Shown here one piece after another: positions 1 through 64,000 of a DNA stretch of 64,000 nt (the stretch's first letter is position 1; every line of letters begins with the position of its first letter). The notes under the pieces are model-generated. The model worked only from the letters and a program-made list of their open reading frames with translations. It was not told the DNA's origin and searched no databases. Origin of the DNA: Octopus sinensis (lineage: Eukaryota); contig NC_043004.1 of NCBI RefSeq assembly GCF_006345805.1, forward strand, positions 930,001 to 994,000, given 5' to 3'. Both the position numbers and the translations under genes were made by a program.

Positions 1-71
1 ATTTATTGACTTTTTTCTTTCCTTTAAAAATCGGCACGAACTTTCCGGACAACCCGATATATATAAACACG

Positions 72-153
<82 letters not shown>

Positions 154-294
154 CACACTTATACATATACATGCTGCACAAATGATATGTTAATGGGAAT
201 GAAATACTTGTGCTGTACAATGACACTGTAAACCACAAATAATTAGAGACCAACGTGAAATGTGTTTTGGTCAAGAATAGAACGCATCATTCAC

Positions 295-1505
295 GCGTTC
301 ACATCATCATCATCATTGTTCGACCGTGGTCGAGACAATGGAATTTACCATGCTACGCCAGACTTCACGGTCCATCATGGCATTACGGAGGTCCTGTTGC
401 TGGATGCCTGTATCCCTGGAGATTACATCAGGGTAGGAGAGTGTGCGCCCTCTGGTATTGCGAGTAGATGGCTTCCAGAGGAGAAGAGTAGAAATTACTT
501 CTTTTTCAGCTCTACAATGTCCAGCAAACTGGACTCTCCTACCTTTCACAAGAGATGACACAGGTGGTAGTTTCCCATATATTTGCATTTTGGTTGGATG
601 GCGCTTCCACGAGAGATTTTGAGCTCTCATAAGGAGGCGAGTGTAGGTTCCATCCAACCGCCTCTCAAGCTTCTTTGATAACGTCCAGGTTTCTGAGCCA
701 TATAGTAGAATTGGTTCGACTGTGGCTTTGAATATTTCAAGTTTGAAGTCTCTACTTAGATTTGATGACCAAATCTTATGCATGTCATTACAGGTTGACC
801 AGGCCATACCCTTTCTAGTTAGAAAGTCTTTTCCAGATGATGATATGTATGACCCAAGATACTTATAATCAGAAACCATATTTAAGGGCGCGTTGTTGAG
901 AGTATGGATGATGCAATCACTGTTGGACAGGCACTTGTTTATGTATTCAGTTTTGGTCTCATTGAGGTAAAGACTTACACAATTTGAGGCTTGTTCAAGA
1001 GATTGTAAAAGAGACTGGGCATTGGAGAGAGAATCACTGATAAGAGCGATGTTGTCAGCAAAGTCAGTGTCTGTCAAGTACTCAGCTGGGTGTCTGGAAC
1101 TTCTTCTTGGTTTTATTTCAAAGCCCTTGCCAGAGATGGTATCAACTGACATACGTAGCACATAATCAACAACAATGATGAAAAGAAATGGGGCGAGTGT
1201 GTCTCCCTGCAGTATTCCGGCTTTGATTGAGAAAGATGATGTTTCTCCGTCAGGGGTTAAGCTGGTTGAAGACGTATCTGTGTAGAGGACCTTGATGGCA
1301 GAAATGATTTTGTCTGGTATCCCATAGAGCTTAAGGATTTCAAACATCTTGTACCTATCTACAGAATCGAACGCTTTAGAAAAGTCTACAAATACCATTG
1401 CAAGATCGCGATTAAATGCTTTTGATTCTTCAATAAGTCTGCGTAGGCATAGTATCTGGCTCAGCGTTGAGCGCCCATGTCTGAATCCATTTTGGTTCTT
1501 TCGGA
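295..1505 (-). mobile_element. 5'-truncated RTE-clade LINE (RT and C-terminus)
   Basis: Uninterrupted frame QNGFR..GRST, DFSKAFDSV, GILQGDTLAPFLF, FADNI, YLGS, LLYGSETWTL, followed by a (TGA)n tail at the 3' end. Confidence 0.92.
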
Positions 1506-1586
1506 GCACACACACACACACGTTCACACACACACACATTCACACACACACACGTTCACACACACACACGTTCACACACACACACG

Positions 1587-1651
<65 letters not shown>

Positions 1652-1655
1652 TCAC

Positions 1656-1789
1656 CTTGTTCGATTTGTTTTCGTCACAACCTAATAATCTGCAATATTT
1701 CCGTGCGTCTGATCTGTTTTCGACAAGAAGAGCTGACCTTACTGAAAAGCAATAAGGTTCGACATTATCAATTCTGCCATCATATTTCA
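1656..1789 (-). CDS. Exon with C-type-lectin-like N-terminal half (V-KYDGRIDNVEPYCFSVRSALLVENRSDARKYCRLLGCDENKSNK), phase 1->0
   Basis: Acceptor tttttttaaacag|TG, donor AAG|gtgaat. YCF...DARKYC..LG resembles the CTL CYxF...AxxxC..xG pattern. Confidence 0.7.
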
Positions 1790-1825
1790 CTGTTTAAAAA
1801 AAGGCGTATAAATAATCACATTCAT

Positions 1826-2250
1826 ACGTATGTCTGCATGTATGTATGTCTGTACCTACGTATTTATGTTTGTTTGTATGTATGTATGTATGTATGTATG
1901 TATGTATGTATGTATGTATGTATGTATGGTATGTATGTATGTATATATGTATGTATGGTATGTATGTATGTATGTATGTATGTATGTATGGTATGTATGT
2001 ATGTATGGTATGTATGTTTGTATGTATGGTATGTATGTATGTATGTATGTATGGTATGTATATTGTATGTATGGTATGTATGTATGGTATGGTATGTATG
2101 TATGTATGTATGTATGTATGTATATATGGTATGTATGTTTGTATGTATGTATGTATGTATGTATGTATGTTTGTATGTATGTATGGTATGTATGTATGTA
2201 TGTATATATGTTTGTATGTATGTGTATGTGTGTATGCTTACACACACACA
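1826..2250. repeat. (TATG)n microsatellite, representative of many (CA)n, (TA)n, (TATG)n, (TAA)n and (AG)n tracts
   Basis: Directly visible. Other large tracts at 65-145, 1508-1650, 3438-3556, 4490-4730, 12620-13230, 13610-13870, 17570-18360, 23850-24110 and 48893-49045. Confidence 0.98.
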
Positions 2251-2280
2251 CAATAAGAATAGTTAACAATACAAAATTAC

Positions 2281-2387
2281 CCGCAGCTGCCTCCTTTGGT
2301 GAGTACTTCATCATACCATCGCATAACAGAAGCCATTGCCTTAGACCGCTCTGCGTGAATTTGTTTCTAATTTCAAAGCAAGGTTGA
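2281..2387 (-). CDS. Exon of putative secreted protein (D-QPCFEIRNKFTQSGLRQWLLLCDGMMKYSPKEAAA), phase 2->1
   Basis: Acceptor tttgttagtttcag|T. Two same-phase donors: GATG|gtatga at 2317 and GCGG|gtaatt at 2281. The phase matches exon 9454-9608. Confidence 0.7.
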
Positions 2388-2494
2388 CTGAAACTAACAA
2401 ATATGAGAAATGAGAGTTTAAGCATAATTCTATAAAGTTTATTATGAAGTCTTTTACGATTGTTCTTATGACTATCAGTTTTGCCACCTTTCCA

Positions 2495-2531
<37 letters not shown>

Positions 2532-3437
2532 GCGCACACACACACACGCACACACATACACACGCACACGCACACGCACATATATTATAAGTTGTAATGT
2601 TACCGGTGCTATTGTATAAATGATATTACAGTTTCTAGCGGGGTATATAATTTAGTCGAAAGGAGATTTACTTACATAAAGCCATTGCAAATATACATAA
2701 TATGATCAGTAGGGTAGAACGTCATAGAAAGGGAAAAAAGGTGTAATCACCAAAAATATGATGAAGTTAGACTAACTAGGCAGGGGTTTTCCTATAGCAC
2801 ATCGCATACCACAACATATAGCTTATAACACATGCAATTTATAACTCAATACCCCATGATTTTATTACATATATAACTCAATACCCCATGATTTTATTAC
2901 ATCTAATACTAGAGGGTAAGTTTACAACGGATACGACACCAAAATTAATTTCCACCATCAAAGTTCGAGTTTGGCACCTATAATCACTAATTTCGAAAAT
3001 ACTTAAATGTATGGGTGACACTATGCACGCATGATACCCTTAGGTCTAATCTATTATTAATCAGGTTGTTCTTGACCCTATACTTAAAATCTCATAAGTT
3101 TCTATAGAACACAGCTGACACTCGTATCGACTATCTCTATAAGACTGCGCTTTCCGTATTATATCCCATTTAAGGCTAAATTCGATCCCGCTTTCCTTCA
3201 GTTCCCAAATCTTGCTACATTAGGACGTACAATTGGCTTTATGTTTGAAATATGGTTATTGATACGTTTTTTTCATATTTATCGAACATTCTATATATAC
3301 AAAGTTACCAGCCTCAGTTATGATTGTACATTTATAAATTACGCTTTGGATTAGACATCGGCCTAATAAGGGACAGTGAGATTTAACTCTACAGTTGCAA
3401 CCAAGGGCATTACTACTATTAATATCACTGATATTCC

Positions 3438-7100
<3,663 letters not shown>

Positions 7101-7810
7101 CTTTGATATCCTTACCTATTAACCTCTTATCCCCTATAAGTTGTTACTGTTCTTAAATAGATATTTTTCAGTTACTTAGGTCTATGCGAGATGGCTATAC
7201 TATATCCATGTAAACGTATAAATATTTGTATATGTGTATATATGCATATATGTGCAGAACCTATTAAACTCTTATCCCTTATAAATTCTTGTCTTTCTTC
7301 TTCATAAATAGATAATTTTCATTGCTTAAGTCTATGCGAGATGGTTATGCTATATTCATATAAATGCATATTTGTGTATGTGTACATTGCTGCGGATAGA
7401 TAAATACAAGCTATGACCCCAGTGGGCTTCATGCCTTTCCTGGGAGTGTAGTCTATTCTTAGCTACAATAGCGATAACATGAATTTCTTCCATCTTCTTG
7501 CTCTGTTAAAGTATTTGAGAAAAATTATATTAATGTGTCCAACTGATTAAAATTCTATTCATTTGTGCAGCTGATGATAGCTTTGCATATAAATTGATGT
7601 AATGCTTGCATTGTTCAATTAAATGGAGTCGCTCGAAACGGTCATACTGCATCAATTCTTGATATCCTGTTGCTTATTTTGATTTTATTCTCCTTCGAAC
7701 TGTGTGTATAATACCGGACTGATTTGGCGCTCAAATTTAAACACATAATTCAACTGAAATTCAGTTATTTCTTATACATACATACATACATACATACATA
7801 CATACATACA

Positions 7811-7844
<34 letters not shown>

Positions 7845-7892
7845 CATACATACATACATACATATATACATACATACACACACATGTATATT

Positions 7893-7926
<34 letters not shown>

Positions 7927-8152
7927 ATAGAAATATTAAAATTACTAAGTCTCTCTAAAGGAGATTACGGCAGCGTTACTGGAAATTAATAGTTATCGCC
8001 ATACTAATATGGCAGTCTTATAAATATAAGACTAAAGCTGTAATTTTAATATTTCTATTATTGAAAACAAGTCGATGTATTCCACTGAAACTAGGTAAAT
8101 AGATTCTTCGAACAGGGACAGTCAGTAGCGACACCTGCTGGGTCTGACTACG

Positions 8153-8193
8153 CTGCATTGATAAAGGGCAAATACCCTGAAACATGTCTGCAG
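8153..8193 (+). ncRNA. Minimal type I hammerhead ribozyme (Penelope/retrozyme type)
   Basis: CTGCA (stem I) - TTGATAA (core, U3-A8) - AGGG caaata CCCT (stem II) - GAAA - C AT G - TC (cleavage after 8188) - TGCAG (stem I'). Confidence 0.7.
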
Positions 8194-8360
8194 CTGTCTG
8201 ACTGGCAGGATGAAGCGGCTGACCTCCCCTGTTCGAAGGTTTATAGTGGACGCAGGTTGTGTGTCAAATAGCTAGCTTGAGGCAATGGCCTCATGGAGAT
8301 AATCAACAACAGCTTTAGTCTTATATTTATAAGACTGCCATATTAGTATGGCGATAACTA

Positions 8361-8407
<47 letters not shown>

Positions 8408-8831
8408 CAAAAATGGGACAAAAGTGCAAAACATCCAGACAGACGATACAAAGAAAAAAAGGACGGGACATTCGGAGTTTTCTATCCTCAGTCGAGTTCC
8501 AGATTATCTTTGCAATTTCTGCTGGGTATACTCGAGATTACTCCAATCTGGCCAGCCCCATGAAAAAACTAAGCTAAGAGCACTAGATTCCTTGGAAGAA
8601 AGCATATGAATTGATGTAATGATTGCATTGTTCAATTAAATGGAGTCGCTTGAAACAGTCGTATTGCATCACTTCTTGATATCCTGTTTCTTATTTTGAT
8701 TATATACATATTAACGTCTATTGAAAAGGTTGCAAATTGCAATAATAAATGAGTGGAAACTGAATCGCTGAGTGTGTTAAATAAGACACTAAAAGAGAAT
8801 GACTCTCCACCAGGCACAACAATATATATAA

Positions 8832-8893
<62 letters not shown>

Positions 8894-9453
8894 AGTATCT
8901 ATAGTTATATATTATTTGTATTATAATATATGCTCCATTTAGAGCACCTAAACCTAAACAATTGACTGGAAAAGATGGGCGAACGACTGGGAATCGAACA
9001 CATCAACATTTACATGGCTCTGTGCGCACCAATTCAAACATAGAGCCCATAGTTGTTATTGAAAAGGTGCTATGTGGGTCGCTCTTCTCTGATTTACAAC
9101 CTTCGGGTATGTTTACAACTTTATATATATATATATATACGCGTGTGTGTTTATATGTATATGTATGTATCTGTGTGTGTGAGGGAGTGTGGTGTGTTAC
9201 GAATACTTAGGTGGCAAGCTGGCAGAATATTTAGACATCCACTAATCCCTTACACAATTTATTCCCTTCTCTCAAATCGCTGACCTTGTGCATAAGACAG
9301 AAGCAATTATTACAATCATTTATATAAAGGATGAATTTCTCGTGGTTGCTTGGTTTCTGTCCTCAGTTTTGAGTGTGACTTAGTGAAATCATTTACCATA
9401 AAATCATTGTATTGCTTAAAAAAAACGTAAGAAAGAAACAGGATAATATATAC

Positions 9454-9608
9454 TCATTATTGAAAAGGAATTCCTCTTTGTCATTAAATGTCCATGTGCC
9501 TGGAGAAATAACTTTATCTACCTCGAACCACGATGAAGCATTCGACCCCGTTCCATTGAAAGATAAACGTTGAACAACATCGGAATCGCCTCTCAGATTT
9601 AATCTCAC
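9454..9608 (-). CDS. Exon of putative secreted protein (VRLNLRGDSDVVQRLSFNGTGSNASSWFEVDKVISPGTWTFNDKEEFLFNN), phase 0->2
   Basis: Strong acceptor cctttcctttctacttgcag|GTG, donor ATGA|gtatat. The FNGTGS..SWF motif is recalled from uncharacterised mollusc and amphioxus proteins (not searched). Confidence 0.75.
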
Positions 9609-9859
9609 CTGCAAGTAGAAAGGAAAGGAGGATTAGGAAATAATCTGAGATAAAGGGGACGGGAAAGAGAGAAAGAGAAGGAGAGAGAGAGAGAGAGAGA
9701 GAGAGTTGGAGGGAGAGAGGACGCAAATAGAAGACACGGATAAAGAGTGAGAGAGTGTGAGTGAGTGTGGATACATAAAGAAAAAAGAGTGAGGGTAGAG
9801 AAGAAAGTGACAGAAGAGATAGAGAGGGAGAGAAAGGTGAAGAAGGAAAACGGTAGAGA

Positions 9860-11860
9860 GAGCAACTGTTCGACCTTAGCTCCACCAATCCATGATGCTC
9901 GTGCAGGACAGTTTCGTTGCTCTGCTCGCATCTCGGACAGGTATGACTTATGGCACTACCATACCCGAAGAGTTCATCTCAACCCAGCAATGCCGATCTA
10001 GTACCACTTACCACTGCCATAACAGACATCTTTGTATATTATCCATAGACTCTGGCCCGAAAGTCCTCCGGAACAGAGCAGCCAGTGGATTCCCATCAGA
10101 AGTTCTCTGATGACGACATCGCTCTTACACCTCACTAATCCTCTATGGAATACGACGAAATAGCATCCATCACTGACTGCGTTGCTCTAATGGCAGAGAG
10201 ATGCAAGCATCTGAGGACTCTCCAGCTGTCAGGCGCCCAGACTCGGTTAACGTTTCATCTAGTACTGCAGCACTGACAGAGAGACTAGCAGCAGAAAAGT
10301 GTGTCTAACAAACGGCAACTATACCTGAACCCCGATACAGAAACACTGGAGATGTCGTAGCCTCATTGCATGTCTGCAAGTCATCAACCAAGGTGTGCCC
10401 AGTCCTCCACTCAGCTGATGCAGACAGCAAATGGAGTGCCTGAGCAGTAGAATGCGTCCTCTCCAGAGAAAGCTGAAGAATTAGCACACCATTTTCACCA
10501 TCCACAAAGCAGAGGAAACCACAACAGAGGGTAGTAAATTATAGACACGATGAGAGCATTTGCCACCCACACCACATACTGGGCAAGTGGATATGGTGTT
10601 GAAACACCCCGCCCTTCGGTCTGATGTGGAGAAGGATATCCTTTGTGCTTCTATTCTGAAGGCATGGCCTATCATGTAAGTCATGTCCAGCTCCACCGAT
10701 TTCTTTTCTGAGTCTAGGAAAATGGTCCGTATTCAGAGATCAAGACCATTCTGAAACAACGCAACAACTCCATCATCCATTCCCGGAAGTTTTGTAGATG
10801 CATACAGTTCGTAGTCACCGAAGATGGGTACAAATGCTCGTGCCACGGAAATTCTGGTCACGCCGATAGCCACCGCATCGATATCTAGTAACTTGACATC
10901 ATTGAGCAGGCGTCTCTACATCCAAGGCGACTCCAGATTATATGCATTTACATCGCCTATTATGTGATGGTCTGTCTGTTTCTGTGTCTTGTCCTCTAGT
11001 CTCTTCGTGTTTTGTCTGCTACAGCATTTTCAATTTTCCATTTTTTAAATCTCTTTTCCTTTACAAGTATCTATTCTAGTTGTCACTCCCAAACTAAGTT
11101 CGTCATGAGTCGAGTTTTCAATTTCAGAGAAATCTGTGAGAAGTGTAATGGATATTTTGCGCATTCTTGTATTATTTCTGTGTCGGGAGTTTGACTGAGT
11201 GAAGTCTCTTTGGGTGGTGGCGCTGTACGTCATATTCTTCTTTTCCTTGGAAGTGGCATTGCTGTTTGCTGCCGATATTGTTGACTTTTTATCTCGTTCT
11301 TTTAGTGCATCCGTTGTTGATATATTTATATTGTTGCTTTTCGGACAGCTGCAGTTGATGCTGCTGATGCTGCTGTTATGGTGAAGTTGATAAAAACAGA
11401 GGCTGGAGGATTCCTCATTCTTTCATTTTGTATGTGTGCACCGGACATAAAGCTTTTAGATGGTTTGTATCTCCACACATGTGGCTTCTCGTCATTCTGA
11501 CCTCAGCTGCTACGAAAAGTTGCATTCCATTTACTGCAGAAAAAGATGCGTTCAGATGGCGGGGTAGTAATCTACTACAGCACTAAAATTTCTGATATGT
11601 GTTTTTCTGTGCAATGAAAAGTAAATTGTCCCTTTTCTGTACTTAAAATATCTGTGTTGTCTCAACTTAGAAGCCCTAAATTTCCTTTCCATAGGTTTTG
11701 GTATGAGACAATTCTCTTATAAAATCTTTCAAACCCTCACTTCACTCTTTCAACGCTTTCACCATTTTCTTCAAGTTTTCGCGATAAGGCCTTTGTATTT
11801 TGAAGCACAATTTCACATTTTTTCTTCTATATTTCTAATCAGATATTCTCAACGAGAATA
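9860..11860 (-). mobile_element. Internally deleted Tx1/L1-type LINE
   Basis: ORF1 zinc knuckle HMCGDTNHLKALCP, APE N-terminus (IGDVNAYNL, VALFQNGLDL), and zf-RVT TCPRCEQSNETVLH. Confidence 0.7.
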
Positions 11861-12007
11861 CGCTCCTTCTCTCTCTCCCACTGTCTATCTCTCTCACGCA
11901 CACACACGCACACACACACACACACATTTATGTGTATGTTATCTATCAGTCTATATCTATCTATCTATCTTTATATGTATGCATACAGGCACGCATACAC
12001 ACACACA

Positions 12008-12107
12008 NNNNNNNNNNNNNNNNNNNNNNNNNNNNNNNNNNNNNNNNNNNNNNNNNNNNNNNNNNNNNNNNNNNNNNNNNNNNNNNNNNNNNNNNNNNNN
12101 NNNNNNN
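12008..12107. other. Assembly gap (100 N)
   Basis: Run of N; the true size is unknown. Confidence 1.
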
Positions 12108-12471
12108 TAGCTCATGTCCTCCTTGTTCAAGTGTTGAAGCAAAACACCAACACGCATGCGCGGGTAAGCAAGCTACTTACCACACAGCCACTCCTGCGCC
12201 TATATAATACACATATATTACATATGTAATACATATATAATGCAAAAACGCCCTGCAGACTGCGATAGTTAATAAAATTTCAAATTCACAAAATTTTTGG
12301 TAGAAGACATTTGCCCAAGGATCCACGCAGTGGGACTGAACCCGGAACTATATGGTTGGGAAGCACGCTTCTTACAACACAGCCACGCCTGCGCCTAATT
12401 ATAACTGTGTTGCTATATTCCTGCCGTGACAGTTCCGCTGTAATTAATGCTGGCTGACGGATGCAACGTAC

Positions 12472-12597
12472 AGCATTCGGAGTTTATCGGACAGACGAAA
12501 GACATTTCGGTTAATGATCCGCCATATCTGCTGAATGTCTCCAGAATCAGTGAATGGCCGAATGGCAAGCAATCACGTGATATATTAGGGCTCCGTG
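12472..12597 (-). CDS. Exon of putative secreted protein (P-RSPNISRDCLPFGHSLILETFSRYGGSLTEMSFVCPINSEC), phase 1->1
   Basis: Acceptor ctgcactttgcag|CA, donor TGCT|gtacgt. 126 nt open frame in a unique island between microsatellites. Confidence 0.55.
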
Positions 12598-12639
12598 CTG
12601 CAAAGTGCAGCGAAGATTATACATACATACATACATACA

Positions 12640-12670
<31 letters not shown>

Positions 12671-12693
12671 GTGTGTGTGTGTGTGTGAGCACG

Positions 12694-12732
<39 letters not shown>

Positions 12733-13043
12733 CATACATACATATATACATATATATATATGTATGTATGCATATATATATATATATATAGTATATGTAT
12801 ATACAAATATATATCTATGTATGTACATATATATATATATATATATACACATGCATACATACATGCATACACGCATGCATATACACTTATACGAAGGTAC
12901 ATTTTGTGTACATACATACATACATACATACATACATACATACACACACACACATACATACATACATGCATACATACAAACATACATACATACATACATA
13001 CATAATACATACATACATACATACATACACATACATACATAAT

Positions 13044-13074
<31 letters not shown>

Positions 13075-13127
13075 TACATACATACATACACATACATACA
13101 TACATACATACATACACATACATACAT

Positions 13128-13158
<31 letters not shown>

Positions 13159-13645
13159 TACATACATACATACATACATACATACATACATACACACACA
13201 TACATACATACATACACACATACATACAATAATATCATTTTATTGCAGATAAACATCTCAAGAAGCGAAGTTACCCAACAGCAACAGAAACAAATAAAGT
13301 GATGTGGCTGTATGGTGAGGGTGCTTGATTAGCAACCACGTCGTTTCGGGGTCAATCCTACTGCACGGCACTAGCGTAGCTGGATGTGGGGTGCCGCAGG
13401 GGCGCTTCGTGCCGGGCGGCTCTTTTAAAGGAACGCCACTTTTGGGTCTGCAGTAGGCGATTAGTGTTTTTTGTGGGGTCCAGAGCGCCACACATTCTAG
13501 TTACCTTGGTTCTGCGCAGCACTTTGGGCAGGGGCCTTCTACAATAGCCCCGTGTCGACCAATGCATTGTGAGTGGATTTGCTGGACTGAAACCGAAAGA
13601 TACACGTTGAATGTGTGTATGTGTGTGTGTGCGCATGTGTGTTGT

Positions 13646-13687
<42 letters not shown>

Positions 13688-13764
13688 TGTGCGTGTGCAT
13701 GTGTGTTGTGGTGTGTGTGTGTGTGTGTGGTGTGTGTGTGTGTGTGCGTGTGCATGTGTGTTGT

Positions 13765-13799
<35 letters not shown>

Positions 13800-13806
13800 A
13801 TGTGTG

Positions 13807-13867
<61 letters not shown>

Positions 13868-14939
13868 CGTGTGTGTTCGTCTGTTTGTCTTACATCTGCT
13901 TTCCCGCTCACTGTCGCTTGACAACCATTATTGGGTTGTTTACATCCAAGTAACTTAGCGGTTCGGCAATTGGGACAGGACTTTAAAATACGTAAGTTAT
14001 GGGGTTGATTTGTTCGACCGGCTGACACTCGCTAACGATACATCGAAGAGGCCAGGGAACAGAAGAAAGAAGACATGCACCCAACACCAGAGCTGAAGAC
14101 ACCTCCAAAAGGGGTGGGGCGTCGCGTCAAAACGGTAGAGGAGTAGGGGCCGAAACCGGACGTGGTTCTTCCTGATGATGTCTTGAGCTAACTGGATCCT
14201 ATAAAGGAGCTGTTGTGATAGCAGACCACGAGACACGGTTGTAATTCCTTTAAAGGCGGAATTACAGCACGGCTGCAATCCAATGACTGAAGGCGTGGCT
14301 GTGTGGTAAGAAGGTTGCTTATCAACCACATGGTTCCTGGTTCAGTCCCACCGCATGGCACCTTGGGCATGTGTTTTCTACTATAGCGTCGAGCCGACCA
14401 AAGCCTTAAGAGTGGATTTAGTAGACGGAAACTGAAAGAAGCCCGTAGTATATACATGCGTGTGTATGCGCGCGGGGAGTGGGGGTGCGCGCGGGTGTGT
14501 GTGTGTGCGTATTTGTGTGTCTGTGTTTGTATCCCACCATCTTTTGATAACCGATGTTGGTGTGTTTATGTCCCCGTAACTTAGCGGTTCGACAAAAGAG
14601 ACCGATAGAGTAAGTACAAGGCTTACAAAGAATAAGTCCTGGGGTCGAGTTGTTCGACTAAAGGCGGTTGTCAAGCAGTTTTGTGAGAAAACACACACAC
14701 ACACACACACACACATACACACACGCACGCATGCATACATATATATGCATGTTATTGTTTTATTTCAAGATTTTTTGCCAATAGAGAAAGTGTCGGTTTC
14801 TAACCTAGATCCAAGGCTCCTTCACTGGAATTTGAACATCAACAGCTGGGTATTTTTGTATGTATGTATGTATGTATGTATGTATGTATGTATGTGCAAA
14901 TTTGTATGTTTTATGTATGTATTCTCGTGCATATAGTTG

Positions 14940-15380
14940 CATATCTAGACATGCTCATATATATTTTAAATGATAAACTTCTGGAAAGTTTTTACAGATT
15001 TTTACAGTTCCAGTGATGGATTGGATCTCTAGTCTTTGAATTAGCTTTCTCTTTTCTTGTTTTGAGAAACCTAATTTCTCAAGATTGGTATTTAGGCCGT
15101 CTGTTACATTTCGCAGCGCATCCAAAATTACAAGTATGAATCTGAACTTGTAATCTGGAGAGAGTAACTGCAGATTTTTCAATAGTTCAACATAGGTATT
15201 CTGTTTTTCACTGATCTTCAGCTTTATGCTAACCTCCTCTGGGCAGCTAATTTCCACAACTGTACACAGTTTCTCTTTTCTATCCCAAATCCTTATATCA
15301 GGTCTGTTGTAAGACATTTTATTGAGGTCTTCACTGGGGCATTCCGCCAGTATTCCTTTTTTATTAAGAATGACTATGGG
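14940..15380 (-). mobile_element. R4/Dong-like LINE 3' fragment (RLE domain)
   Basis: YNRPDIRIWDRKEKLCTVVEISCP...YKFRFILVILDAL. Confidence 0.8.
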
Positions 15381-15499
15381 TTCTTATTTGTATGCATGTA
15401 TGTATGTATGTATGTATGTATGTATGTATGTATGTATGTATGTATGTATGTATGTATGTGTGTATGTATGATTTCTTTTTTTAGTTCAATTCAATGTGA

Positions 15500-16318
15500 G
15501 CCGGTTGCTATCAAAGCGACACGATTTTTTTAGTTAAGATAGTTCCGGGTGTTTGAAATATGTGGTCGGGTTGGTGTGCTGGTTGAACTGTCGATGCATA
15601 CACCAAAGTGTGTGCGTCTATTCACATAAGAATCTCACATGGAGAATTTTTGGAATGTTTTACAGATCTTCACTGTGCCACTACTCGATTGGGTTTAGGG
15701 AATCCGCGTCAATTCCTTTTGCTTCTTTTCCGTGAAGCCGAGTATTTCTAAGATTTTGTGCAAATTTGTTGGTACATAACCTAATGCACCTATGACGAGA
15801 GGTACAAATGAGAATTCATAGTCAGGGTACACGAGCTGTAAGTTCTACATCAATTCGCCTTAAATGTTCTCCTTTTCCTGAGTCTGTTGATTGTCCAGTC
15901 ACATCTGCTGGGCAGTTGACCTCTTCAACACTGCAGATTTTTGTTGCCTGTCCCACAGAACAATATCAGGTCTGTTATGTTTGCACCGAATTGATGTTTT
16001 ACTGGGATCTTTCACAAATATTCCTTGTTTTTAAGTCATGAACACATGCTGATTCTGACGTACCTTTGATGTATGTGTCAGGGCTGTCTTTCCTGCGGGT
16101 AGTATTATAAATAGTTTTTGCAACTATGTCATGCCTTAGGGGCAGATAGTATCTCGTAGACATTTTGGCGCAGCTACCGCTGATGTGGCTGAAAATTTCC
16201 CCACTGGTGTAACAAAGCCGACATTTTTTTTTTATATCACAACGTGGAGGTTTGGTGGTATCTTTGTCCCTCTTGTTTATCAGGGATTTAGTAACTATTT
16301 CCTGTTCCTGGATAGCGA

Positions 16319-16358
<40 letters not shown>

Positions 16359-16900
16359 TTTTAGGAAGGATGTAATGCATCTATTGCAGGTCCCGGAGAG
16401 GCTACCCTTCCTGTCACCCTGTAGCTTACGGGACGTATACCTATGCATTGCTTTCTGTTGGTATGGTGCTTGCTTCTCCTCCGAGCTTCTGTTTAGATAG
16501 GCCAGTCCAGCTTCCTTTGGGTTGCATGAAACGGCTGTATTCTCAGAATACTTGCTCAGTAGTTCTTCTCCAACCCTGAAGATGTTGTTGCTCTCACTTT
16601 TAAGTATAAAAAGAATGTACTCATTTCTTTCTTCATTGTTCAGCAAGCGTCGTCTGAGTGATTAGAATGCGATATTCAAGGGCTGTTCAGACTGCTCTTA
16701 TACCTCTACCACCATCACTTCATTTCTCATACATATTATCGGTATCACTGTTAATGTGGAATTTGCTAGTGGTGGTCAGTACTTTTCTGGTTTTAATGTT
16801 CAGGCTGCGTATCTCGCCGAGGGTCCAGTCCAGTCTCCCAGATGTTGGTACAAGCACTGATGCTACAAAACTATTGTGAGATGTAGTCTGGTTAAATGCA
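15500..16900 (-). mobile_element. R4/Dong-like LINE 3' half, decayed
   Basis: LDWTLGEIRSLNIKTRKVLT, GGRGI, FAIQEQEIVTK, CRLC...HISGSC...RHD, then a degenerate RLE. A (TA)n run lies inside. Confidence 0.8.
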
Positions 16901-17291
16901 AACAGCTCTGAGTTCCATAGACCTGAGGCTATAGTAGGAAACACTTGCCCAAGGTTGCACACAGTGGGACTGAACCTGGAACCATGTGGTTGAGAAGCCA
17001 ACCTTTTAGCCTGCGCCAATGTATGTATGTATGTATGTATGTATGTATGTATGTGCACGCGCATGTAAGACATTTTAAGAATATTTTCAAAACAAAATTC
17101 TACACGAAGCTAATTAAATGAAGAATCAGAAAACTAAAAAAAGAAAAAAAAATGATTATAATATAAAAAATAAAGCAATAATATGAAACAGCAACATGCC
17201 CCCCCAAAAAAACCAAAAACAAAAGTGCCTGTATGCGACGTATTTCTTTGTCCCCAACCGGTCCTCGACCAATTACAGACGCATGTCTTAC

Positions 17292-17342
17292 GTGTGCCAT
17301 TAATTTCGTTATCAGGTTTGGCGACGGTTCCACGCGGGATGA
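17292..17342 (-). CDS. Exon of putative secreted protein (IPRGTVAKPDNEINGT), phase 1->1
   Basis: Acceptor taagttttcag|TC, donor ACAC|gtaaga. 51 nt in unique sequence. Confidence 0.55.
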
Positions 17343-17405
17343 CTGAAAACTTAAACGATGTGAAGACTTAATGTAGAATTAAATATAAAAACAACGACTG
17401 TACAA

Positions 17406-17450
<45 letters not shown>

Positions 17451-17565
17451 TGTTCATGAATGCATGTATATCCTATTTCGATGTAACAGCGAAATCGCGC
17501 AGAGACAACATGCCCGACTTTAAGGTTGAGTTAGCAATGTTGATACCGATACGATAGGACATGTG

Positions 17566-17611
<46 letters not shown>

Positions 17612-17670
17612 CATACACACACATATATACATACACACATATATAATTACATGCATATATATATATACAT

Positions 17671-17714
<44 letters not shown>

Positions 17715-17828
17715 GCATACATACATGCATACATACATACATACGTATATATATGTGTTTATGTGTAAGTATATATGTATGTTATATATATAAATGTATA
17801 TCTATGTATGCATGTACATATGTATATA

Positions 17829-17868
<40 letters not shown>

Positions 17869-17882
17869 TGTAAATATATGTG

Positions 17883-17943
<61 letters not shown>

Positions 17944-18295
17944 TCATACACACTCACAGAAACTGACATAGAGACACATGAATCGTACATGTACATATCC
18001 AAGCCACAATATATGATATGCATTATCTGTCGTCATTTAGCTGAATCTCAATTTATCTGGATAATATATAATAAATATGCACACATGCAAACACATACTC
18101 AGCATATATACATACATGCATACATAAGTATATATATCTCTCTCTATATATATATATATATATACATATACATATGTGCGTATGTGTGCATATGTGTGTT
18201 CGCGTATAACGAGCGACCATTGCTGTTTGCATTCTGCCGCCAAGAGGACCTTTATTTATCAGTGCATTCAGGCGCACACGCACACACACACACTC

Positions 18296-18343
<48 letters not shown>

Positions 18344-19649
18344 ACACACACGCACGCACACACATATTAACCGTTATCTCTTAACTATGAAGTCATTAGA
18401 TAAGAATTTCAAAAAACACTGATTTTAATTTAATTTTTTTCTTTTAGGGTGGACAATAAACAAAGAGAGAAAAATAAATAAACAACTTTTTTTCTTTTAC
18501 CAAATTCTGATGCATTTTTTAATTCCTAATCTCATGGATTTCTTCTGCTATTGCTATCTGCCTGTGATAAGCTATTAACTGGCGAAAACGAACTTAGCGC
18601 TTCAGACATGTTTACACCATAGCAAGAGTGAATGTACGACACATCGTTCTTGCGTCACGAGGCGATGCTCAAATTCCTTCATATTAATTAGACGTAATCA
18701 TTAACCTAAACTTAATAAACGCAATTAAATTAGTGGGATCGAAGGCCAAGTGGTAGAAAGACAGAGAGAAAGTGAACGACGACGGCAAAGTGTATCTGAT
18801 ATCCTAATTTTTGTTAAGATGTTTACTTTAATAAAAGAGATTGGTTCAATTACCCACCCCTCTGCTCCTGCAAGTCTGAGTCTACCAACTTTCAGGGAGG
18901 TATTCTGTCTGTTTTGTCTTCTCTATAGAATGGCTGGGCTGGAAGGCTAAACGCTCTGCTCTGAGTTCAATCCCCACCGAGGACAACTTTGCCTTCATCT
19001 TGCAGTGTCAATAAAAACAAGGTTCTAGTGAGGAATTGGGGCCATTTTTATCAACTAACCCACTTCTCAAACATTTGTTGTTGTTATTTTTTTTTGTCTG
19101 TGTTAGAAATGATCGATTTCAACATTTGATACAAGGCCAGCAATTTTGGTGGCGGGAGCTGGTCGATTACACACACCGACCCCAGTGTTCAACTGGTACC
19201 CTTATTTCATCGACGTCGAAAGGACGAAAGGCGAAGTCGACCTCGGCGGCATTTGAACTCTGAATGTAAAGTCGGAAGAAATAGCTCTAAGCATTTTGGC
19301 GGGCGCGGTAACAAACGATTCTTCATTCTTTTCTACTCTAGGCACAAGGCCTGAAATTTTGGGTGAGTGGGGGGTCAGTCGATTAGATCGACCCCAGTAC
19401 GCAACTGGTACTTAATTTATTGACCCCGGAAGGATGAAAGGCAAAGTCGACCACGGCGAAATTTGAACTCAGAACGTAACGGCAGACGAAATATCAATTT
19501 TTTTATTGCCCACCGGGGGCTAAACATAGAAATGGACAGAACAACTGATGGGATCAGTAAAGCGATATGATTTTACATAAAATGGGACTTTTAAAAATTA
19601 AATACAATATACAGAAAATCGAATGAAATTAACAATACAAGGACAACAC

Positions 19650-22030
19650 AAATGAAGCGACGACTTCAATCTGGCATACATTTATACAGCTCGTACGGAA
19701 GACCATCAAGTCCCGGCAACTTACCCGCTTTACAGTCGGCCATCACCTCCACAGGCGTGATTGGCCCTTCGCAAGACTCCGCATCCGACCCACAGAGACA
19801 CAGCAGCCCGGCAAGAAAGTCCTCGAGGGCTCTCCCACCACCAGGACCGCCGTCACCCCCGAACAGCTGGGCGAAGTACTCCAGAAAGGCCTCACACATT
19901 TTCTCGGGTTCGTTTACCAAGACACCATTTTGATTCGTCAAAGACCGAATAGTGGAATTATTTCCTTGCCGAGCTTCCACTACTAGGGCCCATCCAGCAG
20001 CTTTGATTCCTTCACTTCCCAACGCACGTAACTTAGCTTAGGCAATACTTCCCATGTGTTGGGTTTCAAGATGCTGGTTCAACTCCAGTCTCTTCACCTT
20101 CACTTGGTCCGCATTACCAGTCCTCCAGGCGTCTTCTAATTCCTTAACTAGACCATTTCCTATTCTACGTCCCTTCTTAATTAAACTTATGCTAAACCTA
20201 ATAGACTCATATTTGATGGCTCTTTTTAGGGCGTCCCACCATTTGTTATTAATGATGGTACCTGTTAATGCCCTCTGTATAAACATCTTGATCCGCTTTC
20301 TGTACTCCTCAATCGCCAAAAGGGACGTATTGAGTTTCCAGTAGCCAGATCCCTGACTATGCAACTTATTTACCGTCAGTTTAGAGGTAACCATCTTGTG
20401 GTCACTGTAGCTGACTAGAAAAATCTGTGGGCACTCGACTGTGGATTTATCTGTTTCTCTAATTAAAATCCTATCTAGATATGTTCTGGAAGGCCCGTCA
20501 CTATTTGACCACGTCCCCTGTGGAGTGTTCGGGTGTTCCAACCTATATGGATCTGCTAGCTGAAAGTGACTTAGCAGATCCCACAAGCCTGGGTTACATT
20601 TTCTGTTCATGTTCGAACCAACACAATCTGTGTGTCCATCATATAATGCGTTAAAGTCGCCTAACAATACTAGCGAATGCGACGTGGCTAGGAACCTGCC
20701 TAAGTTACGAAAATATTCACTTTGCGGACCCATAATGTTGGGTGCATAAATAGCGACTAGCCTGATTGTCTTGCCACAACTGAATGTCAGGTCAAGAGCG
20801 ACCAACCTGCCTTCTGGGTCTGAAAAAAACCAACTTTTTCTCGGCTACCCGGTTTCTTTTTAGTAGGACCAACAACCCACCCCACCTCCCGCCAGACTCG
20901 GGATGGGGAGAAGATCTCTTGGCCCCTTCACCCGGGTTTCCGTTGCAACAATTACATCCAAATTTCTCGACTGATGTCATTTAGGAAGCGCCCTTGCTTC
21001 CAACTTGACATCAGACCACGAACATTTATACAACCATTGTGAATAGACGTGACTTACCTTTTAGATCGGGGCGTCCTGTGGAGAGGGACTCTCCACCTTT
21101 TCTTGACTTAGGGTTGGAGATGGTAAGCCTTCAAACATAGATTGGTGAAAATCAAGTCTCCATGTTGAGACCAATTTTCTATATGTGTTAGACAACATAT
21201 TGTACGTTTTTTCGTCCAATTCATAAAATTCATAGTTTTTATATTTCTCTGACAGTTCAATTAATCTAGTTGCTGATTTTTTGGCTTTTATTTCCCGCAT
21301 TAAATCTTCGTTTTTGCTGTATAGTGCAGCTATTCCTCTGTTCATCACCCCCTCCGCCTTCCTCGGTCTGTCTCTCTTGGCTGTTTTTTTTTGTTTTTTT
21401 TTTTGATCTCGGCTCGCTCTGCTTTTGCTGGTTCGAGCCTTCCATTTTCCTTTTGCTATTTATTTTTCCTTCAGTTTCTCTCTCTCTTTCTTCCTCCCCG
21501 CCGTCTTATTCTTCTACTCCTTCTTTACAATATTTTTTTAATGTGACCCAATTGGCTATACTGGAAACATCGGGGCTTACGCCCCTCAACAAAAATATTT
21601 AGAACTTCCTCCCCTACTTCTACGATTTCTATGAGCTGTTCTAAAATTTTTTGGTCAGCCTGAGGTTGAGCGTTTGACCAGTCCAATATGTATTCTCTGT
21701 GACGGTAGCCTGCAGGAGGTTAATATTATCCTCCTTGTTTGACAGGACTGCCGCTATCAAGCACATAGGGTTTACTCGGGGTGGAATTCTTGCTATTCTC
21801 ACTTTAGATGTTCTTATTCCCATGTAAATTGTGCAATTGCGTTGAGGTGACACAACCATCAGTGTTTTTATTGAGTCACCTTCTCTATATTATTATTATT
21901 ATTATATTATTATTATATTATTATTATATTATTATTATTTCCGTTTTATTTCTCAAAGCTCTCGATTTTACTTGTCCTGGTAAATTTTTTGTAAGAGCGG
22001 ACAGCAACCTGTTCTCAAAGGTCTCTTAGA
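19650..22030 (-). mobile_element. Tx1/L1-type LINE: ORF1, APE endonuclease and start of RT; remainder deleted
   Basis: LVAIYAPN, VLLGDFNA, TWSNS..SRTYLDRIL, SDHKMV, GYWKLNTSLL, PGLDGLPYELY; ORF1-like frames at 21061-21860. Confidence 0.88.
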
Positions 22031-22260
22031 GTTTCTTTCCACGATACTTAACAGCCAAGTGTCAATCTCAAAACCCTCGCTGTCCCCAATAGAGCAGTTT
22101 TCTGAGTATGTTCTACCCACTTAAGCGGCAAGCTGGCAAAATCGTTAACCCGTCGGACAAAATGCTTAACGGCTTTTCTTCCAGCTTTTTAAGTTCTGAG
22201 CTCAAATATCACCGAGGTCAACTTAGTCTTTCATCCTTTCGAAGTTGATAAAATAAAGTA

Positions 22261-22646
22261 CAGTAGAACCTCTCGGTTCGAGTACCCCTTTATACGAGTA
22301 ATTTGCTGTACGAGCCGAGACTCGTGCGAATTTTTGTCTTGAAGTACGAGCAGAAATTCGCCTTACGAGCTCACAAATCGTCCCGTCATTAAGATAATTC
22401 AGTTAATAAAACCAGTTTACATATTTCTTTTGCATTCTCTTTTTTATAATTATCATTTTACTTGTAACTACACTTTTCTCTGTTTTAAAACCCATAAAAA
22501 ATTATTTTTGAGTGGTTTTGAGGGGCTAAAACGGATTAATTATATTTTACTTAATTTCAATGGGGGAAATTGATTTGTAAAACGAGTAAATCGTAAGACG
22601 AGCTCGATCATGGAACGAATTAAACTCGCACTGCGAGGTATCACTG
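22261..22646. mobile_element. pogo/Tigger-like MITE inserted in a SINE
   Basis: TIRs CAGTAGAACCTC / GAGGTATCACTG; TA duplication at 22259-60 and 22647-48. The host SINE resumes on both sides. Confidence 0.8.
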
Positions 22647-22689
22647 TACAGTTAAGTACTGACGTTGATGTTATTGACTAACCTCCCAC

Positions 22690-23790
22690 AGAAGAAAAAT
22701 ACGATGCCCTTGCGCCAAAATTTGCATCTGGCACCTGAAATGTCGTCAGGCACTCACCGCTCTCTACCGGTTGTACAATGCGGTCGGTGGAGCTTCTCTA
22801 TTAGCTCTGCATAGAAATTTTGTGGTAGGTAAGAGCGATAACTTTTTCGGGGGAAACTCTAGGTGTTGACGAGTACGAACTAGCCTGTTTGTTCCGGAGG
22901 ACTTATGGCCTGGGAACTACCATAGATAATTTCCAGAAACCCATGGCCTTGCTGTGTTACCGAGGGGCGCCTCTAATTCGAGATAAAGTATACAAGACAA
23001 TGTTATTATCAGTTCGAATACGCTTGATGCACGTTCGAACTGAGGAACAAGCTACTCACTGCGTTTTGTCACGGAGTGTATATCTCGCTTGTTGACAAAT
23101 GGTGTGTATACACTTAGATCAGGTCGCAGTGCCATTAATCTAGACTGTGAGATGTTAACAATTCGGAGTAGTTATCTCCTCGTCAGTGACAGACACTAGG
23201 CAGACAGCACTGCCAAGTGAATTAAGAGATTACATCTTTTATGATTTTCCAGTCGCCGTAGGATGACTGGCAGCGCTATTCGGCGGCCTACCGGTAGTAA
23301 ATTACGGAGCGGGGAGCGCTAAGCAGTGCTAAACGAAATTACAATGTTATCGTCAGTCAGAATATGTTCAATGCAGGTTCGAACTGGGAAACAAGCTACT
23401 CAGAAGTGCTGTCAGGTGGGACTGTCTGAAATGCGCACAGGGCGACGAAACTAAGCTGTACGCATTTGTGAAGTGACCAAGCGCTGCTGACTTTTGGCGT
23501 TATGTGGAACAGCTGTTGTTGAGTGGAGGACGATTCCGACCGTCGGTTAAGTTTAGTAACAAAGAAGAGCAAGCGGTGTGCTGTCTAGTGGCCTTGTCGA
23601 AAGGGGATGAGTGGGGGACGAGGTCGAAAGGACTGTGGACAGATACATTCATCTTCGGTCAAGTCCTCATCGGTGACGGTGAAGACGGAAGATCTCTCCT
23701 CCTGCAGTTCGTCAAAAGGTGAGTGACAGAGGCAGAAAATAAAGACGGAAAGGAAAGGCGGGAGAAAAATAAAATTGAAACTATATAAAG
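22690..23790 (+). mobile_element. Tx1/L1-type LINE 3' fragment
   Basis: LFRRTYG..IDNFQK..CYRGA..RDKVYK and CLVALSK..WGTRSKGL.TDTF, homologous to the 9860-10200 segment. Confidence 0.7.
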
Positions 23791-23856
23791 AATAGGTAAA
23801 AGTATACAAAATGAAAATGGAGAAGAAAGTGAAATGAATGGAAAAAGTGAAGCAGC

Positions 23857-23892
<36 letters not shown>

Positions 23893-24353
23893 AGAAGGAG
23901 AGTGAGAGACAGACAGAAATACAGCGAAACAGAGAGAGACAGAGACAGAGAAGGAGAGAAAGATAGACAGAGAAAGATAGACAGAGAAAGAGAGAAGGAG
24001 AGAGAGAAAGAGAGAGATAGAGAAAGGGAGAGAGAGAGATAGACAGTCAGACAGAGACAGAGAAAGAGAGAGCAAGAGAGGGAGGAAGAGAAAGTGAGAG
24101 AGAGAGAGAGAACAGTTTTCTTAGAGTAAATTCACTCGCTACAAAGAACCCTGGTGCGTTCGAGACTATTAAAGAAGCCACTTGCCCTAATTGCGCCCTC
24201 AGTGGGATTGAACCTGAAAGCACCCCGTTGCCAAGCGAACTTCTTAACCACGCAGCTAAGCTTGCACCTCTTCACACACACACACACATACATACACATA
24301 CGCCACACACACACGTGTTTGTGTGTGTGTGTGAGTGTGAGTGTGTGTGTAAA

Positions 24354-24384
<31 letters not shown>

Positions 24385-24419
24385 TGTGTGTGTGTGTGTG
24401 TGTGTATCTGTAGTGTCTG

Positions 24420-25560
24420 TGGAATAATCCTTTTGACTATAGGCACGAGGCTTGAAATTTCCGAGAAGGGGGCCAAGTTGATTACATCGACCCCCATTGC
24501 TCAACTGGTACTTTTTTTTATCGATCCCGAAAGGATGAAAGGCAAAGTCGACCTCAGTGGAATTTGAACTCAGAACGTAAAGCCGGACGAAAAGCCGCTC
24601 GGCATTTTATCCGGCGTGCTAACGATTCTGCCAACTCGCTGCTTTAATGTCCGTGGAATAAAGATGTCAAATTTTGGGACAAGGTCAGCAAGATCGGGGA
24701 TGTGAGAAGTCAGTTACATTGACTCCAGTATGCAACTGGTACCTATTTTATCGACCCGAAATTGTAAAAGGCAAAGCTGACTTTAGTAGAATTTGAACTC
24801 AGAACTTGAAGATGGACAACGTTCCGTCAAGTATTTCGCCCGGTGTGCTAACGATTCTGCCAGTTCGCCGCCTTTATATCCGTGAAATAATCCTTTCTAT
24901 TCTAGGCACAAGGCCTGAAATTTTTGGGAAGGGGACTAGTCGATTACATCGACCCCAGTGTTTAACTGGTACTTAGTTTATCGACCCCGAAAGGATGAAA
25001 AGCAAAGTCAGCCTCGGAGGAATTTGAACTCAGAATGTAGCGACGGGTGAAATACTGCTAAGCATTTCGCCCGGCGTGCTAACGATTCTTTTTTCTTTAT
25101 TTCCCACAAGGGGCTAAACATAGAGAGGACAAACAAGAACAGACAAAGGGATTAAGTCGATTATATTGACCCCAGTGCGTTACTGGTACTTATTTAATCG
25201 ACCCCGAAAGGATGAAAGGCAAAGTCGACCTCGGCGGGATTTGAAATCGGAACGTAACGGCAGACGAAATACGGCTACGCATTTCGTCCGGCGTGCTAAC
25301 GTTTCTACCAGCTCGCCGCCTTTTTCATTTCTACTCTAGGCACAAGGCCCGAAATTTTTAGGGAGGAGGGAGCCAGTCGATTAGACCGACCTTAGTATGC
25401 AACTGGTACTTAATTCATCGACCACGAAAGAATGAAAGGTAAAGTCGACCTCGGTGGAATTTGAACTCAGAACATAAAGACAGACGAAATACGCGCTAAG
25501 CATTTCTCCCGGCCTGCAAACGGTTCTGCAAGCTCGCCGCCTTTATGTCCGCGGAATAAT
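24420..25560 (-). repeat. Tandem array of about five diverged copies of a tRNA-derived SINE
   Basis: Recurring ~230-240 bp unit containing tcgaccccgaaaggatgaaaggcaaagtcgacctcggcggaatttgaactcagaac. The same family occurs near 19000-19500, 26900, 27420, 44750-45130, 48070 and 56780. Confidence 0.85.
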
Positions 25561-25677
25561 GAACTGGAAATGAAATAAAAAAAAAAGAAAAAAAGAAAAC
25601 AAGAACCAGTGAAGGAATCGTTGCTGGTGACGAGCACGTTTCACCAAGGCAAAGCATCAAGCAATTCATATACGTGA

Positions 25678-25876
25678 CTAAGGGTTGTGGTGGAAGGCAG
25701 AAATGTATCTATTTGTCTCTTTGTTGTAAACACTGCGGAAAGCCCAGACAGTGTTTTGGAGATGTTGTTCTTTAAACATTCCCATTACATCACAGACTTT
25801 CTTAATTTCGGTTTTGTGGGAAAATATTCTTGAGCCTGGCACTGCAAAGCTGTTGTTGTTTAACCTCAGGTCAGTA
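25678..25876 (-). CDS. Candidate exon with a C-type-lectin-like half domain (TDLRLNNNSFAVPGSRIFSHKTEIKKVCDVMGMFKEQHLQNTVWAFR...)
   Basis: Acceptor cccactttcag|T (phase 2), ungapped similarity to exon 1656-1789. The 3' boundary is uncertain: a weak phase-1 donor at 25734/25733, otherwise a stop at 25678. Confidence 0.4.
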
Positions 25877-26106
25877 CTGAAAGTGGGTATTTTATGATCA
25901 GTTGCATTCCAGCCGTGACCAACCCCCTTTTTTTTTGGCATAGTATGTCTTTTTCCTTGGTTTGTTTTTATTTTACAAAATTTTTCTTATGCAGCACCGA
26001 TTCTATAAGAGGCTGCGCAGTTATCCATTTCGATTGCAGTACACACACACACATACACATTTGAATATATATATATATATATATTCCTGAAGCTTTATCG
26101 GAGCGG

Positions 26107-26163
<57 letters not shown>

Positions 26164-26414
26164 CCTGAAGTTTTATCAGAGCGCTATATATATATATATA
26201 TAATATTAATTAGAGACAAAACCACTATTTTGCAAAACAAACAATTTAATTTTAATTTTAATTTTTATTAAAATTTTATGTATTGATTAAGTCTTTCCTT
26301 GTTTGTTTTGCAAAATAGTGGTTTTGTCTCTAATTAATATTATATAATATTTTACTATAAAATTGGATTTAATCCTAAATCTGATTTTTTCCCTGTAAAT
26401 TTGGATTTATTCCC

Positions 26415-26478
<64 letters not shown>

Positions 26479-26712
26479 TTCAATCCATATAAACGAAATC
26501 CTCCATGGTATACAAAGTACATACATAGATGCTTTCATCTATATGATATATAAAAATGTCTGAAACAAGCAAGAGAGTGATAAAGCAACACATTGCTTGC
26601 ATAACAAATTAACCTTCGTATCACTATAATACTGTTATATTCCTGAAGCTCTGTCGGAGCGCCAATCGGTTGAGCTGTATAAAGTGGATACCTATATCAC
26701 TTATTTCTTCAT

Positions 26713-26791
<79 letters not shown>

Positions 26792-27157
26792 AGTACAGTA
26801 TGTCTATTAATTTCGATATATATGAATATTTTCCCTCAACTGGCCCTGTCCTCTTGAACATAATGCCAAGACACATAAGGGAAACGATTCGTGAATGTGG
26901 AATAATCCTTTCGGACTATAGACACAAAGCTTGAAATTTCGGAGAAGGGGCCAAGTCGATTACATCGACCCCCATTGCTCAACTGGTACTTTTTTTTTAT
27001 CGATCCCGAAAGGATGAGAGGCAAAGTCGACCTCAGTGGAATTTGAACTCGGGACGTAAAGCCGGACGAAAAGCCATTAAGCATTTTATCCGGAAAATTC
27101 CAGCTAAATCTCCTTCACCTGGATATACTTCGGCAAACAATAACTCTTTACTAAAAC

Positions 27158-27198
27158 CTGACAATGATGGCCAAAAGTATGACAGTAACATGATACAT
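27158..27198 (-). CDS. Candidate first exon and signal peptide (MYHVTVILLAIIV), phase 2
   Basis: ATG, a hydrophobic stretch, then donor CAG|gtttta. TATATAAA at 27285-27278 and an Inr-like TTTCAG near 27251 lie upstream. The phase matches the acceptor at 25876. Confidence 0.35.
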
Positions 27199-27754
27199 GA
27201 TTAAAAGCCTTCTCCGGGTGGTGCTAATTAGATAGCCATGGCTTGGTAGCTGAAACCCATCTAAGTATCTAAATATATTTATATAAGCTATTTACTTCAA
27301 GCTCTACTGCTGCATTCATCTCAATCATATCAATGGAATCAAATATAAAATAAAAGCTTGTCTGATTTGAACCCGTGAGTTGAAACTAAAAACAATCACA
27401 GCGTGAAAGACACATATTGATTTCAAATTGTGGCACAAGGCTAACAATTTCTGGGGTGGGGTGGGGTGGGGTGGGGGGTAAGTCGATTACATTGACCTCA
27501 TTGTTCAGCTGGTACTTAATTCATCGACCCCGAAAGGATGAAAGGCAAAATCTACTTAAGCGGAATTTGAACACAGAACATGAAGACTTACTAAGTGCCG
27601 CTACGCATTTTTGCCCGGCGTGAGAATGATTCTGCTTGCTCACTGCTGTATGAAAGCCACTTAATAGCTAATTAAAACACACACACACAAAGGCTGTTAA
27701 TTTCACTTAATCATTTATTATTTGGTGTTAAAATGTTCGTCGTACCGTTCATGG

Positions 27755-27927
27755 TTATTCGCTGTTGTATGAAAAAAAGATTTTCAAATTTACTTCAAGT
27801 ATTTGTATTATTGATTGTTTCAAAATCCGTTTTGATCCTGTCGTTATCTTCCCCGTCTTTCTATGTGCTGGCAATTTTACAAAAGATACAAAATTATTCT
27901 GTTCAATAATGATCTGCCGTCTAAGTT
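27755..27927 (-). CDS. Probable terminal exon of the membrane protein (K-LRRQIIIEQNNFVSFVKLPAHRKTGKITTGSKRILKQSIIQILEVNLKIFFSYNSE*)
   Basis: In frame after a 43-nt gt...ag intron (27928-27970; acceptor tttttcttatag). Minus-strand AATAAA about 40 nt past the stop (near 27715). Confidence 0.5.
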
Positions 27928-27970
27928 CTATAAGAAAAACTTCTACACGAAAGAGGAAAGTTAACCTTAC

Positions 27971-28601
27971 TTAAAGTCTCACAGAAAAGTGTTGATTGCG
28001 GCACACTGTGAAGTACATGGAAACGATGGAACAGCGTTGTCATATAGGACGGTTTGCAAAACTTTCTTTCTAGTTGTGCTAAAAAAATTTCTATGGTATT
28101 GACAAAAATTGAAGTTATGCAACACAGCACTAGTGTTTGCCATATAGTGGACGTTGGCGATATTACAGGATAAAGCAGAAGTTGGATGTACGTTAAATAC
28201 AAGGTTACAATGAATAGATTTTGAAAAAACAAACCATCGAGATGAAGCCGGTCAAATACAGTGACGAAAGATCCATAGAACGGTTGACAGAATGAACGTT
28301 CGATCCGATTGACGACGGCGTCGCTCCAACTTTCGCTTTCGGTAACATCTTGTAACACTTTCTTTTGTGAACATATGTCTATAATTGTTATTACTAGAAG
28401 GCTTCCGAAACAAACAAAAGGTACCATTGTAAAATAAACCCGTAGAATCTTTCGCAAATATTTTCGCCAAGTGGTGGAGAATATTGAAGCGTAAGATAAA
28501 ACTGAAGCAGTTTGAAAGAAAATTATTGCAACTAATAAGGTGTCCATTTTGATTATAGTTTTTATGACTTGCGTTTTCTCAACAACAGAAATTTGAATTT
28601 T
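27971..28601 (-). CDS. Large exon of an unassigned multi-pass membrane protein (KIQISVVEK...MDTLLVAIIFFQ...FCETL)
   Basis: Acceptor gttttatag|AAA is in frame 18 codons upstream of the Met at 28547. About 210 open codons in non-repetitive sequence with roughly 4-5 hydrophobic segments. Donor TTAA|gtaagg. Confidence 0.7.
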
Positions 28602-28756
28602 CTATAAAACGCGAATGATGATAAAAGAATTTTTAAAGTAAAATAGAATCAGAACAGTATTATAGTGATGATGCGTAGGTTAATTTGTTATGCAAGCAAT
28701 GTGTTGTTTTATCACTCTCTTGCTTGTTTCAGTCATTTCACTGCGGCCATGCGGGT

Positions 28757-29299
28757 GCGAAATTTTTTTCCCACGAGAGCTCCGGACCCCAGTAATGAAC
28801 TCATTTGCATACAGCCAATCAGAGCTCACCATGACCTTATTGTCAAATTAACAAACACACTCTACCAAGTAAACTCTAGACGAAGAACGGTGTTGTAAGT
28901 CGACCGATCGCCAAGTTACGCCTGATTTTAGAAGGAGAGAAGTAATTAGATAGATTAGCAGCTATAGCTATTATCGGATTTTGTTAGGGCCCCATATGGT
29001 AAAGATGTGGATGGGAAAATGTGGGTAGAGGGTGATGTGCTAGCAGCCCTTTCCCCTTGTTGTTTTAGAAAGTAAACAACAACACAAATAACTACGCGGA
29101 GGCAGCCATGGTTGAAACAAGAACAAGAACAACAAGCATTATTAAAAGAGTAAAGAAGCATGGTCATTCCTTTACCCATGTGACCTTATCGCCCATCACT
29201 TGTTATGTGCTCATAACTTAGTTTAATAGTTGAGCTCTGATTGGCTGTATGCAAATGAGTACATAACTGGGGTCCGGAACTCTCGAGGGAAAAAATCGC
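28757..29299. mobile_element. MITE with ~70-bp terminal inverted repeats
   Basis: 28757-28828 is the near reverse complement of 29231-29299. No clear TSD was identified. Confidence 0.65.
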
Positions 29300-29329
29300 A
29301 TGCGTGGGTACTGCCTTAAAAAGTTTAGT

Positions 29330-29700
29330 CAAATAAATCGACCCCATTACTTATTTTTCCAAGTCTGGTCATTTCTCTTACCATCCACAGCTCCTTTCTT
29401 ACCACCTCTATCCATTATAAACCCACTGCCTCACACCCTCCTCTCAACTTCTTCTTCCATCCACACCAAACTATCCATCCCTTATTCTCTGTTCCTCTGT
29501 CTCCACCGTCTCTATGCCGACGACCGTGACTTTGAGACACAGTCCCAACACATAGTAGGCCACTTCACCCAACGGCGACACCCCGACACTGTTATCCGAA
29601 CCGCCTCCAACTGTGCTCTATCTGCTGACCTTGCATCCGCTCTTTTTCCCCGCACTTTTCCGTTGAGCGACCAACTAGAGCAGGGACGGAGACTAACTCA
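29330..29700 (+). mobile_element. Penelope-like element fragment (RT thumb/linker)
   Basis: KLSIPYSLFLCLHRLYADDRDFETQS..FTQRRHPDTVI matches the PLE SIPYSQFLRLRRICS pattern. Confidence 0.7.
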
Positions 29701-29799
29701 CTCGCATTCAAATTAGAAACTATCCTCTAAGGAAATTATCTGAAAAATCTGCATAAATAAGATAAGATAAACAGCTTTAAAGACATCGGTGCACCACAG

Positions 29800-30700
29800 T
29801 ATTCCACATAGAATTAACTCGAGTATTTCTTTGCTACAGTTTCCTTCGTGTTGTGCTGCATGCATACAATCAGCCAGGCTCGTGTTCCCAGTCCAGTCTT
29901 TGATGTCGTCATTCCATAAATGTCTTTGAGAGCTCCTTTACTTTCTTCCTCTCTGCACTTCCTGTCAAGATGGTCTTGAGAAATCTTACCTGGAGTAGCT
30001 CTTGAGTTTCTTTTTCCTCCCTTTAGGGGGACCCCAACACTATACAAGTATATACAGCAGGCTCAAAAGTAGCGACCCTATAAAAGCGACTGCTCCACGC
30101 GCATCTGTCACTCTAGCTACGCTTCTGGCTACCCTAGATTCATACTTTATTTTGTCCATCTACCAGTCTGCGGCCACTTTCTGGGAGGTTCGAGTGGGGT
30201 GGATAGAGTACCCAGGCACCTCCTTCGTAGGGTCCTACAAGAAGAAATCATCATTTGACTTTCTGAATGGATTCCCAAGCGTAACTGAAACTATGGATAT
30301 CCAACCATCTCGCTCTTGGTCTACCCTTAAGTCTCCTGCCATTTGGTTCAGGGTAAAGAATCGGCCTGCGATTTTTTCCTGCAATCCCATGTCGGTAGTA
30401 TATGAGATTCTAATCCCATGTCCATTGTACCAGAGCTGTGGCCTCACAATGCGGAGAAGTCACATTCAAAGAGGGAACAACGTTAAGGATTGGGAGTCGG
30501 AATGTCACTTTATTTCATTGACCCCAGACATCACGACCGAACCACAATAATTTCACGCGATCAGTATATTAAGGAACCAATCAGCGTTAAGCCATCGCAT
30601 GATTCAATCTTCTAAAATCTTCTCCTTATGCACTATGAAAGGCCACTTTTGGCGGCAATTAATAACGGAACGTTGAGGCAACTGAGCGTTATGTTTCCAT
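29800..30700 (-). mobile_element. Decayed LINE 5' region / ORF1-like fragment (Tx1-like)
   Basis: Fragmented frames such as LNQMAGDLRVDQERD..VTLGNPFRK; family assignment is by recollection only. Confidence 0.35.
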
Positions 30701-33330
30701 TCTTTCCATATCAAACGGTGCGCATTTTTACCAGCCAGAGGCCCCATGAAGGCGGCTAAGACAGATGGTGCAGATAGATGACCTTTTTTGCCACGAATAG
30801 AGCACAATTGTTTCTAATGTTATGTTGGGCAAGCCACATGTTGCTGTATCGATAGTTTAATAAATTCCAAGCAGTATCTCTTTACCTACATGTAATTATT
30901 GCTGCTGTTATCTGTAAAAGACCAACGCAGTTTGTCTTTATGTGCGATAATAAAATCTTCTGTTAAATGTTCGTGGGGGGTGGTCACTTATTCTTATTCG
31001 CTGCCCAAGAAAACATTTTCATTCATCAACTCAACCAGTCACCATCACCAGACGACGACGACCACCACCACCACCATCAACAACAACAACAACGTGAAGG
31101 TGCAATGGCCCAGTGGTTAGGGCAGCGGACTCACGGTCGGAGGATCGCGGTTTCGATTCCCAGACCAGGCGTTGTGTGTGTTTATTGAGCGAAAACACCT
31201 AAAGCTCCACGAGGATCCGGCAGGGGTTGGTGGCGACCCCTGTTGTACTCTTTCGCTCCAACTTTCTCTCTCTCTTTCTTCCTGTTTCTTATCCCCGACT
31301 TCCTACGCAACCGCTGAGCCTGGATGAGTATTCATCCACCCGTCGATGCTCTCGGTGTCGGGGGTTGACCTGCTTTCTCTTTTGCGGGTCTGACGAATAG
31401 CAAAGGACCGCATTTCGGACTTCTCCCACTTGGACGAAGACCGCTACGCTCAACAGCAACAGCAACAGCAACAACAACAACTAAGCGACAGGCTTAAAAG
31501 AAGTCAATTCTAATCTCTTTGTTCTAATTCAAGGAACTGGGTTCGCAATTGAATGCTAAATAATTTTTGGAAACATTGAAGAAACAATAAATAGGTTCTC
31601 TGTCATCGACATGGAGTCTCTTGTGAATGAAATGTTTTCAAAACAATCGCCGGTTCATATAAATAAACAACAGGGTATGAACAGCATAGTTCTGCTTCTC
31701 AAAGTCAAATAATGCAACCACACACGCACGCACACACAAAGTCACACTATAGACAAAAGCACATACTCGTATACACTCTCTCACACACACACACACACTC
31801 TCTCTCTCATTCACACACATACAAACATATAAACACTCATAAACACACTTACATACATAAACACACACTCACACGCACATACAAACAATCACATTCGTAC
31901 ACACTCTCACATACATCACACAAACACATAGATACACATACATGCACATGCGTATTCACACACAGACCCACATACATACATACACTCACACACGCGCGCT
32001 CGCTCTCGTTTCGTCTTCCTTTTCCTCTGCTGCTCAACATAGCATAGAAATATTTTCTTCAACGCTTCTCTCATCTCTCAACTGTAAAGTTTCGTTGGCA
32101 ACCGACAAACACGAGGAACCAGGTTAATCACAATTCCTCCGCCATTAGCTTACCATTGATATCATTAAAAAAAACTGAGGGATTTTTTTAAACCAAAACA
32201 AGATAGAAAAATTGCTGTTTAGCCCCAAGACAACCCCGAGCAAACAGATCTATGATCAACAGATGAACGAACCATAACCACCATGTCGTTTGAAACATCT
32301 GGGACCACATTATGTCCCTGTAGTGTTGTTTTGATGAATGAACATATGTTTCTTGGGTTGAACAACACCAGCGAATATTTTACAGAGGATTTTATTATCG
32401 CACGTAAAGACAAACTGCGTTGGCCTTTTACTGATAACAACAGCAATAATTACATACTGGAAGAGATATACTGCTTAGAGTTTACAACAAGGTACAGATA
32501 CAGCAACGTGCAGCTTGCCCAACATAACTGGAAAAAAATTATGCTATAAGCGTAGTAACTGTGGTTATTGGTCATTTTTGAGGTGTCTACGTGGGTCGTC
32601 CCGTGTGGCAAGAAAGGAGACACGTGTCACGTGGCTGCCTCAACAACCTACAATTATCGCCAAAAGCGGCCTTTAATAGAGCACAAGAAGATTCTAGAAG
32701 ATTGAATCACACTGATTGGTTGCTTAATAGACCGATCACGTGAAACTATTGTAGTTCATTCTTAATATCTGACCGGTTACTTAGCGCTTCGGTTTCGAAT
32801 CGCCGTTACATCATTAAAAAATGGGTCCTTTCATTTTGTAAGATTGCGGAGTGTGAATTAGGGATGCGTGTGGCCAAGTGGTTCGGGTGTTGCACTCTTG
32901 ATCGCAAGATCGTGGTTTCTATTCCCAGAATAGGTGCATTGCGTTCTTGAGCAAGACACTTCATTTCAGGCCATTCCAGTCCTCTCAGCTTTAAAATGAG
33001 CAACCCTGCAACGGACTGGCTTCCCGTACAGAGGGAATGTTGTGATCTCGGATATTCATATGCTGTGGAATACGGGTAACCGGCCTTATGAGTCGTAGGA
33101 CTTGAGATACTAATGTCCAGGAGTCGATGATGATAAAAGTGTGATTTTGGAGGAAATTTGGCTGCTGTTTCGAGTGGACCCAGTGGTCACATAAAAGCTT
33201 CTTACAAAGCTCGTTTTAAAACATAGCTGATGGTTATAGCGAGAATGCAGCTGGCGAAAATCAATTGAGATAATTCATTTAGTTCAAAATACATATGGTG
33301 TATACAGAAACAATTATATTCTATCATATA

Positions 33331-34414
33331 CGTGATCTGATCAATAAGTATCCGGATTGTTACAATAGTAGTGAAGCTAAACCATGCAGAGTGGAGCCGC
33401 TTGGCACACATTGTTCTTGAACTCTGCTGTGCATGCGCACTAAGTTTTAACATTCTGGCTCACTTCTATTGTTTACGGCAGTGCATGGAAGGAACGTGTG
33501 TAACGTGTGATCATCGCATTGACCATGACAAAGTTGAGCAGAGAATGTGCATTAAATTTTGCCAAAAGCTTGGCGAAGTCTGCTCAGAGGCCTGCGCAAA
33601 GTTTTCAAAAAGTTTTCATCGTTCTCAACACAACAGAGATCTTGTGCAACTGAAACCCGAGTGTCCTTTTGGTCAGCTGAAAGCAGTTTTGGCACAAATT
33701 TGGCAGACATACGTTTCATACCCAAATCTTCAGTGACAATGGACTGAACTGAACCGTAACTCATCTGCATATCCTCTGACAACTCACTGATGATGATTCG
33801 ACGATTTCCTCTCACAGCTGCACTTATATCTGTGATGTTTTTCTCAGTTCTGTTGGCTGCGGGTCTCCAAGAACGTTCAATATCGACATTCTTCCGGCTA
33901 TTTTGGAAACGTCCGAACCTCTCGTACACTTGTGTCCGGCTCATACACTCCTCTTCATACACGTTCTGCAACATTGCATAGGTGTATTGCGTTCTTGAGC
34001 AAGACACTTCATTTCAGGCCATTCCAGTCCTCTCAGCTTTAAAATGAGCAACCCTGCAACGGACTGGCTTCCCGTACAGAGGGATTGTCGTGATCTCGGA
34101 CATTCATATGCTGTGGAATACGGGTAACCGGCCTTATGAGTCGTAGGACTTGAGATACTAAAAGAATTATCTCAATTTGGTAGATAGTGGATCAGGTATC
34201 GCCACAACTTTCTCTGTCATGGTCTATGCGACAATCACACACTACACACGTTCCTTCCAAGCACTGTTGTAAACAGCGGAAGTGAGCTAGAACGTTAAAA
34301 CTTAGTGCGCATGTACAGCAGAGTCCAAGATCAATCTGTGCTGAGAGGCTTTACTCTGTGTGCTTTAGCTTCGTTACTATGGCAACAGTCCAGTTACTTA
34401 TTGATCAAACCACG
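33331..34414. mobile_element. Non-autonomous mariner with two left ends
   Basis: TIRs cgtgatctgatcaataagtatccggatt / agtccagttacttattgatcaaaccacg with TA TSDs. EQRMCIKFCQKLG on the plus strand; SRTQVYE..RF..GRP..MSAKFVPKLL on the minus strand. Confidence 0.85.
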
Positions 34415-34599
34415 TATATTGCGATTTGTGAACGATGGTCTTGTGAGTTACAGGTGTATGAATGCGTTTACAACATTTTCACGGCAAGGGTCAAAGGAGA
34501 ACCTACAACTCGGTGGACTAAATTCAACGATGTGTTTTCAGCAACGTATGCGTTCTTTGTCAATAAACGACAACACACACAATCTGTTTATTTATTTAA

Positions 34600-35230
34600 T
34601 AAGGGAATAGTGACAGAGTTTCCTAGGGCAGAGGGTAAGCTAGTTAGTAACCTTTGAAGAGGTGCTTAGAAAAGGCATTGCGTTGGATGTGCTGGGAGGG
34701 AAGTTGGCTCTTGATTGGTCTTTCAACATAAATAAACGAAGGCACGAGGGAAATAAAACTGTTCGGTGGGGGCCCGGGTGGCAAGGACACGATGTGGAAA
34801 CAAAGCAACAGTTCGATCTGATATGGATCAGGAAGGGAAAATGCAACTCAAATCCAAGTAAATGTACTCGGATTTTCAGAGGCGGACGGTGGACCAGAGA
34901 CAGCAGTAGGTTTTACTGTCTACCTCGAAGGCCTGCTGCGGTTCTTGGATAGGTATACAGAGTTCTGTAAGAACAGCTGACGAAATATGAGAAGCGATGG
35001 TGAGCTGCACAAGAGGGGTCACCGGGGCAGCAGAGTCTTCCCTATGAGCTTTATCGTGAGTGGCACACTTGATAGTGAACTTTTTGGAGGATGATTACTG
35101 CAACTGGCAGCAGAACAGGAGAATTCCCTGTCCAGCTAAAAGAGGTGTGGTGGTATTGCTGAGAAAGGACCCAAATAAGGGGAATGGTTTTAACAACTTC
35201 AAGCCCTTAATTCTGCTAAATGCAGATTCT
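34600..35230 (+). mobile_element. Tx1/L1-type LINE fragment (EN and RT N-terminus)
   Basis: YCNWQQNRRIP..RGVVVLLRKDPNKG..NFKPLILLNAD. Confidence 0.7.
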
Positions 35231-36539
35231 TTTATGATTTTCCAGTCATGGTTTAGGACAAATGTTGCTGTAATTTAGCCCCAGGAGACATCGTCTCCAG
35301 CTGGCTATACAAAATTGCGATCTGTGTCCTTATATTATGATATTACATTCGTCCTAAACCAGAAATGCCACGTTATGTTGGCAAACAATCTTTACTACAA
35401 AGTACTGTTGCTGAATATCTTTCGTTGTGAGATTTAAAAAAAGTAATTTTCTAATGTTAGCTAATGTTGTGGATAGTCTTGTAGATGAGTTACTGACATA
35501 CACCATACCAGTTTTTGTTCCCAGACATACCATAATTAGGGGTACAAAACAAAATGTGTCTTTCTTTTGATAAGAAGGAAAATTTGCTAATTATTTCTAG
35601 CAGGTCAAGCAACAACGTAAAGGCTATTTCATTTAATAATTGATATTTCACATTACCAACTTTTTGTGTTCTAGTGATTCAACTACTTCAGGAGAAGGGC
35701 CATTTGTTTTATTGATACGAAGGCACACACGCACACACACACACTCAATCACATACGCACACAGACCGCATATTCTCTCTCTCTCACACACACACACAAC
35801 ACTCACACACACACCACACTCACTCATACACACTCACTCACATACACACACAATCACACAGTTTTCTTTATATATTTTTTTAAACATAGGTGCAGGAGTG
35901 GCTGTGTGGTAAGTAGCTTGCTTACCAACCACATGGTTCCAGGTTCAGTCCCACTGCGTGGCACCTTGGGTACGTGTCTTCTACTATAGCCTCGGGCCGA
36001 CCAAAGCCTTGTGAGTGGATTTGGTAGACAGAAACTGAAAGAGGCCTGTCGTATATGTGCATATGTATGTGTGTGCGTGTGTGTGCGTGTGTGTGTGTGT
36101 GTTTGTGTGTCTGTGTTTGTCCCCCCCAAATCACTTGAAAACCGATGTTGGAGCGTTTACATCCCCGTAACTTAGCAGTTCGGCACAAGAGACCAATAGA
36201 ATAAGTACTAGGTTGGCAAAGAATAAGTCCTGGGGTCGATTTGCTCGACTAAAGGCTGTGCTCCAGCATGGCCACAGTCAAATGACTGAAACAAGTAAAA
36301 GAGTATACATAGTCACAATTTCAAGAAACAAAGATTTAAAATAGAGATTCTTGAAATTCAGGACGAACATAAAATTACAAGGCACATAAAATATTTATTT
36401 AATCAAATAGAAATAAATACAAACAAATATTATCTGAAATCTTTTGCAGTAAATAAAGGGAGAGACAATGAAACTGAAGAGTGAAGAATGACATTTCATT
36501 TGGGAAGAAGTTATGAAAGATATAAACATACTGTGAAAG

Positions 36540-36769
36540 CCCTGATATGGACCTTGTTTAAGCCCTGATACGGTCCTTGTTTAAGCCCTGATACGGTCCT
36601 TGTTTAAGGCCTGATACGGTCCTTGTTTAAGCTCTGATACGGTCCTTGTTTAAGCCCTGATACGGTCCTTGTTTAAGGCCTGATACGGTCCTTGTTTAAG
36701 CTCTGATATGGTCCTTGTTTAAGGTCTGATACGGTCCTTGTTTAAGGCCTGATACGGTTCTTGTTTAAG
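36540..36769. repeat. 23-bp minisatellite, 10 copies
   Basis: Unit (c/g)(c/t)ctgatacggtccttgtttaag in head-to-tail array with no spacers. Confidence 0.95.
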
Positions 36770-37666
36770 CTCCCTTCATCAAGTAGAGCGATCACAAATG
36801 AGGTCAGATTTTCAGTTGAGGTAATCCTGTCTTTTTGTATATAAGGGAAAATATTGCATAATGTGTTCTTTATTTTCCTTTTTGCAAAAAGACAGTAGAG
36901 ACACTTGACAGCTGTTTCTAGCTGACTGAGCAATTTTGGTTATGCAAATCAAAACAAAAATAATAATAATAATAATGAAAATAAAAATAAAAGACTGCAA
37001 CCTAGGAAGAGGCAGAATAGGTAGTGGTAACCACCAAGGTATAAGCCAGTCACGGGCAATATTGTGGCCCGCAAGGGTTTTTGAATGGCATGCCTAACAA
37101 AATATCACCTTGAACTGTTTTAGTAGCGCAGCCCACCTGATGATGAGCCATGTCTGATGGGACCCACTTCTCTAAAAAAGGTTGCACATGTCAGCTATAG
37201 GTCCTGATTTTGTCTTCTGATGAAAAAAAAAGGACTTTTTCTTATAAACGCAATTTAATACTTAATATCATATGTTTGTACACACACACATGAGGGCAGT
37301 CTGTTGGTTACGATGATGAGGGTCCAGCTGATCCGATCAACGGAACAGCCTGCTCATGAAATTAATGTGCAAGTGGCTAAGCACTCCACCAACATGTGTA
37401 CCCTTAATGTAATTCTCAGGGAAATTCAGCATGACACAGAGAGTGACAAGGTTGGCCCCTTGAAATACAGGTACAACTCATTTTTGCCAGCTGAGTGGAC
37501 TGGAACAATGGAAAATAAAGTGACTTGCTCAAGCACACAATGTGTCACCAGGAATTGAACTCACGACCTTACGATTGTGAGCTGAATGGCCTAACCACTA
37601 AGCCACGCTTATATATATATATATATATACATATATACATATACATATATATATATACATATATAC

Positions 37667-37708
<42 letters not shown>

Positions 37709-37711
37709 GTA

Positions 37712-38342
37712 CACAGAGAGTGTTCAAAAAGTCTCTCTGCAATGAAAGTTTTCATCCTGCATATGTGCAACTTGGCTCTCACTGCATGAGCGGCCAGGTA
37801 TCAGCCCCTGTCTCTCAGTCACAGTATACCCTTCAGCGTGTTGACATGCCAACCATTGAAGAACAGACGTTTTTAGTTGAATGGGTTGTTTCGAGCTGGA
37901 AACAAATACATAGATACTGTAAAACAGAAGTTCAGTGAAATTTTTCCGAATACTGTTGTCCCACATTGTGACACTGTATGGGATTTGAGAAGAAAATTTA
38001 AAAACACAGGCTTAGTGGAAGACGCAGCAAGAAGTGGAAGGCCTACTTTGTTTCAGACGAAACACTCTCCAATATTTCTGATAAACTGTTGGCCAGCCCG
38101 TCAAACTCCTTACACAAATTATCACAGGAAACGGAAATCAGCCTAGGAAGTGTTCACACGGCAGTAAAAAAGAAATTAAATTTTATGTATTGAAAATGAA
38201 GGACGACACTTTCAACACCTCTTATGAAATTTTTTGAAGTCTTGAAAAGTCTAATATATTCCTTTGTAGTCTTATACCATCTTATAAATATATATTTTGC
38301 AATAAAATACTTACTACAGGGAGACTTTTTGAACCCCCTGTG
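37712..38342 (+). mobile_element. Internally deleted Tc1/mariner element (DUF4817-type HTH)
   Basis: TIRs cacagagagtgttcaaaaagtctc / gagactttttgaaccccctgtg with TA TSD; KFSEIFPNTVVPH..VWDL..KFKNTG.V.DAARSGRP. Confidence 0.8.
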
Positions 38343-38349
38343 TATATAT

Positions 38350-39230
38350 CATCATCATCATCATCATCATCATTGTTTAACGTTCGCTTTCCATGCTGGC
38401 AAGGGTTGGACGGTTTCACAGGACTGGTGAGCCAGATGGCTGCACCAGGCTCCAATCTAATCTGGCAGAGTTTCTACAGCTGGATGCCTTTCCTAATGCC
38501 AACCACTCCAAGAGTGTAGTGGGTGCTTTTATGTGTCACTGGCACGAGGGCCAGTCAGGCAGTACTGGATACGGCCATGATCAAATGGTGTTCTTACGTG
38601 TCACCTGCACAGGAGCCAGTCCAGCGGCACTGGCAATGCCCTCACTCGAATGTTGTTTTTCACATACCACCAGCACAAGTGCCAGTAAGGTGACGCTGGT
38701 AACAATCATGCTCAAATGGTGCTTTTTATGTGCCACCGGCACGGGGGCCAGTCAGTGACCCTGGCAACGATCATGCTCAGATGGTGCTCTTAGCACTCCA
38801 CTAGCACTGATGCCAGTCATGCAGTGCTGTCATCGAACTTGATTTCGATTTCACTTGCCTCAAGCAGAGTTTAGTGTCCAATGAAAGTAAGGTACACCTA
38901 AGTGAGCTGGTTACATCACTGGCATAGACCATGGGTTATGGTCTCACTTGGCTTGCTGGGTCTTCTCAAGCACAGCATATTTCCAAAGGTCTTAGTCACT
39001 AGTCATTGCCTCGGTGAGGCCTGATGTTCGAAGGTCGTGCTATATATATATCGTCATCATCATCATTTAATGTCCATTTTCCATGCTAGTATGAGTAGGA
39101 CAAGGTTACACCAGGCTCCATTAGTCTGTTTTGGCATGATTTCTACAGCTGGATGCTCTTCCGAATGCCAACCACTATACAGAGTGTACTGGGTGCTTTT
39201 TATGTGACACCAGTAATGAGAATGGAATCA
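38350..39230 (-). mobile_element. RTE-tail SINE-like repeat with an internal tandem subrepeat
   Basis: (CAT)n-gtttaacgt..ttccatgct..ggttggac..ctggatgcc..aaccact with tandem gtgcca units. Related copies at about 43790-44020, 50870, 51780-52200, 57790 and 58660-59030. Confidence 0.7.
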
Positions 39231-40309
39231 GAAGAAGTAGCTGCAAGGCAAGAGAGAGGTTAGACTATAATAGAGGCACAATGATAGTTGTTTTACTATA
39301 GAGAGGATATTTGGCTACCCCTGGAGGAAAAGGGGAGAGACAGAGAGAGAGATAGAGACACTCAGAATGAGAGAGAGTGAAAATATACAGTACATATAAA
39401 ATATGTATTTATGTATGTATGTGTGTGTATGTATATATATATGAGATGAACAGGAATGGAGGATATCAGATCTTTGAGGATTACATCATACAGGACAATA
39501 ATCGTTTCTATTGTGTAAGCATTTTTAGATATAGAAAAAGGTGCACAATCAGATCAATTATAAAACTCAACGTATCCAAAATTTATGTGAATGCCATGTG
39601 TTATCAAGGTAACCCATGATAACTTGAATTCAAAGTGAACTGATAGGATGGCTGTTATACCTCAGCATAGACAAAAACAGCTTTAAGAAGAAATATTATA
39701 TGTTTAGAAAAGCCAGAACTCATGATGATGTCAATGGTCAGTAAAATAATAAAGAATATAAACATAGAAAATGCTACCAAAGTACATTTAGTTATCTGGC
39801 TAGTTAAGAATGCTTGAAAGAAATTTTTTTTAAATTTAGAAAAATTATGTTTTTTAATTACAAGAAAGGCAATTACAATAAAAGTGTTGTTTACTATTGA
39901 AATATTTAAATGCTTTTCTATACCTATGTGAACATTTCAAGGTAAGATTAGTGCTAGTATTTAATAATTCTAATTCTGAATTAAATAACACATTTCCTCG
40001 AGGCAAAGTTCACATTGAAAACAACACAACAGAAACAATCATTGTTTTTTGTATGATATAATTCTGAAATAAAGTATTGACATTCTCCATTCTGGTTCAT
40101 CTTGTTCGATACACTGGGTTTTTAGAAATTCTTCTGGCAAACTTTGGATTTATTTATTACACTGGGGAATAACTGTGGATGTTGTTTCTATTTTAATCTG
40201 CTGATATCTGATTATTTCATGTAGTTAATCAAGTTCACTTAATCACTGAATGTTTACAAGTGCCCTGATTTATTAATCCATATTACCTGTTATTTACACA
40301 CACACACAC

Positions 40310-40360
<51 letters not shown>

Positions 40361-40572
40361 ATCTTCAGGTGTCAATAAGTCTGCAACATCTGCTGCTCAG
40401 AAATTATAATTGCTTGCATGCAAAAATGCTGTCTATATGAAAATAACTCTTAGAGTTTGCCCAATCATTCATATTTCTTATTATCTTGATAAGAGTGTAG
40501 TGTTTGAAATATCAAGAATTATTAATAGCAAATGTCACAGGTTTGATAAAGGCAATACTGAAAATGAGTTCA

Positions 40573-40644
40573 TCAGGCTGTTAACCATTTTTTTCTGATG
40601 TGTTTTTCTAGATCTTGAAGTGTTGATCTTTCCTTAGGCGCAAT
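40573..40644 (-). CDS. Pseudokinase terminal coding exon, subdomain XI (IAPKERSTLQDLEKHIRKKWLTA*)
   Basis: Acceptor tttcttgtttcag|ATT. The joined sequence GWI-IAPKERSTL matches CW..dPxeRPtf. AATAAA on the minus strand at 40269-40274 and 40149-40154. Confidence 0.85.
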   Translation of the reverse strand: MAPKERSTLQDLEKHIRKKWLTA

Positions 40645-40682
40645 CTGAAACAAGAAATAGTAGTTATAATTATTATTATTAT

Positions 40683-40717
<35 letters not shown>

Positions 40718-41672
40718 TTATTATTATTATTATTATTTCAACTGTCTGCATGTTCTGAGTTCAAATTCCACTGAGGCCGACTTTGCCTTTCATCCTTTTG
40801 GGGTCGATAAATTAAGTACCAATGAAATACTGGAGTCGATGTGGTTGACCAAATTTCAGGCCTTGTGCCTTTAGTAGAAAAGATTATTATTATTGTATTT
40901 TATAAAGATTGATGTAACTCTTCAGGAAGGTAATAGGCAATAAGAAGAGCATGATGCGACTGTAATAGATTGTAAATTTAATGGTTTGAATGATATTTCG
41001 ACAGCTTGTTTGTCTTTTTCAAGTTCAAATTGTAAAATGAAAACAGCTGCAGAAACACAGAAATTCAAAATATAAATGAGAAAATCCTGTGTTCATCAAT
41101 TTGCAATTTTATAACTGGTAAAAGGAAAAAGAAAAAAAAAAACAGAAAGAAGAGAAAAGAAAAATAAAAGAATATTTAGTTGAATAGTTTTGTGTGAATG
41201 CAATGAACTTCACTTGTCATTTTATTCATTCCTTCAGGGCATGATGCCATTATTTCACAAATATATTTGTCCTCGTGCATTTTGAGGACTGAAAGTGTAG
41301 AAGTTTCAGAATATTTTTATGAGAGTGTGCACTTGCAGGTGTTCTTCAAAATTACAGCCACTCGTACATATAAAGCCATAAAGAATAGTATATAAATACT
41401 GGGTTGAAAAATCCCTTTTAGGGCACTCATTTCTCCACTATACATGACAGATGTTTCTACCATTGCACCAAAGCAGCCATTTGAATTTTTTTATCCATTT
41501 TAGAAACTTTATCCATATCAGTGAGAATTGGATGTTGTTGAAGTCATAAGAATTTATAAACTTTTGAAACAAAAATTGCTTTTTTTTTGGGGGGGGGGGG
41601 GGGATGCATCTCAAATTACATATAAAACACATAAATAACATGTAAAAAGACAAAATAGTATTGTTAACTTAC

Positions 41673-41744
41673 TATCCAACCATAATGAAGGATGCTCTTT
41701 ATCGATCTAGGAGCATAGTTACATTTCCAGCCTCTCTTTGTCAT
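41673..41744 (-). CDS. Pseudokinase exon (MTKRGWKCNYAPRSIKSILHYGWI), phase 0->0
   Basis: Acceptor ttttgctttgcattttag|ATG, donor ATA|gtaagt. 72 nt; only this frame is open. Confidence 0.85.
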
Positions 41745-41799
41745 CTAAAATGCAAAGCAAAAACCAAATTAGAGTTATAAGCAGATCACACCTAAAAGG

Positions 41800-42625
41800 G
41801 GAACAGAGTTCATTATTTACATTATTTACATTTGACGGATATTTGTCCTCATCTTGTTTGTTGTTCACACAATGTTTCGGCTGATATACCCTCCAGCCTT
41901 CATCAGGTGTCTTGGAGAAATTTCGAGCCTGGGTTCTCATTCCTAAGGTATTTTTTGCCAGCTGGAGGAGATGTTCTCCTGGGGCTACAGGCTACATTAA
42001 CACCCACCCTTAGTGGTTAGCCATATTAAGATGGCAAATATACCTCACATTGTTGTGCAGTTACTGTTTATACCTCGTTCAGAGATTTATTATTGCTTGC
42101 ATACAGTTTTTCGAGATAAGTGACGAAAAGTTACTGGAAAAATGATATAAGTATTTGCACTGGGACCCCTTTCATCGAAAACCGGTGATTGTCGTACGCT
42201 GATGACAAGTCAATACCTAGAAACTGCAGTCCGTGCGTATCACTTAGGTTGACGAGGGAAGGATGACCTCCCTTTGCAAATACCATAAGAGCACAGAAAG
42301 TGTACCTAAAGCCAGCTGGAGGAGATGTTCTCCTGAGGCTACAAGCTACAGTAACACCCACCCTTAGTGGTTAGCCATATTGAGATGGCAAATATACCTC
42401 ACATTATTATTACTATTATTATTGTTGTTATTATTATGATTATTATTATTATTATTATTATTATTATTGTTATTCAGGTCACTTCCTGGAATCGAACTTG
42501 GAATCTTGGGGTTAGTAGCCTGCGCTCTTAACCATGGCCCATGGGCATATGGTGTATTGGTTAAGAGCGCGGGCTACTAACCCCAAGATTCCGAGTTAAA
42601 TTCAAGCAGTGACCTGAACAATAAC

Positions 42626-42687
<62 letters not shown>

Positions 42688-42860
42688 TAATAATAACATC
42701 GAAAAATACCTTAGGGATGAGAACTCAGGTTTGAAATTTCCCCAAAACAGGTTGGAGGATATATCAGCCAAAACATTGTGTTAAGAACAAACAAGATGAG
42801 GGCAAATATCCGTCAAATGTAAATAATGTACATAATTCCTCATCTCTTAAATATAGAACG
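41800..42860. mobile_element. Head-to-head pair of tRNA-headed, hammerhead-bearing SINEs
   Basis: Heads at 42472-42534 (minus) and 42550-42617 (plus) with A/B-box-like motifs, each followed by (AAT)n and the same body. The left copy is interrupted at 41957-42405. Confidence 0.7.
41867..41910 (-). ncRNA. Hammerhead ribozyme motif inside a SINE, probably inactivated
   Basis: ACAC - CTGATGA - A - GGCTG gagggtatat CAGCC - GAAA - C A T T - GTGT. Stem III has a C.A mismatch where C-G is expected. Confidence 0.6.
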
Positions 42861-44532
42861 GTGGGAACAGAGTTGATAAAAATCTTTTTAAAAGGCATAA
42901 TACATTGGTGGTTCTAAAACAAAAGGGATATTATTTTGGGCACATTTAAAATGGTCAGTTGGCAGAATCGTTAGCATGCCAAGCAAAATGCTTAGCGGTA
43001 TTTCGTCTCCCGCTACATTGTGAGTTCAAATTCTGCCAACGTCAACTTTGCCTTTCATCCTTTTTGGGTCAATAAAATAAGTACCAGTTACGCACTGGAG
43101 TTGATGTAATCAAATCCAGAAGAGATGTTATATTAGGAAAAATACAACAGGAACTGGCCTATCATCAGTGTACATACATTTATGTATGTTTGATAACTAT
43201 AATCATCATCATCGTTTAATGTCCGTTTTCCATGCTGGCATGTTTTGGACGGTTTGACTAAGGGCTGGCAAGCCAGAAGCTGCACCAGGCTCCTAATAAT
43301 AATAATAATAATAATAATAGTGAAGAAGAACACATTGCATATATATCTTTGACCTTTCACTTGTTTTAGTCTTCAGACAGTGGCCATGCTGGGGCATTAC
43401 CTTGAAGGGTTTAGATGAATGAAGTGACCCCAGTACTTTTTCTCTTTTTAAATTTATGACAGGTATAGGCATGGCTGTTTGGTGAGAAGTTTGCTTCTCA
43501 ATCACATGGTTCCAGGTTCAGTCCCACTGCACAACACCTCGGGGAAGGGTATTCCACAATAACCCTGAACCAATCAAAGCCCTGTGAGTGGATTTGGTAG
43601 AAGGAAACTGAAAGAAACTCGTTTATAGGCGCAGGAGTGGCTGTGTGGTAAGTAGCTTGCTTACGAACCACATGGTTCCAGGTTCAGTCCCACTGCAAGT
43701 CACCTTGGGTAAGTGTCTTCTACTATAGCCTCAGGCCAACCAAAATCTTGTGAGTGGATTTGGTAGATGGAAACTGAAAGAAGCGCACCATCGATCATGG
43801 CCGTTTGCCAGCCTCATCTGGCACCTGTGCCAGTGGCACGTAAAAAGCACCCACTACACTCACGGAGTGGTTGGCGTTAGGAAGGGCATCCAGCCATAGA
43901 AACATTTCCAGATCGGACTGGGCCTGGTGCAGCCTTCTGGCTTCCCAGACCCTAGTTGAACCGTCCAACCCATGCTAGCATGGAAAGCGGACACTAAACG
44001 ATGATGATGATGATGATATATATATATACATATATGTATGTATGTGTGTGTATATGTTTCTGTGTCTGTGCTTGTCCCCCCAACATCGCTTGACAACCGA
44101 TGGTGGTGTGTTTATGTCCCCCTAACTTAGTGGTTCGGCAAGCGAGACTGATAGAATAAGTACTAGGCTTACAAAGAATAAGTTCTGGGGTCGATTTGCT
44201 CGACTAAAAAAGGTGGTACTCCAGCATGGCCGCAGTCAAATGACTGAAACAAGTAAAAGAGTAAAAGAGATACATACGTATCGATGTGCGTGTTTGTGTC
44301 TGTCCCATACCACTGCTTGACAACCTATGCTGGTTAGTTTATGTCCCTGTAACTTAGCAGTTCAGCAAAAGAGACTGATAGAATAAGTACCAAGGCTTAC
44401 AGGAAAACTAAAAAGTACTAGGGTCAATTCATTTGACAAAACATCATCAGAGTGGTGCCGCAGCATGGCCACAGTATAATGATTGACACAAGTAAAAGAT
44501 ACACAATAAAAAGATATCAGCTGTATATTTAC

Positions 44533-44664
44533 CTCGCTCCACACTTCCTCCCGTGGCAAGTGTATAAGGTCATCATGGACTACAACTTTCGAGAGGAGCT
44601 CCTTCAGCAAGCAGCAAATACCCCAGACATCAGCATTATTGAAATGATCATATTTAAATCGAAA
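44533..44664 (-). CDS. Pseudokinase exon, subdomains IX-X (FRFKYDHFNNADVWGICCLLKELLSKVVVHDDLIHLPREEVWSE), phase 0->0
   Basis: Acceptor ttatttttacag|TTT, donor GAG|gtaaat. 132 nt; DVWGICCLLKELL matches DVWSxGxLLxEL. Confidence 0.9.
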
Positions 44665-45289
44665 CTGTAAAAATAATAAATTGAAATAATTATAATTAAA
44701 TCGAAACTATAAAAATAATAAACGTTTCCTCATTAGTAATAATATATAATATAAAGGCGGTGAGCTGGCAGAATCGTTAGCACGCCGGGCGAAATGCTTA
44801 GCGGTATTTCATCTGCCGCTACGTTCTGAGTTCAAATTCCGCCGAGGTCGACTTTGTTTTTCATCCTTTCGGGGTCGATTAAATAAGTACCAGTTACGCA
44901 CTGGGGTCGATGAAATCGACTTAATCCGTTTGTCTGTCCTTGTTTATCCTCTCTGTGTTCATCCCCTTGTGGGTAGTAAAGAAATAGGTATCTCGTCTGC
45001 CGTTACGTTCTGAGTTCAAATCCCGCCGATGTCGACTTTACCTTTCATTCTTTCGGGGTCGATAAATTAAGTACCAGTTGCGTACTGGGGTCGATATAAT
45101 CGACTGCCCCACTCCCCCAAAATTTCGAAGTAGAAAAAAATATATAATTTTGTCTATTAAACATTGTAACGCAGCGTACGATGTAAGGGAGGTAACTCAC
45201 TATTAGTTGCCAAATAAAGTCGAACGTTGGCGGATTGACGTTCTTTCTAAAATATGTTTTCACTTTTCCGATCGATTTCTACGCAATTA

Positions 45290-45771
45290 CCGTAAATCTT
45301 CGAGTATAATCCGCATTTTTCCCCCCCAAAATTTAACGGCAAAAATCCCTAGTGCGTACTATATACGAGGTTAAAAATGAAAATTATTTTTTAAGTAACG
45401 TCCGAGTCTCTATTTGCTGTCCGGCAATGTTTATTCAGACGCATTTTGTGATGTCGGGCGCGAAAATACCTTAAATCATCCATAACTTTCAGTAAGCAAC
45501 TTTTATTAAACGTTATTACTGTTATTTCTTTATTTTCTGCAAACAAAATGCTAAAAAAAGCTACACGTTTGCCTTATGTTATATATAGAATAATAATAAA
45601 GGACGTTAGCGTATACATTTTTACAAACCAAGGACGTTCTATAGACCTCCTTGACTCAAGTTAGAGAAAGGGTGCGTATTATACACAAGGTTTAGGTTTT
45701 TCAGAGGTGCAGCCCCCTAAAAATCCCCTGTGTATTATACTCAAGGGCGGACTATACTCGAGGATTTACGG
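45290..45771. mobile_element. Tc1/mariner-superfamily (pogo-like) MITE
   Basis: TIRs ccgtaaatcttcgagtataatccgc / gcggactatactcgaggatttacgg with TA TSD. Confidence 0.8.
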
Positions 45772-46729
45772 TATGCACTTGGCTTTCCTTCAATGTCTGT
45801 GTGTGTTTGTTAGCATGTTGATAAATCGTACAGTAATAAACCAAGCAACAAATTGTCCCACACAACCATTTGACAGTGTTGGTTTGTTTACGTCCCCACA
45901 ATTTAGTGGCTAAGCGAGAAAAAAAATAGAAAGAAATCAAAACACATATACAAATGAATAAGCACTAGGATTTTAAAAAAAATAAGTACATGGGTGGATT
46001 TGTTCAATGAAACCCTTCCAGAGAGTACTCCAGCATGACCATAGTCTGATGACTGAAACAAGCAGGAGATAATAACTTAGAAAGGTTTTGGCCAGTATTG
46101 GCCCAGGTCATGTCTAACTTAATAGCACCACCTGGTGATAGAAGATTAAAAGTATGTACATGTCATTTTTTACCTGTTTTAATGATTGGACAGCAGGTAA
46201 GAGAATTGGAAATGAAATTCCAGATGTAGAAGCAGAACCTGGAATCAAAGGACCTTAAATTTGGCCCTGGCAAGGACCAAAGCTGTTGCTGTTAGCAAGA
46301 AAGCAGATAAGACTTTCTTTCCATCAGGTGAATGACATTGCTCAATATATACTCTTTACTCTTTTATTTGTTTCAGTCATTTCACTGCGGCCATGCTGGA
46401 GCACCGCCTTTAGTTGAGCAAATCAACCCCAGGACTTATTCTTTGTAAGCCTAATACTTATTCTATCGGTGTCTTTTGCCAAACCACTAGGTTACAGGGA
46501 TGTAAACACACCAGCATTGGTTATCAAGCGATGTTGGGGGGACAAACACAGACACACACACATAAATACATATATATATACATATATACATACATATATA
46601 CGATGGGCTTCTTTCAGTTTCCATCTACCAAATCCACTCACAAGGCTTTGGTCAGCCCAAGACTATAGTAGAAGACACTTGCCCAAGGTGCCACACAGTG
46701 GGACTGAACCTGGAACCATGTGTTTGAAG

Positions 46730-47230
46730 AAATTCTATTTGGTGCACCCCAGTGCAAGCTATAGACATATGGGAGGTGCAGTGGAGTCACAGGTGGGTCA
46801 ACAATGACAGTCGTTTTTGCATGTGGTAAATGTGCAGGAGCAATAGACACTGGGACAGACAGGGATTAGATTTCCTCAAATGCCCAGGTGGATCCCTAGA
46901 GATTGTGGATGGTTTCTGTTTCCTAAATGATCAAATTGGCAATGGAGAAGGGCAGTTTGAAGGTACGGTTGCTGGAATAAGAATAGGATGGATTCCAAGA
47001 ACTATTATCTTTGTTGGCGATGAGGTGGAGTGACAATGGGCTCTAACAAAGAGCAAAGGTCGGGTTGTATGGTACTTGTGTTTGAACGGCTACGCTCCAT
47101 GGTGGTGAGACATGGACTCTGAATGCAAAGAGCTTGCAAAGACTGGAGAGAAATGAGGCTAGTTACTTAGAGATCTTGTCAGTGGTTGTGCAATGCACTC
47201 TGTAAAGGACACCTAGCCAAAACTGACATT
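46730..47230 (+). mobile_element. Decayed RTE-type LINE fragment
   Basis: LEIVDGFCFLNDQIGNG....VAGIRIGW, matching the region after the RT core of RTE elements. Confidence 0.7.
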
Positions 47231-47329
47231 GGAACTAGGAGCTAACCTCTGAGATTGTCAGTTACTTTCAAACCATACCAACATGGCAAAGGGGACATTA
47301 AATGATATGTGTATATGTGTGTATACATG

Positions 47330-47380
<51 letters not shown>

Positions 47381-47854
47381 ATATATTCTGAAGAAGGTTG
47401 ACCAACTGCCAACTCTAGCCAGCAGGTATCCGCTACTGAAGATGGGAAAAGACCTAGAAACCATGTCCTACTGGTCCTGATAAAGCTAGAGGGGAGTAGT
47501 TTGCTCCCTTTCTCACAAGATACCAGACACAGGTTGTGTGTCATTAACCAGCTGGAAAAGATGTATTCTTACTACACAGCCACCCTTGTGCCTATTAATA
47601 TTTTTTTTAATATATTTATATATGTGTCTTTGTGTTTGTCTCTCACTACTGCTTCACAACCAGTGTTGGTTTGTTTACATCACCATAACTTATCGGTTTG
47701 GCAAATAGAGACTGACAGAATAAGTACTAGACTTAAAATAACTACTGGCATAGATTTGTTCAAAGTGGTGCTTCAGCATGGTCGCTGTCCAATAACTGAA
47801 ACAAGTAAAAGATAAAAGATTTTAAATATTCTCAACAAATCAAAGAATACTTAC

Positions 47855-47985
47855 TTCTGGGGGCAAAATTGTTGGGAATACTAGATTCTGTGTTGTTTCT
47901 ATGTTCAGGTGTGAAGTGAGAGAAGCTCCCAGGTGAAAGTTCGTTAACTGTGGAATTCCTTTCTCATTCAATAATAAATTATTAG
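47855..47985 (-). CDS. Pseudokinase exon, subdomains VIb-VIII (S-NNLLLNEKGIPQLTNFHLGASLTSHLNIETTQNLVFPTILPPE), phase 1->0
   Basis: Acceptor ggtttttcag|CT, donor GAA|gtaagt. 131 nt; NLLL..G.PQLTNFH matches NILL..G.xKLxDFG, and PPE matches APE. Confidence 0.9.
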
Positions 47986-48418
47986 CTGAAAAACCACAAA
48001 GTTAAACAGATCAGTTTCAGAATGACTGTAATGATAAGAATCCCAAATAGTATCTCTGCAACTATATATATCCTTTCTACTAAAGGCACAAGGCCTGGAA
48101 TTTTGGGGCAGGGGACTAGTTGATAATATCGACCCCAGTGTTTCACTGGTACTTAATTTATTGACCCCAAAAGGATGAAACTATATATATATGTAAAGGT
48201 AACACGCATTAACAAAGGGATGTAGGTTCAACTCCCAAGCAGATATGAAAGCCTTCTTTTTTCTGTCGAGGGCTTATATGTCCTTTTATTAGACTATTTT
48301 CCTTAGTCATTGCACGGTGAATGCTATAAGCTAATATAAAAATATCATTATTATTATTTACAGGATTGTAAAAACAGCACTGTATAAAAATCCATTATCA
48401 CCGAAAGCATATATATAT

Positions 48419-48892
48419 ACTAGCAGCATAGCCCGGCGTTGCCCGGGTATGTAAGAGCCCCTAGTAGGCAACGACTAATCCCAATCTAGTCCTTTCCCTC
48501 TAATTTCCTGCCAATTTGTGAAAACGCGATTTTCCAAAATGGCATGATTTTATCGATTTTTTCTGATGGTAAGGTATTGCATGGAAAACTAACATCAGAA
48601 TTAAGTTTCTTAGGGTAACATTAAGCTTCACCATGAGTTTGGTGAAAATCGATTGCAAGTTGCGAAAACTACAACAGAAAATGTGTTGCATATAAAAAGC
48701 TTAGATTCTTGACCCCGTGTCGAATTTATCGATTTTTTCAGAACTGGGGGAACTTTTCAAAATTTTCGCTGCGTTAGTTTTGAATTATGACATTGGGCTA
48801 TGTGTGTGTCAAGTTTCATCAGAATCGGTTGAAAGCTGTAGTCAGGGTGAGGGTACAACCTGACAGACACACAGACAGACAAACTGCCGTTT
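48419..48892 (+). mobile_element. Non-autonomous Helitron-like (Lep1/HINE-type) element
   Basis: 5' actagcagcatagcccggcgttgcccggg and 3' gacagacacacagacagac followed by a (TA)n run. Confidence 0.6.
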
Positions 48893-48918
48893 ATATATAT
48901 ATATATATATATATATAA

Positions 48919-48961
<43 letters not shown>

Positions 48962-49005
48962 TATATATAAATATATATATATATATTATATATATATATA
49001 TATAA

Positions 49006-49049
<44 letters not shown>

Positions 49050-49364
49050 GAGGTTACAAGAGATAATGTTGTCATTGAGACCCAAAGGTGTCAGGTAATG
49101 CTGAATAAGTGCTATAGACAGACCATAGTTAAGTTCCAGATTCGGTAATATTGCGAATAAAGGGTTTAACGTTGGTTCTATGTCAGCGTGTGTGTATAAG
49201 AATTTTTTGCGTAATAAGATAAAACACCAAGGCTGTATGTATATTATATTATACACACACACACACACATCTATTGTGTATATGCTAGCTATGAAACTTC
49301 TGCAATGATGGCAACCAGATTCAAATAATTGAATGTATAAATGAAATTCAATTCAAAGACTTAC

Positions 49365-49484
49365 ATGTCCAAGCTAGAAATAAGATTCCATTTTCATTGA
49401 GGTATTTGGCAGCTTCGATTAATTTTAAGATTATGTCTTTTATTTCAGCAGCGTATAAAGCATTAAGTTTTCTGTGTAATGGTT
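49365..49484 (-). CDS. Pseudokinase exon, subdomains VIa-VIb (E-PLHRKLNALYAAEIKDIILKLIEAAKYLNENGILFLAWT), phase 1->1
   Basis: Acceptor ttttattcctgttgcag|AA, donor ACAT|gtaagt. 120 nt; KYLNENGI-LFLA aligns with YLHxxGI-vHRD. Confidence 0.9.
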
Positions 49485-52400
49485 CTGCAACAGGAATAAA
49501 ACATAAATATATACAAATAAACAACGATCTTCATATTTATATGTAACACACACACAGGCTGAAGATCTTAATTAAGTTAACAAGCTATCAAGCAACTGTC
49601 ACCATCATCCTATCATATTTATTTAGCATGTTGCCATGTTCTGCTACTCTATATTTCGTTTTTCGCCCTTTTCAAGCCTAGCCAGGCTCATGGACCCGGT
49701 TTCTGTGGCGTATGTGTTCCCCCCAGCTGGACGGGACGCCAGTCCATCACAGCATTACTCAAGAAACAGGAAGAAAGAGTGAGAGAAAGTTGTGGCGAAA
49801 GAGTATAACAGGGGTCGCCACCACCCCCTACAGGAGCTTCTTGGAGCTTTTAGGTGTTTTCGCTCAATAAACACACGCAACGCCCGGTCTGGGAATCAAA
49901 ACCACGATCAACCGACTGCGAGTCCGCTGCCCTAACCACTGGGCCAATATGCCTCCAAATGCCCATTCTCAAGCCATGCCAGGCTCATAAGGGCCGGTTT
50001 CTGGTTTCAGTGGCGTAGAAATTCCCCACCTGGACGGGACGCCAGTCCGTTGCAGGATTATTCATTTTTGCCAGCTGAGTGGACTGGAGCAGCGTGAAAA
50101 GAAGGGTTTTGCTCAAGAACACGACACATAGCCCGGTCCAGGAATCAAAACCACAACCTTATGATCATGAATTCAACACCCTAACTACTAAGCCACACGC
50201 CTCCACTATGTGCCCTTTTAAAGCTTAACCAGGCTCATGGGCCCGGTTTCCCAGTTTCCATGGCATATGTGTTCCCCAGCTGGACAGGACACCAGTCCAT
50301 CGCAGTGTTACTCATTTTTGCCAGCTGAGTGGATGGGAGCAACGTGAAATGAAGTGTTTTGCTCAAGAACACAATGCGTCACCCGGTCCGGGAATGGAAA
50401 CCACAATCTTACCATCACAATGCTGACACCCTAACCACTAAGTCACATGCCTCTACTGCTACTCTGTATTGCAAGTTCATAATCCACTAGAGTTGACTTC
50501 ACTCTTTTATTTGCACAGATGCCATCCTATCACACACATCTCCAGGAAGAGACAGTGTCCAAGAAAATAAGAATCTATCATAAACTGGTTCAATTCTACA
50601 AACGAATACCTTCATCATCATCATTTAACGTCCATTTCCCATGCTAGCATGGGTTTTTTACAAATTTGTGACCTTATGACCTAAATGTTAAACAATAAAA
50701 TAAGTAATTGTATGTATGTATGCATACATACATACATACATACAAACATGCACGCACACATACATACATATAAATGCCAGGTGCAGTTTCACTGCTCAGC
50801 ACTGCACAAGTATCTCCAATAGTCACAGACCGACCAATGCCTTGTGATTAGATGGACTAAAAATGCCAACTGTGTCATCATCATCAACAACATCATCATT
50901 TAACGTCCATTTTCCATGCTGGCATGGGTTGGACAGTTCAACAAGTGCTGATAGGCTGGAGAACTACACCAGGCTTCGTTTGTGTGTTTTGGCAGGGTTT
51001 CTATGGCTCGATGCCCTTCCTGATGCCAACCACTTTACAGAGTGCTTTTATGTGGCACCAGTGGAGTTACCAAGTAGCTTGCAAGACAAAGTCATCTCAG
51101 CTGAGAGAGTGGGGTGGGGTAGTGTGGAACTGAGGAAAATGTCTGTGATCCAGGTGAGAGGCTGGAATAGAAAGTGGGGCAGAAATAATTGTCTTGCTAT
51201 AGAGGGAATACTTTGCTAGCCCAGAGGAATGGGAGAGAGTTCAGGAAAAATAAAGAGACAGCCAGGATAGGAGAGAGAAAAATAGATGGTGTTGGAGATG
51301 TATTGGGGCCAGGAGGATGTTCCATAAGAGTGTGAGAAACTGTTAAGGAACATCTCTAGGTACACATATGGGTTTGTTGAGGGTTATGCTGCTCCTAAGT
51401 CCAAACAATATATGAAACAAATATAAAGTTATTCTAAAATATCATTCTGCATGTGGTGCTCCAGCTGAGCCAGTCTTTTGGGCCAAAATGCATAAAAGAA
51501 TAAAAGATTAATATTTCTACCAATTTATTACACATTTCTACAGCCTCCATCATTCAGAATTTCTCTTCTTTTCTTATCTTTTTTCCCCCCATTCTTTCTC
51601 CTCTTTCCTAGGATTTTCTTTGTGTATTTGACAAAGGATTATGTCCAAAGCATTAAACATGAAACTCTATGATTTTAACTTTGTAACATTTTTCCTCCTT
51701 TGAGTACCAACCTAATAAAATTAACAACGAAGACCCGATAAATGAAGTGAATTCATGGCTCACAGGACGGCCTGCTGTGCTTATCTTGGATCGTAGGGTG
51801 ACCCGGTGTGCTTGAGGAGACCTATTGAGTCAAGTACATCAACATCAAAATAAATATCAAATGGAAATTGTAGTTGTGATACCCGTGTCGGTGGCATGTA
51901 AAAAGCACCGTCTGAACGTTGTTGATGCCAGCGCTGCCTTCGCTGGCGTCCATGCCGGTGGCACATAAAAAGCACCAACCGATTGTGAACATTGCCAGCC
52001 TCCTCTGGCCCCTCTGCCAGTGGCACGTAAAAAGCACCCACTACATTCATGGAGTGGTTGGCGTTAGGAAGGGCATCCAGCTGTAGAAACACTGCCAGAT
52101 CAGACTGGAGCTTGGTGCAGCCTCCTAGCTTCCCAGACCCCAGTCAAACCGTCCAACCCATGCTAGCATGGAAAACAGACGTTAAACGATGATGATGATG
52201 AATGAATATACCCTACATTGTTGTTGTTTGTGATTACTGTTATGGATTCTGAATAAGGTTTTTTGACAAAAACACCAGTTGCCCAAGCACACAATCTCCC
52301 CCTCTCTCTGATGTTTATCTAAAATAAAAAACACCGCTGCCTTAAGCTGATAGACTTTAGCATCAGGGTCATTTCAGGAACTGCCGTCAGAATACAAAGA

Positions 52401-52589
52401 ACCAGAAGAGATGCTGCAAGGCACCTTCCCCTATTCTGTAATAGTTCCATTAATCCACTGGCCAGGTTTGGGACTTTTCATATTGTTCCTAAAACGGTGA
52501 AAGACACATATGACTTTAACCATTTAAACATGGGAAACAGGTTTATCCACTCAAAATTCTATGACTTCAACAGCTTTGCAAAGACTTTC

Positions 52590-53657
52590 TCTGAGCTGTG
52601 TGAAACTCCACCTCTCTAACACCCGTGGACATGTTTACAAAGTCAGAAAACAGCACAGCTCCCATGATTTTCGGAAACATTTTTTCACGCTAAGGAACAA
52701 ACTGCCGGTATCAGTTGTTAGCTGTCAAAGCACTGCATCCTTCAAAACTTCCATACTTCCTGAGATTCGCCAACACTACACCCCTTCATACACACGCAGG
52801 TATGAACCTGACTCATACACTGTTCACTTCCCAGACATTTGTACATTACTGCATATGCTTCATATGCACTTTTGACAAGTTGTGGTGCACCTGAGCACTG
52901 TATACAATAATTTTATTATTATTATTATTATAACCCTGCGTCCACATACTCCCTCCACAACACTGATATCAAGAAATCCTCTTGCGAGCGTGACCTAGGC
53001 ATCACTGTCAGCAGTGATTTGCGTTGGACAAAGCATATCTCTAAAATTGTCAAGAAGGCCGAGGGTGTCTTGGCATCACTCAGCAAGACTTTTGTTAGCC
53101 GCTCTCCAGCCATCTATTTAAAACTGTATACAGCTATGGTACGACCACACTTGGAATTCACATCATCAGTTTGGAATCCCTATCTTGCTCAGAACATTGA
53201 CCTCCTGGAATCTGTCCAGAGACGTGCAACCAAACGCATACCCTCCATCAGACACCTACCATATTCTGAGCGCCTTGTTTCCCTGGGCATGGATTCACTG
53301 AAGCTCCGGCATCTAGCGACGGACTTGGTAAACACCCACAAGGTTATCAACCACCTCACCAACAACAACACTGAACACCTTTTTGATCTCCATGTGTCTA
53401 ACACACGTGGACATGCCTACAAAGTCAGAAAACAGCACAGCTCCCATGACTTTCGGAAACATTTTTTCACGCTCAGGGTTGCTGAAGCGTGGAATAAACT
53501 GCCTGCATCAGTTGTTGACTGCCATGACACTGCATCCTTTAAGGCCCTCATGCTTCCCGAAATCCGTCGAAACTACACCTGATTATATATACACTTTAGA
53601 TGAGTTGTAGTGCACCTGAGCACTGTACACAATTATTATTATTATTATTATTATTAT
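52590..53657 (+). mobile_element. Two tandem 3' fragments of a CR1-clade LINE
   Basis: KLYTAMVRPHLEF.SSVWNPY..LESVQRRATK..YSERL..NTRGH..FF..RV..WNKLP. Each copy ends gtgcacctgagcactgta plus (ATT)n, at about 52931 and 53657. Confidence 0.9.
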
Positions 53658-54190
53658 AAACAGAGGCACTCTTAGACACCTTTTTGCAAAAGACAATTTT
53701 CCAGATTTTTCTTCACTTGCTTCACATATTTCATCAAATATTTCTTTAAAGTGCAAGAATCAAATACTTTTAGTAGTGGGCACGGGTGTTGCTGTGCGGA
53801 AAGAAACCTGCTTTGCAACCACACGGTTTCTGCGACTTTTGAAAATATATAAGTAAAGGGGAGGTAACATAGTTTGTCGTTTCAAATCTTCTAACACTGC
53901 CATACATGTTTCTCTCCCCTGACATATTTTTACTCTGCAGTTACTATTTATCTTTTATTCTATTACTTGTTTCAGTCATGAAACTGCGGCCATGCTGGGG
54001 CACCGACTTTTTGAGTAGAACTAATCGACCCCAGTGCTTTTCTTTTTAAGCCTGGTCGAACCGCTACGTTAAGGAGACGTAAAAGCACCAAGCGGTGTTG
54101 GGAGGACAGCACGTGGAAAATGCAAAACATAGTTGACACGTTGCTAAGATGAGAAGAAAAAATATGGATAAGATGATGTGTGATACATAC

Positions 54191-54341
54191 CACAATAGAA
54201 CTTGGAACAAAAATAAAGTTCGTTTCTGTTTAGGATAATCCAGTTAATTGGGATAATGTACTGATATTGGAGGGAACCAATCTTCTTTAGAACAGTGAAA
54301 CATTCGCTCAAATAATTCTGCTGATGCTGAACATTCTGGCA
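54191..54341 (-). CDS. Pseudokinase exon, subdomains III-V (CQNVQHQQNYLSECFTVLKKIGSLQYQYIIPINWIILNRNELYFCSKFYC), phase 0->1
   Basis: Acceptor tttgttattccag|TGC, donor TGTG|gtatgt. 151 nt; resembles the E..VLKKL..HxNI...LY...EY pattern. Confidence 0.85.
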
Positions 54342-54363
54342 CTGGAATAACAAATGACAACGG

Positions 54364-54407
<44 letters not shown>

Positions 54408-54514
54408 GCAATTTAAACAATGATAGACATAAACCAAATCATAAATAAAAAATAAAATTTTTTTTTTTTCAAAACATAGCTAGATCACAAAAAGTATAAA
54501 AATGAATAATCAAT

Positions 54515-54688
54515 ATAGGCGCAGGAGTGGCTGTGTGGTAAGTAGCTTGCTAACCAACCACATGGTTCCGGGTTCAGTCCCACTGCGTGGCATCTTGGGC
54601 AAGTGTCTTCTGCTCTAGCCTCGGGCCGACCAAAGCCTTGTGAGTGGATTTGGTAGACGGAAACTGAAAGAAGCCCGTTGTATATATG

Positions 54689-54723
<35 letters not shown>

Positions 54724-54920
54724 CTGCGTTTGTCCCTCTAGCATTGCTTGACAACCGATGCTGGTGTGTTTACGTCCCCGTCACTTAACGGTTTGGCAAA
54801 AGAGGCCGATAGAATAAGTACTGGGCTTACAAAGAATAAGTCCTGGGGTCGATTTTACTTGACTAAAAGGCGGTGCTCCAGCATGGCCGCAGTCAAATGA
54901 CTGAAACAAGTAAAAGAGTA
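54515..54920 (+). mobile_element. Representative copy of the dominant tRNA-derived SINE with an internal (TA/TG)n tract
   Basis: Head ggcgcaggagtggctgtgtggtaagtagc..ggttccgggttcagtccc; tail gcatggccgcagtcaaatgactgaaacaagtaaaagag. Other copies at about 13300, 14290, 35885, 43450-44230, 46360 (minus), 59690 (minus) and 60800. Confidence 0.85.
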
Positions 54921-55219
54921 TATAATAAGTTATTATATATTATTATATATATTATCATATATAATAATAAACTTATTATATATTGATTATTCATTTTTGT
55001 ACTTTTTGTGATCAAGCTATGTTTTGAAAAAAAATATATTTTATTTTTTATTTATGATTTGGTTTATGTCTATCATTGTTTGAATTGCATAATAGTGGTT
55101 TTTCTCTAATTTATATATATTATATAGTTATATTGTGAAATTTGATTTAATACTAAATTGCATTTTTCCCTGTAAGTTTGGAGTTATACTCCTATTATTA
55201 TTATTATAATTATTATTAT

Positions 55220-55254
<35 letters not shown>

Positions 55255-55718
55255 AGGGAGATAGAGAGATAAAGAGATTTTACAAAATTTCACTTACTGT
55301 TCTCTCTTTTACTCTTCCCCTTTCTCTCTCTCTCTCTCTGGTCATATTTATTTGGTTTGAAGGTGTGGTATTGTTAGGATTTCCTTTGGTAAAATGCTTT
55401 GTCTGCCATTTTATGTGACATGAGAGGTAGTTGGTTATTTGCATAAAGAGGGATAAGGCACAAATATTCGGAGCTTCAACATCGATTGTAGTATTTATTA
55501 GGGCACTGATGAGATGAACGTATAACTGCATAATGTTTCTATCCTGATTATGTAATCATTTCAGCGTTTTACTGAAACACGTATGTGTCCAACAAAGCTT
55601 TGGATGCTACATCTGTTTTCTGCTTATTATTTATATATATATATAAATATATGTGTGTGAGTGTGTGTGTGTATGTGTGTAAAATCTTTACAGTAGTAAC
55701 TAGAAGGAATAGACTTAC

Positions 55719-55850
55719 TTTAGTTACTATGACATATTCTTTGTTCAGATGCATCAGGTTACTCACTCCACAGATTGGCAACTCTTTTAACTTCACTTTT
55801 GTACAATTCTTAACATCGTTTGCTGACTTAAATTCACAAGTGTTCGAAAA
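55719..55850 (-). CDS. Pseudokinase exon, degenerate subdomains I-II (FSNTCEFKSANDVKNCTKVKLKELPICGVSNLMHLNKEYVIVTK), phase 0->0
   Basis: Acceptor cttgtttcag|TTT, donor AAA|gtaagt. 132 nt; VIVTK sits at the VAIK position. Confidence 0.85.
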
Positions 55851-56214
55851 CTGAAACAAGCAAGGTAATAAATAATGATAATAATAATAATAATAATAAT
55901 AATGATGGTGATGGTGATGATGGTGATGATGGTGATGATGATGATGGTGATGGTGATGGTGTTGGTGATGATGATGATGAGGATGATCTTCTTCTTCTTC
56001 TTTTTTTTGCCCCAGTATACCTACTGGAGGAGTTAATTCGATCCTATAAAATATTATCAAAAATGAAGTAGATTGACACTAGATGCTGAAATATCGTTCA
56101 GTTCATAACAATGGCACTCTTCTTTTTTTTTTGCTTCTATATACCTTCTGGAGGAGTTACCTTAATCCTATAAAATATTAATAATAATAATAATAATAAT
56201 AATATAATAATAAT

Positions 56215-56765
56215 AAATGCCCTGATGCAGAACCAGGCAGTGGCTCTCGTGCCTTCTGGTCTCAACTGATTGGAAGTGTTATCATGTACATTGTTTTGTC
56301 TTGGTATAAAAGATGGGCTACAACAAATATTCTACTCAATACCACAGATTTGCTTGTCAGTTGTTAGACCTTAACCAGTTGAGCATGTCCCTTAGGGGCT
56401 GACAATATGTGCATCTCTGATCACAAGCAGAAGTAGTGGGGGAGCATCATAGCCATGTGTTGAGAGGAATTCTTTGGGGTTTGAATAATTTACCTCTGGA
56501 AACATGGGTGGTTCATTCAACAGCCTCAAACAACCCTTATTCAGAGACCTTTTGAGAGGGATGGGTTACTTGACCAGATGAAAATTCTAACTAGGCCCCA
56601 TCTGCAAAGTCATGTGGTATTTATCTTGATATCAGATCACCATGTTGCGCACATATGGTTGTGATGCATGTGCCTGGTGTACCCTTATCAGATGGGTAAT
56701 CATGATGGGTATATTAAGCTTTGTAAATTTTACCCCACCATCACTTTGATGGCATGCACTGCGCT
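56215..56765. repeat. Interspersed repeat inserted in an (AAT)n tract
   Basis: About 550 bp flanked by (AAT)n on the left and an AAC/AAT-rich run on the right. It may be a non-coding derivative of a TAA-targeting element (inference). Confidence 0.4.
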
Positions 56766-59146
56766 AACAACAATAACAATAATTCTTTCTGTTATAGGCA
56801 CAAGGTCTGAAATTTAGTGGGAAGGGCCAGTCAATTACATTGATACCAATGTTCAACAGGTACTTCTTTTATGGACCTCAGAGGGATGAATAGAAAAGTC
56901 CACAACAGAAGAATCTGAACTCAGAACATAAAGACGGGTGAAATACTGCAAAGCATTTTTGTAAGTATGTTAACAATTCTGTCAGCTCACCACCTTAACG
57001 ATGATGACGTCGACAATTATGATGATAATAATAATGAGTTCATTGTGAGTGCCACTGGAGTGGCGCTCTAGTGCAGGTAGCATGTAAAAAGCACCATTTG
57101 AACGTGGCTGTTGCCAGTACCACCTGACTGGCCCTCGTGCTGGTGGCACGTAAAAGCACCCACTACACTCTCAATGCTTGAATGGTGCTTTTTATGTGCC
57201 ACTGGCACAGGTGCCAGTCAAACAGCACTGGCATCGATAGACTAGAATTACACTCAGTTCAACAGTTCTTCACAAGCACAGCATATCGCCCAACACTTGA
57301 AGGATGCTCTTAACAAGTCAATTACGCAACACTGACATTGGCCATGACAACGATCTAACTCTGCTTGACATCGTTTGAAGTAAACAGAACTATTATTGTT
57401 TGTCTCCTGAATAATTTTGAGATTCTGTCCATTAGTTTACCTGCAATCATTACTCTTGAGCTGTATATGTAACTATTTAATTTTTTTCAGGAGCACAGGT
57501 GGAGGGCAAAGTTATATTTAGGGGCCTAGGTCTGAGAGGGTTACCAATCTTAGAAAGATGATAGGTAAGGTTAACCTTTGTAGGGTTTCAACCAAAAGGT
57601 CACAGATTTGAAGACTGGCTATAGTAATACCAGTAATTGACTGGTACTAATTTATGGACTCCAGAATGATGGGAGGCAAAATTGGCTTCCATGGAATATA
57701 ATGGTATTTTACCTATTACAACTGTTTCTGTCATTTTTAGGAACTCAAACAATAACGATTTGTTTAAATACCACCAGCAGCACCACCACTATCATCATCA
57801 TCAAACATCCATTTTCCATGCTGGCATGGGTTGGACAGTTTGAGAAAAGCTGGCAAACTGGAGAGCTGCACCAGGTTCCGTTGTCTGTTTTGGAATGGTT
57901 TTTATGGTTGGATGCCATTCTTAATACCAACCACTTTACCGAGGGTACTGGGTATTTTATATGTGACACCAGCAAGGGTGCTTTTTATGTGGTACCAGCA
58001 AGGGTACTTTTTATGTGATACCTGCAAAGGTACTTTTTATGTGGTACCAGTAAAGGTACTTTTTATGTGGTACCAGCACTTCAAACAATTATCTTTTTCA
58101 ATGGTTTGGTACGTAGAAATTTCAAGTTGATTCAAAATATCCTGTTTCAAAATTCTAACTAGGACGCAGTCATTGAAATTGTCAATTTCCAAATCTGAAA
58201 ATTGGGTGCCACTTTAGCATGTGATCTTCCTGACTATTTACATTTTAACATGCAGCCTAACCCAAACCTTAAGCCTAATCCCCAACTGTGACACAGATCA
58301 GGTCATGTCACTGCACATAGAATATGGATACTGATGTAGACCACATGCTAAAGTAGCACCAAAGCAGATGAGAATCTCTTGAAGTATTTATTTCAATAGA
58401 TTTTTGTTCATAAAAATGAATCATTTTGAAGAAATACCCCAAATATTCTATTCAACTTCTAAATTGCCAGTGTGTGGTCGTTTTATCAGAACCAAGCAAT
58501 AGCAATAGCAAATACCATATAATGACCTTCAAACGTTGGGCCTCACAGAGGCAATAACGAAAGACTGAGACCTCTGAAGATATACTGTGACTGTGAAGAC
58601 CCGGCAAATAAAGTGAGGTCACAACTGTATCCTACACCAGTTTCGCATAACCATCCCCAGCCCACTCAAAAGTACCTTGGATCGTAGGGTGATATGCTGT
58701 GCTTGGGGAGGCCTATTGAGTCAAGTACATCAACAACAAAATGAAAATCAAATGAAAATTGTAGTTATGATCTCCATGTCAGTGGCACATAAAAAGCACC
58801 ATCCGAACGTGGCCGATGCCAGCGCCACCTTGACTGGCCCCTGTGCCGGTGGCACGTAAAAAGCACCCACTACACTCTCAGAGTGGTTGGTGTTAGGAAG
58901 GGCATCCAGCTTTAGAAATCTGGCCAGATCAGATTGGAGCCTGGTGCAGACTCCTGGCTTCCCAGACCCCAGTTGAACCGTCCAACCCATGCCAGCATAG
59001 AAAACGGATGTTAAACGACAATGATGATGATGAGTTACCATTTACTAAACTTCCCAGCATGCAACTTGTCTATTTTAAAATGGAATTCATAGACTGTTGT
59101 CCCAAACCCATCTAAAGTAATAAAAAAACTAAATTTTCTTCTTTAC

Positions 59147-59234
59147 CTTAAAGAACTGAGTTGTGTTATCACATTGCACAAATTCTTCAGCTGAATAGAT
59201 GCATTCCATTAACTCTTCTTGACTTTGCTTCAAT
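59147..59234 (-). CDS. Pseudokinase exon (R-LKQSQEELMECIYSAEEFVQCDNTTQFFK), phase 2->0
   Basis: Acceptor ttttgttctttactcag|A, donor TAAG|gtaaag. 88 nt; phases match both neighbours. Confidence 0.8.
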
Positions 59235-59362
59235 CTGAGTAAAGAACAAAAACATGCAAATTGTAGATGTCTTTCATTTTATATTATTAAATAATTATTA
59301 ATTATGGGGGAAGTATTAATGCCAAAAGATGTTAGTACTGTTTGCCAATAATTATTCTTTAA

Positions 59363-59584
59363 CCCTTTCGTTACTGTATTTATTTTGAGATGCTCTGTGT
59401 TTCTTTCAATTAATTTTAAATATAACAAAGAATTTAGTAAAATAACTTAGTTATGATTAAGCTAGTTTTAGGAGCATAAATTGTGATTAAGGTTTGGTGG
59501 AAGATTTCAATTCAGAACTTATGAAAACAAGACATTTGTACTACAGAGCCAGAGCCGGTTTCAGCCGGGTTGGTAATGAAAGGG
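59363..59584. mobile_element. piggyBac-like MITE
   Basis: TTAA TSDs at 59359-62 and 59585-88; TIRs ccctttcgttac / gtaatgaaaggg. Confidence 0.75.
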
Positions 59585-60321
59585 TTAATAAGCCTGATGG
59601 CTATTTGCAACATTAGTGACCGGAAAAAACACTGAAATTTTGTATATACACTATTAAAGAACAAAATTATTATACTAAGAGCCACACTTTTATTTGTTTT
59701 AGTCATTTGACTGCGGCCATGCTGGAGCATCACCTTCAGTCGAACAAATCAACCCCAGGACTCATTCTCTGTAAGCCTAGAAGTTATTTCATCTGGCTCT
59801 TTTGCCGAACCATTAAGTTACGGGGATGTAAACACACCAGCATTGGTCATCAAGCGATGGTGGTGGTGGTGGTGGGGAGGGGGACAAACACAAACACAAA
59901 CATATATATATATATATATATATACACACATCCCCATAACACATAGATTATATGTTTAGCAACCAACTGATTCAAGTCAACAACAGTCTTAACAATATGC
60001 TGGGCAAAATACCTTTCATCTCTCATCTCTCACTCTTTCTCTCTTTCACTCACTCATGCACTCACTTTCCTTCTATCCAATTCTTGCAATGTGCATCTGT
60101 CAATGATTGTTATTTTTGTCTGCTCCCCACCATTCCTCCCAGAGGTCAACAAGAATTCAGTGTTATATACAAACACTTCCCCACCTTCCTTTCTCTCCCT
60201 CCCTATCTCCCTTCCCCTCCCTATCTCTCTCCCTCCCTATCTCTCTCCCCTTCCCTCTCAAAGGCTGCCGTGACACAAGATAGGAACCTTTGTTCTCTAG
60301 ATAATAACAGAAATGACGTAC

Positions 60322-60473
60322 CTCCTTGAGAACTGTGTACAACCAACAGCTTTGCAAGCGATCTCTTTACACTTCAGGCAGTGTTCCAACAGGACACAAA
60401 GGGTGTGGCTGTCATCAAGACCAAGATGTCGGTTCTGGATATTCTCCTGTAAAGTTTTCACATATTTTTTGCC
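60322..60473 (-). CDS. Pseudokinase gene, most 5' exon found (GKKYVKTLQENIQNRHLGLDDSHTLCVLLEHCLKCKEIACKAVGCTQFSR), phase 0->2
   Basis: Acceptor ttcttcaatttacag|GGC, donor GGAG|gtacgt. 152 nt open frame whose phase matches the next exon. Confidence 0.8.
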
Positions 60474-60958
60474 CTGTAAATTGAAGAAATAACACAAAAA
60501 GAGCATTCTGTTATTCGTAATGACCAGGAATTTAAGAACTTCATAAAGAGTAAGCAACAAAATCAATAAGCAAAAACAAATGTATGGCAACAACCGTGCT
60601 GGTGGCAAAGAAACGCACCCTGAGTCATGTAAATAGCATCTGTGCCAGTGGCACATAAAAGCACCCGTTACACTCTCAGAGTGGTTGGCATTAGGAAGAG
60701 CATCTAACCATAGAAAACCATGCCAAATCAGACTCCGTCCAACCCATGCCAGCATGGACAATGGATGCTAATTGATGGTGATGATGATGATGATGATGCA
60801 CAGGCACAGCTGTGTGGTAAGAAGTTTGCTTCCCAAACCCATGGTTCTGAGTTCAATTCCACTGCATGACACCTTGTGGAAGTGTCTTCAACGATAGCCT
60901 TGGGCCAACCAAAGCCTTGTAAGTGGACTTGGTAGATGGAAACTGAAAGAAGTCCGTC

Positions 60959-61009
<51 letters not shown>

Positions 61010-61367
61010 ATATATATATCTACATATACATATATCTATATGTGTATGTTTTTGTGTCCGTGTTTGTCCCCCACCCATTACCACTTGATAACCTGTGTTA
61101 GAGTGTTTACATCCCTGTAACTTGGCAGTTCAGCGAAACAGACTGATAGAATAAGCAATAGGTTTAGAAAGAATAAGCCCTGGAGTTGATTTCTTCCACT
61201 AAAACTCTTTAAGGCAGTGCTCCAGCATGGCCACAGTCAAATGACTGAAATAAGCAAAAGAGCAAAGAAAAAAAAGAGTGAAATTCTATGCATTGTTTTC
61301 TGCATAATTGTTCAATTTAATTCCACTAAATATTATAAAGAAATTATTATCTCCCAATCTGCTAGAG

Positions 61368-62341
61368 CAGTGCTACTCAAAGTGGTGTCCTGCGGACTAG
61401 TGCTGGTCCGTGAGCCATCAGCTGCCAGTATGTGGTGAGTTTCCAGGAAAGAAAGAAGAATTATAAAATGCTTATGTAATATTGTATTATTTGTTCACAA
61501 AATAAACATAAGATAAAACAAAATTGTCTACTTTTATTATATTCATTGTATTTATTGCATTTCTAAATCTCTCAGAGAGATTTATACGGTAGCAGCACAA
61601 TAAAGTGATGGTTTGTTGCCAACTTAATGTGGCAGTCCCAGGAAAGAGAAGAACACTACTGCTATTTAACCCCAGTTGGCTGCGTGACACAAGTGTTCTG
61701 TGTCCTAAAGTTTTCAAACTAGTCTCTGGATGCTGGCTTTGCTGAGTCAAGGTACTTATCTCCTCAGTTTGAAAACTTAAGGACACAGAACACTTGTGTT
61801 ACATAGCCAACTGGAAACAGTGTTTCCTGGGGATAAATAACAGTAACATTCTTCCCTTTCCTGGGACTACCACATGAAGTTGGCAGCAAACCATCACTTT
61901 ATATAGAGAGAGTTCACAAACAAAATAACAAAAGACGAAGACAGGTGGTGTACAAAACAGATGTATTAGTATAATGCTCAGGAATAGAAAAAGTCTTTTA
62001 CATTTCGAGCCTATGCTCTTCAGCAGAAAGGGACACAGAAAAAAACAGGGAGAGAAAAAAAATATGTGTAGTGGCTACCGATCTATCATGGCAACTGCTG
62101 GACAGAAGGGTCACACAGGAGAGTGAAGAAGTAGGGGAGATAACAAAGTAAAGATGACCCCCCCCCCCCAAAAAAAAAACGAAGGTGCATGTGTGTATAA
62201 GAGAGTATGTATGTGCATGTGAAAGAGGGCTGGTGGTGTTTCTGGTATAAATTGATAGCACTAAGAAATATTACTGGTCCCTGGCACACTGGAAAAAAAA
62301 AAACTGCCAGTAGGCCACATCAGATAGTTTGAGAAGCACTG
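61368..62341. mobile_element. hAT (Charlie-like) non-autonomous element with a nested hammerhead-bearing repeat
   Basis: TIRs cagtgctactcaaa / tttgagaagcactg; imperfect 8-bp TSD tgcTAgag / tggTAggg. Confidence 0.6.
61995..62030 (-). ncRNA. Degenerate hammerhead-like motif
   Basis: CTTT - CTGCTGA - A - GAGC atag GCTC - GAAA - TG TA - AAAG. Core position A6 is C and stem III has a U.G pair. Confidence 0.4.
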
Positions 62342-62559
62342 TGGTAGGGGACACCACATGGTTAATATAATTGATCTGTGGTTATTGTTTAGCCCTGAGT
62401 CAGTACTGAGCAGACCTATGAACAAAGGGGGATTCAACCATGACCATCCCATCTTACTTCCTTCACCCTTGGAAGGAAACTGGAGACCTGAGCTACACCC
62501 CTAAGTTCTAGTTAGTGGTAACAAACAAGTGACAGATTAAGAATAATAAATTTCTCAAT

Positions 62560-63020
62560 TGGCACACAACCATGGTCCCTCAATTCAAGTACCCTATGCT
62601 GTATGGAAGTGAAACATGGTATCTGAGGGGGTGGGAAGAGATGGCAATTTTGAGAAGGACCAAGAGAGCAATGGTGAGAGAAATGTGTGATGCTGGGGTT
62701 GGGGAATCGGTGGAATGGCGGGCTAGGGTGAATGGAGTGTAGTGGTATGGGGGTGTGCTGAGGAGGGATGAGGAGTGTGTTCTGAGGAGGGTGCTAGAAT
62801 TTGCGGTAAAAGGACCGCGAAAGCGAGGTAGACCGAGGAAAAGGTGGAGGGGACAGGTGGTGGAGGAGGAGATTGGGAGGGTTGGCTTTAGAAGGGAGGA
62901 CGCTCGAAACTGGGCAAGATGTTGTGACGGCGGTTGCTATGGCACTGAGGTAGATCCGGCCACTCCTGTTAACGGGGACAAAACCTGGATTTAAAACACA
63001 GAATGATGATGATGATGAGT
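62560..63020 (+). mobile_element. RTE-type LINE 3' fragment
   Basis: LYGSETW, VLRRDEECVLRRVLEFAVKGPRKRGRPRKRW, and a (GAT)n tail. Confidence 0.85.
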
Positions 63021-63583
63021 TGTGTATGTATGTGTTTGTTTATATTCGTGTATAGTCGAGTGTGTGTGTGTGCACGTGTGTGTGTAACTGTATTACTTTC
63101 ATATTTGTAAGAGATTACATGGAAGAGTTGAGTGTATGTATGTACGTATATACCGCGCCCCCCCACTGCCACTCTAACTACACCACATTACAATCCGTGC
63201 ATTGTGTGTTTAACAACCAACTGGTTCAAGTCAACAACAGCATGTCAAGTGCAGTCTTAACATGCTGGGAAAATTGCCTTTAATTCTCTCCCTGTCACTC
63301 ACTCTCTCACACACTCACTCTCTCTCTCTCACTCCCTCACTGACTCACTCTCTCTCACTCACTTTCTCTCTCTTACTCACTCTCTCTCTCACTCACTCCC
63401 CCTCACCCTATCTAATTCTTGTAATGTGTATGTGTCAGAGATTGTTATTTTTGTTTGGACACCCCCCTCCACCTTTCCTCCTTGACATCAACGATTCAAC
63501 CAATCCAGTGTTATAACCAAACTCTCTCTCTCTCTCTCTCTCTTTCCCTCCTTCTCTCTCTCTCTATCTTCCTCCCCCTCCCC

Positions 63584-63624
<41 letters not shown>

Positions 63625-63894
63625 CCAAGTATTTGGTGATCTTTCCACTTAATTCGGTCCCTGACCTCTCAATTGTTATTTCATCTGTTATTCCAGGTTA
63701 GAAGGGGTTAAATGAAACTTGTTGATGCAGATTCTCTACGGCCAAAACGCTACACAGTGTCGCACCTTGGGTAACGATCTTCAACTAAAATATTTTCCAG
63801 ACATGTTTCCACAAAATATTACAAATGAATGAACGACATGACACTAATTACTGTTGTATGACCCATTTACAATTATCATGTGACATCAAGACAA

Positions 63895-63936
<42 letters not shown>

Positions 63937-64000
63937 CATACAAGAGAAAGAAAATGGAATTCATGGAACATTTTATTCAGAACCACGATCATTTTGAGCC

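What the first reader, a model, noticed from the sequence alone, without database searches (positions are those of the whole stretch)
40573..60473. Nine-exon pseudokinase with a helical N-terminal region, possibly an MLKL-like (4HB/HeLo plus pseudokinase) architecture in a mollusc
Seen: nine minus-strand exons with canonical splice sites and fully consistent phases join into about 350 aa, which the ORF track shows only in pieces. The C-terminal ~270 aa follow kinase subdomains I-XI, but the Gly-rich loop is gone, HRD is FLA and DFG is NFH, while a beta-3 Lys (VIVTK), PPE, DVW and the subdomain XI Arg remain. Established: loss of both the HRD and DFG aspartates defines a catalytically dead pseudokinase, and MLKL combines an N-terminal four-helix bundle with such a domain. 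Inference: the upstream segment (LCVLLEHCLKCKEIACKAVGCTQFSRRLKQSQEELMECIYSAEEF) looks amphipathic and helical, which raises the possibility of a bundle-plus-pseudokinase effector. It could equally be a lineage-specific or germline pseudokinase.
Basis: partly seen in the sequence, partly recalled or inferred. Interest (0 to 1): 0.78.

Follow-up and report, generated by a model that had tools for sequence, protein, structure and literature searches.

The report
TAZ-like zinc module plus dead kinase
The nine exons are the 3' three-quarters of a real, conserved octopus gene for a catalytically dead kinase, and its helical front part resembles a CBP/p300-type TAZ zinc finger rather than the MLKL cell-death bundle, which points to an undescribed but not revolutionary scaffold-protein family.

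Summary
Nine minus-strand GT-AG exons (window 40573-60473) splice into 1050 nt. These give residues 149-497 of Octopus sinensis LOC115215143 (497 aa), letter for letter. The full gene has 12 coding exons; three lie 5' of the window.

Exon structure and lengths are conserved in O. bimaculoides and Argonauta hians. dN/dS is 0.18, so the gene is under purifying selection.

The kinase domain passes Pfam Pkinase but lacks the Gly-rich loop. HRDLKxxN is FLAWTSNN, DFG is NFH and APE is PPE.

The MLKL idea is not supported:
- The "amphipathic helical" segment is the second half of a Cys/His module (C-x4-C-x4-C ... H-x3-C-x4-C-x4-C, residues 129-198).
- That module aligns over its whole length with the octopus CBP/p300 TAZ2 zinc finger (hhalign probability 93-97%, far above shuffled controls).
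- The nearest kinases by sequence and by fold are ordinary Ser/Thr kinases (CDK, PAK, ASK1, RSK), not MLKL.

The same TAZ-like-plus-dead-kinase module ends 760-1130 aa uncharacterised proteins in gastropods, bivalves, a brachiopod and sea stars. None of 24 representatives keeps the HRD aspartate.

Best reading: a non-catalytic scaffold of an undescribed bilaterian family, shortened at the N-terminus in cephalopods.

The parts
60322..60473 (-). Coding exon 4 of 12 (aa 149-199): second and third helices and the H-x3-C-x4-C-x4-C zinc-type site of the TAZ-like module
   Evidence: Exact spliced model. hhalign to TAZ2. H179, C183, C188 and C193 are present in 22-23 of 24 family members.
59147..59234 (-). 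Coding exon 5 (aa 199-228): linker helix. The donor is after ...FFK (GTAAAG), not after ...AEEF.
   Evidence: tblastn at 100% identity.
55719..55850 (-). Coding exon 6 (aa 229-272): start of the N-lobe, degenerate Gly-loop region (ICGVSN) and beta-3 VIVTK
54191..54341 (-). Coding exon 7 (aa 273-322): alpha-C, beta-4/5 and hinge
   Evidence: AF2 helix 280-294 and strands 304-320.
49365..49484 (-). Coding exon 8 (aa 323-362): alpha-D/E and the catalytic loop, with FLAWT in place of HRDLK
47855..47985 (-). Coding exon 9 (aa 363-406): the retained catalytic-loop Asn (N365), NFH in place of DFG, the activation segment and PPE
44533..44664 (-). Coding exon 10 (aa 407-450): subdomain IX DVWG, alpha-F and the family-invariant H441
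41673..41744 (-). Coding exon 11 (aa 451-474): alpha-G/H region
40573..40644 (-). Coding exon 12 (aa 475-497 plus TGA): subdomain XI with invariant R480

Best explanation
The window holds exons 4-12 of a single-copy, selectively maintained octopus gene (O. sinensis LOC115215143, 12 coding exons over about 54 kb).

The product has three parts:
- a poorly ordered N-terminus of about 120 aa;
- a TAZ2-like Cys/His helical module (aa ~129-198), which keeps the first (CCC, His lost) and third (HCCC) zinc sites of the CBP/p300 TAZ2 pattern and has lost the middle one;
- a short linker and then a protein-kinase fold that cannot catalyse by the canonical mechanism (no Gly-rich loop, no HRD Asp, DFG Asp replaced by Asn).

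It is the fast-evolving, N-terminally shortened cephalopod orthologue of an uncharacterised family. That family also occurs in gastropods, bivalves, a brachiopod and sea stars, where the same module follows a 400-750 aa Ser-rich disordered region carrying conserved short motifs.

Shown: the gene structure, conservation, purifying selection, motif losses, TAZ2-like homology and family distribution.

Inferred: it works as a non-catalytic scaffold or adaptor. The zinc-stabilised TAZ-like helices would bind a disordered peptide partner, as TAZ domains do. The dead kinase domain would serve as a rigid docking or allosteric platform. AF2 gives a single confident body (pTM 0.71, aa 120-200 pLDDT 81-94).
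For: Gene model:
- The spliced window DNA translates exactly to P0001.
- O. bimaculoides and Argonauta have the same 12 exons, with identical lengths for 10 of them.
- A 2.6-kb intronless transcript-type contig from a relative carries an uninterrupted 514-codon ORF.

Selection: dN/dS is 0.18 (bootstrap 0.11-0.27) against O. bimaculoides, and 0.09-0.14 against Argonauta.

Kinase fold:
- Pfam Pkinase, 44 bits.
- Foldseek E about 1e-10 to CDK2, PAK4, ASK1 and others.

Dead catalytic site, in 24 family representatives:
- The HRD Asp position is N12/A5/Y5/L2, never D.
- The DFG Asp position is N in 22.
- Structural residues E406, D418, W420, G421 and R480 are invariant.

TAZ-like module:
- hhalign probability 97%, E 8e-11. 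The real score is 53.2, against 10.0 +/- 2.2 (maximum 17.9) for shuffles and 12.9 for the reversed sequence.
- The tool's hhalign of the full family against octopus TAZ2 gives probability 93%, E 3e-7, covering aa 129-198.
- zf-TAZ is the only non-kinase Pfam family hit by several members (5 of 24, best E 0.048).
- C136, C141, C146, H179, C183, C188 and C193 are present in 22-23 of 24 members.
- AF2 helices begin and end at these ligands, as in TAZ.

Family:
- Distribution.
- The tree follows taxonomy, with one copy per species.
- All matches in the O. sinensis genome are at this one locus.
Against: - No member reaches Pfam's zf-TAZ gathering score, and the PF02135 scan of the genome did not hit this locus.
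- Site 1 lacks the TAZ histidine and site 2 is absent, so zinc binding and a true TAZ fold are unproven.
- I could not read model coordinates, or crop the model, to test zinc geometry or to run Foldseek on the module alone.
- There is no octopus RNA-seq evidence here, and nothing on tissue, partners or localisation.
- The scaffold function is inference from domain types.
- Some kinases with degenerate motifs are nevertheless active. A Lys near beta-3, N365 and N378 are conserved, so nucleotide binding is not excluded.
Confidence: 0.6

Rival explanations
1. MLKL-like cell-death effector: an N-terminal membrane-permeabilising four-helix bundle held in check by a pseudokinase.
For: The region upstream of the kinase is helical, with about four helices between aa 120 and 196. 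The kinase is catalytically dead.
Against: - The helices carry a conserved CCC...HCCC ligand pattern and align with TAZ2, not with a 4HB.
- Exon 1 (aa 1-106) has no PDB or Pfam match and is mostly low-confidence in AF2.
- MLKL is not among the best 50 fold hits or the best 60 profile hits.
- A 34-phylum survey reported MLKL absent from Mollusca.
- Sea stars, which are reported to have MLKL, also have this separate family.
Confidence: 0.03
2. An atypical but active kinase that uses non-canonical residues, so that calling it a pseudokinase is a misnomer.
For: The catalytic-loop Asn (N365, 22 of 24) and an Asn at the DFG position (22 of 24) could still hold a metal. A Lys is present at or next to beta-3 in most members. 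Several bivalve, brachiopod and sea-star members keep a GxxGxV remnant of the Gly loop.
Against: - The catalytic-base position is variable (N/A/Y/L) and never acidic.
- The alpha-C Glu position is not conserved (aligned Gln or a gap in most members).
- The Gly loop is lost in gastropods and cephalopods.
Confidence: 0.12
3. The Cys/His module is a different zinc-binding or disulfide-rich fold that only shares cysteine spacing with TAZ2 by convergence. In that case the protein is simply a pseudokinase with an unclassified Cys-rich N-terminal extension.
For: - Pfam zf-TAZ hits are sub-threshold.
- The genome scan with PF02135 missed the locus.
- Only two of three TAZ sites are present, and one lacks His.
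- There is a weak alternative hit, zf-C2H2_13, E 0.022, in the O. bimaculoides isoform.
Against: - The alignment covers the whole TAZ2 domain with both ligand clusters in register.
- It includes non-ligand matches, such as the basic residues after the third Cys and the C-x-VP-x-C motif.
- It scores about 20 SD above composition-matched shuffles.
- The predicted helices flank the ligands as in TAZ.
Confidence: 0.2

Closest known systems
CBP/p300 TAZ2 (CH3) zinc finger, Pfam PF02135
   Same: The cysteine spacing matches at two sites: C-x4-C-x4-C followed by a basic helix, and H-x3-C-x4-C-x4-C with a C-x-VP-x-C motif. The helix-ligand-helix layout is the same. hhalign probability is 93-97% over the whole domain.
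   Different: The middle HCCC site is missing and the first site has no His. The module is below Pfam's threshold. It is fused directly to a kinase fold rather than sitting in an acetyltransferase or BTB protein. Peptide-binding function is untested.
MLKL (four-helix bundle + brace + pseudokinase)
   Same: A helical N-terminal region followed by a catalytically dead kinase domain, with loss of DFG/HRD function.
   Different: The N-terminal helices are a Cys/His TAZ-like module, not a 4HB. The kinase domain is not closest to MLKL/TKL kinases. MLKL is reported absent from molluscs.
Canonical Ser/Thr protein kinases (CDK7/CDK2, PAK4, ASK1/MAP3K5, RSK2, PLK, NEK1): best sequence and fold matches
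   Same: Bilobal ePK fold. It retains the beta-3 Lys region, the catalytic-loop Asn, the APE Glu to subdomain XI Arg pair, and DxWxxG.
   Different: No Gly-rich loop, no HRD Asp and no DFG Asp. W replaces L and T/S replaces K in HRDLK. No single kinase group stands out. The 'NEK protein kinase' label on the O. vulgaris orthologue has no specific support here.
Uncharacterised 760-1130 aa proteins, e.g. Haliotis LOC124138244, Aplysia LOC101845767, Lingula LOC106181796, Acanthaster LOC110983315
   Same: The same C-terminal TAZ-like module plus dead kinase, with YLNWTxxN / NF(S/T) motifs. One copy per species, and the tree follows taxonomy.
   Different: They carry a long Ser-rich disordered N-terminal region with conserved short motifs (RRSVSF, SSGYGTG, LPDLV/SPDVV, DDNVF). 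The octopod protein lacks this region. The cephalopod branch is very long (1.3 substitutions per site).

Membership tests
Eukaryotic protein kinase fold (Pfam PF00069 Pkinase) | Score above Pfam's gathering threshold across subdomains I-XI | tested here: met
   44.0 bits against a cut-off of 31.7, aa 257-489. Foldseek E about 2e-10 to CDK2 and PAK4.
Pseudokinase (catalytically dead ePK) | Loss of the HRD catalytic Asp, the DFG metal-binding Asp and/or the Gly-rich loop | tested here: met
   FLAWTSNN aligns to HRDLKPNN and NFH aligns to DFG. Across the family the HRD Asp position is never D, and the DFG Asp position is N in 22 of 24. Lack of enzymatic activity itself is not testable here.
MLKL | N-terminal four-helix bundle (4HB/HeLo-like) plus two-helix brace | tested here: not met
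   The helical region aa 129-198 aligns with the TAZ2 zinc finger. aa 1-106 has no PDB or Pfam match and low pLDDT. A direct structural superposition on the MLKL NTD could not be run.
MLKL | Pseudokinase domain most similar to MLKL/TKL-group kinases | tested here: not met
   Best sequence, profile and fold matches are CDK7, CDK2, PAK4, ASK1, RSK2, PLK and MAP3K2. There is no MLKL in the listed top 50-60.
MLKL | Taxonomic distribution compatible with MLKL | tested here: not met
   The literature reports no MLKL in Mollusca (PMC11476962). This family co-exists with MLKL-bearing echinoderms as a separate lineage.
zf-TAZ (PF02135) | Score above Pfam's gathering threshold (25 bits) | tested here: not met
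   Best member E 0.048, and 5 of 24 members hit below threshold. The six-frame genome scan with PF02135 finds the CBP/p300-like loci but not this gene.
zf-TAZ (PF02135) | Three HCCC zinc sites linking four helices | tested here: not met
   Site 3 is intact (H179-x3-C183-x4-C188-x4-C193). Site 1 has C136, C141 and C146, but the His position is R/K. Site 2's ligands are absent. Hence 'TAZ-like', not a canonical member.
zf-TAZ (PF02135) | Detectable homology by profile-profile comparison | tested here: met
   hhalign probability 97%, E 8e-11 against octopus TAZ2. The maximum score among shuffles was 17.9, against 53.2 for the real sequence. Probability was 93%, E 3e-7, with full-length profiles.
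zf-TAZ (PF02135) | Zinc binding and binding of disordered transactivation peptides | not testable with these tools
   Needs metal analysis and binding assays.
NEK kinases (label on the O. vulgaris orthologue) | Specific clustering with NEK catalytic domains and an active HRD/DFG | tested here: not met
   NEK1 is only one of many equally scoring hits (E about 7e-22, against 1e-24 for RSK2). The catalytic residues are absent.

The most novel reading that the evidence does not exclude
A previously undescribed, single-copy bilaterian protein family (Spiralia plus Echinodermata; not found here in vertebrates or ecdysozoans). In it, a degenerate CBP/p300-type TAZ2 zinc module is fused to, and packs as one unit with, a catalytically dead kinase domain. 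This would be a new domain architecture that couples a transcription-factor/IDR-binding module to a pseudokinase scaffold. Cephalopods have shed the long motif-bearing disordered N-terminus.
Probability: 0.5. Interest if true: 0.55.

Novelty: new variant of a known kind. Interest (0 to 1): 0.45.

Why it matters
Pseudokinases are now recognised as signalling scaffolds and allosteric switches, yet few conserved families remain unclassified.

This one pairs a dead kinase with a TAZ-like zinc module. I found no description of that architecture in the searched literature. Its members are all annotated 'uncharacterized' or mislabelled (NEK, ndrC, serine-rich adhesin).

It gives a concrete, testable candidate for a new peptide-binding/pseudokinase scaffold in molluscs, brachiopods and echinoderms.

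It also removes a tempting but wrong claim that molluscs have an MLKL-like necroptosis effector.

Tried and rejected
1. Pfam on single exons or ORF pieces gave nothing. The exons are too short and divergent.

I then read stops as residues, only to satisfy the length filter, and scored just the 44-aa exon-9 region. This is how the annotated protein was found, and no read-through sequence was used as evidence.

3. AF2 with two sequences failed (pLDDT 31). It was usable only with the 24-member alignment.

4. I first suspected POMK, FAM69/DIPK or STK31 (Tudor plus kinase) from memory. I rejected them because the relatives show no Tudor or other Pfam domain and have a different motif pattern.

5. 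phmmer of exon 4 alone against the PDB gave only chance hits.

6. A full-model Foldseek search is dominated by kinases, so it says nothing about the N-terminal module.

7. The third homologue search, from the sea-star member, found only another sea star and no named deuterostome relative.

8. The ORF at 56392-56565 (-), which I considered as a possible exon, is not part of the gene.

9. The His/Tyr-rich 169-aa ORF around exon 6 is intronic microsatellite read-through, and its ZrgA/DUF755 hits are compositional.


Full report
**What is in the window.** The region is eukaryotic, AT-rich, repeat-laden DNA. The window is contig C8:930001-994000 of a 2.72-Gb, 13,516-contig assembly.

Single exons gave no Pfam hit. 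A search scored on the 44-aa exon carrying NFH...PPE found two proteins. One is O. sinensis 'uncharacterized protein LOC115215143' (P0001, 497 aa, 98% identity; the single mismatch is the split junction codon). The other is its Argonauta hians orthologue (P0002, 495 aa).

tblastn of P0001 on the window and an exact splice-aware reconstruction give the following:
- Nine minus-strand exons at 60322-60473, 59147-59234, 55719-55850, 54191-54341, 49365-49484, 47855-47985, 44533-44664, 41673-41744 and 40573-40644.
- All are AG...GT bounded with consistent phases.
- They concatenate to 1050 nt and translate letter for letter to residues 149-497 plus the stop.

**The gene is larger than the finding.** Residues 1-148 come from three further exons 5' of the window. 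These are C8:998794-998889, a 29-nt micro-exon at C8:1002939-1002967, and exon 1 at C8:1024290-1024608. The gene thus has 12 coding exons over about 54 kb. All genome matches to P0001 lie at this one locus, so it appears to be single-copy.

**Is it a functional gene?** I fetched the O. bimaculoides and Argonauta loci and reconstructed them the same way.
- Both have the same 12 exons with GT-AG borders.
- Ten of the 12 exon lengths are identical across all three genera. Exons 1 and 11 differ by multiples of three.
- Nei-Gojobori dN/dS is 0.18 (bootstrap 0.11-0.27, dS 0.22) between O. sinensis and O. bimaculoides.
- dN/dS is about 0.09-0.14 against Argonauta, where dS is saturated.
- A 2.6-kb contig from a sequencing run of a related animal carries an uninterrupted 514-codon orthologous ORF, meaning a spliced transcript.

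This is purifying selection on a real gene. Octopus RNA-seq itself could not be examined.

**The kinase domain.**
- Pfam Pkinase scores 44 bits over aa 257-489.
- The best PDB sequence match, CDK7, aligns HRDLKPNN with FLAWTSNN, DFG with NFH and APE with PPE.
- With a 24-sequence alignment, AF2 gives pLDDT 74.7 and pTM 0.71, with a standard bilobal fold.
- Foldseek's best PDB hits are CDK2, PAK4/1, CDK5, MST3 and ASK1.
- A family profile hits RSK2, MAP3K2, PLK2/4, SLK, ASK1, MELK, NIK and NEK1 at similar E-values.
- No kinase group stands out, and MLKL is not among the listed hits.

**The family.** An exhaustive phmmer search found about 25 cluster representatives that match from residue ~125 to the C-terminus. 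They come from gastropods (Gigantopelta, Aplysia, Babylonia, Haliotis, Lymnaea, Littorina), bivalves (Mercenaria, Argopecten, Saccostrea), the brachiopod Lingula and the sea stars Acanthaster and Patiria. O. vulgaris and O. bimaculoides orthologues are also present.

These proteins are 760-1130 aa long. They are annotated 'uncharacterized' or carry evidently automatic names. Pfam sees only the kinase domain in them.

Column statistics over 24 members:
- The HRD Asp position is N/A/Y/L and never D. The following Leu is an invariant Trp. The Lys of HRDLK is mostly Thr/Ser.
- The DFG Asp is Asn in 22.
- Structural residues (APE Glu, DxWxxG, subdomain XI Arg) and a family-specific His441 are invariant.
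- Gastropods and cephalopods have no Gly-rich loop. Some bivalve, brachiopod and sea-star members keep a GxxGxV remnant.

The whole family is therefore predicted to be catalytically inactive by the canonical mechanism. A maximum-likelihood tree follows taxonomy with one copy per species. It places the cephalopods as a strongly supported clade on a very long branch.

**The N-terminal 'helical' segment.** Its pattern is C136-x4-C141-x4-C146, then a basic helix, a variable loop, a helix ending in H179, and then x3-C183-x4-C188-x4-C193, usually as C-x-VPW-C. These seven residues are present in 22-23 of 24 members.

The spacing is that of zinc sites 1 and 3 of the CBP/p300 TAZ2 domain. To test this I did the following:
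- I located the octopus's own TAZ domains with PF02135.
- I compared the family's module profile with the octopus TAZ2 sequence using hhalign. The result was probability 97%, E 8e-11, score 53.2. The reversed sequence scored 12.9. One hundred composition-preserving shuffles scored 10.0 +/- 2.2, with a maximum of 17.9.
- The built-in profile comparison of the full-length family alignment with two octopus TAZ2 sequences gave probability 93%, E 3e-7, over aa 129-198.

zf-TAZ is also the only non-kinase Pfam family that several members touch (5 of 24, best E 0.048, below threshold). AF2 predicts confident helices (pLDDT 81-94) at 120-135, 144-161, 167-182 and 193-196. These start or end at the ligand residues, as in TAZ.

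There are caveats:
- The middle TAZ site is absent.
- Site 1 lacks its histidine (R/K instead).
- No member passes Pfam's threshold.
- The PF02135 genome scan did not pick up this locus.
- I could not inspect coordinates or search with the isolated module.

I therefore call it TAZ-like (probably TAZ-derived), not a canonical TAZ domain.

**The MLKL hypothesis.**
- Residues 1-106 have no PDB or Pfam similarity and are mostly low-confidence.
- The structured helical part is the Cys/His module just described.
- The kinase domain is not MLKL-like.
- A 34-phylum survey found MLKL in no protostome except bdelloid rotifers, and explicitly not in Mollusca (PMC11476962).

**Most likely mechanism.** Shown: a conserved, selected protein that combines a TAZ-like Cys/His helical module with a catalytically dead kinase fold. 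Inferred: it acts as a scaffold.
- TAZ domains are known to bind disordered amphipathic peptides. This is established knowledge of CBP/p300, and I did not test it here.
- Pseudokinases commonly act as docking or allosteric modules.
- The high pTM suggests the two parts form one body.
- In non-cephalopod members the long Ser-rich N-terminal region carries conserved short motifs (K/R-R-S-V-S-F, S-S-G-Y-G-T-G, LPDLV/SPDVV, DDNVF). These look like phospho-regulated or docking motifs. The octopod protein has lost them.
- Whether these motifs bind the TAZ-like module in cis is speculation.

Rivals are an atypical active kinase (about 0.12), convergent Cys spacing with no TAZ ancestry (about 0.2) and an MLKL-like effector (about 0.03).

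**Novelty.** The gene is already annotated as an uncharacterised locus. Full-text searches found no description of a TAZ-type module fused to a pseudokinase. I rate it a new variant of a known kind (a new pseudokinase family and architecture). It is of moderate interest, and the more exciting MLKL reading is removed.

Noticed in passing
outside the window: G000 C8:1002939-1002967 (-); L017:11332-11360; L018:2218-2246: A 29-nt micro-exon encoding (D/N)FIQL(G/S)... is conserved in O. sinensis, O. bimaculoides and Argonauta. tblastn missed it, and it was found only by a motif search.
   Followed up: yes
gene span: C8:970573-1024608, compared with L017:4771-24753 and L018:1001-24339: The same 12-exon gene spans about 54 kb in O. 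sinensis, but about 20 kb in O. bimaculoides and about 23 kb in Argonauta. The introns, especially intron 1 (about 21 kb), are greatly expanded by repeats in O. sinensis.
   Followed up: partly
window 52911-53582 (+) and 52528-52875 (+), inside the intron between exons 7 and 8: A 223-aa open frame resembles the C-terminal part of a non-LTR retrotransposon ORF2, and a partial second copy sits just upstream sharing the motif ...NTRGH.YKVRKQHSSHDFRKHFFTLR.... There is no Pfam hit. It is presumably a decayed host transposon on the opposite strand.
   Followed up: partly
window 313-1539 (-), 20038-20844 (-), 3717-4187 (-), 33552-34013 (-): Transposable-element fragments. There is a reverse transcriptase (RVT_1, E 2e-20) and an endonuclease/exonuclease/phosphatase domain (E 6e-7). 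The last frame resembles a mariner/transposase-like N-terminus by eye only, with no Pfam hit.
   Followed up: partly
window 27921-28601 (-): A 226-aa stop-free frame rich in hydrophobic stretches, looking like a multi-pass membrane protein. It has no Pfam match. It could be an exon of a neighbouring gene or a chance frame.
   Followed up: no
window ~11990-12100: A run of N (translated as X in two ORFs). This is an assembly gap.
   Followed up: no
window 55851-56078 (-), just upstream of exon 6: The long His/Tyr-rich 'ORF' that contains exon 6 is intronic (CAT)n/(TAT)n-type microsatellite read in frame. Its weak ZrgA/DUF755/Zip Pfam hits are compositional.
   Followed up: yes
family members P0004-P0042 (alignment A2, columns ~250-1070): The long N-terminal disordered regions of the non-cephalopod homologues share short conserved motifs: K/R-R-S-V-S-F, S-S-G-Y-G-T/S-G, LPDLV/SPDVV (repeated) and D-D-x-V-F. 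From memory, the SSGYGS form resembles a phosphodegron-type motif. This was not tested.
   Followed up: partly
P0001 residues W361, H441, C424, C317 and W306 (window exons 8, 10 and 7): These family-invariant or near-invariant residues are not standard kinase signature residues. Examples are Trp in place of the Leu of HRDL, and an invariant 'RH' after alpha-F. Their role is unexplained. Possibilities are the interface with the TAZ-like module or the fourth ligand of the CCC site.
   Followed up: no
P0108/P0109 (O. bimaculoides 542 aa, O. vulgaris 547 aa isoforms); L017:1001-1153: Longer annotated isoforms add about 45-50 N-terminal residues from an upstream alternative first exon. The O. vulgaris orthologue is labelled 'NEK protein kinase', which the data here do not support.
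   Followed up: partly
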